A stretch of DNA of 63,879 nt from Nemertoderma westbladi. Its lineage: Eukaryota; Animalia; Xenacoelomorpha. The notes beneath the pieces are model-generated. The model saw only the letters and a program-made list of their open reading frames with translations. It had not been told where the DNA came from and ran no database searches. The DNA lies in the NCBI GenBank assembly GCA_032718475.1, contig JAUCBJ010004795.1, positions 1 to 63,879 of the forward strand, in the 5' to 3' direction. Shown piece after piece: positions 1-63,879 of this stretch; positions within the stretch are counted from its first letter, which is position 1; each line of letters opens with the position of its first letter. The position numbers and the translations under genes are program-made.

Positions 1-648
1 TAACCCAATATGTACACCAACCCACTTTGTACACTAACCCACTTTGGACACTAACCCAATATGTACACTAAACCCGCAATGCCCTGCCCAGTAACCTAAC
101 TATGTACACCAACCCACTTTGTTCACTAACCCAATATGTACACTAACCAAATATGTACACTAACCCAATATGGACACTAACCTAACTATGTACACTAACC
201 CAATGTGTACACTAACCCACTTTGTACACTAACCCATTATGTACACTAACCCAATATGTACGTACACCAACCCACTTTGTACACTAACCCAATATGTACA
301 CTAAACCCAATATTAACACTAACCCAATATGTACACTAACCCAATATGTACACTAAACCCAATTTGAACACTAACCCAATATGTACACTAACCCAATATG
401 TACACTAACCCAATGTACACTAAACCCACTTTGTACACTAACCCAATATGTACACTAACCTAACTATGTACACTAACCCAATATGTACACTAAACCCAAT
501 TTGAACACTAACCCAATATGTACACTAACCCAATATGTACACTAACCCAATGTACACTAAACCCAATTTGTACACTAACCCGATATGTACACCTACCTAC
601 TATGTACACTAATCCCAATATGTACACTAAGTGTACACTATATGTACA
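1..648. repeat. Degenerate ~17-bp minisatellite (ACTAACCCAATATGTAC)n in EDEM3 intron 5, truncated by the window start
   Basis: Visible periodic repeat with many variants. ORFs 508..690 and 518..700 are largely its translation. Confidence 0.95.
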
Positions 649-796
649 ACAAACACGTAAGGTGTCATTCAGCATATTATTTAAAAACATGGGACTTTGA
701 AAAAAGACACTGAGCCCGCAACAGTAGCGTATAATATTCCTTATGCGTAACTATATACAATGTATTGAAAAATGGGAGGGGTTTGTGGGGGAATAT

Positions 797-950
797 GTGG
801 GGCGAGCGACGAAAGTAAACGAGCTTAGCATACAGGTACCACTAACTCAATCGGTGTGTTTGTTGTTCTGTCGTGTCCAATTTTAAACGTTAATAACTCA
901 GCCAAATGTTAATGAAATTTAACTAAACTTGGTACACATGTAGTCTGGCA
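797..950. mobile_element. Fragment of an interspersed non-autonomous element beginning GTGGGGCGAGC
   Basis: Aligns by eye with 47141..47280 (gtggggcgagc..gaaagtaaac..acttagc..tacaggtacc..cttggtacaca). Confidence 0.6.
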
Positions 951-1451
951 AAAGTTTAGAAATTTTCTTTTTTACTGTTTTAATATTTTTTACAAATTGG
1001 GTTGGGTTGCCTCCGCACATAAAAATCTATTACTTTTAAAACACTAATTTCCTGGTAATACCTCTGCCTTTCATTAATCCTCTGCGATCCTTTGGGTTGG
1101 GGTGGTGCAGATTAAGAGGGCGGTAGAAGCGAGGGAGGGAACTTTTCTCTCTTCTTTGATTTATTCTTATAGGCGGTTTGGTTAAATTTCTTATTTATTT
1201 ATTTAAATTTCTTAAGTACCATAAAAACTGCCTGTCCGGGGTCTCGTTGTTTAATAATGTCTGGCATGAAGGAAGCACAACACCGAAGCACAACGCCGAA
1301 GCACAACACCGAGCTAGAATTATATTAACATTATCTACAATTATCTTCAAAATAATTAATAATACTAAAGAAATATTCTATACGAAAACCAACTAGTTGG
1401 ATATGTTTCCTCTATAGCTGCTGGCTTTTATATTCCTCCGTTTCTACACCG

Positions 1452-1483
<32 letters not shown>

Positions 1484-1522
1484 TAGCACCCGCACCCCTT
1501 GTTGCATATTTCGAATAAATAC

Positions 1523-1654
1523 CTCGAATATGGGATCTTTGGAAAGTCGACTTAAAGCTGCGAACTCGAGTATTAGTGTCCCCGCACACGCAGTACAGGT
1601 GTCCTGATTAGCACCCACGCGTGATTTATCACCAATTCCGTACTTTAAGTTCAC
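1523..1654 (-). CDS. EDEM3: EDEM3-like exon 5 ([33 protein letters not shown])
   Basis: Acceptor tttcag at 1655-1660, donor GTATTT at 1522; 132 nt, phase 0/0. Confidence 0.93.
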
Positions 1655-4600
1655 CTGAAATTATAATATGTAATGATTATTATCAATACCGGGATAGACC
1701 CGAAACATTATTTATATTGTTAACAATTTATTGTAAATAAATTGCATATTCTACTTAAACTATGTGGCTATGAACTACAACTAACTACCGACACCCACTT
1801 ACATATTTTCTTACAAAGTTACTTACAAAATCCCATTGTATCTTTTAAATTTATTGTAGGTCAATGAGATATTGCTTTTATCTGTGTTTTAAATTGATGT
1901 AAGGTTGAGATTGTGGCTCTCGGAAGGTCTTTATGTAGATCGTTCCATAGAAGGGGGTGTGATAGGTAGAGGATTGGGTGAGGTTGGATCGGTAAAATGG
2001 GAATCGGTGCGATGCAGGTTGTTCGAGTGGGATAAGTATGGATAGATTTGGCGAATGTGAATTTGTTCTTTAGTTGGGTTGGGAGTTTTGATAGACCCAT
2101 CCTAAAGCAGAATGTGTACTGTAGGTAGGAATTTATCGAGTGAGGACAGATTCATTAATTTCAATTGATTAAATAAGATGTGTGTAATGGTGGTCATGAG
2201 ATTACAAGAGGATTATCCTAATGATTTTTTTCTGTAATTTTATTAATGGAAGAAGGCAGATAGCGGGGATAGGAGTGGTGTGATAATCGCCGCAGTTTCC
2301 CCAAAGTAAGATTCAATCACAGAATGATATAAGTTGATGAGTATATTTAGTGGCAAGAAGTTCTTAGTTTTGTTTACAATTCCAATATTTTTTTGCAATT
2401 TTCAGTCGAATATAATCGACATGTTTGTTCTATTTTCGGTCGAATATAATCGACATGTTTGTTCTATTTTCGGTCGAATATAATCGACATGTTTGTTCTA
2501 TTTTTGGTCATCCCTGTTAAATATACCAAGGTATTTTTATATGTTTACCTTGTTCAATGTTGTGTGGACCATTTGAGATTTGAGTATTCTTCAGTTGCGT
2601 TTTTTTAATCATGTATTTCGGTGGTGATGATTTTTTTATTCGCATATTTTGACTGTAATATAAAAACCTATACTAGCATAAAGCTGTGACAATTACATAC
2701 ATACTGAGCGTGATATAGCAGAAGCAACTCACTACCACCTATCATGTTTTAAATATATTACGGAGGATAAATAATACATTAATAATAAAGTACATGTGTG
2801 CCATGACAACTCATTAGTTAGTTCACTTCACATGGTACTCAATACTAACTACTAGGAGGACTAGCGCATTGTCGACATAAACACACATTAAACCCGCACT
2901 ACAATTACCAACACAACTTAGACCGCCCTGCGCTGTTGGTTTAAATGAATATTCACCTTACGAACTACAATATATATAATAAATAAATCGTTTAGTGTAG
3001 ATGGATGGTTGATTAAGAACTGATTTCGGTATAACTTTCTTAAAGAGTTTTTATTTTAAAAAAAGCAAAGCTCCATCAATAATGACGTGTCGCACCTTGA
3101 AGTAAATTAACATGGGGAGGTATTAATTTGGCGATGCGTGATTTTGTGTTCGTATTATTTACAATAACTATTATTTGTTTCTATTTCTTTGTGCTCATTC
3201 ATATTATTTAGTATTTATTTAGCCTTAGTTTTATACTAAAAACCAATAGTTATTGTCCTGCCCATTCCAATCTACGATAATAATATTAGTACACCATGTC
3301 CCGTAATATAGTGTCATTTTCTGATGACACGGACCCCCCCCCCCCCCAAATTTTTCTACAAATCTTTATCATATTGCTTAAAATTTGAAACATAACTAGT
3401 TCCACTCACCGTCGTTGACCCCATGAAGCCGGAATTTTCGATTAATAAGTGAGAATAAGATAGAATAAATGGCCTGCAGTGAACAATAATTCTTGCAATC
3501 TTTAAACTCCTATATCTCAGCTGTTTCTCAACGAAATTCAGATATTGTTACATATTTGGAATCCTTGCAACGCAAGCTTTCTATTGATGTGAACAAATTA
3601 CGACAAATATGAAGAATGTCCACGATACAGAGGGTGCGATTTCACAAAAGACACTTTTTAAAACGCTTATAAACAAAATTTGAAGACAAAATCGAAAATT
3701 CCGGCTTCATGGTAACAACGACGGTGAGTTGAACTAGTTGTGTTTCAAATTTCAAGCAATATGATAATGATTTGTAGAAAAATCTGGGGGGGGGGGGGGG
3801 GGGGTCCGTGTCACCAGAAAATGACACTATATTACGGGACATGGTGTATATATTACCTGAAAGTAAAAAAGTAGAACAAAAACTGTTGGCCGACTAATAC
3901 TAACCCTTGGATATGGAAGTCCTGATTTACTATTGAATGCCGGCAGTAATCTGTAAGCGATATCTTTGGATTTAGCAATAAGTTCATCGTTATACCAAAA
4001 CAATCCAACACCGTTGTCTCTGTACCAAACGGCAGCTGAATGACCTCCAAGCAATCCCCTGCAAAAATAATGGTCGATTTACTGATAAAAATATCCACCT
4101 GCAAAATTTAATATAAAATACAATTTTATTCACTAGAAAGGGAATTAAACCATGGAGACGAGCTTACTCACCCCAGCACACGGATCGTTGTCTCGTTACT
4201 CACCCCAGCACACGGATCGTTGTCTCGCTACTCACCCCAGCACACGGATCGTTGTCTCGTTACTCACCCCAGCACACGAATCGTTGTCTCGCTACTCACC
4301 CCAGCACACGGATCGTTGTCTCGCTACTCACCCCAGCACACGGATCGTTGTCTCGTTACTCACCCCAGCACACGGATCGTTGTCTCGCTACTCACCCCAG
4401 CACACGGATCGTTGTCTCGTTACTCACCCCAGCACACTGATCGTTGTCTCGTTACTCACCCCAGCACACGAATCGTTGTCTCGTCTACTCACCCCAGCAC
4501 ACGGATCGTTGTCTCGCTACTCACCCCAGCACACGGATCGTTGTCTCGTTACTCACCCCAGCACACGGATCGTTGTCTCGCTACTCACCCCAGCACACGA

Positions 4601-7600
4601 ATCGTTGTCTCGCTACTCACCCCAGCACACGGATCGTTGTCTCGTTACTCACCCCAGCACACGGATCGTTGTCTCGCTACTCACCCCAGCACACGGATCG
4701 TTGTCTCGCTACTCACCCCAGCACACGGATCGTTGTCTCGTTACTCACCCCAGCACACGGATCGTTGTCTCGCTACTCACCCCAGCACACGGATCGTTGT
4801 CTCGCTACTCACCCCATCACACTGATCGTTGTCTCGCTACTCACCCCAGCACACGGATCGTTGTCTCGCTACTCACCCCAGCACACGGATCGTTGTCTCG
4901 CTACTCACCCCATCACACTGATCGTTGTCTCGTTACTCACCCCAGCACACGGATCGTTGTCTCGCTACTCACCCCAGCACACGGATCGTTGTCTCGCTAC
5001 TCACCCCAGCACACGAATCGTTGTCTCGTTACTCACCCCAGCACACGGATCGTTGTCTCGTTACTCACCCCAGCACACGGATCGTTGTCTCGCTACTCAC
5101 CCCAGCACACGAATCGTTGTCTCGCTACTCACCCCAGCACACGGATCGTTGTCTCGTTACTCACCCCAGCACACGGATCGTTGTCTCGTTGTCGTTACTC
5201 ACCCCAGCACACGGATCGTTGTCTCGCTACTCACCCCAGCACACGGATCGTTGTCTCGCTACTCACCCCAGCACACTGATCGTTGTCTCGCTACTCACCC
5301 CAGCACACGAATCGTTGTCTCGTTACTCACCCCAGCACACGGATCGTTGTCTCGCTACTCACCCCAGCACACGAATCGTTGTCTCGCTACTCACCCCAGC
5401 ACACGGATCGTTGTCTCGCTACTCACCCCACGCTCACACTGATCGTTGTCTCGTTACTCACCCCAGCACACGGATCGTTGTCTCGCTACTCACCCCAGCA
5501 CACGGATCGTTGTCTCGCTACTCACCCCATCGCCATCACACTGATCGTTGTCTCGTTACTCACCCCAGCACACTGATCGTTGTCTCGCTACTCACCCCAG
5601 CACACTGATCGTTGTCTCGCTACTCACCCCAGCACACGAATCGTTGTCTCGTTACTCACCCCAGCACACGAATCGTTGTCTCGTTACTCACCCCAGCACA
5701 CGGATCGTTGTCTCGTTACTCACCCCAGCACACGAATCGTTGTCTCGCTACTCACCCCATCACACTGATCGTTGTCTCGTTACTCACCCCAGCACACGGA
5801 TCGTTGTCTCGCTACTCACCCCATCACACTGATCGTTGTCTCGTTACTCACCCCAGCACACGAATCGTTGTCTCGCTACTCACCCCAGCACACTGATCGT
5901 TGTCTCGTTACTCACCCCAGCACACGGATCGTTGTCTCGCTACTCACCCCATCACACTGATCGTTGTCTCGTTACTCACCCCAGCACACGGATCGTTGTC
6001 TCGCTACTCACCCCATCACACTGATCGTTGTCTCGTTACTCACCCCAGCACACGAATCGTTGTCTCGTTACTCACCCCAGCACACGAATCGTTGTCTCGT
6101 TACTCACCCCAGCACACGGATCGTTGTCTCGTTACTCACCCCAGCACACGAATCGTTGTCTCGCTACTCACCCCATCACACTGATCGTTGTCTCGTTACT
6201 CACCCCAGCACACGGATCGTTGTCTCGCTACTCACCCCATCACACTGATCGTTGTCTCGTTACTCACCCCAGCACACGGATCGTTGTCTCGCTACTCACC
6301 CCATCACACTGATCGTTGTCTCGTTACTCACCCCAGCACACGGATCGTTGTCTCGCTACTCACCCCAGCACACGAATCGTTGTCTCGTTACTCACCCCAG
6401 CACACGGATCGTTGTCTCGTTACTCACCCCAGCACACGAATCGTTGTCTCGCTACTCACCCCATCACACTGATCGTTGTCTCGTTACTCACCCCAGCACA
6501 CGGATCGTTGTCTCGCTACTCACCCCATCACACTGATCGTTGTCTCGTTACTCACCCCAGCACACGGATCGTTGTCTCGCTACTCACCCCATCACACTGA
6601 TCGTTGTCTCGTTACTCACCCCAGCACACGAATCGTTGTCTCGCTACTCACCCCAGCACACTGATCGTTGTCTCGCTACTCACCCCAGCACACGGATCGT
6701 TGTCTCGCTACTCACCCCAGCACACTGATCGTTGTCTCGCTACTCACCCCAGCACACGGATCGTTGTCTCGCTACTCACCCCAGCACACTGATCGTTGTC
6801 TCGCTACTCACCCCAGCACACGAATCGTTGTCTCGTTACTCACCCCAGCACACGAATCGTTGTCTCGTTACTCACCCCAGCACACGGATCGTTGTCTCGC
6901 TACTCACCCCAGCACACGAATCGTTGTCTCGCTACTCACCCCAGCACACGGATCGTTGTCTCGCTACTCACCCCAGCACACGGATCGTTGTCTCGCTACT
7001 CACCCCATCGCCATCACACTGATCGTTGTCTCGTTACTCACCCCAGCACACGGATCGTTGTCTCGCTACTCACCCCATCACACTGATCGTTGTCTCGTTA
7101 CTCACCCCAGCACACGGATCGTTGTCTCGCTACTCACCCCATCACACTGATCGTTGTCTCGATACTCACCCCAGCACACGAATCGTTGTCTCGCTACTCA
7201 CCCCAGCACACGGATCGTTGTCTCGCTACTCACCCCATCGCCATCACACTGATCGTTGTCTCGTTACTCACCCCAGCACACTGATCGTTGTCTCGCTACT
7301 CACCCCAGCACACTGATCGTTGCCTCGCTACTCACCCCAGCACACTGATCGTTGTCTCGCTACTCACCCCAGCACACGAATCGTTGTCTCGTTACTCACC
7401 CCAGCACACGAATCGTTGTCTCGTTACTCACCCCAGCACACGGATCGTTGTCTCGCTTACTCACCCCAGCACACGAATCGTTGTCTCGCTACTCACCCCA
7501 TCACACTGATCGTTGTCTCGTTACTCACCCCAGCACACGGATCGTTGTCTCGCTACTCACCCCATCACACTGATCGTTGTCTCGTTACTCACCCCAGCAC

Positions 7601-10600
7601 ACGAATCGTTGTCTCGCTACTCACCCCAGCACACTGATCGTTGTCTCGTTACTCACCCCAGCACACGGATCGTTGTCTCGCTACTCACCCCATCACACTG
7701 ATCGTTGTCTCGTTACTCACCCCAGCACACGGATCGTTGTCTCGCTACTCACCCCATCACACTGATCGTTGTCTCGTTACTCACCCCAGCACACGAATCG
7801 TTGTCTCGTTACTCACCCCAGCACACGAATCGTTGTCTCGTTACTCACCCCAGCACACGGATCGTTGTCTCGTTACTCACCCCAGCACACGAATCGTTGT
7901 CTCGCTACTCACCCCATCACACTGATCGTTGTCTCGTTACTCACCCCAGCACACGGATCGTTGTCTCGCTACTCACCCCATCACACTGATCGTTGTCTCG
8001 TTACTCACCCCAGCACACGGATCGTTGTCTCGCTACTCACCCCATCACACTGATCGTTGTCTCGTTACTCACCCCAGCACACGAATCGTTGTCTCGCTAC
8101 TCACCCCAGCACACTGATCGTTGTCTCGTTACTCACCCCAGCACACGGATCGTTGTCTCGCTACTCACCCCATCACACTGATCGTTGTCTCGTTACTCAC
8201 CCCAGCACACGGATCGTTGTCTCGCTACTCACCCCATCACACTGATCGTTGTCTCGTTACTCACCCCAGCACACGGATCGTTGTCTCGTTACTCACCCCA
8301 GCACACGAATCGTTGTCTCGTTACTCACCCCAGCACACGGATCGTTGTCTCGCTACTCACCCCAGCACACGAATCGTTGTCTCGCTACTCACCCCAGCAC
8401 ACGGATCGTTGTCTCGCTACTCACCCCAGCACACGGATCGTTGTCTCGCTACTCACCCCATCGCCATCACACTGATCGTTGTCTCGTTACTCACCCCAGC
8501 ACACGGATCGTTGTCTCGCTACTCACCCCATCACACTGATCGTTGTCTCGTTACTCACCCCAGCACACGGATCGTTGTCTCGTTACTCACCCCAGCACAC
8601 GGATCGTTGTCTCGCTACTCACCCCAGCACACGAATCGTTGTCTCGCTACTCACCCCAGCACACGGATCGTTGTCTCGCTACTCACCCCAGCACACGGAT
8701 CGTTGTCTCGCTACTCACCCCATCGCCATCACACTGATCGTTGTCTCGTTACTCACCCCAGCACACGGATCGTTGTCTCGCTACTCACCCCATCACACTG
8801 ATCGTTGTCTCGTTACTCACCCCAGCACACGGATCGTTGTCTCGCTACTCACCCCATCACACTGATCGTTGTCTCGTTACTCACCCCAGCACACGGATCG
8901 TTGTCTCGCTACTCACCCCAGCACACGGATCGTTGTCTCGCTACTCACCCCATCGCCATCACACTGATCGTTGTCTCGTTACTCACCCCAGCACACTGAT
9001 CGTTGTCTCGCTACTCACCCCAGCACACTGATCGTTGCCTCGCTACTCACCCCAGCACACTGATCGTTGTCTCGCTACTCACCCCAGCACACGAATCGTT
9101 GTCTCGTTACTCACCCCAGCACACGAATCGTTGTCTCGTTACTCACCCCAGCACACGGATCGTTGTCTCGTTATCGTTACTCACCCCAGCACACGAATCG
9201 TTGTCTCGCTACTCACCCCATCACACTGATCGTTGTCTCGTTACTCACCCCAGCACACGGATCGTTGTCTCGCTACTCACCCCATCACACTGATCGTTGT
9301 CTCGTTACTCACCCCAGCACACGAATCGTTGTCTCGCTACTCACCCCAGCACACTGATCGTTGTCTCGTTACTCACCCCAGCACACGGATCGTTGTCTCG
9401 CTACTCACCCCATCACACTGATCGTTGTCTCGTTACTCACCCCAGCACACGGATCGTTGTCTCGCTACTCACCCCATCACACTGATCGTTGTCTCGTTAC
9501 TCACCCCAGCACACGAATCGTTGTCTCGTTACTCACCCCAGCACACGAATCGTTGTCTCGTTACTCACCCCAGCACACGGATCGTTGTCTCGTTACTCAC
9601 CCCAGCACACGAATCGTTGTCTCGCTACTCACCCCATCACACTGATCGTTGTCTCGTTACTCACCCCAGCACACGGATCGTTGTCTCGCTACTCACCCCA
9701 TCACACTGATCGTTGTCTCGTTACTCACCCCAGCACACGGATCGTTGTCTCGCTACTCACCCCATCACACTGATCGTTGTCTCGTTACTCACCCCAGCAC
9801 ACGAATCGTTGTCTCGCTACTCACCCCAGCACACTGATCGTTGTCTCGTTACTCACCCCAGCACACGGATCGTTGTCTCGCTACTCACCCCATCACACTG
9901 ATCGTTGTCTCGTTACTCACCCCAGCACACGGATCGTTGTCTCGCTACTCACCCCATCACACTGATCGTTGTCTCGTTACTCACCCCAGCACACGAATCG
10001 TTGTCTCGTTACTCACCCCAGCACACGAATCGTTGTCTCGTTACTCACCCCAGCACACGGATCGTTGTCTCGCTACTCACCCCAGCACACGAATCGTTGT
10101 CTCGCTACTCACCCCAGCACACGGATCGTTGTCTCGCTACTCACCCCAGCACACGGATCGTTGTCTCGCTACTCACCCCATCGCCATCACACTGATCGTT
10201 GTCTCGTTACTCACCCCAGCACACGGATCGTTGTCTCGCTACTCACCCCATCACACTGATCGTTGTCTCGTTACTCACCCCAGCACACGGATCGTTGTCT
10301 CGCTACTCACCCCATCACACTGATCGTTGTCTCGCTACTCACCCCAGCACACGAATCGTTGTCTCGCTACTCACCCCAGCACACGGATCGTTGTCTCGCT
10401 ACTCACCCCATCGCCATCACACTGATCGTTGTCTCGTTACTCACCCCAGCACACTGATCGTTGTCTCGCTACTCACCCCAGCACACTGATCGTTGTCTCG
10501 CTACTCACCCCAGCACACGGATCGTTGTCTCGTTACTCACCCCAGCACACGGATCGTTGTCTCGCTACTCACCCCAGCACACGGATCGTTGTCTCGTTAC

Positions 10601-13600
10601 TCACCCCAGCACACGGATCGTTGTCTCGCTACTCACCCCAGCACACGGATCGTTGTCTCGTTACTCACCCCAGCACACGAATCGTTGTCTCGTTACTCAC
10701 CCCAGCACACGAATCGTTGTCTCGTTACTCACCCCAGCACACGGATCGTTGTCTCGTTACTCACCCCAGCACACGAATCGTTGTCTCGCTACTCACCCCA
10801 TCACACTGATCGTTGTCTCGTTACTCACCCCAGCACACGGATCGTTGTCTCGCTACTCACCCCATCACACTGATCGTTGTCTCGTTACTCACCCCAGCAC
10901 ACGGATCGTTGTCTCGCTACTCACCCCATCACACTGATCGTTGTCTCGCTACTCACCCCATCGCCATCACACTGATCGTTGTCTCGTTACTCACCCCAGC
11001 ACACTGATCGTTGTCTCGCTACTCACCCCAGCACACTGATCGTTGTCTCGCTACTCACCCCAGCACACGAATCGTTGTCTCGTTACTCACCCCAGCACAC
11101 GAATCGTTGTCTCGTTACTCACCCCAGCACACGGATCGTTGTCTCGTTACTCACCCCAGCACACGAATCGTTGTCTCGCTACTCACCCCATCACACTGAT
11201 CGTTGTCTCGTTACTCACCCCAGCACACGGATCGTTGTCTCGCTACTCACCCCATCACACTGATCGTTGTCTCGTTACTCACCCCAGCACACGGATCGTT
11301 GTCTCGCTACTCACCCCATCACACTGATCGTTGTCTCGTTACTCACCCCAGCACACGGATCGTTGTCTCGCTACTCACCCCATCACACTGATCGTTGTCT
11401 CGTTACTCACCCCAGCACACGGATCGTTGTCTCGCTACTCACCCCATCACACTGATCGTTGTCTCGTTACTCACCCCAGCACACGAATCGTTGTCTCGTT
11501 ACTCACCCCAGCACACGAATCGTTGTCTCGTTACTCACAGCACACGGATCGTTGTCTCGCTACTCACCCCATCACACTGATCGTTGTCTCGTTACTCACC
11601 CCAGCACACGGATCGTTGTCTCGCTACTCACCCCATCACACTGATCGTTGTCTCGTTACTCACCCCAGCACACGAATCGTTGTCTCGCTACTCACCCCAG
11701 CACACTGATCGTTGTCTCGTTACTCACCCCAGCACACGGATCGTTGTCTCGCTACTCACCCCATCACACTGATCGTTGTCTCGTTACTCACCCCAGCACA
11801 CGGATCGTTGTCTCGCTACTCACCCCATCACACTGATCGTTGTCTCGTTACTCACCCCAGCACACGGTTCGTTGTCTCGCTACTCACCCCAGCACACTGA
11901 TCGTTGTCTCGCTACTCACCCCAGCACACGGATCGTTGTCTCGCTACTCACCCCAGCACACGGATCGTTGTCTCGTTACTCACCCCAGCACACGGATCGT
12001 TGTCTCGCTACTCACCCCATCACACTGATCGTTGTCTCGTTACTCACCCCAGCACACGGATCGTTGTCTCGCTACTCACCCCAGCACACGGTTCGTTGTC
12101 TCGCTACTCACCCCAGCACACTGATCGTTGTTTCGCTACTCACCCCAGCACACGGATCGTTGTCTCGCTACTCACCCCAGCACACGGATCGTTGTCTCGT
12201 TACTCACCCCAGCACACGGATCGTTGTCTCGCTACTCACCCCATCACACTGATCGTTGTCTCGTTACTCACCCCAGCACACGGATCGTTGTCTCGCTACT
12301 CACCCCATCACACTGATCGTTGTCTCGTTACTCACCCCAGCACACGGATCGTTGTCTCACTACTCACCCCATCGCCATCACACTGATCGTTGTCTCGTTA
12401 CTCACCCCAGCACACGGATCGTTGTCTCGCTACTCACCCCAGCACACGGATCGTTGTCTCGTTACTCACCCCAGCACACGGATCGTTGTCTCGTTACTCA
12501 CCCCAGCACACGGATCGGTATCTCGTTACTCACCCCAGCACACGGATCGTTGTCTCGCTACTCACCCCAGCACACGGTTCGTTGTCTCGCTACTCACCCC
12601 AGCACACTGATCGTTGTTTCGCTACTCACCCCAGCACACGGATCGTTGTCTCGCTACTCACCCCAGCACACGGATCGTTGTCTCGTTACTCACCCCAGCA
12701 CACGAATCGTTGTCTCGCTACTCACCCCATCACACTGATCGTTGTCTCGCTACTCACCCCATCACACTGATCGTTGTCTCGCTACTCACCCCAGCACACG
12801 GATCGTTGTCTCGCTACTCACCCCAGCACACGAATCGTTGTCTCGTTACTCACCCCAGCACACGGATCGTTGACTCGCTACTCACCCCAGCACACGGATC
12901 GTTGTCTCGCTACTCACCCCAGCACACGAATCGTTGTCTCGCTACTCACCCCAGCACACGGATCGTTGTCTCGCTACTCACCCCAGCACACGGTTCGTTG
13001 TCTCGCTACTCACCCCAGCACACGAATCGTTGTCTCGCTACTCACCCCATCACACTGATCGTTGTCTCGTTACTCACCCCAGCACACGGATCGTTGTCTC
13101 GTTACTCACCCCAGCACACGGATCGTTGTCTCGTTACTCACCCCAGCACACGGATCGTTGTCTCGCTACTCACCCCAGCACACGGATCGTTGTCTCGCTA
13201 CTCACCCCATCACACTGATCGTTGTCTCGTTACTCACCCCAGCACACGGATCGTTGTCTCGTTACTCACCCCAGCACACGGATCGTTGTCTCGTTACTCA
13301 CCCCAGCACACGGATCGTTGTCTCGCTACTCACCCCAGCACACGGATCGTTGTCTCGTTACTCACCCCAGCACACGGATCGTTGTCTCGCTACTCACCCC
13401 AGCACACGGATCGTTGTCTCGTTACTCACCCCAGCACACGGATCGTTGTCTCGAAGGTCGATACTACCACATCGTTATCGAAGGAAACCTCGTTGATTAC
13501 TTTACGAACGGAGCTATCAAACCTATCGATGTCACCAATAACCGCGATAGTATCAAGAGAATCAATAAGAGTTAACGCAAACCTAAAATATTCAAACAGA

Positions 13601-14379
13601 TAGGCCTATATAATTACTGAGTCCAGGATGCTTTATAACTATCTCGAGAAGTCAACGTAAAATCCCAACCGTTAATATCTTACATTCCAAGGGAATCGTC
13701 CACATTGCCTCGGTTTGGCTCCATATCTCTGAATCGGCCTCGACAACTGAGTGGCATTAACTCATCCGCGGGGTATGCGTTATCCATGTAGGAGTTGAAT
13801 GCGTGGTCAAACATTTCCAACACCTCGTCTCTGTAATGAAATAAGATGTGGATCTAAACATTTAAACACATTTGAATAATTTATCGAATTTTGTAATTGA
13901 ATAATATGAATGAATTAAATATTCTAATAAAAAGTAGCGAAATATGTGAATGACTTACAAAGAAAGTTGCAGCATTTATGCCATATTTTATTGTACAAAA
14001 ATTATATGGAGGATTTCAAAAGGTTAGATTATTGATATAGAAAATACAGAGATAATAGGCCTGCATTTTGTCAGTTTGTATAATACAATAAAGAGTAATA
14101 AAAAATTGATATGATAAAAAAAAAGTTCAAATTAAGACACATAGCACTATATTCCAGTTCCTACACATGTCGTAATAGGCCTTCAAACAACTTTTAATTC
14201 GAGTTGATACAGGACAGACGTTTATTTATAATTAAGTATTCGCCTTACCTTAGTCTGATTTTATCAACGTAAGAAAATTCCGATGCTGCGTTCATGTGTC
14301 TTCTTAAACAAACGACAATACAGACAAAAACAAACAAACATGTACGATGACCACCGGTTCCATTACAGGTCCCTCCCAT
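1523..14379 (-). CDS. EDEM3: EDEM3-like ER degradation-enhancing alpha-mannosidase (GH47), 5' part; exons 14379-14249, 13830-13684, 13582-13430, 4058-3905, 1654-1523; continues beyond position 1
   Basis: Spliced translation: [161 protein letters not shown]. This matches remembered EDEM3 motifs. All introns are GT-AG with consistent phases (2,2,2,0,0). Confidence 0.93.
1861..2620 (-). mobile_element. Degenerate 3' fragment of an L2/CR1-group LINE, containing a 34-bp triplication (2405..2507)
   Basis: Broken peptides such as [22 protein letters not shown] and [15 protein letters not shown] resemble the C-terminal end of L2/CR1 ORF2. Multiple stops and frameshifts. Confidence 0.55.
3292..3846. 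mobile_element. MITE with ~150-bp terminal inverted repeats and TA target duplication (Tc1/mariner-like)
   Basis: caccatgtcccgtaatatagtgtcattttctg..gccggaattttcgat at the left end is mirrored at 3693..3846; TA flanks both sides (3290-3291, 3847-3848). Confidence 0.88.
3905..4058 (-). CDS. EDEM3: EDEM3-like exon 4 ([18 protein letters not shown])
   Basis: Acceptor ttattttTGCAG at 4059, donor GTTAGT at 3904; 154 nt, phase 2/0. Confidence 0.93.
4164..13453 (-). repeat. 32-bp tandem array (~290 copies) made of the EDEM3 exon 3 3' end plus its 5' splice donor
   Basis: Minus-strand unit CGAGACAACGATCCGTGTGCTGGG|GTGAGTA(A/G). The first copy encodes ETTIRVLG of exon 3. Confidence 0.97.
13430..13582 (-). 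CDS. EDEM3: EDEM3-like exon 3 ([20 protein letters not shown])
   Basis: Acceptor tattttag at 13583, first GTGAGT donor at 13429; 153 nt, phase 2/2. Confidence 0.92.
13684..13830 (-). CDS. EDEM3: EDEM3-like exon 2 ([26 protein letters not shown])
   Basis: Acceptor ttacag at 13831, donor GTAAGA at 13683; 147 nt. Confidence 0.94.
14249..14379 (-). CDS. EDEM3: EDEM3-like exon 1, signal-peptide/anchor region
   Basis: ATG at 14379, hydrophobic stretch [12 protein letters not shown], donor AG|GTAAGG at 14248 in the phase required by exon 2. Confidence 0.82.
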
Positions 14380-14749
14380 ATTTTTTAATTAGCATATATA
14401 TATATATATTTCTACGCGTAGGCGTAGCGTACCGTTAACAGTTAAAACATATTCCGAGGTTCCCAACACCTTAAGCAGATAGACTGAAAGATACCGGTAG
14501 AAATTGTTTATTGGCGCCAAATTTCAGATAAAATATAAAATAATGTTACATTTAAGTTAAATTTACATGGCGCGTTGCGGTATACTGGTATATACTGACA
14601 TAAATCTCTAAATACAATTGTTAAAATTCGCTTCCCTTCAGGCGTGATAATATTTACATTACAGTAAGGTCTGCTGGCCTATGCAGCTATGGGAATGACA
14701 TTTCACATTAACACAGCTACGGTACAGCAATATACAATATATGCAAGGT

Positions 14750-15215
14750 GGGATCTAAGTTTCGTATGTTGAGGATCTTTGAGGATCTAAGTTCCTATGG
14801 AAGGATCTAAGTTCGTATGGGAAGGATCTAAGTTCGTATGGGAAGATCTAGTTATAGTTCATATGCGTACCTCTGGTATTTTCGTATTGCAAAAATAAGA
14901 CTATATAAGTATGAAATACCGGTACCCTATGTTATTGAGATATTGTTCATTGTTTTGGTTAGAAAAGCCCACTACTGACTGACTGTAACGGTAACCTGCT
15001 CCTTTCCGTTAATTAAGTAATGGAGATTAGTTTATTGTTTTGGTTAGAAAACACCACCACTGTACTGTAACCGGCTTCTTTTGCCAGAGGTACGCATATG
15101 AACGATAACCGAAGATCTAAGTTCGCATGGGACTGTGGACTGTGGGAAGGATCTATGTTCACCCAAGATCTAAGTTCGTTCAGGATCTACTGATCTAAGG
15201 TGCTTTAGGATCTAA
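14750..15215. repeat. Short degenerate (GGATCTAAGTTCGTATGG)-type tandem repeat upstream of EDEM3, interrupted by a MITE
   Basis: Roughly ten copies of (g)gatctaagttc between 14750 and 15215. Confidence 0.7.
14851..15110. mobile_element. 260-bp MITE with 26-bp TIRs and an apparent 9-bp TSD (GAAGATCTA)
   Basis: gttatagttcatatgcgtacctctgg (14851-14876) is inverted at 15084-15109; gaagatcta occurs at 14842-14850 and 15111-15119. Confidence 0.75.
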
Positions 15216-15889
15216 AGCCGGGCCTGTTTTAGGCCTAGGTAGGTATAGGCCTATGTTAGTTCACTTATGGCAGAAATATTAAAAAAAGTTGTAGACCAGC
15301 CGATGAGGAAGGGAGCCCTCAGGCCTTCCTGCCTTCCGCTTCATATGTTGCTGGGCAGCAGGTATTTACAGCAAGAAAGTGTCGAGTGTCCGTCCGTACA
15401 GCCGCAGCGCAGCCACTATTTATATTTGTCCTTCACAGCGGGGGGCAGCGGGCAGGCTGCTAGGCCTGCCCGCTACTTTGGCCTCAACTCCACTTCCACT
15501 ACTGCACTACAGCACTAGGCCTAGTCCTCAAAGCTGCAAAGCAGAAGGCGGACAGGACAGCCGGACACATTTTGGCTGTAATTCACGTTTTCGAAAATAA
15601 GGCTGTAAGGTGACAGTTTTTCCATTTTTAATATTAGGCTAATGTAATGATATAGCCTTAGCCTAGCTGCCTAGCCCAGTAGCCTAAGGCGTAAGGCTGT
15701 ACTGCTGTAAGGATAGGTAGTTAGGTAGGCCTATCTACTGATCTAGGCCTAGGCCTATTCCAAATGTGAGATTCTAATTCCCAAATTAATTTACAAGGTA
15801 CAGAGGTAGGCCTACAGAATTTTATAGCGATTCTATTATAATGGCATAATTTTTAAAATGCCAGTCTGCCAGTACAGCAGTGTAAAACA

Positions 15890-15983
15890 GTGTAAAAATA
15901 ATACCCTAGGCCTAGCTGCCTAGTGCAGTAGTGAATTGAAATCACTACTGCACTTGGCCTGGCCTAGGGTATTATTTTTACAC
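15890..15983. repeat. ~94-bp imperfect palindrome/hairpin
   Basis: gtgtaaaaataataccctaggcc..agtgcagtagtga | tcactactgcact..ggcctagggtattatttttacac. Confidence 0.8.
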
Positions 15984-16484
15984 ATTCTAACCGGAAAATT
16001 TTTAGGGCAGTAGGGGGGTTGAAATTTTCTGCTACATCGGTACTGCCAGACTGCCTACTGTCAGACTGTACTAGGCAGCTAGCGCTAGGTCTACCAGACC
16101 AGTTATGCAGTTTGATGTAGGTCTACTCTACTACCTACAAGCCTACGTCCTACGTCCTACAGCAGGCTACAGCTGTACCATGGCCTAGGGCAGTAGGGTG
16201 TACGTACCGGTACACGCTTAAAGGCCAGCAGCAGGCGAGAGGCGGAGAGAGTGGAGATGATGACTAGAGGTTCTATAAAAGTTTCAGTTCTAGTCTGCCA
16301 CTGCCAGTTACCGTACAACCCTATTTATTATAGTTACAGCGTTACACCATTACCAGGGAGATTTTGACACATAGGGACTCTTTGTACTCCTATTGCAACA
16401 GGAACAGACAGACAGAGACAGAGGGACTCTTTGTCGATTACCACCTTTGACCTCTGAAGAGTGGAAAATACAGTACCTTACTAC

Positions 16485-16630
16485 CTTATTGTTTTCAAGG
16501 TTGAGCACATTGTTTGCATTGATATTGAATAAACTATCAACGGTATTGAATTCACCTTGTATTAACTCTCCTGCTTCTCTGAAGGGAAATTTATTCCGGG
16601 GAGCAGTAGCATGTCTGCCTAATTGTTGAT
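16485..16630 (-). other. Possible orphan exon (xQQLGRHATAPRNKFPFREAGELIQGEFNTVDSLFNINANNVLNLENNK)
   Basis: Pyrimidine-rich acceptor ttttgtttgtttatttcaattag, one open frame, and AAG|GTAGTAAGG donor options. No family recognised and no partner exons found. Confidence 0.3.
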
Positions 16631-17061
16631 CTAATTGAAATAAACAAACAAAAGATACTTCACTAGAAAGCAGACTCTTTGCAGGATGATGTTTTGTTTA
16701 TGTTTAATGTTTAAGGTATAGAAAGCAATTGCTTGTTGTACCTGTACATCTACAAGAACAAGTAAATTAACAATTTAACTAAAAAAATTAGATATAGAAA
16801 ATTACAGTGAAATAAGATGAAAGCTTACAGATGAAAGCTACAGTATAAGTACCTAAAACTATTTACAGTAGATATAGATAATAATTTAATATTGATTCCG
16901 GTAATTACGAGACATGAGAACTGCACTAATTATTCTTACAGCATTTAAGTAAAAAATAGCAAATGTATTTTTTGTACAAAAACTGAAAAAAATTAATTTG
17001 ATCACTATTCATGATTAACAACGCACTTGAACTTTAATTTAAATAACGGGAATGGTGATTT

Positions 17062-17243
17062 TAATGTAAAGGTTTCGTTCAGAAATGGAAAAAATGAGGA
17101 AGTTGAACCAGCGCTATACGTACGTCTCAGCCTACGCTGAACTGGTTAACGCACTGAGGCCTGATAGGCTGTAACGTACGTATAGAGCTGGTTCAACCCC
17201 GGTGACGTGCTTATTTCAATTTCTGAACAAAACCTTTACATTA
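17062..17243. mobile_element. Short foldback MITE
   Basis: taatgtaaaggtttcgttcagaaat..gttgaaccagc..tatacgtacgt..cagccta is mirrored by taggctg..acgtacgtata..gctggttcaac..atttctgaacaaaacctttacatta. Confidence 0.75.
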
Positions 17244-17599
17244 CATCATTAATTACAGTAGCATTAACAGCTCAACTCCAATTTAAATATTTAAAAAGAA
17301 GGAAGGATCGTGAGGGAAATACATATAAAACATAAAAAAATACTTTGTATTCATATTGTATAAAATAAAAAAATAAAATAAAGATGTAAAATTAATTAAA
17401 AATAAAATATAAAAAAGAATTATGAAAAAAAACTGTGTTAATAGGTGGCCAGGAGATAAATTAAAAATATTAAAATTCGATAAAACAATGATAATGAGTT
17501 ATAGATGGGTAAGTGGTCGGTTCATGTGAGGATCCACCACGATGGAGTAAATTTCGAGGGTAAATGTATTTAATATTTAATGAGGGTGTAAGTGAGGTC

Positions 17600-18075
17600 A
17601 CTTACATACATCATCGGTCAGCGCATCCCATGGGTCAATGACCCGAAGTGAACGGTGGAGTTTCGTTGGAGTAATCTCACACGTGGTTTCTGGAGTTTTA
17701 AGAAGAGGACGTGAGTACTGCTGGAGGAGAGAGTATATTGATGGTTGACCGACTCTAATCCCGACAGATACCGATAAACCTGGATGAGATCAGCGCGATG
17801 GCGACGATACTCGATTGTCGGGAGACCCAACTGCCGCAAGCGAAGAGGGTACTGTGGCTACTAATTGAGTAGCTCGCCATTGGACTGATCCAAGAGTTCG
17901 GTTGGATTTTTTCACAATCGTTTCAATATGGTGGCCGAATGAGAGGTAGTTCTGGAATATGACTCCGATGTATTTTTCTTTGTTAGTCTCGAATTGATAT
18001 TGAAGATATATGCATAATTTTACTTTTTGTGAAGTGGAAACTCAACTGCCACATTCGTCGGCAAATCTATAAATT
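17600..18075 (-). mobile_element. Degenerate CR1-type LINE 3' fragment
   Basis: WQLSFHFTKSKIMHI, KYIGVIFQNYLSFGHHIETIVKKSNRTLG and RLRQLGLPTIEYRRHRADLIQVYRYLSG are typical CR1 ORF2 C-terminal motifs, here broken by deletions. Confidence 0.8.
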
Positions 18076-18089
18076 AATAATCCAATGAT

Positions 18090-21000
18090 GGTCACTAACT
18101 GAGAAAGCAAAACACATCCGCCATGATTCCTTCCACAACCACCCGCTCACTAACTGAGAAAGCAAAGCACAGCCGCCATGATTCCTTCCAAAACCACCCG
18201 GTCACTAACTGAGAAAGCAAAGCACAGCCGCCATGATTCCTTCCACAACCACCCGGTCACTAACTGAGAATGCAAAGCACAGCCGCCATGGTTCCTTCCA
18301 CAACCACCCGGTCACTAACTGAGAAAGCAAAGCACAGCCGCCATGATTCCTTCCACAACCACCCGCTCACTAACTGAGAAAGCAAAGCACAGCCGCCATG
18401 ATTCCTTCCACAACCACCCGCTCACTAACTGAGAAAGCAAAGCACAGCCGCCATGATTCCTTCCACAACCACCCGCTCACTAACTGAGAAAGCAAAGCAC
18501 AGCCGCCATGATTCCTTCCACAACCACCCGCTCACTAACTGAGAAAGCAAAAAGCACAGCCGCCATGATTCCTTCCACAACCACCCGGTCACTAACTGAG
18601 AAAGCAAAGCACAGCCGCCATGATTCCTTCCACAACCACCCGGTCACTAACTGAGAAAGCAAAACACAGCCGCCATGATTCCTTCCACAACCACCCGGTC
18701 ACTAACTGAGAAAGCAAAGCACAGCCGCCATGATTCCTTCCACAACCACCCGCTCACTAACTGAGAAAGCAAAGCACAGCCGCCATGATTCCTTCCACAA
18801 CCACCCGCTCACTAACTGAGAAAGCAAAGCACAGCCGCCATGATTCCTTCCAAAACCACCCGGTCACTAACTGAGAAAGCAAAGCACAGCCGCCATGATT
18901 CCTTCCACAACCACCCGGTCACTAACTGAGAAAGCAAAGCACAGCCGCCATGATTCCTTCCACAACCACCCGGTCACTAACTGAGAAAGCAAAACACAGC
19001 CGCCATGATTCCTTCCACAACCACCCGGTCACTAACTGAGAAAGCAAAGCACAGCCGCCATGATTCCTTCCACAACCACCCGCTCACTAACTGAGAAAGC
19101 AAAGCACAGCCGCCATGATTCCTTCCACAACCACCCGCTCACTAACTGAGAAAGCAAAGCACAGCCGCCATGATTCCTTCCACAACCACCCGGTCACTAA
19201 CTGAGAAAGCAAAGCACAGCCGCCATGATTCCTTCCACAACCACCCGGTCACTAACTGAGAAAGCAAAGCACAGCCGCCATGATTCCTTCCACAACCACC
19301 CGGTCACTAACTGAGAAAGCAAAACACAGCCGCCATGATTCCTTCCACAACCACCCGGTCACTAACTGAGAAAGCAAAGCACAGCCGCCATGATTCCTTC
19401 CACAACCACCCGCTCACTAACTGAGAAAGCAAAGCACAGCCGCCATGATTCCTTCCACAACCACCCGGTCACTAACTGAGAAAGCAAAGCACATACGCCA
19501 TGATACCTTTCACAACCACCCAGTCACTAACTGAGAAAGCAAAGCACAGCCGCCATGATTCCTTCCACAACCACCCGCTCACTAACTGAGAAAGCAAAGC
19601 ACAGCCGCCATGATTCCTTCCACAACCACCCGCTCACTAACTGCAAAAGCAAAGCACAGCCGCCATGATTCCTTCCACAACCTCCCGGTCACTAACTGAG
19701 AAAGCAAAGCACAGCCGCCATGATTCCTTCCACAACCACCCGCTCACTAACTGAGAAAGTAAATCACAGCCGCCATGATTCCTTCCACAACCACCCGGTC
19801 ACTAATTGAGAAAGCAAATTACAGCCGCCATGATTCCTTCCACAACCACCCGCTCACTAACTGAGAAAGCAAAGCACAGCCGCCATGATTCCTTCCACAA
19901 CCACCCGCTCACTAACTGAGAAAGCAAAGCACAGCCGCCATGATTCCTTCCAAAACCACCCGGTCACTAACTGAGAAAGCAAAGCACAGTGGCCATGATT
20001 CCTTCCACAGCCACCCGGTCACTAACTGAGAAAGCAAAGCGCAGTCGCCATGATTCCTTCCACAACCACCCGGTCACTAACTGAGAAAGCAAAGCACAGC
20101 CGCCATGATTCCTTCCACAACCACCCGGTCACTAACTGAGAAAGCAAAGCACAGCCGCCATGATTTCTTCCACAACCACCCGGTTACTAACTGAGAAAGC
20201 AAAGCACAGCCGCCATGATTCCTTCCACAACCACCCGGTCACTAACTGAGAAAGCAAAGCACAGCCGCCATGATTCCTTCCACAACCACCCGGTCACTAA
20301 CGGACAAAGCAAAGCACAGCCGCCATGATTTCTTCCACAACCACCCGGTTACTAACTGAGAAAGCAAAACACAGCCGCCATGATTCCTTCCACAACCACC
20401 CGGTCACTAACTGAGAAAGCAAAGCACAGCCGCCATGATTCCTTCCACAACCACCCGGTCACTAACTGAGAAAGCAAAGCACAGCCGCCATGATTCCTTC
20501 CACAACCACCCGGTCACTAACCGAGAAAGCAAAGCACAGCCGCCATGATTCCTTCCACAACCACCCGGACATTAACTGAGAAAGCAAAGCACAGCCGTCA
20601 TGATTCCTTCCACAACCACCCGGTCACTAACTGAGAAAGCAAAGCACAGCCGCCATGATTCCTTCCAAAACCACCCGGTCACTAACCGAGAAAGCAAAGC
20701 ACAGCCGCCATGATTCCTTCCACAACCACCCGGTCACTAACTGAGAAAGCAAAGCACAGCCGCCATGATTCCTTCCACAACCACCCGGTCACTAACTGAG
20801 AAAGCAAAGCACAGCCGCCATGATTCCTTCCACAACCACCCGGTCACTAACCGAGAAAGCAAAGCACAGCCGCCATGATTCCTTCCACAACCACCCGGAC
20901 ATTAACTGAGAAAGCAAAGCACAGCCGTCATGATTCCTTCCAAAACCACCCAGTCACTAACCGAGAAAGCAAAGCACAGCCGCCATGATTCCTTCCACAA

Positions 21001-22949
21001 CCACCCGGACATTAACTGAGAAAGCAAAGCACAGCCGTCATGATGCCTTCCACAACCACCCGGACATTAACTGAGAAAGCAAAGCACAGCCGTCATGATT
21101 CCTTCCAAAACCACCCAGTCACTAACCGAGAAAGCAAAGCACAGCCGCCATGATTCCTTCCACAACCACCCGGACATTAACTGAGAAAGCAAAGCACAGC
21201 CGTCATGATTCCTTCCAAAACCACCCAGTCACTAACCGAGAAAGCAAAGCACAGCCGCCATGATTCCTTCCACAACCACCCGGTCACTAACTGAGAAAGC
21301 AAAGCACAGCCGCCATGATTCCTTCCACAACCACCCGGTCACTAACTGAGAAAGCAAAGCACAGCCGCCATGATTCCTTCCACAACCACCCGGTCACTAA
21401 CTGAGAAAGCAAAGCACAGCCGCCATGATTCCTTCCACAACCACCCGGTCACTAACTGAGAAAGCAAATTACAGCCGCCATGATTCCTTCCACAACCACC
21501 CGGTCACTAACTGAGAAAGCAAAGCACAGCCGCCATGATTCCTTCCACAACCACCCGGTCACTAACTGAGAAAGCAAAGCACAGCCGCCATGATTCCTTC
21601 AACAACCACCCGGTCACTAACTGAGAAAGCAAAGCACAGCCGCCATGATTCCTTCCAAAACCACCCGGTCACTAACTGAGAAAGCAAATTACAGCCGCCA
21701 TGATTCCTTCCACAACCACCCGGTCACTAACGGAGAAAGCAAAGCACAGCCGCCATGATTCCTTCCAAAACCACCCGGTCACTAACTGAGAAAGCAAATT
21801 ACAGCCGCCATGATTCCTTCCACAACCACCCGGTCACTAACGGAGAAAGCAAAGCACAGCCGTCATGATTCCTTCCACAACCACCCGGTCACTAACTGAG
21901 AAAGCAAAGCACAGCCGCCATGATTCCTTCCATAACCACCCGGTCACTAACTGAGAAAGCAAAGCACAGCCGCCATGATTCCTTCCACAACCACCCGGTC
22001 ATTAACTGAGAAAGCAAAGCACAGCCGCCATGATTCCTTCCACAACCACCCGGTCACTAACTGAGAAAGCAAAGCACAGCCGCCATGATTCCTTCCAAAA
22101 CCACCCGGTCACTAACCGAGAAAGCAAAGCACAGCCGCCATGATTCCTTCCACAACCACCCGGTCACTAACTGAGAAAGCAAAGCACAGCCGCCATGATT
22201 CCTTCCACAACCACCCGGTCATTAACTGAGAAAGCAAAGCACAGCCGCCATGACCGGTCATTAACTGAGAAAGCAAAGCACAGCCGCCATGATTCCTTCC
22301 ACAACCACCCGGTCACTAACTGAGAAAGCAAAGCACAGCCGCCATGATTCCTTCCACAACCACCCGGTCACTAACTGAGAAAGCAAATCACAGCCGCCAT
22401 GATTCCTTCCACAACCACCCGGTCACTAACTGAGAAAGCAAAGCACAGCCGCCATGATTCCTTCCACAACCACCCGGTCACTAACTGAGAAAGCAAAGCA
22501 CAGCCGCCATGATTCCTTCCACAACCAACCGGTCACTAACTGAGAAAGCAAAGCACAGCCGCCATGATTCCTTCCACAACCAACCGGTCACTAACTGAGA
22601 AAGCAAAGCACAGCCGCCATGATTCCTTCCACAACCACCTGGTCATTAACTGAGAAAGTAAATCACAGCCGCCATGATTCCTTCCACAACCACCCGGTCA
22701 CTAACTGAGAAAGCAAAGCACAGCCGCCATGATTCCTTCCACAACCACCCGGTCACTAACTGAGAAAGCAAAGCACAGCCGCCATGATTCCTTCCACAAC
22801 CACCTGGTCATTAACTGAGAAAGCAAATCACAGCCGCCATGATTCCTTCCACAACCACCTGGTCATTAACTGAGAAAGCAAAGCACAGCCGCCATGATTC
22901 CTTCCACAACCACCCGGTCACTAACTGAGAAAGCAAAGCGCAGCCGCCA
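18090..22949. repeat. 55-bp tandem array (~88 copies)
   Basis: Unit cactaactgagaaagcaaagcacagccgccatgattccttccacaaccacccg(g/c)t. Confidence 0.97.
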
Positions 22950-25900
22950 CATTCCCATTTGCCTTCTCACATTCCCATCTACCTTCTCACATTCCCATCT
23001 ACCTTCTCACATTCCCATTTACCTTCTCACATTCCCATCTACCTTCTCACATTCCCATTTGCCTTCTCACATTCCCATCTACCTTCTCACATTCCCATCT
23101 ACCTTCTCACATTCCCATCTACCTTCTCACATTCCCATTTGCCTTCTTACATTCCCATCTACATCCTCACATTCCCATCTACCTTCTCACATTCCCATCT
23201 ACCCTCTCACATTCCAATTTGCTTTCTCACATTCCCATTTGCCTACTCACATTACCATTTGCCATCACATTCCCATTTGCCTTCTCACATTCCCATCTAC
23301 CTTCTCACATTCCCATCTACCCTCTCACATTCCCATTTGCCTTTTCACATTCCCATCTACCTTCACACATTCCGATTTGCCTTCTCACATTCCCATTTAC
23401 CTTCTTACATTCCCATCTACCTTCTCACATTCCCATCTACCCTCTCACATTCCCATTTGCCTTTTCACATTCCCATCTACCTTCACACATTCCGATTTGC
23501 CTTCTCACATTGCCATTTACCTTTTCACATTCCCATTTGCCTTCTCACATTCCCATCTCCTTCTCACATTCCCATTTGCCTTCTCACATTCCATCTACAT
23601 TCTCACATTCCCATCAACCTTCTCACATTCCCATCTACCTTCTCACATTCGCATTTGCCTTCTCACATTCCCATTTGCCTTCTCACATTCCCATCTACCT
23701 TCTCACATTCCCATTTGCCTTCTCACATTCCCATCTACCTTCTCACATTCCGATTTGCCTTCTCACATTCCCATCTACCTTCTCACATTCCCATTTGCCT
23801 TCTCACATTCCCATCTACCTTCTCACATTCCGATTTGCCTTCTCACATTCCCATCTACCTTCTCACATTCCCATCTACCTTCTCACATTCGCATTTGCCT
23901 TCTCACATTCCCATCTACCTTCTCACATTCCCATTTGCCTTCTCACATTCCCATCTACCTTCTCACATTTCCATCTACCTTCTCACATTCCCATTGGCCT
24001 TCTCACATTCCCATCTACCTTCTCACATTCCCATCTACCTTCTCACATTCGCATTTGCCTTCTCACATTCCCATCTACATTCTCACATTCCCATTTGCCT
24101 TCTCACATTCCCATCTACCTTCTCACATTCCCATTTGCCTTCTCACATTCCCATCTACCTTCTCACATTCCCATTTGCCTTCTCACATTCCCATCTACCT
24201 TCTCACATTCCGATTTGCCTTCTCACATTCCCATTTGCCTTCTCAAATTCCCATCTACCTTCTCACATTCCCATTGGCCTTCTCACATTCCCATCTACCT
24301 TCTCACATTCCCATCTACCTTCTCACATTCGCATTTGCCTTCTCACATTCCCATCCACCTTCTCACATTCCCATTTGCCTTCTCACATTCCCATCTACCT
24401 TCTCACATTCCGATTTGCCTTCTCACATTCCCATTTGCCTTCTCACATTCCCATCTACCTTCTCACATTCCCATTGGCCTTCTCACATTCCCATCTACCT
24501 TCTCACATTCCCATTTGCCTTCTCACATTCCCATCTACCTTCTCACATTCCCATCTACCTTCTCACATTCCCATTTGCCTTCTCACATTCCCATCTACCT
24601 TCTCACATTCCCATTTGCCTTCTCACATTCCCATCTACCTTCTCACATTCCGATTTGCCTTCTCACATTCCCATCTACCTTCTCACATTCCGATTTGCCT
24701 TCTCACATTCCCATTTGCCTTCTCACATTCCCATCTACCTTCTCACATTCCCATCTACCTTCTCACATTCGCATTTGCCTTCTCACATTCCCATCCACCT
24801 TCTCACATTCCCATTTGCCTTCTCACATTCCCATCTATCTTCTCACATTCCCATTTGCCTTCTCACATTCCCATCTACCTTCTCACATTCCCATTGGCCT
24901 TCTCACATTCCCATCTACCTTCTCACATTCCCATCTACCTTCTCACATTCGCATTTGCCTTCTCACATTCCCATCCACCTTCTCACATTCCCATTTACCT
25001 TCTCACATTCCCATCTACCTTCTCACATTCCCATTTGCCTTCTCACATTCCCATCTACCTTCTCACATTCCGATTTGCCTTCTCACATTCCCATCTACCT
25101 TCTCACATTCCCATTTGCCTTCTCACATTCCTATCTACCTTCTCACATTCCGATTTGCCTTCTCACATTCCCATCTACCTTCTCACATTCCCATTTGCCT
25201 TCTCACATTCCCATCTACCTTCTCACATTCCGATTTGCCTTCTCACATTCCCATCTACCTTCTCACATTCCCATCTACCTTCTCACATTTGCATTTGCCT
25301 TCTCACATTCCCATCTACCTTCTCACATTCCCATTTGCCTTCTCACATTCCCATCTACCTTCTCACATTCCCATTTACCTTCTCACATTCCCATCTACCT
25401 TCTCACATTCCCATTTGCCTTCTCACATTCCCATCTACCTTCTCACATTCCCATCTACCTTCTCACATTCCCATTGGCTTTCTCACATTCCCATCTACCT
25501 TCTCACATTCCCATCTACCTTCTCACATTCCCATTTGCCTTCTTACATTCCCATCTACATCCTCACATTCCCATTTGCTTTATCACATTCCCATTTGCCT
25601 ACTCACATTCCCATTTGCTTTCTCACATTCCCATCTACCTTCTCACATTCCCATTTACCTTCTCACATTCCCATCTACCTTCTCACATTCCCATTTGCCT
25701 TCTCACATTCCCATCTACCTTCTCACATTCCCATCTACCTTCTCACATTCCCATTGGCTTTCTCACATTCCCATCTACCTTCTCACATTCCCATCTACCT
25801 TCTCACATTCCCATTTGCCTTCTTACATTCCCATCTACATCCTCACATTCCCATTTGCTTTATCACATTCCCATCTACCTTCTCACATTCCCATTTGCCT

Positions 25901-28900
25901 TCTTACATTCCCATCTACATCCTCACATTCCCTTTTGCTTTCTCACATTCCCATTTGCCTACTCACATTACCATTTGCCTTCTCACATTCCCATTTACCT
26001 TCTCACATTCCCATCTACCTTCTCACATTCCCATTTGCCTTCTCACATTCCCATCTACCTTCTCACATTCCCATCTACCTTCTCACATTCCCATTGGCCT
26101 TCTCACATTCCCATCTACCTTCTCATATTCCCATCTACCTTCTCACATTCCCATTTGCCTTCTTACATTCCCATCTACATCCTCACATTCCCATTTGCTT
26201 TATCACATTCCCATTTGCCTACTCACATTACCATTTGCCATCACATTCCCATTTGCCTTCTCACATTCCCATCTACCTTCTCACATTCCCATCTACCCTC
26301 TCACATTCCCATTTGCCTTTTCACATTCCCATCTACCTTCACACATTCCGATTTGCCTTCTCACATTCCCATTTACCTTCTTACATTCCCATCTACCTTC
26401 TCACATTCCCATCTACCTTCTCACATTCCCATCTACCTTCTCACATTGCCATTTACCTTTTCACATTCCCATTTGCCTTCTCACATTCCCATCTACCTTC
26501 TCACATTCCCATTTGCCTTCTCACATTCCATCTACATTCTCACATTCCCATCTACCTTCTCACATTCCCATCTACCTTCTCACATTCGCATTTGCCTTCT
26601 CACATTCCCATCTACCTTCTCACATTCCCATTTGCCTTCTCACATTCCCATCTACCTTCTCACATTCCCATTTGCCTTCTCACATTCCCATCTACCTTCT
26701 CACATTCCGATTTGCCTTCTCACATTCCCATCTACCTTCTCACATTCCCATTTGCCTTCTCACATTCCCATCTACCTTCTCACATTCCGATTTGCCTTCT
26801 CACATTCCCATCTACCTTCTCACATTCCCATCTACCTTCTCACATTCGCATTTGCCTTCTCACATTCCCATCTACCTTCTTACATTCCCATTTGCCTTCT
26901 CACATTCCCATCTACCTTCTCACATTCCCATCTACCTTCTCACATTCCCATTGGCCTTCTCACATTCCCATCTACCTTCTCACATTCCCATCTACCTTCT
27001 CACATTCGCATTTGCCTTCTCACATTCCCATCTACCTTCTCACATTCCCATTTGCCTTCTCACATTCCCATCTACCTTCTCACATTCCCATTTGCCTTCT
27101 CACATTCCCATCTACCTTCTCACATTCCCAATTGCCTTCTCACATTCCCATCTACCTTCTCACATTCCGATTTGCCTTCTCACATTCCCATTTGCCTTCT
27201 CACATTCCCATCTACCTTCTCACATTCCCATTTGCCTTCTCACATTCCCATCTATCTTCTCACATTCCCATTTGCCTTCTCACATTCCCATCTACCTTCT
27301 CACATTCCCATTTGCCTTCTCACATTCCCATCTACCTTCTCACATTCCCATCTACCTTCTCACATTCCCATTGGCCTTCTCACATTCCCATCTACCTTCT
27401 CACATTCCCATCTACCTTCTCACATTCCCATTGGCCTTCTCACATTCCCATCTACCTTCTCACATTCCCATTTGCCTTCTCACATTCCCATCTACCTTCT
27501 CACATTCCCATCTACCTTCTCACATTCCCATTTGCCTTCTCACATTCCCATTTACCTTCTCACATTCCCATCTACCTTCTCACATTCCCATTTGCCTTCT
27601 CACATTCCCATCTACCTTCTCACATTCGCATTTGCCTTCTCACATTCCCATCTACCTTCTCACATTCCCATTTGCCTTCTCACATTCCCATCTACCTTCT
27701 CACATTCCCATTTGCCTTCTCACATTCCCATCTACCTTCTCACATTCCCAATTGCCTTCTCACATTCCCATCTACCTTCTCACATTCCGATTTGCCTTCT
27801 CACATTCCCATTTGCCTTCTCACATTCCCATCTACCTTCTCACATTCCCATTTGCCTTCTCACATTCCCATCTATCTTCTCACATTCCCATTTGCCTTCT
27901 CACATTCCCATCTACCTTCTCACATTCCCATTTGCCTTCTCACATTCCCATCTACCTTCTCACATTCCCATCTACCTTCTCACATTCCCATTGGCCTTCT
28001 CACATTCCCATCTACCTTCTCACATTCCCATCTACCTTCTCACATTCCCATCTACCTTCTCACATTCCGATTTGCCTTCTCACATTCCCATCTACCTTCT
28101 CACATTCCCATCTACCTTCTCACATTTGCATTTGCCTTCTCACATTCCCATCTACCTTCTCACATTCCCATTTGCCTTCTCACATTCCCATCTACCTTCT
28201 CACATTCCCATTTACCTTCTCACATTCCCATCTACCTTCTCACATTCCCATTTGCCTTCTCACATTCCCATCTACCTTCTCACATTCCCATCTACCTTCT
28301 CACATTCCCATTGGCTTTCTCACATTCCCATCTACCTTCTCACATTCCCATCTACCTTCTCACATTCCCATTTGCCTTCTTACATTCCCATCTACATCCT
28401 CACATTCCCATTTGCTTTATCACATTCCCATTTGCCTACTCACATTCCCATTTGCCTTCTCACATTCCCATCTACCTTCTCACATTCCCATTTACCTTCT
28501 CACATTCCCATCTACCTTCTCACATTCCCATTTGCCTTCTCACATTCCCATCTACCTTATCACATTCCCATCTACCTTCTCACATTCCCATTGGCTTTCT
28601 CACATTCCCATCTACCTTCTCACATTCCCATCTACCTTCTCACATTCCCATTTGCCTTCTTACATTCCCATCTACATCCTCACATTCCCATTTGCTTTAT
28701 CACATTCCCATCTACCTTCTCACATTCCCATTTGCCTTCTTACATTCCCATCTACATCCTCACATTCCCTTTTGCTTTCTCACATTCCCATTTGCCTACT
28801 CACTTTACCATTTGCCTTCTCACATTCCCATTTACCTTCTCACATTCCCATCTACCTTCTCACATTCCCATTTGCCTTCTCACATTCCCATCTACCTTCT

Positions 28901-31900
28901 CACATTCCCATCTACCTTCTCACATTCCCATTGGCCTTCTCACATTCCCATCTACCTTCTCATATTCCCATCTACCTTCTCACATTCCCATTTGCCTTCT
29001 TACATTCCCATCTACATCCTCACATTCCCATTTGCTTTATCACATTCCCATTTGCCTACTCACATTACCATTTGCCATCACATTCCCATTTGCCTTCTCA
29101 CATTCCCATCTACCTTCTCACATTCCCATCTACCCTCTCACATTCCCATTTGCCTTTTCACATTCCCATCTACCTTCACACATTCCGATTTGCCTTCTCA
29201 CATTACCATTTACCTTCTTACATTCCCATCTACCTTCTCACATTCCCATCTACCTTCTCACATTCCCATCTACCTTCTCACATTGCCATTTACCTTTTCA
29301 CATTCCCATTTGCCTTCTCACATTCCCATCTACCTTCTCACATTCCCATTTGCCTTCTCACATTCCATATACATTCTCCCATTCCCATCTACCTTCTCAC
29401 ATTCCCATCTACCTTCTCACATTCGCATTTGCCTTCTCACATTCCCATCTACCTTCTCACATTCCCATTTGCCTTCTCACATTCCCATCTACCTTCTCAC
29501 ATTCCCATTTGCCTTCTCACATTCCCATCTACCTTCTCACATTCCGATTTGCCTTCTCACATTCCCATCTACCTTCTCACATTCCCATTCGCCTTCTCAC
29601 ATTCCCATCTACCTTCTCACATTCCGATTTGCCTTCTCACATTCCCATCTACCTTCTCACATTCCCATCTACCTTCTCACATTCGCATTTGCCTTCTCAC
29701 ATTCCCATCTACCTTCTTACATTCCCATTTGCCTTCTCACATTCCCATCTACCTTCTCACATTCCCATCTACCTTCTCACATTCCCATTGGCCTTCTCAC
29801 ATTCCCATCTACCTTCTCACATTCCCATCTACCTTCTCACATTCGCATTTGCCTTCTCACATTCCCATCTACCTTCTCACATTCCCATTTGCCTTCTCAC
29901 ATTCCCATCTACCTTCTCACATTCCCATTTGCCTTCTCACATTCCCATCTACCTTCTCACATTCCCAATTGCCTTCTCACATTCCCATCTACCTTCTCAC
30001 ATTCCGATTTGCCTTCTCACATTCCCATTTGCCTTCTCACATTCCCATCTACCTTCTCACATTCCCATTTGCCTTCTCACATTCCCATCTATCTTCTCAC
30101 ATTCCCATTTGCCTTCTCACATTCCCATCTACCTTCTCACATTCCCATTTGCCTTCTCACATTCCCATCTACCTTCTCACATTCCCATCTACCTTCTCAC
30201 ATTCCCATTGGCCTTCTCACATTCCCATCTACCTTCTCACATTCCCATCTACCTTCTCACATTCCCATTGGCCTTCTCACATTCCCATCTACCTTCTCAC
30301 ATTCCCATTTGCCTTCTCACATTCCCATCTACCTTCTCACATTCCCATCTACCTTCTCACATTCCCATTTGCCTTCTCACATTCCCATTTACCTTCTCAC
30401 ATTCCCATCTACCTTCTCACATTCCCATTTGCCTTCTCACATTCCCATCTACCTTCTCACATTCCCATTTGCCTTCTCACATTCCCATCTACCTTCTCAC
30501 ATTCCGATTTGCCTTCTCACATTCCCATCTACCTTCTCACATTCCCATTGGCCTTGTCACATTCCCATCTACCTTCTCACATTCCCATCTACCCTCTCAC
30601 ATTCCCATCTACCTTCTCACATTCCCATCTACCTTCTCACATTCCCATTTGCCTTCTCACATTCCCATCTACCTTCTCACATTCCCATCTACCTTCTCAC
30701 ATTCCCATTGGCCTTCTCACATTCCCATCTACCTTCTCACATTCCCATTTACCTTCTCACATTCCCATCAACCTTCTCACATTCCCATTGGCCTTCTCAC
30801 ATTCCCATCTACCTTCTCACATTCCCATTTACCTTCTCACATTCCCATCTACCCTCTCACATTCCCATCTACCCTCTCACATTCCCATTGGCCTTCTCAC
30901 ATTCCCATTTACCTTCTCACATTCCCATCTACCTTCTCACATTCCCATTTACCTTCTCACATTCCCATCTACCTTCTCACATTCCCATTTGCCTTCTCAC
31001 ATTCCTATCTACCTTCTCACATTCCCATCTACCTTCTCACATTCCCATTGGCCTTCTCACATTCCCATCTACCTTCTCACATTCCCATTTACCTTCTCAC
31101 ATTCCCATCAACCTTCTCACATTCCCATTGGCCTTCTCACATTCCCATCTACCTTCTCACATTTCCATTTACCTTCTCACATTCCCATCTACCTTCTCAC
31201 ATTCCCATTGGCCTTCTCACATTCCCATCTACCTTCTCACATTCCCATTTACATTCTCACATTCCCATCAACCTTCTCACATTCCCATTGGCCTTCTCAC
31301 ATTCCCATCTACCTTCTCACATTCCCATCTACCTTCTCACATTCCCATTTACCTTCTCACATTCCCATCTACCTTCTCACATTCCCATTTGCCATCTCAC
31401 ATTCCCATCTACCTTCTCACATTCCCATCTACCTTCTCACATTCCCATTGGCCTTCTCACATTCCCATCTACCTTCTCACATTCCCATTTACCTTCTCAC
31501 ATTCCCATCTACCTTCTCACATTCCTATTGGCCTTCTCACATTCCCATCTACCTTCTCAGATTCCCATTTACCTTCTCACATTCCCATATACCTTCTCAC
31601 ATTCCCATCTACCTTCTCACATTCCCATGGGGCTTCTCACATTCCCATGGGGCTTCTCACATTCCCATCTACCTTCTCACATTCCCATTTACCTTCTCAC
31701 AATCCCATATACCTTCTCACATTCCCATTTGCCTTCACATTCCCATTTGCCTTCTCACATTCCAATTTACCTTCTCACATTCCCATCTACCTTCTCACAT
31801 TCCCTTTTGCCTTCTCACATTCCCATCTACATCCTCACATTCCCATTTGCTTTCTGACATTCCCATTTGCCTACTCACAATCCCATCTACCTTCTCACAT

Positions 31901-34900
31901 TCCCATTTGCCTTCTCACATTCCCATCTACCTTCTCACATTCCCATTTGCCTTCTCACATTCCCATCTACCTTCTCACATTCCCAATTGCCTTCTCACAT
32001 TCCCATCTACCTTCTCACATTCCGATTTGCCTTCTCACCTTCCCATTTGCCTTCTCACATTCCCATCTACCTTCTCACATTCCCATTTGCCTTCTCACAT
32101 TCCCATCTATCTTCTCACATTCCCATTTGCCTTCTCACATTCCCATCTACCTTCTCACATTCCCATTTGCCTTCTCACATTCCCATCTACCTTCTCACAT
32201 TCCCATCTACCTTCTCACATTCCCATTGGCCTTCTCACATTCCCATCTACCTTCTCACATTCCCATCTACCTTCTCACATTCCCATTGGCCTTCTCACAT
32301 TCCCATCTACCTTCTCACATTCCCATTTGCCTTCTCACATTCCCATCTACCTTCTCACATTCCCATCTACCTTCTCACATTCCCATTTGCCTTCTCACAT
32401 TCCCATTTACCTTCTCACATTCCCATCTACCTTCTCACATTCCCATTTGCCTTCTCACATTCCCATCTACCTTCTCACATTCCCATCTACCCTCTCACAT
32501 TCCCATTTGCCTTTTCACATTCCCATCTACCTTCACACATTCCGATTTGCCTTCTCACATTCCCATTTACCTTCTTACATTCCCATCTACCTTCTCACAT
32601 TCCCATCTACCTTCTCACATTCCCATCTACCTTCTCACATTGCCATTTACCTTTTCACATTCCCATTTGCCTTCTCACATTCCCATCTACCTTCTCACAT
32701 TCCCATTTGCCTTCTCACATTCCATATACATTCTCCCATTCCCATCTACCTTCTCACATTCCCATCTACCTTCTCACATTCGCATTTGCCTTCTCACATT
32801 CCCATCTACCTTCTCACATTCCCATTTGCCTTCTCACATTCCCATCTACCTTCTCACATTCCCATTTGCCTTCTCACATTCCCATCTACCTTCTCACATT
32901 CCGATTTGCCTTCTCACATTCCCATCTACCTTCTCACATTCCCATTCGCCTTCTCACATTCCCATCTACCTTCTCACATTCCGATTTGCCTTCTCACATT
33001 CCCATCTACCTTCTCACATTCCCATCTACCTTCTCACATTCGCATTTGCCTTCTCACATTCCCATCTACCTTCTTACATTCCCATTTGCCTTCTCACATT
33101 CCCATCTACCTTCTCACATTCCCATCTACCTTCTCACATTCCCATTGGCCTTCTCACATTCCCATCTACCTTCTCACATTCCCATCTACCTTCTCACATT
33201 CGCATTTGCCTTCTCACATTCCCATCTACCTTCTCACATTCCCATTTGCCTTCTCACATTCCCATCTACCTTCTCACATTCCCATTTGCCTTCTCACATT
33301 CCCATCTACCTTCTCACATTCCCAATTGCCTTCTCACATTCCCATCTACCTTCTCACATTCCGATTTGCCTTCTCACATTCCCATTTGCCTTCTCACATT
33401 CCCATCTACCTTCTCACATTCCCATTTGCCTTCTCACATTCCCATCTATCTTCTCACATTCCCATTTGCCTTCTCACATTCCCATCTACCTTCTCACATT
33501 CCCATTTGCCTTCTCACATTCCCATCTACCTTCTCACATTCCCATCTACCTTCTCACATTCCCATTGGCCTTCTCACATTCCCATCTACCTTCTCACATT
33601 CCCATCTACCTTCTCACATTCCCATTGGCCTTCTCACATTCCCATCTACCTTCTCACATTCCCATTTGCCTTCTCACATTCCCATCTACCTTCTCACATT
33701 CCCATCTACCTTCTCACATTCCCATTTGCCTTCTCACATTCCCATTTACCTTCTCACATTCCCATCTACCTTCTCACATTCCCATTTGCCTTCTCACATT
33801 CCCATCTACCTTCTCACATTCCCATTTGCCTTCTCACATTCCCATCTACCTTCTCACATTCCGATTTGCCTTCTCACATTCCCATCTACCTTCTCACATT
33901 CCCATTGGCCTTGTCACATTCCCATCTACCTTCTCACATTCCCATCTACCCTCTCACATTCCCATCTACCTTCTCACATTCCCATCTACCTTCTCACATT
34001 CCCATTTGCCTTCTCACATTCCCATCTACCTTCTCACATTCCCATCTACCTTCTCACATTCCCATTGGCCTTCTCACATTCCCATCTACCTTCTCACATT
34101 CCCATTTACCTTCTCACATTCCCATCAACCTTCTCACATTCCCATTGGCCTTCTCACATTCCCATCTACCTTCTCACATTCCCATTTACCTTCTCACATT
34201 CCCATCTACCCTCTCACATTCCCATCTACCCTCTCACATTCCCATTGGCCTTCTCACATTCCCATTTACCTTCTCACATTCCCATCTACCTTCTCACATT
34301 CCCATTTACCTTCTCACATTCCCATCTACCTTCTCACATTCCCATTTGCCTTCTCACATTCCTATCTACCTTCTCACATTCCCATCTACCTTCTCACATT
34401 CCCATTGGCCTTCTCACATTCCCATCTACCTTCTCACATTCCCATTTACCTTCTCACATTCCCATCAACCTTCTCACATTCCCATTGGCCTTCTCACATT
34501 CCCATCTACCTTCTCACATTTCCATTTACCTTCTCACATTCCCATCTACCTTCTCACATTCCCATTGGCCTTCTCACATTCCCATCTACCTTCTCACATT
34601 CCCATTTACATTCTCACATTCCCATCAACCTTCTCACATTCCCATTGGCCTTCTCACATTCCCATCTACCTTCTCACATTCCCATCTACCTTCTCACATT
34701 CCCATTTACCTTCTCACATTCCCATCTACCTTCTCACATTCCCATTTGCCATCTCACATTCCCATCTACCTTCTCACATTCCCATCTACCTTCTCACATT
34801 CCCATTGGCCTTCTCACATTCCCATCTACCTTCTCACATTCCCATTTACCTTCTCACATTCCCATCTACCTTCTCACATTCCTATTGGCCTTCTCACATT

Positions 34901-37900
34901 CCCATCTACCTTCTCAGATTCCCATTTACCTTCTCACATTCCCATATACCTTCTCACATTCCCATCTACCTTCTCACATTCCCATGGGGCTTCTCACATT
35001 CCCATGGGGCTTCTCACATTCCCATCTACCTTCTCACATTCCCATTTACCTTCTCACAATCCCATATACCTTCTCACATTCCCATTTGCCTTCACATTCC
35101 CATTTGCCTTCTCACATTCCAATTTACCTTCTCACATTCCCATCTACCTTCTCACATTCCCTTTTGCCTTCTCACATTCCCATCTACATCCTCACATTCC
35201 CATTTGCTTTCTGACATTCCCATTTGCCTACTCACAATCCCATCTACCTTCTCACATTCCCATTTGCCTTCTCACATTCCCATCTACCTTCTCACATTCC
35301 CATTTGCCTTCTCACATTCCCATCTACCTTCTCACATTCCCAATTGCCTTCTCACATTCCCATCTACCTTCTCACATTCCGATTTGCCTTCTCACCTTCC
35401 CATTTGCCTTCTCACATTCCCATCTACCTTCTCACATTCCCATTTGCCTTCTCACATTCCCATCTATCTTCTCACATTCCCATTTGCCTTCTCACATTCC
35501 CATCTACCTTCTCACATTCCCATTTGCCTTCTCACATTCCCATCTACCTTCTCACATTCCCATCTACCTTCTCACATTCCCATTGGCCTTCTCACATTCC
35601 CATCTACCTTCTCACATTCCCATCTACCTTCTCACATTCCCATTGGCCTTCTCACATTCCCATCTACCTTCTCACATTCCCATTTGCCTTCTCACATTCC
35701 CATCTACCTTCTCACATTCCCATCTACATCCTCACATTCCCATTTGCTTTCTGACATTCCCATTTGCCTACTCACAATCCCATCTACCTTCTCACATTCC
35801 CATTTGCCTTCTCACATTCCCATCTACCTTCTCACATTCCCATTTGCCTTCTCACATTCCCATCTACCTTCTCACATTCCCAATTGCCTTCTCACATTCC
35901 CATCTACCTTCTCACATTCCGATTTGCCTTCTCACCTTCCCATTTGCCTTCTCACATTCCCATCTACCTTCTCACATTCCCATTTGCCTTCTCACATTCC
36001 CATCTACCTTCTCACATTCCGATTTGCCTTCTCACATTCCCATCTACCTTCTCACATTCCCATTGGCCTTGTCACATTCCCATCTACCTTCTCACATTCC
36101 CATCTACCCTCTCACATTCCCATCTACCTTCTCACATTCCCATCTACCTTCTCACATTCCCATTTGCCTTCTCACATTCCCATCTACCTTCTCACATTCC
36201 CATCTACCTTCTCACATTCCCATTGGCCTTCTCACATTCCCATCTACCTTCTCACATTCCCATTTACCTTCTCACATTCCCATCAACCTTCTCACATTCC
36301 CATTGGCCTTCTCACATTCCCATCTACCTTCTCACATTCCCATTTACCTTCTCACATTCCCATCTACCCTCTCACATTCCCATCTACCCTCTCACATTCC
36401 CATTGGCCTTCTCACATTCCCATTTACCTTCTCACATTCCCATCTACCTTCTCACATTCCCATTTACCTTCTCACATTCCCATCTACCTTCTCACATTCC
36501 CATTTGCCTTCTCACATTCCTATCTACCTTCTCACATTCCCATCTACCTTCTCACATTCCCATTGGCCTTCTCACATTCCCATCTACCTTCTCACATTCC
36601 CATTTACCTTCTCACATTCCCATCAACCTTCTCACATTCCCATTGGCCTTCTCACATTCCCATCTACCTTCTCACATTTCCATTTACCTTCTCACATTCC
36701 CATCTACCTTCTCACATTCCCATTGGCCTTCTCACATTCCCATCTACCTTCTCACATTCCCATTTACATTCTCACATTCCCATCAACCTTCTCACATTCC
36801 CATTGGCCTTCTCACATTCCCATCTACCTTCTCACATTCCCATCTACCTTCTCACATTCCCATTTACCTTCTCACATTCCCATCTACCTTCTCACATTCC
36901 CATTTGCCATCTCACATTCCCATCTACCTTCTCACATTCCCATCTACCTTCTCACATTCCCATTGGCCTTCTCACATTCCCATCTACCTTCTCACATTCC
37001 CATTTACCTTCTCACATTCCCATCTACCTTCTCACATTCCTATTGGCCTTCTCACATTCCCATCTACCTTCTCAGATTCCCATTTACCTTCTCACATTCC
37101 CATATACCTTCTCACATTCCCATCTACCTTCTCACATTCCCATGGGGCTTCTCACATTCCCATGGGGCTTCTCACATTCCCATCTACCTTCTCACATTCC
37201 CATTTACCTTCTCACAATCCCATATACCTTCTCACATTCCCATTTGCCTTCACATTCCCATTTGCCTTCTCACATTCCAATTTACCTTCTCACATTCCCA
37301 TCTACCTTCTCACATTCCCTTTTGCCTTCTCACATTCCCATCTACATCCTCACATTCCCATTTGCTTTCTGACATTCCCATTTGCCTACTCACAATCCCA
37401 TCTACCTTCTCACATTCCCATTTGCCTTCTCACATTCCCATCTACCTTCTCACATTCCCATTTGCCTTCTCACATTCCCATCTACCTTCTCACATTCCCA
37501 ATTGCCTTCTCACATTCCCATCTACCTTCTCACATTCCGATTTGCCTTCTCACCTTCCCATTTGCCTTCTCACATTCCCATCTACCTTCTCACATTCCCA
37601 TTTGCCTTCTCACATTCCCATCTATCTTCTCACATTCCCATTTGCCTTCTCACATTCCCATCTACCTTCTCACATTCCCATTTGCCTTCTCACATTCCCA
37701 TCTACCTTCTCACATTCCCATCTACCTTCTCACATTCCCATTGGCCTTCTCACATTCCCATCTACCTTCTCACATTCCCATCTACCTTCTCACATTCCCA
37801 TTGGCCTTCTCACATTCCCATCTACCTTCTCACATTCCCATTTGCCTTCTCACATTCCCATCTACCTTCTCACATTCCCATCTACCTTCTCACATTCCCA

Positions 37901-39464
37901 TTTGCCTTCTCACATTCCCATTTACCTTCTCACATTCCCATCTACCTTCTCACATTCCCATTTGCCTTCTCACATTCCCATCTACCTTCTCACATTCCCA
38001 TTTGCCTTCTCACATTCCCATCTACCTTCTCACATTCCGATTTGCCTTCTCACATTCCCATCTACCTTCTCACATTCCCATTGGCCTTGTCACATTCCCA
38101 TCTACCTTCTCACATTCCCATCTACCCTCTCACATTCCCATCTACCTTCTCACATTCCCATCTACCTTCTCACATTCCCATTTGCCTTCTCACATTCCCA
38201 TCTACCTTCTCACATTCCCATCTACCTTCTCACATTCCCATTGGCCTTCTCACATTCCCATCTACCTTCTCACATTCCCATTTACCTTCTCACATTCCCA
38301 TCAACCTTCTCACATTCCCATTGGCCTTCTCACATTCCCATCTACCTTCTCACATTCCCATTTACCTTCTCACATTCCCATCTACCCTCTCACATTCCCA
38401 TCTACCCTCTCACATTCCCATTGGCCTTCTCACATTCCCATTTACCTTCTCACATTCCCATCTACCTTCTCACATTCCCATTTACCTTCTCACATTCCCA
38501 TCTACCTTCTCACATTCCCATTTGCCTTCTCACATTCCTATCTACCTTCTCACATTCCCATCTACCTTCTCACATTCCCATTGGCCTTCTCACATTCCCA
38601 TCTACCTTCTCACATTCCCATTTACCTTCTCACATTCCCATCAACCTTCTCACATTCCCATTGGCCTTCTCACATTCCCATCTACCTTCTCACATTTCCA
38701 TTTACCTTCTCACATTCCCATCTACCTTCTCACATTCCCATTGGCCTTCTCACATTCCCATCTACCTTCTCACATTCCCATTTACATTCTCACATTCCCA
38801 TCAACCTTCTCACATTCCCATTGGCCTTCTCACATTCCCATCTACCTTATCACATTCCCATCTACCTTCTCACATTCCCATTTACCTTCTCACATTCCCA
38901 TCTACCTTCTCACATTCCCATTTGCCATCTCACATTCCCATCTACCTTCTCACATTCCCATCTACCTTCTCACATTCCCATTGGCCTTCTCACATTCCCA
39001 TCTACCTTCTCACATTCCCATTTACCTTCTCACATTCCCATCTACCTTCTCACATTCCCATTGGCCTTCTCACATTCCCATCTACCTTCTCACATTCCCA
39101 TTTACCTTCTCACATTCCCATATACCTTCTCACATTCCCATCTACCTTTTCACATTCCCATGGGGCTTCTCACATTCCCATCTACCTTCTCACATTCCCA
39201 TTTACCTTCTCACAATCCCATATACCTTCTCACATTCCCATTTGCCTTCACATTCCCATTTGCCTTCTCACATTCCAATTTACCTTCTCACATTCCCATC
39301 TACCTTCTCACATTCCCTTTTGCCTTCTCACATTCCCATCTACATCCTCACATTCCCATTTGCTTTCTCACATTCCCATTTGCCTACTCACATTACCATG
39401 CCATCACATTCCCATTTGCCTTCTCACATTCCCATCTACCTTCTCACATTCCCATTTGCCTTCT
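22948..39464. repeat. 20-bp tandem array (~825 copies, 16.5 kb) with kb-scale internal duplications
   Basis: Unit cacattcccat(cta/ttg/tgg/tta)ccttct. The three multi-thousand-aa ORFs here are three-frame translations of it. Confidence 0.97.
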
Positions 39465-40771
39465 TTGCCTTTCATTCACATATATTTAAATAATATTAAA
39501 ATGATATTGACAACAAACTTTTTATTGCATAATTTTACAATAATTCTGCAGCAATTTTAAATGAACAATAATTATTGAAACTTTCACTTTCACTGTAAGC
39601 GGTTTCAGCTACTTAGAAAATTAAACATTGCAAATATCCGCTCTAGATTCTTCCAAGTGGGGGGGGGGGGGGGGGGTCTTGATGTAATAAAAATATATCA
39701 TATCCCTCTCCAGTGGAAAAATCGATAGTAATTGATAGCCTTAATTTTAACAAAGTAATCCCCTGCCCCCCCCCCCCCCCACCCCCACCCTGCCCGTCAA
39801 AAATTAATACAGATGAACTGTTGAAATAAATTAAATTAAATATTAAACGTTACTACATGATAGTTACTATGGAATAACACGAAAAAAATACAAATTGCCG
39901 GCTATAGATCACACTAAGTTGCCGGAAACCTACGGAACATTACAAAATGTGCCGTGAACTGTGACATCCACACCATATACCGTAAAGTGTCGTGATGGTA
40001 GCAGCACATTTTACATGTGTGGGTGAGCTCTACAATATTACCATAGGCTATACTATATAAAATCAGAAATACAATGATGTGATTACGATGTGATGAACTA
40101 ATGAATAATAATATAATTAAATTAAAGTTATGATAGTGATGAAAATGATGTTAAAATGTTGTGTTTCATGGCAAATGTACTTGCAGAATGTGTCTCTGAT
40201 AGCGATGGTGCGGAAGACATGGTCAATACGATAGATGATATATTATATATACATATAGAGGTTTTGAATACGTGAATAGGGCACCTAAAAGTACAGTATT
40301 CCAGCATAAATAAACTAAACTAGATTAGTTCCATATAATAAAATGGCCTCCTCGAGGTAAAACATTGTTAACTACGATTAAGTTTACTATGTTTATTATA
40401 CTTCATTTCTTAATTCTTACTTAATTTCTTAATAATATAATTAACCAACTAAATACCCATCATTATATTTTGTATTAGGCCTACCCCCTTGGTGAATGTC
40501 TACAACTTCTTTATTTATTTAGGCATATTAGTATAAGATAACAGATGGAAATATGTTTAACAATATTATGTTTATATTTCACAAGTTCACCTGAGTAATT
40601 AATCACTCAATATGCACTGCACATTACACACTGGTCGATTGTGTAAAGGTTTTTTACGTTTTTCTATATCGAACTACGCGTATGTTCAATATGAACATCT
40701 AGTTGCAAGAGCTATTCATAGCCAGTAGTTGAAAAATATTCAAAAATTCAGTTAGCGTATAAGTACACGAA

Positions 40772-41273
40772 GTGGGGACTTCGCGCAGCACGAAGTTGGC
40801 AGAGCCTTAGCGAATTGACACTGTTAGGGGGTAGGTCAATTTATGCAAATAGTCACGTTGGCCCTCTAGCGGCAGACTGGAGAACTGCAGATGGATTCGC
40901 CTCCTTTGAAAGTCACAGCTAATGGTCTAATACATATCTGCCAAGTTTCAGCTTAAACGGATTAAAAGCAAAGAAATGGGAGGGCATTTAATGTTTAGAC
41001 ATGTGGCCCTCTAGCGGGAGACCATTGCACTGATGGTGTCTGAAAGTCTCTCAAAAATCTCAACTTTTGCTCATATTGATTCTTACAAATTTTCAACTTG
41101 GCAGCTTTAAATCCGACAAAGTTATTAGCATGTCAAAATCGTAACGACGACGACGACGACAACGACGACGACGACGACGACAACGACGACGACGACAACT
41201 ATTTGCATAAATTGACCCACCCCCTAACAGTGTCAATTCGCTAAGGCTCCGCCAACTTCGTGGCTCGCCCCAC
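40772..41273. mobile_element. Non-autonomous foldback element (MITE/Helentron-like) with ~65-bp subterminal inverted repeats and a (GAC)n microsatellite
   Basis: 40789-40853 is inverted at 41198-41262; termini GTGGGG..CCCCAC; the right part recurs at 47810-47946. Confidence 0.8.
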
Positions 41274-41390
41274 AGTTTACTGGGTGTTTATAAAAGATAA
41301 ATTATGTGGAAATTAGAAAAATATATAATATACATAATTCATCAGAAAACAAAATTTATAAAGAACTATAATGATGAAACAATTCAAAGA

Positions 41391-41504
41391 TTAGGAACGA
41401 ATGTAACCCATACACATGGGAGCATTACAATGAAATATAATCATAAGTTAGGAACGAATGTAACCCATACACATGGGAGCATTACAATAAAATATAATCA
41501 TAAG
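41391..41504. repeat. 57-bp tandem duplication
   Basis: ttaggaacgaatgtaacccatacacatgggagcattacaat(g/a)aaatataatcataag twice. Confidence 0.9.
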
Positions 41505-41879
41505 CAACCAAGCACATAAGTTTGAATGTTGGCTATATTTTGGATAAGGTGACTCTGTAAGCGAGAATATAAAAGTTATACATTTCGCCTAAGTTATTTA
41601 TTGACAACAACTATTGCAGTAATTTTCAAGGATGCGGGCGTCATTGGTGAAATTACCTGACAATAATTAGTAAGATTTTCAAACGTAATATTATATGCAG
41701 GTAGATCTACAATCTGCTTGTAAGTAAAATAATATTATTATATAATGTTGTCATGTCATAGTGTAAAATATAAAATATAAAAAACTACACCAAAAATAAA
41801 AATAATTTTGATACATCCCTTAATACCAAAAATAATAATAAACGCCCTTGAATATCGAAATAAATAATTAAATTTAAAT

Positions 41880-42441
41880 TTATAACGTATCTTGGAATCC
41901 CTTTCCATCTTGAAATTGACGTCGATTATCAAAATCCGCATCATCAACGGGTTGTAAGACGGGCTGGTCGTCATCTACAGGTCCCTCACTGTCCGGCAAA
42001 TCGTCAGCAACATGTATCGAGTCCGCGGCATGATGCGCTGAGTCCGCGGCAATAACCGCGGCATTATGTGGAGAGTCATCAGTTTGATCTTGCTGCCAAT
42101 CAGTTGGATCTTCTAACTGTTGGTTCTGGGCCGGTAGAGCCTGGTGATTGGCTGGATCTAACTGTTGGTTCTGGGCCGGTAGAGCCTGGTGATTGGCTCC
42201 CATAAGTACATCAGGTTGCACGGGGCCCGGCCCTGCGCCGTGGGCCTGCGCTGCGTTGATTGGTTGTTGTATCTGGTTATCTCTTCCATCCACCGGGTCA
42301 TTCACATTTTGCAATGGCTTCTCTATCTGAACTCCCAGATTCTGTTTAACAACACCGTCTGCCTGGGCATCTTCACCGTGTTTCTGTTTAACAACACTGT
42401 CTGCTTGTTCGTCTCCAACGTTTTGCGAGTTACAAGTTAAC
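41880..42441 (-). CDS. GOLM2: GOLM-like terminal exon 5 (acidic, Gln/Asp-rich; internal ANHQALPAQNQQL duplication)
   Basis: Acceptor ttttcctttag at 42442; frame of ORF 41880..42518; TAA at 41880. Confidence 0.8.
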
Positions 42442-45400
42442 CTAAAGGAAAATTTGAAAAAAACAAAAATTAAGGTGATTATGAAATTGTTATATTTCCA
42501 TTGACTATAAAAAGCCATTACGATTAGATTATAATATACAGTATTATCTCAGTATTTATATAATTTCTAATACCTAATCTATAATCCTAATAGGAGGTTG
42601 GAGGTGTGGGGGGGGGGGGGGGGGGACTCTCCGCAAATCCCATCTCGGCGAATTAATATCTCGCTTCATTCCTAAATTATCAATTTAGGGAAGGAGCTTT
42701 AAGCGTATTAGTAAGAATTATGTCAAATCTTTAGCGCTAAATCGTTGGTTATAAATCGGTTATAAAGGACATTTTTGTGGAACAAAAGTTATTTTTATTT
42801 TATAAAAAAAAGTAATATTTTAGTAAAAGCAAAATATTTTTGATGCCAAAAAGTCGAGGAAAAAATGTTCTTAATTATTTCGATGAAATGCGGATTACAA
42901 AGATGAGGTCATTCGGAATTGAAATTGAAGGCAAAATCTTTTACTTAAAATGGCGGAGATTTACGGCCAAATACATTGGATGGATAAAAACAGCCGACTT
43001 GTCTTCCTAAAAATGGCGGACGTTCATGGACGGAGCACGTATACTGCTATCCTGTGTATTTAAAGTCCGCACCGGAATACGTAGAGTTTCTGGTATACCA
43101 AATAATGTTGTCAAGTACTACCTGGAAGCGAAGTTAAATTAATTCGTGGCGACGGCGAGCAAGGCGGGAGGAGTGAAAAGACGATGTTGTGGAATAAAAT
43201 TACGGATTACATAGAAAACATGATCGTGGGGCTTTCGCGCAGCACGAGAGCCTACATTATAAAGTGCTGTATACTAAACTCTATTAGATATACGAAAACC
43301 GCCTTTCCCAAAATAAATATAAGTGATGGTGATGCGATCAGTTTGCGATAAACTAGTTGTAAAAACAGAGGACATTTCAGTTTGCACTTAGACGCTTTAA
43401 CTGTAATTTGTAAACCTACTAACTAGGGCTATTTAAGTTCAGTATAACATACTCTTCTCCTTCATTAGCCTCGTTGTGCTCGTCTTGTTCTGTCTTAAAA
43501 TAATTTTCCTAAACGAAGACTAACGGCCTTTATAACTATGCAAAGTCTCGAAACTGTACAACTGAAAGATATTATGAGTATGAGAACCCTCCAGGAGAAA
43601 TACCGGCTCGGTCGTCGCCCGGGTCAACAAGGACTGCGTCCCTCAGTGGTATACCAGGCTGGGGTCGATAAATTGGCTACTGGAACAGAAGACAGAGAAG
43701 AAAGAAGAACCAACCTGTTGAAATGTAAAAAGACACTAAAGATTGCTACAATGAACGCACGCACGCTGAAAGCACAGAGCAAACAGGGTGACATGGTTGC
43801 TCTGGCAATGGAATATAACATCGACATCATCTGCATCCAAGAACATCGGATTTGTCATGAAGACACTGCCATGAAGTACAATGACATTGGAAATGGATGG
43901 ACGTTAGTAACAAGCTCAGCAGTAAGAAACTCGGCCAATGCATCAATTGGTGGAGTAGGAATTCTGCTAAGCCCATTTGCACTTTGGACCCTAAACAACA
44001 TCGAATCTATAAATTCCAGGGTTATGATCGCAACATTTGATGGGAATCCCAAGACAACAGTTATATGTTGCTACAGTCCAACCAATGCATCAGAGCCACA
44101 ACAAGCAGTCAAGTTTTATGAAGAACTGACTGGACTTATTAAGGACATCCCGAAACACAATGTTAAAGTCATTGCTGGTGACCTGAATGCTCAAATTGGC
44201 CCAGAAGACATCAAGGGTTACACCTATAACACCAGTTCTAACAGAAATGGGTACTTACTTTTAGACCTAATGGAAGAATGTGAATTGATACCAACAAACA
44301 ACACATTCGAAACACTGCTCACATACAGCAACAATCAAGACTTACCTGGCAAACTGTAAATGAGGTATCTGGTCGGAAAAGTTGTGCAAAGGGGCGCCTC
44401 AAAGCCGATAGTCCTGAAGAACGTGTTGGGAAGTGGAAAAATCACTTCAGCAACTTGCTTGGGCAGCCACCAAACATCGAGGTCAGCCCTACAAGGAAAA
44501 TATATGACAAGACACTACCTATAGAAACAGGGGACTTCACACCTGCCGAACTCCAAAGAAGCATTAAAAGCATGTCCAATAATAAAGCGAGTGGATTAGA
44601 TGAAATCCCAGCGGAGGTATGGAAAACCGGAGTGCTAAATAGACCATTATTGAATGTTTGCAACCGGATGTTAAAAGGGGAAAAGCCACCACCAATTTGG
44701 ACTAAAGGTCAACTAAAGCCTCTCCCCAAGAAAGGAGACCTCGGCATACCAACAAACTATCGTGGGATCTGTCTGCTTGTGATAGCTGCCAAAATATACA
44801 ATAAAATGACTCTATATAGGATTAGGCCTCACATAGAGCAACTACTGCGTAAGAGCCAAAACGGATTTCGACCAAGTAGATCAACAATAGCTCAGATACT
44901 TGCACTAAGGAGACTGATTGAAGGAATTAAGTCAAAAAATCTCCCCGAAGTCATGACTTTTGTGGACTTCAAGAAGGCATTCGACTCCATCCATAGAGGT
45001 AAAATGCTTGAAATCCTAAGAGCTTATGGAATACCAGAAGTAATTGTTGCTGGCATTGGATTGTTATATTGTGACACAGAAGCGCAGGTACTCTCACCAG
45101 ATGGTGAAACTGAGTTTTTCTCAATCCTGGCTGGCGTACTGCAAGGTGACACATTAGCACCATTACTATTTGTAATTGTGCTGGATTACGCAATGAGGAC
45201 GGCCACAAAGGGTGAAGATCTGGGATTCACACTTCAAGAACGCAGAAGTAGTATAGATATCCGGCAACTACAGTCACAGACACCGACTTTGCGGATGACA
45301 TCGCCCTGCTCTCTAATACGCTAGCAGATGCACATTGCACAGCTTCTACAAAATAAAGTGGAGAGGGCTGCTAAGGAGGTTGGATTGCATATAAATGCTA

Positions 45401-48400
45401 CCAAGACCGAATTCATGACCTTTAATGTTGATGGAAACTTGACAACCATTGATAATAATCAACTAATGAAGGTCGACGACTTCCAGTACCTTGGATCATG
45501 GATAGAGAGTAGCAAAAAGGACATAGAAGTTAGGAAAGCAAAGGCTTGGGTAGCTCTATCAAAAATGGATACCATCTGGAAATCAGATCTCTCCAGGCAC
45601 CTGAAGACTAAGTTCTTTCGAGCCACAGTGGAAAGTGTATTTTTATACGGGGGTGAGACCTGGACACTGACTAAATCATTTGAACAACGAATTGATGGTT
45701 GCTACACAGGACTACTAAGGGCAGCCCTAAACATCAGCTGGAGACAACACATGACAAACGCCGAGCTTTATGGTACAATACCACCTGTATCAACCACCCT
45801 CCGTTAACGCAGATTAAGATTCAGTGGGCACTGCTGGCGAAGTAAAGACGAGGTCATACCAGATCTACTTCTCTGGCAACCAACTCATGGAAAGCGTAGT
45901 CGTGGACGACCTGCCATAACATATATAGATCAACTTGAAAGGAATACTGAACTTGGGAGAAACGAAATTGCGACAACTATGGAGAATCGGGAAACCTGGA
46001 AGGATCTCATTTCCACTGTCCGAGTTCGCTCGACCTAGTAGTAGTAGTGCCTCCTTATAATTTGACAGATATTTAGAACTAACCTTAAATTGAAGGGAAG
46101 GTTTGAAAACTTTACCCTCAATTATCTCAAATAATTGACATAATCTTGAGAATGGCTTGTTGAAATTTCATAAAATTTGTACTGAAAGTTCCCTACCATA
46201 TAAGGTAACTTTTGATCTAGAATTAAGAAAATCTGATTGTAAGTTGTATAACTTTTTGTGAGAAAAAGGTCGTGTTTTTTTTCAAATTCCCGATTTTTGG
46301 AGTTTTTTTTCTCAAAAAAATGCCATATCTCCATAAGATATATAGTCAAGGGGTAACCATTTTATAGTATTACAATATCATGGAATATACAATTAAAAAG
46401 ACACACTTAGGGCACGTAGTGTTAGTGTTTTAGTGTTAGCACATGTTATATTAAGTAGTCTGGTCTAATTTTTAAGCAAACATTATGTTACACAAGTAAA
46501 TGAATTTTCTTATACCACAAACGAATTTAAATATCGATATAATTTGTTTATTTCAATCGGATACATTTTCGGGAATATCAATTTATCTCTTCGCTGATTA
46601 AATTCGGTACCATTCTATGAATGGCAAATGGAACCCCAGTAGCTAAAATACCATAAATTATTGTAATCGAATTTAGATAATTTTTTTTGTCAACCACCCA
46701 CGCCTCCCTAACAATAACTGTCAACCACCCACGCCTCCCTAACAATAACTTACAACTGAGTGTTGAGAAGGCTTATTTCGTGTCTCAAATCTTCCAGATT
46801 GCCCTGATTTTCGACTATTTCGTCTTCTAGTTTTCCCTTTTCCAGTCTATTCGCACGCAGCTGCTCCTCGTTAGAAGATCGCAATTTATCCTGGAAATTA
46901 AAAAAAATGATCTCCAATAAATAACAATTCGGGTATTGAACTTTATTACCAATTAAAAAGACTACAGCGGCGGTAACAAATGACCAATACTAATTTTAGT
47001 CCACGGCAGTGTGTGTATTGATTCCGCAGTTCGATGGAATGGGAGTGAGAGTGAGGATCGAGGCATCGACATGATCTTTGTTACCAGAAGACAGTACCAT
47101 GGACTCAAACTGTTCTGTAAAGAGGCCATTCATTACGGTGGTGGGGCGAGCTAAGAAAGTAAACCAACTTAGCTTACAGGTACCGCTATCTCAACCTGTG
47201 TGTCTGTCGATCCCAATATTTGAACCTTAATAGCTCTGCCAAACATCGATGAAATCTAACCACACTTGGTACACAAATAATCTATCAAAAGTTGAGAAAT
47301 TTTCCCGAAGTAGGATTTACGTGTTACGTATGGCCTACAAGAAATTAAAATAAAAGTAGTTAATGAGTTAATTATTGTCAATTGCGGTAAAAAAGGCCAT
47401 TTTCAACATGCCTTATAATGGAAATTAATTATTTTCTAACATTAAATTAAATTAACTAAACTTAAAAATTATACAGCTGAATCCCCATTCCATTATAGCT
47501 TATAATTAGTTCAAGTGCTTTACTTTAAAAATCCCACTTTCTATATGTAAATTGGTATGATTGCTGTTCTGAAAGCACTACTAACTGGCTGTAGGAACTA
47601 TGTGACTGGGGGTGGGGGAGGTTTCTATAGGACAGCCAGCGAAAATATCCAGACTAATTAAAGCTTGCTTATTCAATCGTAGGAAGAGATACAAAATTGT
47701 TTATCTCATAATAATAATTATAAAATTAATATTAACAAACATAATTTCATCAACAATTTCTCAACTGTTGGTCTTATTTATGCCAATTAACTAATTTTCA
47801 ACTCGACAGTTTTAAATCCGACAAAGTTATAAGCATGTTAAAATAGTAACGACAGCGACGACACTACACTATTAGTAATTATTGATCCACCCCCTAACAA
47901 ACAGTGTCAGTTCGCTAAGACTCCGCCAACTTCGAGGCTCGCTCCATACAAATGTGCTTCGCCACCGACGAATAACCAGCAGTAGCGAGTAAATAATTGT
48001 CATAATTTCATTGAAACAATAAACTTAAAAGGATCGATTTTTTAGATATTTATATCTATATTTTTTGTTTATATAGTCAGTCTGTTGGTGGACCGAATTG
48101 AAATAATAGAAAATTTAAAGATAAATTCCTAATAATAATAAAACTGTCTGAATGGCTAAATTTTACTTCTACCGGTAATATATTAAATTAGCAGTTAGTA
48201 GAACTAAAATTACTAAAATAAATTATCCAATGAAAGTCTAGTTTTATTTACTAAACATAATGATGGAACGTAGTAACGTAGACTGCCAGTGTCCTATCAC
48301 TAATTAATGATGGAAAGACTTACTTCTATCACTAAAATAGTTTTAGTACTAGACCTGCTATTTATATAATTTACTATTATCAAAAAAGAATAAAATAACG

Positions 48401-51400
48401 GAAAGGGAGCACTTCTTGTCACCATTTTCAATTGAAAAAATAATGTGGCAAACTGTCAGACGAGTTTCTAAATCAGTATTTGTAGCGCGGCTGAGGTACT
48501 CACGTATTGTGTTGCAGCTGAGGTACTCACGTATTGTAGTGCGGCTGAGGTACTCACGTATTGTGTTGCGGCTGAGGTACTCACGTATTGTGTTGCAGCT
48601 GAGGTACTCACGTATTGTAGTGCGGCTGAGGTACTCACGTATTGTAGTGCGGCTGAGGTACTCACGTATTGTAGTGCGGCTGAGGTACTCACGTATTGTA
48701 GTGCGGCTGAGGTACTCACGTATTGTAGTGCGGCTGAGGTACTCACGTATTGTAGTACTGCTGAGGTACTCACGTATTGTAGTGCGGCTGAGGTACTCAC
48801 GTATTGTGTTGCGGCTGAGGTACTCACGTATTGTAGTGCGGCTGAGGTACTCACGTATTGTGTTGCGGCTGAGGTACTCACGTATTGTGTTGCAGCTGAG
48901 GTACTCACGTATTGTAGTGCGGCTGAGGTACTCACGTATTGTAGTGCGGCTGAGGTACTCACGTATTGTAGTGCGGCTGAGGTACTCACGTATTGTAGTA
49001 CTGCTGAGGTACTCACGTATTGTGTTGCGGCTGAGGTACTCACGTATTGTAGTGCGGCTGAGGTACTCACGTATTGTGTTGCGGATGAGGTACTCACGTA
49101 TTGTAGTGCGGCTGAGGTACTCACGTATTGTAGTGCGGCTGAGGTACTCACGTATTGTGTTGCGGATGAGGTACTCACGTATTGTAGTGCGGCTGAGGTA
49201 CTCACGTATTGTAGTACTGCTGAGGTACTCACGTATTGTAGTGCGGCTGACCTACTCACGTATTGTGTTGCGGCTGAGGTATTTACGTATTGTAGTGTGG
49301 CTGAGGTACTCACGTATTGTAGTACTGCTGAGGTACTCACGTATTGTAGTACTGCTGAGGTACTCACGTATTGTGTTGCGGCTGAGGTACTCACGTATTG
49401 TAGCGCGGCTGAGGTACTCACGTATTGTAGTGCGACTGAGGTACTCACGTATTGTAGTACTGCTGAGGTACTCACGTATTGTAGTGCGACTGAGGTACTC
49501 ACGTATTGTGTTGCGGCTGAGGTACTCACGTATTGTAGCGCGGCTGAGGTACTCACGTATTGTAGTGCGACTGAGGTACTCACGTATTGTAGTGCGGCTG
49601 AGGTACTCACGTATTGTGTTGCGGCTGAGGTACTCACGTATTGTGTTGCGGCTGAGGTATTTACGTATTGTAGTGCGGCTGAGGTACTCACGTATTGTAG
49701 TGCGGCTGAGGTACTCACGTATTGTAGTGCGGCTGAGGTACTCACGTATTGTGTTGCGGCTGAGGTGAGGTACTCACGTATTGTGTTGCGGCTGAGGTAC
49801 TCACGTATTGTGTTGCGGCTGAGGTACTCACGTATTGTAGTGCGGCTGAGGTACTCACGTATTGTGTTGCAGCTAAGGTACTCACGTATTGTAGTGCGGC
49901 TGAGGTACTCACGTATTGTAGTGCGGCTGAGGTACTCACGTATTGTAGTGCGGCTGAGGTACTCACGTATTGTGTTGCGGCTGAGGTACTCATGTATTGT
50001 AGTGCGGCTGAGGTACTCACGTATTGTGTTGCAGCTGAGGTACTCACGTATTGTAGTGCGGCTGAGGTACTCACGTATTGTGTTGCAGCTGAGGTACTCA
50101 CGTATTGTAGTGCGGCTGAGGTACTCACGTATTGAGTTGCGGCTGAGGTACTCACGTATTGTAGTGCGGCTGCGGTACTCACGTATTGAGTTGCGGCTGA
50201 GGTACTCACGTATTGTGTTGCGGCTGGGGTACTCACGTATTGTAGTGCGGCTGAGGTACACACGTATTGTAGTGCGACTGAGGTACTCACGTATTGTGTT
50301 GCGGCCGAGGTACTCACGTATTGTAGTGCGGCTGAGGTACTCACGTATTGTAGTGCGGCTGAGGTACTCACGTATTGTAGTACTGCTGCGGTACTCACGT
50401 ATTGTAGTCAGTGCGGCTGAGGTACTCACGTATTGTAGTGCGGCTGAGGTACTCACGTATTGTAGTGCGGTTGACCTACTCACGTATTGTGTTGCGGCTG
50501 AGGTACTCACGTATTGTGTTGCAGCTGAGGTACTCACGTATTGTAGTGCGGTTGAGGTACTCACGTATTGTAGTGCGGCTGAGGTACTCACGTATTGTAG
50601 TGCGGCTGAGGTACTCATGTATTGTAGTGCGGCTGAGGTACTCACGTATTGTAGTGCGGCTGAGGTACTCACGTATTGTAGTGCGACTGAGGTACTCACG
50701 TATTGTGTTGCGGCTGAGGTACTCACGTATTGTAGTGCGGCTGAGGTACTCACGTATTGTAGTGCGACTGAGGTACTCACGTATTGTAGTGCGGCTGAGG
50801 TACTCACGTATTGTAGTGCGACTGAGGTACTCACGTATTGTGTTGCGGCTGTGGTACTCACGTATTGTAGTGCGGCTGAGGTACTCACGTATTGTAGTGC
50901 GGCTGAGGTACTCACGTATTGTAGTGCGACTGAGGTACTCACGTATTGTGTTGCGGCTGAGGTACTCACGTATTGTAGTGCGGATGAGGTACTCACGTAT
51001 TGTAGTGCGACTGAGGTACTCACGTATTGTAGTGCGGCTGAGGTACTCACGTATTGTAGTGCGACTGAGGTACTCACGTATTGTAGTGCGACTGAGGTAC
51101 TCACGTATTGTGTTGCGACTGAGGTACTCACGTATTGTAGTGCGGCTGAGGTACTCACGTATTGTGTTGCGGCTGAGGTACTCACGTATTGTGTTGCGGC
51201 TGAGGTACTCACGTATTGTAGTGCGGCTGAGGTACTCACGTATTGTAGTGCGACTGAGGTACTCACGTATTGTAGTGCGGCTGAGGTACTCACGTATTGT
51301 AGTGCGGCTGAGGTACTCACGTATTGTAGTGCGGCTGAGGTACTCACGTATTGTAGTGCGGCTGAGGTACTCACGTATTGTAGTGCGGCTGAGGTACTCA

Positions 51401-54400
51401 CGTATTGTAGTGCGGCTGAGGTACTCACGTATTGTAGTGCGGCTGAGGTACTCACGTATTGTAGTGCGACTGAGGTACTCACGTATTGTGTTGCGGCTGA
51501 GGTACTCACGTATTGTAGTGCGGCTGAGGTACTCACGTATTGTAGTGCGACTGAAGTACTCACGTATTGTGTTGCGGCTGAGGTACTCACGTATTGTAGT
51601 GCGGCTGAGGTACTCACGTATTGTAGTGCGACTGAGGTACTCACGTATTGTAGTGCGGCTGAGGTACTCACGTATTGTAGTGCGGCTGAGGTACTCACGT
51701 ATTGTAGTGCAACTGAGGTACTCACGTATTGTGTTGCGGCTGAGGTACTCACGTATTGTAGTGCGGCTGAGGTACTCACGTATTGTAGTGCGGATGAGGT
51801 ACTCACGTATTGTAGTGCGGCTGAGGTACTCACGTATTGTAGTGCGACTGAGGTACTCACGTATTGTGTTGCGGCTGAGGTACTCACGTATTGTAGTGCG
51901 GCTGAGGTACTCACGTATTGTAGTGCGACTGAGGTACTCACGTATTGTAGTGCGGCTGAGGTACTCACGTATTGTAGTGCGGCTGAGGTACTCACGTATT
52001 GTAGTGCGACTGAGGTACTCACGTATTGTGTTGCGGCTGAGGTACTCACGTATTGTAGTGCGGCTGAGGTACTCACGTATTGTAGTGCGACTGAGGTACT
52101 CACGTATTGTGTTGCGGCTGAGGTACTCACGTATTGTAGTGCGGCTGAGGTACTCACGTATTGTAGTGCGGCTGAGGTACTCACGTATTGTAGTGCGGCT
52201 GAGGTACTCACGTATTGTGTTGCGGCTGAGGTACTCACGTATTGTAGTGCGACTGAGGTACTCACGTATTGTAGTGCGACTGAGGTACTCACGTATTGTG
52301 TTGCGGCTGAGGTACTCACGTATTGTAGTGTGGCTGAGGTACTCACGTATTGTGTTGCGGCTGAGGTACTCACGTATTGTAGTGCGACTGAGGTACTCAC
52401 GTATTGTGTTGCGGCTGAGGTACTCACGTATTGTAGTGCGACTGAGGTACTCACGTATTGTGTTGCGGCTGAGGTACTCACGTATTGTAGTGCGACTGAG
52501 GTACTCACGTATTGTAGTACTGCTGAGGTACTCACGTATTGAGTTGCGGCTGAGGTACTCACGTATTGTAGTGCGACTGAGGTACTCACGTATTGTAGTG
52601 CGACTGAGGTACTCACGTATTGTAGTGCGGATGAGGTACTCACGTATTGTAGTGCGGCTGAGGTACTCACGTATTGTAGTGCGACTGAGGTACTCACGTA
52701 TTGTGTTGCGGCTGAGGTACTCACGTATTGTAGTGCGGCTGAGGTACTCACGTATTGTAGTGCGACTGAGGTACTCACGTATTGTAGTGCGGCTGAGGTA
52801 CTCACGTATTGTAGTGCGGCTGAGGTACTCACGTATTGTAGTGCGACTGAGGTACTCACGTATTGTGTTGCGGCTGAGGTACTCACGTATTGTAGTGCGG
52901 CTGAGGTACTCACGTATTGTAGTGCGACTGAGGTACTCACGTATTGTGTTGCGGCTGAGGTACTCACGTATTGTAGTGCGGCTGAGGTACTCACGTATTG
53001 TAGTGCGGCTGAGGTACTCACGTATTGTAGTGCGACTGAGGTACTCACGTATTGTGTTGCGGCTGAGGTACTCACGTATTGTAGTGCGGCTGAGGTACTC
53101 ACGTATTGTAGTGCGGCTGAGGTACTCACGTATTGTAGTGCGGCTGAGGTACTCACGTATTGTGTTGCGGATGAGGAACTCACGTATTGTAGTGCGACTG
53201 AGGTACTCACGTATTGTAGTGCGACTGAGGTACTCACGTATTGTGTTGCGGCTGAGGTACTCACGTATTGTAGTGTGGCTGAGGTACTCACGTATTGTGT
53301 TGCGGCTGAGGTACTCACGTATTGTAGTGCGACTGAGGTACTCACGTATTGTAGTGCGGCTGAGGTACTCACGTATTGTAGTGCGGCTGAGGTACTCACG
53401 TATTGTAGTGCGACTGAGGTACTCACGTATTGTGTTGCGGCTGAGGTACTCACGTATTGTAGTGTGGCTGAGGTACTCACGTATTGTGTTGCGGCTGAGG
53501 TACTCACGTATTGTAGTGCGGCTGAGGTACTCACGTATTGTAGTGCGACTGAGGTACTCACGTATTGTGTTGCGGCTGAGGTACTCACGTATTGTAGTGC
53601 GGCTGAGGTACTCACGTATTGCGTTGCGGCTGAGGTACTCACGTATTGTAGTGCGACTGAGGTACTCACGTATTGTGTTGCGGCTGAGGTACTCACGTAT
53701 TGTAGTGTGGCTGAGGTACTCACGTATTGTGTTGCGGCTGAGGTACTCACGTATTGTAGTGCGACTGAGGTACTCACGTATTGTAGTGCGGCTGAGGTAC
53801 TCACGTATTGTAGTGTGGCTGAGGTACTCACGTATTGTGTTGCGGCTGAGGTACTCACGTATTGTAGTGCGACTGAGGTACTCACGTATTGTAGTGCGGC
53901 TGAGGTACTCACGTATTGTAGTGCGACTGAGGTACTCACGTATTGTGTTGCGGCTGAGGTACTCACGTATTGTAGTGTGGCTGAGGTACTCACGTATTGT
54001 GTTGCGGCTGAGGTACTCACGTATTGTAGTGCGACTGAGGTACTCACGTATTGTAGTGCGGCTGAGGTACTCACGTATTGTAGTGCGGCTGAGGTACTCA
54101 CGTATTGTAGTGCGACTGAGGTACTCACGTATTGTGTTGCGGCTGAGGTACTCACGTATTGTAGTGTGGCTGAGGTACTCATGTATTGTGTTGCGGCTGA
54201 GGTACTCACGTATTGTAGTGCGGCTGAGGTACTCACGTTTTGTAGTGCGACTGAGGTACTCACGTATTGTGTTGCGGCTGAGGTACTCACGTATTGTAGT
54301 GCGGCTGAGGTACTCACGTATTGTAGTGCGACTGAGGTACTCACGTATTGTAGTGCGACTGAGGTACTCACGTATTGTGTTGCGGCTGAGGTACTCACGT

Positions 54401-57400
54401 ATTGTAGTGCGACTGAGGTACTCACGTATTGTGTTGCGGCTGAGGTACTCACGTATTGTAGTGCGACTGAGGTACTCACGTATTGTGTTGCGGCTGAGGT
54501 ACTCACGTATTGTAGTGCGACTGAGGTACTCACGTATTGTAGTACTGCTGAGGTACTCACGTATTGAGTTGCGGCTGAGGTACTCACGTATTGTGTTGCG
54601 GCTGAGGTACTCACGTATTGTAGTGCGACTGAGGTACTCACGTATTGTGTTGCGGCTGAGGTACTCACGTATTGTAGTGCGGCTGAGGTACTCACGTATT
54701 GTGTTGCGGCTGAGGTACTCACGTATTGTAGTGCGACTGAGGTACTCACGTATTGTGTTGCGGCTGAGGTACTCACGTATTGTAGTGCGACTGAGGTACT
54801 CACGTATTGTAGTGCGACTGAGGTACTCACGTATTGTAGTGCGACTGAGGTACTCACGTATTGTAGTGCGACTGAGGTACTCACGTATTGTAGTGCGACT
54901 GAGGTACTCACGTATTGTGTTGCGGCTGAGGTACTCACGTATTGTAGTGCGACTGAGGTACTCACGTATTGTAGTGCGACTGAGGTACTCACGTATTGTA
55001 GTGCGACTGAGGTACTCACGTATTGTGTTGCGGCTGAGGTACTCACGTATTGTAGTGCGGCTGAGGTACTCACGTATTGTAGTGCGGCTGAGGTACTCAC
55101 GTATTGTAGTGCGGCTGAGGTACTCACGTATTGTAGTGCGGCTGAGGTACTCACGTATTGTAGTGCGGCTGAGGTACTCACGTATTGATCTTGACATCGA
55201 AGTAAGTCGGACTGCGCAAGTTTTTCTTTATTTTCAATTTCCTCCTTTTCATGGAGATTGGCAGCCACTTGGCCATCTAGTAGCCCTGAAATAAAAGAAA
55301 ATATAAGTATTATATTCCGGTAGATAAATCTAACTTTATACAACAAATCAAACAGCTTAGCTCTCTCTATACCAATTAATATAAATAAATATCTACGACC
55401 TACTTCTGTACGTCTAACCCAGATTCACACCCCACGGTACTACCCGTGGCACCCCACCGTACGGTACTACAGGTATTAATTAAGGCACACCTGCTCGCTT
55501 TTTAGATTTCTCCAATTCATCTTTCAACGATTCAACCTCCTTAGTAATTTGCTCTACTCGGTAAAGCAGATCAGTATTTCTTTCCTCAAGAACACGTTTG
55601 TTAGAGACATTATCTTCTACCTGTAACAGAAGCGCTGTCAGACAGTTAGGCCCGTGGAAAATATAATTTGGGCCTACGTACAAATTTTAAATAAATTATG
55701 ACCAGTGCCGGATAGCTGGATTAAGGATTTTTGCAGCGGCCTGTAGCTTTCTCAAGGTTGCTGAATAAATGATGCCAAAAACTCTTCACTGTGCTTGAGG
55801 TCAACATACCACCCACCAGGCACGCAGGAGGGTGACACCGCGCCGCGACCACGTGACCCAGACCCACGACATAACGTGAGACGTCGGTCTCTTGACTGCT
55901 TGATGTTTGACGCGTAGGGGTAGGGTTAACTCTTAAAATTCCGGACACCATGGTCAAATTACGGACAAATTTAAATTTCATTGGTACAAACTATAGAATT
56001 AATATCTGAATTTGTACAATAGCCTATAGACTTTGATCACTGATGACTTAGAGGTACGGTCAGAATCACTAGAGGGAGCCCAAAGGCCCCTTTGCCAATT
56101 GGAGCAGGTTGTTTCTAGTGTCTGGTCTTTTTGTAAATTCCAAGAAGACCAAAATAATCACAGTCAACCTAGACAGTACTGCAGTACCAGTACTGCAGTA
56201 CTCTTATGGGAGTCCATGCTGAGCTCTACTGCTCTAACTGCTGAGGATACCAAATATGGTACTTTCACAAGAATGCTGCGCCGGGTTCATTGTTTCAAGT
56301 CCAATGAACACATCTCGAATCCTCTAATCAGACTCTATACAAAATTGGATGTGTTCCATTAATCTACCCTAGCTTGACTCTTGGGCGGAGCCGCCTCCGC
56401 TTTGCAGGACTGCATAGACCGATTCCAGATTCAAGCATCACCAAATTTTCAAAAGTTGCTAGCTGTTGATTGCCTATTGCATAAATTGTTTGCTTATTAT
56501 TATTACCAATAAAGGCTCGCCAAGCCTACTTGTCTATCTTTTGTGATACCGGTATGTCTAAACAGTACTTTATATAAGCCAGCAGAACCTGGAACGCTTT
56601 AGGCATAACTACAGAACTATATATATAATATATATTCCAGTAGGTGTATCATATATATTATAGGCAGTACTTATTACGATGGCTCTGGGTTATAATCGCA
56701 AGACACAGGTTAAATTCTATAAATCGTTAAATAGACAATTTGGGAGAGGAGCCCCATCGATAATTGATCCAAACATTGAGAAATATGTTGTATCGACTCT
56801 GATATATATTGGTAATTGTGGTTGGCCACTAACTGACAAAACCGAGACCAACTAATCCACATCATAAGAAATGCGTCTGGTGATATTTCCAATCGATGTA
56901 ATGTCTGCCAACAACCATAGCACTACTGTAGTAACTCTAGAACAACTTTGTTTAATTTATAATAGTTTCAATTATCAGCGCAATATCCTATGCAGTGTAA
57001 TCTGTTACTATTTTCTAAAAGATATTTTAGTTATTTTAGAATAATACTGTATACAAATTAATTGTTGTATTCTATATATATAGTCCAATAGTCAAGTCCG
57101 TCTCGCAGTGTATATTTGATAGTCTGATAGTAGTATCAGAGCCATATCATATACATTTAGTGGGCCTATAATTTTGTTATTATTGTATACCAATTATTAT
57201 CATAAAGCAATGCAGTTAGTTCATTTAAACAAAAATATTTTAAATAACACGGGTGGTGGGTGAGACGGGAGGGGCAACTGCTAACTGTTCGCAAATTCCA
57301 TCTTGGTGAATGAATATTTCGCTGCAATGTTAAATTCTCAATTTAGGGAAATGCGAAATAACGGTAAACACGAATGAGCAGATTATAGTGACACGTATTT

Positions 57401-58195
57401 CTAACCAAAACAATAAATGGAACACGATAGAACAGTTATAGTTATAGTTTTATTTATGGGAGTAATCGAACTGTTATTTGAGTCGAATTTCATGGAGAGG
57501 GATGCATTATTATTGCGTTGAAAGTCCCCCCAACCCCTATCCCGCCCATGTGAAGAATACCAGGATTTCAGAACTGAGTACAGGAGTAAAAGATGGCTGT
57601 ACTGCTGTATGTAATACACCCGGATACCTAAACTAATGGAAATAAAGTTTGATTTAATTATTAAAATAGGCCTAATATCAACTCTCACATCAAATAAAAG
57701 GCATTGTCCGGAATTATATACATGTCCGGTATTTTACCAGGTAGTCAAATTCCGGACAGTCAATTTATAAAATGAAAACCACCCAGTTACAACTAAACAG
57801 TTGAACTGAGTGGTATCAATTTGGTTTTATAGTGAACTACAATAGCATCTTGTACAGATGCAAACATAATATCAAGAATTAAAGCAATTTAAAGTGTCCC
57901 AAATTTAAAAAAAAATAAAATTTTGTCCGGAATTTGAATAGTCAACCCAAGGCCTATTAATTTCAAATGCTGGACCGGTCCACAAGTTGCAAGTATATAA
58001 ATCTTTTCAGAATTTATAGAACTTTTAGAGTTTTAAACTCACCTGCCTGTTAAGTAAAGTAACTTGTTTCTGATAATCAACCTTGGTAAGCCAGTATTGC
58101 ACTCCAGCGAATATTATGATAATAATTAAACCAGCTACAACGATACTGGGACAGCGACCGCGGTGTAACACTTTAAAAGTTGTGTCCGATGTCAT
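41880..58195 (-). CDS. GOLM2: GOLM1/GOLM2(CASC4)-like type II Golgi membrane protein; exons 58195-58043, 55620-55491, 55285-55182, 46890-46754, 42441-41880 (361 codons if the TAG at 46828-46830 is ignored)
   Basis: Short cytosolic tail ending RGRCPS, TM segment IVVAGLIIIIIFAGVQYW, coiled coil containing LEERNTDLL (cf. remembered CASC4 LEKRNSDLL), acidic low-complexity tail ending FQDTL. GT-AG introns with phases 0,1,0,2 all join in frame. Confidence 0.78.
43538..46048 (+). mobile_element. Decayed RTE-clade LINE (APE endonuclease + RT), antisense in GOLM intron 4, with (TAG)4 tail
   Basis: EN motifs IATMNARTL, IICIQEHR, GGVGILL, CYSPTN, GDLNAQIG. RT motifs NYRGICLL, QNGFR, FVDFKKAFDS, GVLQGDTLAP, with FADD at 45288-45299 in a shifted frame. 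RLRFSGHCWR..GRP C-terminus; stop at 45805; tagtagtagtag at 46036. The 5' boundary is approximate. Confidence 0.92.
46688..46750. repeat. 31-bp two-copy tandem duplication overlapping the GOLM exon 4 donor
   Basis: tgtcaaccacccacgcctccctaacaataac twice, ending inside acttac (46748-46753). Confidence 0.9.
46754..46890 (-). CDS. GOLM2: GOLM-like exon 4 (DKLRSSNEEQLRANRLEREN*KTKIVENQGNLEDLRHEISLLNTQ), with in-frame TAG
   Basis: Acceptor tttccag at 46891, donor GTAAGT at 46753; phase 0/2 fits both neighbours; coiled-coil-like sequence. Confidence 0.7.
47141..47946. mobile_element. Degenerate/composite non-autonomous element bounded by GTGGGGCGAGC..GCTCGCTCCA
   Basis: Left part resembles 797..950; right part resembles 41107..41273. 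Confidence 0.65.
48481..55187 (-). repeat. 27-bp tandem array (248 donor positions) made of the GOLM exon 3 3' end plus its 5' splice donor
   Basis: Minus-strand unit CAATAC|GTGAGTACCTCAGCCGCACTA. First donor 55181, last 48503; the distance 6678 equals 247x27+9. Confidence 0.97.
55182..55285 (-). CDS. GOLM2: GOLM-like exon 3 (GLLDGQVAANLHEKEEIENKEKLAQSDLLRCQDQY)
   Basis: Acceptor ttttatttcag at 55286, first GTGAGT at 55181; 104 nt, phase 1/0. Confidence 0.82.
55491..55620 (-). CDS. GOLM2: GOLM-like exon 2 (VEDNVSNKRVLEERNTDLLYRVEQITKEVESLKDELEKSKKRA)
   Basis: Acceptor ttctgttacag at 55621, donor AG|GTGTGC at 55490; 130 nt, phase 0/1. Confidence 0.82.
58043..58195 (-). CDS. GOLM2: GOLM-like exon 1 (cytosolic tail + TM, 51 aa)
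   Basis: ATG at 58195, CAG|GTGAGT donor at 58042. Absent from the ORF track because it is under 60 aa. Confidence 0.85.
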
Positions 58196-59000
58196 TGCGA
58201 AAAGGATTTAGTCGGCGTCGTAAGCTCCTCCTGTCGACGCTGTCGTACTGTCGTAGGCAGGTAGGCTGGTAGGCGTAGTGCTGTACCCAGTGCAGTGCTA
58301 GTCCTGTCCCTGTCTGTCAGACAGACAGACTGCCGTAATTAATCGAATTGTGAACTTGTCCTTCTCTTCTTCTATCTACAGATCTGTCTACCGGTAGGCC
58401 TATATGTTGATATTTTCCTTGTGATCTTGCCGTTCCCGTTCTTCTGTCTGTTAGTATGAAACTACAGAACTCGCTCTCGCCTCTCGATGCTCGACTGCTA
58501 TTACAATATTATAGCCTGATAGCTGACAGGCTGAGGACTGGAGGATGAGGGCTGACAGCCTGTCCAACTAACCCAGTCCTGCAGTCTGCCAGTACAGCAG
58601 TAACCTCTAAATGATACAGAAATAAACCAAATGAAATAACGGAACTCAAAATCCACACTCTGACACTAGTTAGCCAAGCCACGGGTTTACAATACTGGTA
58701 CACAACATTATATTGAACTGCAGTCAGGCATGCTGACACTGACAGACTGAGTACTTGTACTTGTCTACTGATAAGTCAGCATCTGATACAGTGGGTCTTG
58801 GGCCTACCTCTACAGCCGTACAGACTAGACTTCTAGAATATTAAAAATTTATTACAGGACTGTATGTATAATCGTAAATACCAGTTGGCATGTTGGGGCC
58901 TATTATGTTATTCGGTTTTCTGCTACTGCTAGCAGTGATGATTTATATTAGGAATCATCATATCTAAGCCGCTACCTGCTGACCTGCTACCATTTGAGTT
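58196..59000. promoter_or_regulatory. Probable promoter/5' UTR region between the divergent GOLM-like and Beclin-1 genes
   Basis: Position upstream of both starts, with locally higher GC and TAGGC/AGGCCTA motifs. No TSS evidence. Confidence 0.3.
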
Positions 59001-61302
59001 TTCTGAACGGAATTTAATAATTTATGTTGCATTAAATGCGCAGATTTATTTCTTATGTTAGCTTTACTTTTTAATATAAAATAAATCTTATATTAAGTCC
59101 CCCCCCCCCCCACCCCCCCTCTCAAAGAGCTCTTTTGAGCCACTCAAAACAAAAACAATTTCCACTCCTGTTCACAATATTTGACAAGCGATATTTTTTG
59201 AGTTTTCTCAATGCAATGGAAATGGAAATGGAAAGTTTTTATTTAATTCTATAAGTAAAAACGCACCAACATGCACAACACAATAAAATAAGATTATTTT
59301 TTTAAACATTCACTGAGTGACTGATAGAGGCCGTATCTAAATAATCAAATATTAATATACATATAGTATACTATACAATACACCGATATAAAAACAAATT
59401 TATTACTATTGGTAAGTATGTTGGTGTATGCGATATACAATATAAAATAAGTATGTAAGATATTGTTTTTAAAATACATAAAATAAATTAAAATAAGTCT
59501 GTAGGATAGTGCTCTTAAAATAGAAACAAACAGCACATTAAAATACTTAAAATTTAATAAAATAAAATGATTTAAGATTTAATTATTTTAAGTTAAAGTT
59601 AGTAGTTTTATTCTTAAAATAAGCCGTGTTTAATAAAATAAGGATATTATGTAATGTAGGTTTATTGAATTAAAATAATGTATTTAAAATAATGGACATA
59701 TGTTACAGTAGAATATGCGATATACAATATAAAACAATTACTTTAGTGTATTGCAAAACAGTATTTCACGTATTTACAAAAATGAGTTTGTGTGAGTAAA
59801 CCAATAATTGTATTCAACAATGATGCTTAAGATGTAAATATTTACAGATAATTATGTGTGATAGCGATAGGCACCCAAAGATGGTAGATGGAGAAGTATA
59901 CAGGAGGGCTCGTAATGGGATTTATACAGAAGGCCTACAGTACAGCAGTAGTGGACAATGACACTGGAGAAACCACAGGACAGGGCTGCTCGCTGCGCCA
60001 GCTGTGGCTTTGGTGCTACACTGCTAAGTCTGAATAAACCACGGCGTGTGCCGTTGAATATTGCGTATTGAGAGCGGAGTTCCAAATTATTAGCCATACC
60101 CCCCCCCCCCCCCCCCCACCCCACCTATAAGATCAGAGTAAATCAATCTGGTTAGTTGCAAATTAAGGAATTGAATTGAAACACATACTGTATTATGTAT
60201 TTATTGGATTAAACCGCGCTTTTAATTATAAAATTGCCGTCCAGCAGTCGCAAGGCCTGGATCGCAGGCACTGACACACCGCATACACTATAGAGGGGCC
60301 AACTAATAATGGGGAGGGGGGGGGGGGGGTGGGGGGGTGTGGGGGGGGGGGGGGGGGCGACACCCCACCCCCACCCTCCTCCCCAATATATTGGGCAAAG
60401 TCGGTAAAAACACGGTCGGGTCGGGGAAGTAGGGACACTTTTTGAACATTGAAGAAATAAATTTATATATCCGAAATGATAAGCTTTAAATATACAAAAT
60501 AATGTAAATTTATTAAAATATTAACAACAAAAATTTCCACAAGTCTACAGTAATCCAATTCCCAATTCTACTACAGTATAGCTTTACAGTATAAGCCTGA
60601 TCCATAAATATCATGGTTGTGCAGTAGTGTAAGACAATTTTTGGACTTGTGTAAAATATTGTAGAAAAAAACGAGACCACACTCATAAAGGCGCCTACTG
60701 TAACTTAAGTTTACTGGTGCTAATTATTATGGAGGTGGTCATTTTTGTTTTAGTAGGCCTACTGTATAGGGACTGTGAATTGTAGTTCCCATAGTGAAGA
60801 ATGCTGATTCTAAGTCTAACAATGAAAAATTAAACTAAAATTAGGTTTTGAATGTAAAGCTAATCGCCCTTATCGTATACTGTATGAACAAAGTGTATTT
60901 TTTTGAAACTAATAAATATAAGCTAATGAAAAATGTAAGGTACACATTTGTAATTCTAAGGTATTTTGGCTCAAATCAGACGCCATACTGTAATATCTGA
61001 TTACTTTGGATTTTTGGAATAATGGTAACCTGACCTTTTTGAAGTTAGCAATATTCCATTCTCATTGACTCTGTGTTAAACGGGATTAACGTGATTGGTT
61101 GCTGCTTAGTAGCAGCCCCTAGCAGGTTTCTCCAACCACATCACTTGTTTTATACAAAATGGAATAATGTTAACTGGAAAAGCCACGATCTAAGCACCAG
61201 TTAGCGGTTCAGTTAATATTTTATAGTATTTTCTGATTTCACGTATAGCAGTATAGGCCTAGGCCTGTATTTACACGATATTGCATATTTCATTATGCTG
61301 TT

Positions 61303-62535
61303 ATGGCAGGTTCTCAAATGGAAAACATAGTACCATTACTATGTCAGAAATGTTCCCAACCGCTGAAGTTGCATCCCAGCTTTTTGGATTTAGACGGAGA
61401 GACGGTGGAGCGATTAACTCAACCGTTGGATATTAAAATGCGCGACACTCGGAAACCGGTGAGGATGGCGGACTCCGGTAAACAGGGCAACAACAGCTTC
61501 ATGATCGTTAGTTCGGAAAGCGGGGCCGACTGCGCACTCCGAAGCAACGTTATTTCCGAGTTATTCGACATCATGTCCGACAACACTGACTTCGACTTCC
61601 CTTTGTGCGAGGAATGTACCGACACGTTGCTGGAGCTAGCCGACGAAAGGATCCGTTCTCTACGGGAGGAATGCGCCAGTTACGGAGATCTAAGAGATTC
61701 CGTGCTAGAAATGGCGAAGAATTTCAACGAAGAGTCACTCGATAAAGAACTGGAAGAGCTTAAAGACGAAGAAGAGAAACTCATGAAAGAACTTAGCGAT
61801 TTGGAGACTAAGAAAGGTTCTTTAGACGAGGCGATCGAGGAAGAGAAAGTGAAGTTGGCGCAGTTGGAATTGGATGAGGAGCGCTACTTACAGCAGTACT
61901 GCCAGCAGAAGTTCGAATTGTTAGACTTAGAGGAGCAACACCGATCGGTAGAGAGTCAACTACAATACAGCCAATCGCAACTGCACTTCCTGAAACGAAC
62001 CAACGTGTTCAACGCGACATTCCATATCTGGCACTCGGGACGGTTCGGCACGATCAACGGGTTCCGTTTGGGGCGTCTCCCGGACGACCCGGTGGACTGG
62101 TGGGAGATTAACGCCGCCTGGGGGCAGACCGTGCTGCTTCTGTACGCGCTGGCCAACCGCGTGGGCTTGAGTCTGTCGCGGTATAGATTGGTCCCCTTCG
62201 GAAACCACTCCTACCTGGAGTCGCTCTCCGAGAAGTCTCGGGAACTCCCACTATACGGCTCCGGGGGGTATAAATTCTTCTGGGACACAAAGTTCGACCA
62301 CGCCATGGTCGCATTCCTCGACTGTCTCCAACAGTTTAAGGAGCACATAGAAGCGAGAGACACTGACTTCTGTCTGCCCTACAGCATGGAGAAGGGCAGC
62401 ATCAAGGACAACGCCAGCGGTCAGTCATACTCAATAAAGATTCAGTTTAACTCAGAGGAACAATGGACCAAAGGACTCAAGTTTATGTTGACTAACCTGC
62501 GCTGGTGTCTCGCCTGGGTGTCTAGCCAACTGTAA
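61303..62535 (+). CDS. BECN1: Beclin-1 / Atg6, coding sequence in a single exon (start may be ATG 61318)
   Basis: CQKCSQPLKL, LFDIMS..PLCEECTDTLL, coiled coil, and BARA-domain motifs TNVFNATFHIWHSG.FGTINGFRLGRLP, EINAAWGQTVLLL, FFWDTKFDHAMVAFLDC, IKIQFNSEEQWTK.LKFMLTNL.W.LAWVSSQ. Confidence 0.98.
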   Translation: MAGSQMENIVPLLCQKCSQPLKLHPSFLDLDGETVERLTQPLDIKMRDTRKPVRMADSGKQGNNSFMIVSSESGADCALRSNVISELFDIMSDNTDFDFPLCEECTDTLLELADERIRSLREECASYGDLRDSVLEMAKNFNEESLDKELEELKDEEEKLMKELSDLETKKGSLDEAIEEEKVKLAQLELDEERYLQQYCQQKFELLDLEEQHRSVESQLQYSQSQLHFLKRTNVFNATFHIWHSGRFGTINGFRLGRLPDDPVDWWEINAAWGQTVLLLYALANRVGLSLSRYRLVPFGNHSYLESLSEKSRELPLYGSGGYKFFWDTKFDHAMVAFLDCLQQFKEHIEARDTDFCLPYSMEKGSIKDNASGQSYSIKIQFNSEEQWTKGLKFMLTNLRWCLAWVSSQL

Positions 62536-62765
62536 GAGTCCCAGCATTGTAACCCAGTATTTTAATCACAGAGAGATTATAGAGACACCGTATAGAGATT
62601 CTCAATAGCATCAGGTTAAATTATCCCAATCAACAATTTAAAATGATTTGGAGTCAAAATTTAAATTTTCCACATTTAAAAACAACAAATAATAATTATT
62701 TTGGCTTTTGTTAATTATTTGTGCTGGACAGCAAAACTGAATCGCATACCAAAACCATGTGGGGA

Positions 62766-63395
62766 AATAGGGTTGGTGCGCCAAAAAATTGTTGGGCTAG
62801 AAACAATCGAGTAAGGGGTAACAAGGTGCCCTGAATCGAGTGGCGGGGTGTGTTTTTTGTAAAAACACGAGGAAACGGTCGAAATTGCGGGTTTAAGTAA
62901 GCCCGGGAAGCCAATTTTGAATATCGGCTGTGACTGGATGCTACATAATTGACGTCATTTACGCAGTGATCTGATAATTTCTTATCTTGGTTTATATGGA
63001 GTGATTTCTCATCGATTGAAATGCACATTAAATCTCATCAATTTACACGTGGTTTATATCAATTGAAAGCGGAGAGTCTTGCGCGTCTTTTGACACTACA
63101 ATTAATTAAATTCATGGTGATGAACATTGATAATATGCTGCTCACAAGAGTAAACTCGGCAGATTGCCTGACCGGAAATTATCAGATCACTTTGTAGTGG
63201 CATCAAATCTGTAGCAGTCAATCACAGCCGATTTTCAAAATTGGCTTCCCGGGCTTACCTAAACCCACCATTTCGACTGTTTCCTCGTGTTTTTACAAAA
63301 AACACACCTCGACACTCGATCCAGGGCACCTTGTAAACCTTTATTTATATTCAATTGTTTCCAGACCAACAATTTTTTCGCGCACCAACCCTATT
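62766..63395. mobile_element. MITE with ~175-bp imperfect TIRs (TAGGGTTG..CAACCCTA termini, possibly hAT-derived)
   Basis: aatagggttggtgcg..gcccgggaagccaattttgaa..cggctgtga..gctac is mirrored at 63211..63395. The TSD is not clean. Confidence 0.85.
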
Positions 63396-63879
63396 CAGAA
63401 AAATGTATTTTCTTAAATGCAGGGTTACATACATTATTTATAATATTCCGATTGTTTTAATTTCATAATTTATATTTTATATGGACCATTTATAGTGTAC
63501 TGGTAGTTTTTATTATTATTATATGCCTGGCGATGCAGTATTATAGAGCAGTAACTTGCGCAATAATTGTATTTTAAATGAAATTGTTGAGAAAGAGGTC
63601 GTCTGAAGTCTGGAATAATAACTGTACAGATGAAATATTGGTTAGAAATTGTAGTTTGCATAATGTGAGCAAACGCTGTTCTATTTAGTAAGACTGTCAA
63701 AGATAGCCAACCCGATACAATTCATGCTTACCCTCTTGAAATCTACATTACTTAGGTCCGCGTAGCGAAACTTGTAGTATTCCATTGCAACAGTGCATCG
63801 AAATACTTGGTCTTCAGGAGCCCGGAGCTTGGTCGTTTGATTTTCAGATGATATCAATTTTGATAGATGTACCAATCAA

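What the first reader, a model, noticed from the sequence alone, without database searches (positions are those of the whole stretch)
1..55187. All five satellites carry a 5' splice-site (U1-complementary) motif on the same, transcribed strand
Seen, on the minus strand: 17-mer TGG|GTTAGT, 32-mer GGG|GTGAGT, 55-mer TCA|GTTAGT, 20-mer AAT|GTGAGA (plus AAG|GTAGAT/GTAAAT) and 27-mer TAC|GTGAGT. Two demonstrably begin at a real donor. Both spliced genes here are on the minus strand and use GTGAGT/GTTAGT donors. Established: U1 snRNP binding to cryptic donors suppresses premature cleavage/polyadenylation (telescripting). Inference: this lineage may preferentially seed or tolerate 'donor satellites', either because donors are slippage/R-loop hot spots or because U1-coated arrays are the ones that survive in transcripts. 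The 55- and 20-mers are not inside an identified gene, so their motifs may be chance.
Basis: partly seen in the sequence, partly recalled or inferred. Interest (0 to 1): 0.7.

Follow-up and report, generated by a model that had tools for sequence, protein, structure and literature searches.

The report
Two giant splice-donor repeat arrays
Two of the five long DNA repeats here are hundreds of tandem copies of a gene's own exon end and splice signal, an oddity already known from lancelet and human genes, where the cell likely keeps using the first copy; the signal-like motifs in the other three repeats are likely chance.

Summary
All five motifs are present on the minus strand, but they are not one phenomenon. 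The 32-mer (288 donor copies) is the last 24 nt of an EDEM-type mannosidase exon plus 8 nt of intron. The 27-mer (242 copies) starts at the modelled exon-3 donor of a coiled-coil membrane-protein gene. Both fit the donor-spanning minisatellites of human F7 and amphioxus ('mirages'). Donor anchoring exceeds chance in this window (2 of 5 large arrays, expected 0.05, P about 0.001), and a two-copy 31-mer sits 3 nt behind a third donor. The 17-mer lies 893 nt inside an intron. The 55- and 20-mers lie between the genes, so their 'transcribed strand' is unknown. Their motifs are weak and borderline against nulls (P 0.002 to 0.24, depending on the test). No array shows selective conservation of its motif, and none holds a poly(A) signal, although AATAAA lies 41 nt behind the 32-mer's last donor. 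One oddity is unexplained: the 27-mer stays stop-free and in frame over 6.7 kb across two compensating indels (P about 0.03). No RNA or whole genome was available. New members of a known kind; interest 0.3.

The parts
4165..13453 (-). 32-bp satellite, about 288 units; unit = last 24 nt of EDEM-type exon 3 plus first 8 nt of intron 3; makes up 9265 of 9371 nt of the intron
48480..55187 (-). 27-bp satellite, about 248 units; unit = last 6 nt of modelled exon 3 plus first 21 nt of intron; 242 GTGAGT copies, 220 in frame with the first; no stop in the exon frame
46688..46750 (-). two-copy 31-bp duplication beginning 3 nt behind the donor at 46753; the donor itself is not copied
1..630 (-). 17-bp satellite, cut by the window edge; 893 nt behind the exon-5 donor, probably mid-intron; unit holds GGGTTAG (telomere-like, label recalled)
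18090..22949 (.). 55-bp satellite, about 88 units, between the two genes; abuts a LINE-like fragment and the 20-mer; weak donor-like site
22948..39464 (.). 20-bp satellite, about 826 units, between the two genes; purine-rich minus strand (G skew 0.87)
14249..14379 (-). EDEM-type gene, modelled first coding exon (ATG, hydrophobic stretch); no homology support
   Evidence: five-exon model, 239 aa, 0 stops; no Pfam hit
13684..13830 (-). EDEM-type exon 2 (GH47 profile 1-27)
13430..13582 (-). EDEM-type exon 3 (GH47 profile 34-84); its donor at 13429 is the first unit of the 32-mer
3905..4058 (-). EDEM-type exon 4 (GH47 profile 87-126), GTTAGT donor
1523..1654 (-). EDEM-type exon 5 (GH47 profile 136-168); the gene must continue beyond the window's left edge
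58043..58195 (-). second gene, modelled exon 1 (N-terminal hydrophobic stretch); GOLM1/GOLM2-like by recalled resemblance only
   Evidence: no family found
55491..55620 (-). second gene, modelled exon 2 (weak leucine-zipper-type Pfam hits below cut-off)
55182..55285 (-). second gene, modelled exon 3; its donor at 55181 is the first unit of the 27-mer
46754..46890 (-). second gene, modelled exon 4
41880..42441 (-). second gene, modelled last coding exon with stop; first AATAAA downstream at 41602
4125..4130 (-). AATAAA 41 nt behind the last donor copy of the 32-mer (4171)

Best explanation
The 32-mer and the 27-mer are tandem arrays whose first unit spans an exon end and its splice donor, likely tolerated because splicing likely keeps using the first donor, while the donor-like motifs of the 17-, 55- and 20-mers are likely chance. 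Shown: the array anatomy, and homology continuity across the 32-mer intron. Inferred: a short local duplication across the donor (for the 27-mer a 5-nt end match points to slippage), then expansion by unequal exchange or slippage to 6.7-9.3 kb. Inferred from human F7: 5'-to-3' selection of the most upstream donor leaves the mRNA unchanged. In the EDEM-type gene, use of any later copy would read straight into TGA and would likely be degraded. In the second gene most later copies would add 9 residues per unit in frame.
For: Unit anatomy at both junctions. P0122 residues 263-313 and 314-373 fall on the exons either side of the 32-mer intron; the GH47 profile runs 34-84, then 87-126. Both gene models are stop-free with the first donors. 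The same architecture is described for F7, 6-16, CBS, lamin B2 and PDGF (PMC1557585) and for amphioxus mirages (PMC3087553 section 16; PMC3902484). No array shows a significant deficit of variants in its motif: 0 of 11, 4 of 26, 2 of 34, 11 of 36 and 2 of 11 distinct variants (32-, 27-, 55-, 20-, 17-mer), expected 2.1, 5.8, 3.7, 10.8 and 3.9, p 0.24-1.0. For the three unanchored arrays, 9-mer donor scores give shuffle p 0.15, 0.51 and 0.23, Fisher 0.24.
Against: No RNA was available, so first-donor use is not shown here. Donor anchoring exceeds chance, which neutrality alone does not explain. The 27-mer's unbroken in-frame ORF has a chance of about 0.02-0.04. The second gene has no homolog to confirm its exon-3 donor. 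In four of five arrays the variant count in the motif is below expectation, and the tests have little power. In human 6-16 and CBS, later copies are also used.
Confidence: 0.7

Rival explanations
1. One reading: this lineage seeds arrays at donors, and keeps those whose U1-binding copies shield cryptic poly(A) signals that the expansion has pushed out of range of the real donor.
For: 3 of 14 arrays lie within 5 nt of a donor and 0 at an acceptor. EDEM intron 3 has only 106 nt of unique sequence left, with AATAAA 41 nt behind the last copy; the real donor is now 9.3 kb away. The reported protective range is about 500-1000 nt (PMC5499120, passages). All 271 units of the 32-mer cut in register keep GTGAGT.
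Against: There is no poly(A) signal inside any array, and one terminal copy would give the same shield as 288. AATAAA is common in these introns anyway (16 in 12,289 nt). Motif conservation is not significant. Two arrays lie outside the modelled genes. The sample is one window chosen after the fact.
Confidence: 0.12
2. The 27-mer is partly or wholly coding: splicing uses the last donor (48503) or a ladder of in-frame donors, inserting up to about 2,230 Ser/Thr/Ala-rich residues into the protein's stalk.
For: One frame is open from 55424 to 48468, 2318 aa. There is no stop between the first and last donor; indels of +4 and +5 sum to +9, and the 23 units between them fall in the other open frame. 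Chance is about 0.02-0.04 given an open 27-nt unit. Repeats at human exon-intron boundaries are often retained in an alternative transcript (PMC2812944, passages).
Against: No synonymous bias: 8 of 23 variant types, against 22 of 81 possible. The commonest variants change residues, and 23 units would encode a different peptide. A 6.8-kb internal exon is unusual (general knowledge). The test was made after the fact, and two of three minus-strand frames are open by composition.
Confidence: 0.1
3. One or more of the 55-, 20- and 17-mers also began at a real splice site of an exon not recognised here, such as an untranslated exon of the EDEM-type gene or an acceptor beyond the window edge.
For: An exon-like stretch with acceptor and donor lies at about 16556-16630, upstream of the EDEM ATG (sequence; donor listed). 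The joint motif probability is borderline.
Against: The flank upstream of the 20-mer is AT-rich with AATAAA at 39526 and no strong donor nearer than 41656. The 55-mer has no unique upstream flank. tblastn with two GH47 proteins finds no exon between 1523 and the 17-mer. Of 14 frames scanned from the intergenic flanks and the first EDEM exon, none passed a Pfam cut-off.
Confidence: 0.1
4. The array lengths are inflated by assembly.
For: Arrays fill about 38 kb of 64 kb; no reads were available to check.
Against: Units vary in structured ways (14, 30, 34 and 51 distinct units among those cut in register), and the junctions with unique sequence are clean.
Confidence: 0.03

Closest known systems
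Human F7 intron-7 37-bp VNTR, with 6-16 (IFI6), CBS intron 13, lamin B2 and PDGF intron 4 (PMC1557585; abstract and passages read)
   Same: The first unit spans the exon-intron boundary and the donor is repeated identically into the intron. The F7 unit (4 nt exon + 33 nt intron) resembles the 27-mer (6 + 21).
   Different: The human arrays have 5-26 copies; these have about 250-290 and fill 81-99% of their introns. Donor choice was measured there and is not measured here.
Amphioxus 'mirage' minisatellites in Adh3, globins BflGb6/BflGb9, troponin C and PGBD5 (PMC3087553 section 16 read whole; PMC3902484 one passage; the original Adh paper was not held)
   Same: Tandem duplication of exon-intron boundaries, seen at several loci of one lineage, with no reported harm to normal splicing.
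   Different: Mirages occur at both donors and acceptors, and the BflGb6 clusters have 3-6 units; here only donors are hit and the arrays are kilobases long. The lineage here is not resolved (Beclin 48-61% identical to many phyla).
U1 telescripting (PMC5499120; passages read)
   Same: Cryptic donors can bind U1 and suppress a poly(A) signal within about 500-1000 nt; two arrays end within that range of an AATAAA.
   Different: No U1 binding or premature cleavage was measured, and the arrays themselves hold no poly(A) signal.
Internal tandem repeats at exon-intron boundaries of human paralogs, spliced out or retained as coding repeats (PMC2812944; passages read)
   Same: A boundary repeat can stay in frame and be kept in an alternative transcript, as the 27-mer could.
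   Different: There it is supported by transcripts; here only the open frame is seen.

Membership tests
Donor-spanning minisatellite (F7 VNTR / mirage type): 32-mer and 27-mer | Head-to-tail tandem array of a 10-160 bp unit | tested here: met
Donor-spanning minisatellite: 32-mer | First unit spans the 3' end of a real exon and its donor | tested here: met
   the homolog is continuous across the intron
Donor-spanning minisatellite: 27-mer | First unit spans the 3' end of a real exon and its donor | tested here: inconclusive
   Met on a stop-free five-exon model; no homolog and no RNA confirm the exon
Donor-spanning minisatellite: 32-mer and 27-mer | Donor sequence repeated in the following units | tested here: met
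   288 and 242 GTGAGT copies
Donor-spanning minisatellite: 32-mer and 27-mer | mRNA uses the first donor, or the first few | not testable with these tools
   no RNA holder was listed for the stretch searched
Donor-spanning minisatellite: 32-mer and 27-mer | Copy number varies between alleles | not testable with these tools
   one sequence only; no genome held
Donor-spanning minisatellite: 17-, 55- and 20-mers | First unit spans a real exon end | tested here: not met
   893 nt, 23.8 kb and 7.3 kb from the nearest modelled upstream donor; unrecognised exons are not excluded
Telescripting element | Poly(A) signal within about 1 kb downstream of a U1 site | tested here: inconclusive
   none inside the arrays; AATAAA 41 nt and about 255 nt behind the last copies, but the hexamer is common in these introns
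Telescripting element | U1 site under purifying selection | tested here: inconclusive
   no significant deficit of variants in any of five motifs; low power
Telescripting element | U1-dependent suppression of premature cleavage | not testable with these tools
   needs 3'-end sequencing with U1 blocked
Coding VNTR exon (27-mer) | Unbroken frame joining the flanking exons | tested here: met
Coding VNTR exon (27-mer) | Excess of synonymous change | tested here: not met
   8 of 23 against 22 of 81 possible
Coding VNTR exon (27-mer) | Array present in mature mRNA | not testable with these tools
   no RNA available

The most novel reading that the evidence does not exclude
This animal lineage seeds satellites at 5' splice sites far above chance across its genome, and the donor copies do work: the last copy shields a poly(A) signal that expansion has moved kilobases from the real donor, and the 27-mer is an in-frame ladder of 220 donors that sets the length of a membrane protein's stalk by up to about 2,230 residues.
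Probability: 0.1. Interest if true: 0.7.

Novelty: new member of a known kind. Interest (0 to 1): 0.3.

Why it matters
Donor-spanning minisatellites are a natural test of how the spliceosome picks one site among identical ones. These two raise the number of copies from tens to nearly 300, and they form a contrasting pair: later donors of the 32-mer would make stop-containing RNA, while most later donors of the 27-mer would make in-frame products visible in ordinary RNA-seq. If the local excess at donors holds genome-wide, it would point to a mutational bias at 5' splice sites and a route to inflating short introns (about 114 nt to 9.4 kb here). As it stands it is a large example of a known oddity.

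Tried and rejected
The one sequencing-run search (55200-62700, RNA) listed no RNA holder; this is no evidence either way, and no reads could be laid. An exact 22-nt exon pattern found 0 matches in metagenome contigs. Homolog searches for the second gene with exon 1 alone gave nothing usable: 0 hits, one weak hit at E 8e-4 on the hydrophobic stretch, unnamed short clusters; GOLM-like is therefore a recalled label. A common origin of the 55- and 20-mers was tested and is not significant (shuffle p 0.06 and 0.21); among ten unit pairs the lowest p was 0.036 (32 versus 27, both holding GTGAGT). A hidden gene in the flanks 14.4-18.1 kb and 39.6-41.9 kb: 13 of the 75 listed frames, plus the first EDEM exon, were scanned, and none passed a Pfam cut-off. 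An exon at about 16556-16612 as the EDEM start was dropped for the exon at 14249-14379, which gives a stop-free model. The long plus-strand ORFs over the 20-mer were set aside as a result of its G-poor composition. The unit walk covered only 200 units and was redone on 246. The original amphioxus Adh paper was not held. No earlier notes exist for this genome or for look-alike stretches.

Full report
Setting. The window is animal DNA: an intronless Beclin-1 ORF (61249-62535, plus strand) is 48-61% identical to Beclins of many phyla among the 120 listed hits, with no close relative. No genome was held, and no RNA holder was listed. TRF finds five large arrays that leave 25,877 nt of other sequence.

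Genes. Two spliced genes lie on the minus strand. The first is an EDEM-type GH47 mannosidase: four exons hit PF01532 at profile positions 1-27, 34-84, 87-126 and 136-168, and a five-exon model from 14379 gives 239 aa without a stop. EDEM3 in particular is a recalled label; one search lists ER mannosidase I and EDEM1 chains. The second gene is a five-exon, 362-aa stop-free model with an N-terminal hydrophobic stretch. It resembles GOLM1/GOLM2 from memory only; three searches with exon 1 found no family.

Two arrays start at donors. The 32-mer unit is the last 24 nt of exon 3 and the first 8 nt of the intron. The first donor is the one that fits homology: P0122 aligns to residue 313 at the exon end and resumes at 314 in exon 4. 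There are 288 GTGAGT copies, and only 106 nt of unique intron remain, so a short intron has grown about 80-fold (inferred). The codon across the donor runs into TGA, so any later donor would add a stop. The 27-mer unit is 6 nt of exon and 21 nt of intron; the exon end and the far end of the array share a 5-nt match, which suggests slippage (inferred). A two-copy 31-mer begins 3 nt behind the next donor of the same gene.

Is anchoring more than chance? From the 26 TRF rows, I dropped 9 redundant rows, 2 homopolymers and 1 trinucleotide run, and collapsed the 14 remaining arrays to one unit each. Two of 14 overlap one of 9 donors (expected 0.14, P 0.008), 3 of 14 lie within 5 nt (expected 0.19, P 0.0008), and 0 of 14 touch one of 8 acceptors (expected 0.12-0.21). 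Among the five large arrays, 2 are anchored (expected 0.05, P 0.001). The window was picked for this feature, so these values overstate the case.

The other three arrays. The 17-mer starts 893 nt behind the exon-5 donor, and tblastn finds no exon between them. The 55- and 20-mers form one block between the genes, with no shown direction of transcription. None of the three has strict GTRAGT. U1 duplex energies are -8.3 (17-mer), -2.5 (55-mer GTTAGT site), -4.4 and -6.5 (20-mer) kcal/mol, against -4.3 to -12.2 for the nine real donors. On a 9-mer consensus score the 55-mer reaches 5.5, below all nine real donors (6-8.5) and below its own plus strand (6). With the score, the joint chance of all three reaching 5.5 is 0.04 by shuffling and 0.003 against random window segments; Fisher's combined p is 0.24 and 0.044. 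All three minus strands are G-rich (skew 0.38-0.87), which raises the chance of GT-AG words. GTTAGT is the reverse complement of ACTAAC, and the 17-mer motif overlaps GGGTTAG (the branch-point and telomere labels are recalled). I read these as probably chance, without excluding more.

Telescripting and R-loops. No array holds AATAAA or ATTAAA on the minus strand. The motif positions are not significantly protected from change in any array (0 of 11, 4 of 26, 2 of 34, 11 of 36, 2 of 11 distinct variants; p 0.24-1.0), though four of five counts are below expectation and power is low. The hexamer is common here, however (16 in 12,289 nt of unique intron). The 27-mer is C-rich on the transcribed strand, which does not favour R-loops (general knowledge).

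An unexplained point. The exon-3 frame stays open through the whole 27-mer. Indels of +4 and +5 restore the frame, the 23 units between them are read in the other open frame, and 220 of 242 donors, including the last, are in frame. Given an open 27-nt unit, the chance of this is about 0.02-0.04. There is no synonymous bias (8 of 23 against 22 of 81). I give a coding reading about 10%.

What is known. Minisatellites whose first unit spans an exon-intron boundary are described for human F7, 6-16, CBS, lamin B2 and PDGF. Only the first donor is used in F7, lamin B2 and PDGF; two further copies are also used in 6-16 and CBS (PMC1557585: abstract and passages). Amphioxus 'mirages' are the same structure at several loci (PMC3087553: passages and section 16 whole; PMC3902484: one passage). 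I also read passages of PMC2812944, PMC5499120, PMC10078293 and PMC9909926; no supplements were opened. Nine searches, seen as listings, showed no title on a genome-wide test of arrays at donors or on a link between such arrays and telescripting; the library lacks most subscription journals. Earlier AI notes of this scan list similar arrays in other animals, one with almost 300 copies; these are unchecked leads.

Verdict. Observation partly confirmed; interpretation partly supported. Two arrays are very large members of a known kind, and the claim that all five are donor satellites on a transcribed strand is not established. Interest 0.3.

Noticed in passing
window 61249-62535 (+): Intronless Beclin-1 ORF (APG6 and APG6_N), head to head with the second gene. 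Animal Beclin-1 genes usually have introns (recalled), so this may be a retrocopy or a case of intron loss.
   Followed up: partly
window 43499-46040 (+): Non-LTR retrotransposon with endonuclease and RVT_1 domains, broken by frameshifts and a stop, with a short TAG-repeat tail, antisense inside intron 4 of the second gene; RTE-like by recall.
   Followed up: partly
window about 17450-18075 (-): Degraded 3' fragment that looks like a CR1/L2 LINE (recalled motifs; no Pfam hit). The 55-mer begins at its truncated 5' end.
   Followed up: partly
window 22948-22949: The 20-mer and the 55-mer join with no spacer; their similarity is not significant.
   Followed up: yes
window 3290-3848, 17062-17243, 40789-41262, 62766-63395: Long terminal inverted repeats that suggest MITEs; a partial second copy of the 40789-41262 element lies at about 47790-47946.
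   Followed up: no
window about 16556-16630 (-): Exon-like stretch with a pyrimidine-rich acceptor and a GTGAAT donor, upstream of the EDEM ATG; possibly an untranslated exon.
   Followed up: partly
window 42112-42198 and about 42345-42410: A 45-bp and an apparent 42-bp in-frame duplication inside the last coding exon of the second gene; short tandem duplications seem frequent in this genome.
   Followed up: no

Follow-up and report, generated by a model that had tools for sequence, protein, structure and literature searches.

A 32-bp minisatellite repeating the exon 3 splice donor of an EDEM3-like gene in Nemertoderma westbladi

Gene content of the window

We analysed a stretch of 63,879 nt from Nemertoderma westbladi (assembly GCA_032718475.1, contig JAUCBJ010004795.1), referred to below as the window. 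It carries an EDEM3-like gene and, on the same strand, a predicted neighbour gene (Table 1). The EDEM3-like gene is intact across five exons, and its remainder lies outside the window. The five exons are separated by GT-AG introns, and the reading frame stays open if the first donor of intron 3 is used. Matches to GH47 (PF01532) were obtained on exons 2 to 5 each. When exons 1 to 4 were joined through the first donor, the product shared 62% identity with a protein named as zebrafish EDEM3 in a gapless alignment of 157 aa that includes the joint between exons 3 and 4. The FET-IR-LGG motif, whose Glu we take to be the catalytic one in GH47, was found in 118 of the 121 homologous proteins compared. 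Exon 2 had 698 homologues; judging by hit names, the best 120 of them were EDEM3, alpha-1,2-mannosidase or unnamed proteins, and none was EDEM1 or EDEM2. PF02225 was present in most of these best 120 of 698 homologues; the PA exons of the gene studied here lie outside the window.

Table 1. Features of the EDEM3-like gene, the neighbour gene and their donor arrays
Feature	Position	Strand	Basis
EDEM3-like coding exon 1, with start codon and hydrophobic signal-like stretch (by eye)	14249..14379	-	Open frame; no Pfam match
EDEM3-like coding exon 2	13684..13830	-	Pfam PF01532, E 2.6e-5; best homologues named EDEM3 or alpha-1,2-mannosidase
EDEM3-like coding exon 3, 153 nt, with a 101-nt intron upstream	13430..13582	-	Pfam PF01532, E 8.7e-11
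EDEM3-like coding exon 4, 154 nt	3905..4058	-	Pfam PF01532, E 1.3e-4; open frame, homology
EDEM3-like coding exon 5; gene runs on past the window start	1523..1654	-	tblastn; Pfam PF01532, E 4.2e-5
Minisatellite with 288 copies of a 32-bp unit: 24 nt from the end of EDEM3 exon 3, then 8 nt from the start of intron 3	4164..13453	-	TRF and donor count
First copy, holding the true end of exon 3 and its own donor (GT begins at 13429)	13422..13453	-	Sole frame-preserving donor; gapless joint against EDEM3 homologues
Last donor to acceptor, 113 nt of unique sequence, likely ancestral intron 3	4059..4171	-	First and last units of the same type
Donor array at exon 3 of neighbour gene: 248 copies of a 27-bp unit (about 6 nt of exon and 21 nt of intron) with 242 GTGAGT donors	48480..55187	-	TRF, donor count, frame check
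Exon 3 of predicted five-exon, 361-aa membrane-anchored coiled-coil gene	55182..55285	-	Open frame via GT-AG joints
Other exons of the 361-aa neighbour gene	58195-58043, 55620-55491, 46890-46754, 42441 to about 41880	-	Open frame via GT-AG joints

Structure of the EDEM3 array

Intron 3 of the EDEM3-like gene is largely occupied by a minisatellite of about 9.3 kb, flanked on either side by clean unique sequence. TRF placed it at 4165-13453 (period 32, 288.0 copies, 92% matches). A first-pass annotation, made from the sequence alone, had described the unit as the last 24 coding nt of exon 3 joined to the first 8 nt of the intron, and TRF, donor mapping, the open frame and homology all bear this out. 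The array is also where that annotation had put it (4164..13453), although its figure of about 290 copies is corrected here to 288 donors on the minus strand, which run from 13429 (G of the first) to 4171. As proposed, every copy carries a donor (GTGAGT in 288/288). Intron position +8, proposed to be A or G, is G in 156 copies, A in 131 and T in one. The donor is preceded by GGG in 287 copies and by GCT in one, and each donor agrees with the consensus at 6 of 9 positions. The exact last 24 nt of exon 3 stand before 129 of the 287 later donors, in line with the earlier remark that many copies share an identical context.

The 287 donor-to-donor units are mostly 32 nt long (271 units), the rest being of 38 nt (12), 33 nt (two), 29 nt (one) and 35 nt (one), and they fall into 22 types. 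The units are 96% identical to their consensus, so the array is young or in rapid turnover. By its first unit, which runs from 24 nt inside exon 3 to intron position +8 and whose donor is confirmed by frame and homology, the array is an exon-intron boundary minisatellite. Its head-to-tail reiteration of a splice signal at a 32-bp period lies within the 10-160 bp of the class formed by F7-type VNTRs and "mirages".

If the frame is followed through the first donor, the next codons are GGG TGA. The first-pass annotation had concluded that use of any other copy would bring in a stop and that the donor farthest from the acceptor must therefore be chosen. Both points stood: a stop fell at codon 145 for 287/287 later donors, and only the first donor kept the frame open. 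A working protein is thus obtainable only via the first of 288 donors, the one farthest from the acceptor. Skipping of exon 4 likewise leads to a stop at codon 145. Skipping of exon 3 is in frame, but the conserved motif is lost.

A second donor array in the neighbouring gene

The 27-bp array in the neighbour gene is 6.7 kb long. In contrast to the EDEM3 array, 219 of its 241 later donors preserve the reading frame as far as the normal C-terminus, and the two arrays form a natural pair, one with and one without a stop. A literature search that was not aimed at such pairs found no published report of an adjacent stop/no-stop pair. Reading straight through the 27-bp array gives an open frame of about 2,240 codons. 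We considered selection for this open frame and rejected it: two units with indels shift the frame and shift it back, and two of the three frames of the unit are free of stops.

The 361-aa protein predicted from the neighbour gene has a hydropathy peak of 2.48 at residue 18, and judging by its architecture it may be GOLM1/CASC4-like. Nothing firm on its family came from a homologue search with exon 2, an Atlas search with exon 1 or a Pfam search with exons 1-4. A 31-bp repeat of two copies begins 3 nt behind the next donor of this gene. Among the TRF repeats of the window, 3 of 14 started within 25 nt of one of nine modelled donors (binomial p 0.002, or 0.023 minus the EDEM3 finding itself, both post hoc and from one window). 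This count excluded a 3-bp repeat, two runs of a single base, and any row that overlapped another or was nested in it.

Five arrays together cover 59% of the window; large minisatellites are therefore common here. Donor-like words also occur in the 17-, 55- and 20-bp arrays, but no exon was found at the edges of these three, and they were not counted as donor arrays.

Splice signals, RNA structure and conservation within the arrays

We looked for acceptor-like sites (a polypyrimidine tract followed by YAG) within the EDEM3 array and found none. The 248 YAGs in the array had at most six pyrimidines in the preceding 15 nt, compared with 9-13 at eight real acceptors. A TAG does stand ahead of the in-frame 24-nt piece in 153 units, with a spacer of 8 nt. 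An array of tandem microexons or of recursive splice sites was rejected on account of the missing polypyrimidine tracts and the 8-nt spacer.

Predicted RNA structure was rejected as a selector of donors, since the mean unpaired probability of the donor 9-mer does not mark out the first donor: it was 0.43 for the first donor, 0.53 +/- 0.12 for inner donors (47 sampled of 282) and 0.32 for the last, and ranged from 0.10 to 0.77 across seven other real donors. The array also contains 286 G-runs, and a possible role for these as enhancers would not discriminate the first donor from the inner ones.

All 288 GTGAGT cores of the EDEM3 array are intact, a weak trend to conservation. None of 13 substitution alleles fell in the donor core, against 2.4 expected (p 0.067). 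In the 27-bp array, the core held 4 of 26 substitution alleles, against 5.8 expected (p 0.28). Selection on donor cores was thus not significant in either array.

Origin and growth of the EDEM3 array

The ancestral intron 3 was probably 113 nt long, near the 101 nt of intron 2. This reading, and that of a duplication across the boundary, draws on three observations: the stretch from the last donor to the acceptor measures 113 nt, the first and last units are of the same type, and exon-identical units are enriched at the edges of the array (27 and 30 per bin of 48 units, vs 17-19 elsewhere). A single near-blunt tandem duplication would have covered the exon 3/intron 3 boundary at the head of the 113-nt intron. 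Slippage and unequal exchange may then have lengthened the intron about 83-fold, to its present 9,371 nt. The longest repeated run of unit types in the array was 25, whereas in 100 shuffles it averaged 5.6 and never exceeded 8. Such block-wise recurrence fits unequal exchange; alone, it does not rule out duplication during assembly.

Comparison with known systems

Arrays of this kind have already been published: the human F7, CBS, IFI6 and ABCA7 VNTRs and the lancelet "mirages", with ABCA7 matching the EDEM3 array in size. Less usual in the EDEM3 case are an exon-rich unit at such a copy number and the adjacent pair of arrays with and without a stop.

As in the EDEM3 array, the first unit of the 37-bp VNTR in intron 7 of human F7 spans the exon-intron boundary and is followed by identical downstream donors. 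In that work, these donors are functional yet unused, even where in frame, and splicing goes to whichever intact site lies farthest upstream (PMC1557585). The same source cites IFI6 and CBS VNTRs, in which two further donors were used, as well as LMNB2 and PDGF, in which no further donors were used. The F7 VNTR has 5-9 copies and those of CBS, IFI6, LMNB2 and PDGF up to about 26 (PMC1557585), vs 288 in the EDEM3 array, and the F7 unit includes 4 exon nt rather than 24; the F7 work covered no arrays as long as 288 units.

The VNTR in intron 18 of human ABCA7 has a 25-bp unit, about 12 to 427 copies and a length of up to 10.7 kb (De Roeck et al. 2018; PMC5954066). Like the EDEM3 array, this minisatellite has a real donor at its head and reiterates it, and use of its second donor leads to a premature stop and NMD. 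In the account cited, the second donor contributed 2 +/- 1% of transcripts irrespective of VNTR length, while the exon downstream was skipped more often with greater length, by 3.2-fold when extreme genotypes were compared and by 4.1-fold when alleles were (PMC5954066). The ABCA7 unit, however, begins at the GT, whereas the EDEM3 unit is three quarters coding exon with the stop inside the donor itself. For ABCA7, both polymorphism and splicing have been measured, whereas the EDEM3 array is known from the sequence of one assembled haplotype.

The "mirages" of amphioxus are likewise tandem copies of exon-intron boundaries in invertebrate genes, with units of 10-160 bp, and recur across the genes of one genome (Adh3, globins, troponin C and PGBD5). 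The cited passages describe no aberrant mRNA and apparently normal splicing (PMC3087553, PMC3902484). The globin mirages have 3-6 copies; the EDEM3 array is far longer and belongs to another animal lineage. A beclin-1 tree of 46 rows, using 45 of at least 120 hits, set this animal on a long branch with no clear placement. A further likeness is to latent 5' splice sites, consensus donors that lie behind an in-frame stop and are normally silent, but that heat shock is reported to activate (PMC3510495). Unlike these, the EDEM3 donors repeat the authentic donor in tandem with little change, and the array next door, which is free of stops, could serve as a control.

The EDEM3 array extends donor-spanning minisatellites to 288 donors, of which 129 retain all 24 nt of exon context and the last sits in a 113-nt intron that is still intact. 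With F7 at only 5-9 copies, this array puts upstream-first choice to a harder test against intron definition. In the stop-free neighbour array, leak would be readable without NMD, and the need of an upstream stop for silence could be tested.

Donor choice and possible effects of the array

We think it likely that the EDEM3 array arose from one duplication amplified as an ordinary minisatellite, that its first donor is used almost always with a small leak to NMD, and that the array is probably a near-neutral, tolerated passenger. The first donor alone has a real acceptor, which lies 153 nt upstream and closes a short intron of 101 nt. Because only this donor has both directly upstream, cross-exon definition or 5'-to-3' scanning would commit to it. 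The later donors lack a usable upstream acceptor, and the exons that they would define measure 185 to 9,411 nt. In a few percent of transcripts, donor 2 or 3 might be used, giving the stop at codon 145 and removal by NMD. If splicing occurs almost only at the first donor, the array is probably tolerated for that reason. Three readings had been offered by the first-pass annotation. The first of them, exon definition or upstream-first selection, is the one that experiments on the like architecture of F7 support (PMC1557585), and the second, tuning of output through leak and NMD, is at odds with the length-independent second-donor use of about 2% at ABCA7 (PMC5954066); nothing in this analysis supports the third, sequestration of U1 snRNP.

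Several points count against this account of first-donor use in a neutral passenger. The splicing evidence behind it comes entirely from other species. The intact cores of all 288 donors show a weak trend to conservation (p 0.067), and in IFI6 and CBS two further donors are used, as cited in PMC1557585. The last donor and the acceptor make up a complete 113-nt intron, comparable to the other short intron of 101 nt, and intron definition could favour the wrong donor. Every donor is transcribed before the acceptor, so the order of synthesis alone cannot settle the choice. Moreover, length need not be neutral, as length raises exon skipping at ABCA7 and an exon-4 skip here would stop at codon 145.

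In an alternative account, the array is unselected but not harmless. Its length would then lower EDEM3 output through exon-4 skipping or donor leak, the codon-145 stop and NMD, and it would act as a polymorphic splicing QTL like the ABCA7 VNTR. The length-dependent skipping reported for that VNTR (PMC5954066) speaks for such an effect, as do the roughly 83-fold longer intron 3 and the shared outcome of an exon-4 skip and of all 287 later donors. We nevertheless regard it as unlikely, given that the ABCA7 leak did not depend on length (PMC5954066) and that no aberrant mRNA is described for the lancelet mirages in the passages cited (PMC3087553, PMC3902484). If length did tune EDEM3, the ABCA7 VNTR would have a counterpart in an invertebrate.

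A broader proposal is that in this animal tandem duplications start with a preference for splice donors and expand into hundreds of copies, with length acting as a dial on EDEM3. The two arrays would then differ in behaviour because only one has a stop ahead of each later donor: the EDEM3 array would be silent or feed NMD, and the neighbour would yield in-frame variants with variable numbers of a 9-residue repeat. We consider the proposal quite improbable. If true, nature would have supplied a paired test of whether suppression of splicing depends on a stop, along with a source of protein length variation generated by splicing.

Selection could in principle have made the array a regulatory device, in which a stress such as heat or ER stress would bring the latent donors behind the stop into use and silence EDEM3 via NMD. 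An in-frame stop before every later donor is indeed the layout of the latent donors reported as activated by heat shock (PMC3510495), and 288/288 donor cores are intact. The conservation of the cores is not significant, however (p 0.067), an unrelated neighbour gene bears the same kind of array without a stop, and units 96% identical to consensus point to an array that is young or turning over fast. EDEM genes, furthermore, are wanted during ER stress. Taken together, these points make such a device very unlikely.

It is just as hard to believe that the true EDEM3 array is much shorter and was inflated by assembly. Long identical blocks of unit types, such as the run of 25, could also arise from mis-joined reads, but the 22 unit types share patterned variants, exon-like units are enriched at the edges, the flanks are clean and unique on both sides, and four other large arrays lie within the window.

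Finally, sequestration of U1 snRNP by the nascent array, altering splicing or premature polyadenylation in trans, is extremely improbable: each transcript would offer 288 donor-like sites with 6/9 consensus positions, but the array contains no AATAAA or ATTAAA to protect, and a single locus supplies no more than some thousands of sites, whereas a mammalian cell has U1 on the order of a million.

The second donor-spanning array and other repeats of the neighboring gene

The predicted five-exon, membrane-anchored coiled-coil gene that neighbors the EDEM3-like gene contains an array of 27-bp units spanning its exon-3 donor (Table). On read-through, approximately 2,240 codons of this array remain open. 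The 5-nt microhomology AATAC is present at each edge, which suggests that the array was born by slippage. The 31-bp duplication behind the exon-4 donor may be a nascent array that narrowly missed that donor. In the acidic last exon of the gene, a 45-bp stretch encoding 15 residues is present in two copies, duplicated in frame (42112-42198, minus strand). The last intron contains a candidate broken non-LTR retrotransposon (about 43500-46040, plus strand), which by eye looks to comprise an endonuclease and a reverse transcriptase.

Table. Positions of features in the window.
Feature	Position	Strand	Description
17-bp array	1-630		EDEM3 intron 5; truncated by window start
Second acceptor-like site	4098-4112	-	40 nt upstream of exon-4 acceptor, EDEM3-like gene
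Composite intergenic satellite	18090-39464		55-bp array joined directly to 20-bp array
31-bp duplication, two copies	46688-46750	-	Begins 3 nt behind exon-4 donor, neighboring gene
Second donor-spanning array, 27-bp unit	48480-55187	-	242 donors, in frame
Beclin-1 gene	61303-62537	+	410-aa frame; Pfam APG6 and APG6_N

EDEM3 introns, intergenic satellite and beclin-1

The 17-bp array in EDEM3 contained the telomere-like word TAACCC. The second acceptor-like site was directly followed by GT and, if used, would lead to a frame stop at codon 180.

The composite satellite consisted of 89 copies of the 55-bp unit and 827 copies of the 20-bp unit, the latter occupying 16.5 kb with an extreme strand skew. 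No exon was found at the satellite edges. Adjoining the 55-bp array, a fragment at about 17600-18070 (minus strand) was judged by eye to be similar to the 3' terminus of a LINE of CR1/L2 type.

The conserved coding region of beclin-1 lay within one exon, and an intron-free arrangement is unusual for beclin-1. Beclin-1 matched all animal groups at about 53% and formed a long branch in the tree.

Follow-up and report, generated by a model that had tools for sequence, protein, structure and literature searches.

In the 63,879-nt contig of Nemertoderma westbladi analysed here (JAUCBJ010004795.1; the whole stretch is referred to as the window), we found that the 5' splice site of one intron is repeated in tandem 248 times. 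The array extends over positions 48480..55187 of the minus strand and was scored by TRF with 248.1 copies and 92% matches. Its 27-nt unit, read on the minus strand, joins the terminal 6 nt of exon 3 of the host gene to the initial 21 nt of intron 3, and donor positions run from donor 1 at 55181 to donor 248 at 48503. The array is real, its count is correct and it lies far beyond chance. It belongs to the exon/intron-junction minisatellites of the amphioxus mirage or F7 type, because the unit spans the exon 3/intron 3 boundary and the donor is repeated unchanged, as GTGAGT, in 242 of 248 positions. It most probably arose by slippage and would be spliced out almost whole, with donor 1 dominant and a possible leak at donors 2-3. 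The array makes up 6.7 kb (81%) of the 8,291-nt intron 3, which it has enlarged from ~1.6 kb to 8.3 kb. The six altered donors read ATGAGT (3), GTAAAT (2) and GTGTGT (1), and one further unit is changed at position -3. Regarding the phase, donors 1-177 and 202-248 (n=47) are in phase 0 and donors 178-201 (n=24) are shifted by +1, the shifts coming from two indels, +4 in unit 177 and +5 in unit 201. The 24 shifted donors (49746..50398, minus strand) would yield frameshifted products; an in-frame product would result from each of the 220 donors that are intact and in phase. Our recount is identical to the initial annotation, which had listed 248 donor positions, 224 in phase 0 (177 + 47) and 24 shifted, with a few mutated donors and in-frame products from the array.

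The array contains 32 unit types with a clear polarity, the three commonest accounting for 109/124 units in the exon-proximal half and 83/123 in the distal half (P 1e-4), and one block of 15 units is present twice in identical copies. Block duplication and a more uniform exon-proximal half are both found, as in minisatellite-type turnover, and unit types, polarity and block structure together make an assembly artefact unlikely. The last copy (48476..48503, minus strand) is, by the mechanism proposed here, probably where the intron originally began; at +22..+28 it reads CAAATAC, which closely resembles the exon end CAATAC. We infer that this near-match of 6-7 nt seeded a duplication that included the donor. 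Block duplications, whose pattern is visible in the array, would then have enlarged it, the latest of them at the exon-proximal end. Five such arrays occupy 59% of the window. A reading of the units as recursive splice sites or micro-exons was rejected, as the unit has an internal CAG but without the pyrimidine tract of the eight real acceptors, and no AG is found before the donor.

The five exons of the host gene are all open with canonical splice sites, and donor 1 is intact. In the gene model the coding part of exon 1 (58043..58195; all exons on the minus strand) specifies a short cytosolic tail and one transmembrane segment (residues 18-36; the best 19-mer scores 2.48 in hydropathy, all others ≤1.6), exon 2 (55491..55620) is coiled-coil-like with sub-threshold leucine-zipper matches only, and exon 3 (55182..55285, 104 nt) ends in phase 0 with its last 6 nt inside the repeat unit. 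The coiled coil continues in exon 4 (46754..46890, 137 nt), which has an intact acceptor with a long pyrimidine tract, and the coding part of exon 5 (41880..42441) leads up to the stop with an acidic, Gln/Pro-rich tail; the C-terminal tail measures 185 aa (D+E 18%, K+R 4%, P 8%, Q 15%). LIVM residues fill a fraction of 0.70 of the heptad a/d positions in residues 60-94, further heptads lie at 150-176, and the predicted luminal coil covers about residues 40-176 (~140 aa). Splicing at donor 1 joins exon 3 to exon 4 and gives, as a model, a type II membrane protein of 361 aa. Short N-terminal tail, one transmembrane segment, luminal coiled coil and disordered acidic tail match the GOLM1/GOLM2/GPP130-type architecture; the gene likely encodes a Golgi membrane protein, which we take to resemble GOLM2. 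The designation "Golgi protein gene" in the initial annotation is compatible with the architecture, but the family was not confirmed in database searches. Pfam returned only sub-threshold transmembrane and zipper matches for the five single exons, word searches at E ≤ 10 gave no relative for exon 2 (19 candidates) or exon 1 (7 candidates), and the family queries, single exons of 43-51 aa, recovered none. A search of protein representatives with exon 1 produced one match, a protein of 915 aa that aligned in seven stretches (E 8e-4), the PDB search with host exons generic coiled coils only, and a metagenome scan for the exon 3 end no exact match. The three human proteins GOLM1, GOLM2 and GPP130 are themselves described as sharing this architecture without sequence homology; their coils measure 164-210 aa, compared with the predicted ~140 aa here (PMC13752275). 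A Beclin-1 gene neighbours the host gene. Its best matches are animal proteins at about 53%, and in a tree of the query with 50 of the 120 listed matches it sits on a long branch (1.91) with no firm placement, so that only 'animal' is claimed; a metagenome scan for Beclin-1 gave 66 pattern matches, none of them confirmed.

A second junction-spanning minisatellite lies 35 kb away from the first. TRF places it at 4165..13453 (minus strand), with a 32-nt unit and 288 donors, every one an intact GTGAGT. The exon before it (13430..13582, minus strand) matches Glyco_hydro_47 positions 34-84 (E 5.1e-11) and the exon after it (3905..4058, minus strand) positions 87-126 (E 5.8e-05), consecutive stretches of the same domain. 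All three exons scanned match PF01532, two of them above the curated cut-off, and the gene also matches the EDEM1 structure (E 2.3e-4); by these similarities it is a GH47/EDEM-type mannosidase gene. In the exon frame, donor 1 is directly followed by a stop codon, and this out-of-frame array is, as had been suggested, a useful control. If the EDEM-type gene works, donor 1 must therefore beat the 287 others, since later donors would meet the stop, and in this animal the first among hundreds of identical donors is probably the one chosen. The control carries a constraint that is absent from the 27-nt array; a working EDEM-type gene would show first-donor choice to be possible, not that it is forced in the host gene.

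Donor use in the 27-nt array can be judged from this control together with published cases. The intron 2 minisatellite of human 6-16 (IFI6) likewise has a unit spanning the donor and many identical pseudo-sites; its 25 pseudo-sites come with RNA evidence for the use of two proximal ones, compared with 247 pseudo-sites known from sequence here (PMC1557585). The 37-bp VNTR in human F7 IVS7, CBS IVS13, LMNB2 and PDGFA resemble our array in a first unit that spans the exon/intron boundary, made of a few exon bases and the intron start, and in identical downstream donors. They differ in being mammalian with 5-20 copies, as opposed to 248 copies over 81% of the intron here, and the length of the F7 unit is not divisible by three, whereas the frame of our array is open (PMC1557585). 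According to this source F7, LMNB2 and PDGFA use the first donor only, 6-16 and CBS use two donors besides the first, and 50 F7 constructs showed upstream-first selection, in donor-scanning experiments with 5-9 copies in mammalian cells (PMC1557585). The amphioxus mirages (Adh3, BflGb6/BflGb9, troponin C, PGBD5) are invertebrate junction repeats found in several genes per genome, with concerted evolution and splicing reported as unaffected; they have 3-6 copies, compared with 248 and 288 here, two arrays in one 64-kb window (PMC3087553, PMC3902484). The 27-nt array is about ten times longer than the published junction minisatellites compared, and literature searches, which covered few subscription papers, yielded no description of donor arrays with hundreds of copies.

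By analogy with these cases and the control array, the spliceosome would commit to the most upstream donor and join exon 3 to exon 4. Leak at donors 2-3 is possible; at a low level it may add 9 or 18 residues, and such products would escape decay because they are in frame. In human 6-16 the two extra donors add residues in frame. By donor 9 exon 3 would be longer than 300 nt, compared with 104-154 nt for internal exons in our gene models. A point against first-donor splicing of the array is that repeats at exon boundaries are reported to be frequently retained in exons as well among young human paralogs (PMC2812944). The initial annotation had proposed a splice-donor ladder that generates isoforms of graded length. 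A short leak has precedents in 6-16 and CBS (PMC1557585), but a graded ladder over hundreds of donors is made unlikely, as published cases use the first one to three donors and the control array speaks for choice of the first. Splicing is probably confined to the first one or two donors, which makes a giant mucin-like protein unlikely.

We consider it unlikely that donors 1 to about 8 serve as a short functional ladder, used at appreciable and perhaps regulated levels, in which 9-residue steps within the luminal coil would alter stalk length and with it the cisternal position of the protein. Donors 2-8 are in frame and would give an exon 3 of 131-293 nt, and two extra donors are in use in 6-16 and CBS, as cited above. 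For human cells, localisation to the cisternal rim is reported with coiled coils of 157 aa and to the interior with those of 104-106 aa, and the predicted coil of ~140 aa falls in between (PMC13752275). However, nine residues are not a heptad multiple, and a heptad-register test across the junction gave 0.45-0.50 for 0-7 inserted units and did not separate insert numbers. No coding signal sets the first units apart (the array was tested as a whole), selection in F7 is upstream-first (PMC1557585), and the family assignment of the host gene is tentative.

Another reading, to which we give little credence, attributes the maintenance or amplification of the arrays to the donor motif itself and not to the protein, either as repeated U1 sites along a swollen intron that shield or mark the RNA or through amplification linked to spliceosome binding. 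Both units vary least at donor positions -3..+6, which hold 5 of 26 distinct alleles on 9 of 27 sites in the 27-nt unit (P 0.09) and 0 of 12 on 9 of 32 sites in the EDEM-type unit (P 0.019; both arrays combined, P 0.013). After manual merging of linked changes and inclusion of indels, the counts become 4/22 and 1/19 (combined P 0.011). This conservation test is post hoc, however, and relies on a small number of alleles that share descent. The intact donors of the control (288/288) fit such maintenance, as does the presence of GTNAG in most minus-strand and almost no plus-strand copies of the five large arrays; in the three other arrays, though, GTNAG is expected since they are G/T-rich on that strand (shuffle P 0.16, 0.32 and 0.30 for GTNAG; P 0.02, 0.12 and 0.37 for the best U1 score). 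No exon adjoining these three was found within the window, and the 27-nt array offers U1 no polyadenylation signal to suppress (0 AATAAA/ATTAAA in 6,702 nt).

The exon 3 frame has no stop across the whole 27-nt array, as the initial annotation stated, and the read-through product has 2,366 aa (129 + 2,237 repeat-array residues), closed by a stop at 48468..48470 (minus strand). The repeat peptide given there, VSTS(A/V)A(L/T)QY, applies to the phase-0 units but not to the shifted block, where read-through gives about 220 residues of an unrelated, Arg-rich REYLSRTTI-type repeat. The unit variants carry no signal of coding selection. The 26 distinct substitutions among 245 regular units comprise 9 silent and 17 replacement changes and no stop, compared with 7.0-8.1 silent changes expected (P(≥9) 0.22-0.40; P(no stop) 0.14-0.17); 246/276 copy-weighted differences replace a residue, and both indels are non-3n. 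Among possible junction duplications of 15-60 nt at nine donors of the 64-kb window, 1,527 of 12,213 (12.5%) are 3n and stop-free. At the exon 3 donor the share is 27%, and 78% of the 3n ones are stop-free. An unrelated 20-nt satellite in the window has one frame with 0 stops in 5,505 codons. The 27% base rate and this satellite mean that an open frame needs no function, and here it probably results by chance from a 27-nt unit located at a donor of phase 0. The two indels sum to +9 and avoid the one closed frame, with a chance of ~0.44 (two of three frames open); jointly with the chance of no stops (~0.15) this gives ~0.07, which speaks mildly in favour of translation.

It is highly improbable that an extended ladder or complete read-through yields a type II membrane protein whose newborn mucin-like domain comprises up to 2,237 Ser/Thr-rich repeat residues. 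The frame is open from end to end with phase restored by the two indels, and Ser+Thr make up 36.3%, above the 20% threshold for mucin PTS domains (Ser+Thr ≥20%, Pro ≥5%), with which, as with mucin-related repeats, it also shares the long tandem repeat (PMC2515642). Unlike PTS domains, however, the predicted repeat is nearly devoid of proline (1 of 2,237 residues; 0 of 2,138 100-aa windows reach 5%) and net hydrophobic (GRAVY +0.29). With the stretch of Arg-rich repeat and no sign of coding selection, the newborn mucin-like domain of the initial annotation is not supported. The first AATAAA past the stop (48243..48248, minus strand) lies 220 nt after it, which would suit read-through, but the signal is equally frequent in other introns (2 in 1,577 nt there; 1 in 2,422, 1 in 704 and 1 in 1,059 nt elsewhere). 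A stop upstream of an exon-exon junction has the layout of nonsense-mediated decay, and without that poly(A) site the read-through stop would precede the exon 4/5 junction. The AATAAA is also 255 nt from the last donor, within the 500-1,000 nt over which U1 is reported to suppress polyadenylation (PMC5499120), and the use of distal donors would imply an internal exon as long as 6,782 nt. An AlphaFold2 beta-rich, solenoid-like model of the VSTS repeat (two folds, pLDDT 79.5 and 85.1), for which a PDB structure search found no match at E ≤ 0.001, was dismissed as evidence because AlphaFold2 yields beta-solenoid-like models for perfect repeats of random sequence (PMC11795689). A weak match of this frame to Med31 (E 3e-5, 0 stretches, under the cut-off) was regarded as a repeat artefact.

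That the array has crippled the gene or allele through exon 3 skipping or silencing, leaving no ladder and little normal product, is equally hard to credit: exon skipping in F7 did rise once upstream donors were inactivated (PMC1557585) and the intron has grown several-fold, but donor 1, the five exons and their splice sites are intact.

With 248 and 288 identical donors in neighbouring genes, the first-donor reading makes this region an extreme natural test of 5' splice-site choice. Leak products of the in-frame 27-nt array would survive, and those of the out-of-frame EDEM-type array should be destroyed. Because nonsense-mediated decay would not hide them, the products of the in-frame array could reveal how donor use declines with distance in an animal only remotely related to mammals. 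The locus is also a warning for annotation, where gene prediction may report a 2,366-aa 'mucin'. We see only a slim chance of a working length dial at the proximal donors, with 9-residue steps crossing the ~160-aa length between rim and interior, combined with arrays that form a possibly genome-wide class maintained for the donor motif. If true, the dial would be a junction minisatellite recruited as a splice-controlled ruler for the luminal stalk (~140 aa), and a regulated ladder would be a new means to tune protein length and place in the Golgi.

The host gene of the 27-nt array lies on the minus strand and is modelled with five exons (58195-58043, 55620-55491, 55285-55182, 46890-46754 and 42441-41880), direct splicing of which gives a product of 361 aa. 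This product carries an N-terminal tail of 17 residues, a single transmembrane segment (18-36) and heptad-rich stretches up to about residue 176, followed by an acidic tail. We presume it to be a Golgi protein, a label that rests on this architecture and on general likeness, since searches with single exons as queries gave no confirmation of the family. The same layout of N-terminal tail, one transmembrane segment, coiled coil and acidic tail is described for GOLM1, GOLM2 and GPP130 in the account of PMC13752275. Exon 5 contains a true coding repeat, an in-frame duplication of 45 nt at 42112-42198 (15 residues, twice). An exact 31-nt duplication at 46688-46750 begins a few bases past the exon 4 donor, which it excludes, and may represent an incipient array of two copies. 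Intron 4 holds a broken element with endonuclease and reverse-transcriptase-like frames on the plus strand (43499-46050), which from the look of its sequence we take to be LINE-like.

The 27-nt array (48480-55187, minus strand, 248.1 copies) begins at the end of exon 3, and each unit comprises 6 exon bases and 21 intron bases. The initial annotation had described 248 donor positions with a few mutated copies, and we found GTGAGT intact in 242 of them; the phases it gave were likewise recovered, with donors 1-177 and 202-248 in phase and donors 178-201 shifted. The stop-free read-through frame of more than 2200 repeat residues was also confirmed, the exon 3 frame staying open through the array up to a stop at 48470 (2,366 aa in total). 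Splicing from donors 2, 3, 177 and 248 would leave the normal C-terminus in place and is predicted to yield 370, 379, 1,945 and 2,587 aa; the shifted donors would give truncated products. With donors 2-8 exon 3 stays below 300 nt.

The last copy merges into unique intron sequence and carries CAAATAC at +22 to +28, a near match to the exon end CAATAC; slippage between the two would produce exactly the 27-nt unit. The three commonest unit types make up 109 of 124 exon-proximal units versus 83 of 123 distal ones (P 1e-4), one block of 15 units has a second copy, and the two indels are both distal. This uniformity near the exon, together with the repeated block and the distal indels, is consistent with recent expansion on the exon side through block duplication.

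Minisatellites at exon/intron junctions are a known kind, and the novelty here is copy number. PMC1557585 lists F7, LMNB2, PDGFA, 6-16 (the human IFI6) and CBS as human minisatellites whose first unit spans the donor. According to that source F7 (5-9 copies), LMNB2 and PDGFA use the first donor only, 6-16 (25 pseudo-sites) and CBS (15-20) use two proximal sites besides the first, and mutagenesis of F7 favours upstream-first scanning. The amphioxus 'mirages', the invertebrate counterpart, are reported to leave splicing unaffected (PMC3087553, PMC3902484). The two junction arrays of the window differ from published ones in scale, with 248 and 288 copies, and a literature search found no donor arrays of this size.

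The second junction array (4165-13453) belongs to a GH47/EDEM-type gene, and its 32-nt unit combines 24 nt of exon with 8 nt of intron; all 288 donors are intact. It had been put forward as an out-of-frame control, which holds, as in the exon frame the first codon past the donor is a stop. The exons on both sides match profile positions 34-84 and 87-126, and a working enzyme therefore depends on the choice of donor 1 among 288. The spliceosome of the animal thus appears to pick the donor lying furthest upstream, which is no proof that donor 1 is used in the in-frame array, as leakage is less costly there. The earlier interpretation stands in part: in-phase donors of the 27-nt array would yield in-frame products and the EDEM-type array is a useful control, but first-donor precedent speaks against a ladder of isoforms of graded length and the near absence of proline against a mucin.

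The open frame itself is not very special. Among possible junction duplications of 15-60 nt at nine donors of the window, 1,527 of 12,213 are both a multiple of three and stop-free (27% at the host exon 3 donor), and by arithmetic from 12.5% the chance that one of the two junction arrays is open is about a quarter. A nearby 20-nt satellite likewise has a frame open over 5,505 codons, and the 27-nt array read in antisense stays open for 1,353 and 1,593 codons. The 26 distinct substitutions among 245 regular units comprise 9 silent changes (7.0-8.1 expected from random draws, P 0.22-0.40), 17 replacements and none to stop, as happens in 14-17% of random trials; weighted by copy, 246 of 276 unit differences alter the residue. 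Neither indel is a multiple of three, and about 220 residues become an Arg-rich repeat. Survival of the frame, at ~0.15 for the substitutions times ~0.44 for two indels avoiding the one closed frame (near 0.07), is no more than a mild point in favour of translation. The donor window (-3 to +6) is the least variable part of the units of both arrays, with 5 of 26 distinct alleles in the 27-nt array and 0 of 12 in the control array (combined P 0.013). Counted as events, the figures are 4 of 22 and 1 of 19 (P 0.011); both comparisons are post hoc and draw on a small number of related alleles. If real, this concerns the donor motif rather than the protein, because the out-of-frame array shows it too. 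GTNAG also occurs on the same strand in three other arrays of the window, which is largely explained by composition.

The proposed mucin-like domain is Ser/Thr-rich as claimed (36.3%, against a mucin threshold of 20% in PMC2515642), but has one proline in 2,237 residues, reaches 5% proline in 0 of 2,138 windows of 100 residues and is net hydrophobic (GRAVY +0.29); in the terms of that source it is at most 'mucin-related'. A read-through mRNA would need a poly(A) site downstream of 48468. AATAAA is present at 48248, 255 nt beyond the last donor; hexamers of this type are equally common in other introns, and U1 is described as suppressing cleavage over a range that includes 255 nt (PMC5499120). 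An AlphaFold2 model of the repeat was confident and beta-rich, and comparison with the PDB gave no match; such models are an artefact described for perfect repeats (PMC11795689), and this one was discounted. For human cells, PMC13752275 reports that proteins with a 157-aa luminal coiled coil localise to the rim of the cisterna, and those with one of 105 aa to its interior. The predicted coil of the host product has ~140 aa, and a few added 9-residue units could in principle carry it across this line if they stay helical, a reading that is very unlikely.

Five tandem arrays occupy 38,002 of the 63,879 bases of the window, whose DNA comes from an animal that has no close relative among database sequences. 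An intronless Beclin-1 gene (61297-62532, plus strand, 412 aa) lies ~3 kb from the host gene in head-to-head orientation; its best relatives among the listed matches reach 53-57%, and in a tree with 50 of the 120 listed matches it forms a long branch without firm placement. A long inverted repeat beside its 3' end (62780-63390) looks MITE-like by eye. A 55-nt array (89 copies) and a 20-nt array (827 copies) adjoin with zero spacer (18090-39464, 21 kb together). Read on the minus strand, units of the 55-nt array contain a pyrimidine run that ends in CAG and resembles an acceptor, and those of the 20-nt array a donor-like AAG/GTAGAT; no adjoining exon was found, and their donor scores were not significant versus shuffles. 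The stop-free plus-strand frame across the 20-nt satellite (22929-39560, 5,543 codons) is taken as the chance outcome of a stop-free unit. The 17-nt array (1-630), in an intron of the EDEM-type gene and extending past the window edge, has GG/GTTAGT in its unit, the top donor score among non-junction arrays (shuffle P 0.02). An open stretch at 16485-16630 (minus strand), in the interval from the 55-nt array to the EDEM-type gene, resembles an exon and has both an acceptor and a donor; a Pfam scan of it gave no match. Hexamers of the TAGGCCTA type exceed expectation 6- to 7.5-fold in the unique portions of the window, where runs of poly-G and poly-C are also frequent.

The 27-nt array is probably a very large junction minisatellite that is spliced out from its first donor, with slight leakage possible. 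Besides its size, the pairing of an in-frame with an out-of-frame array offers a ready test of donor choice.
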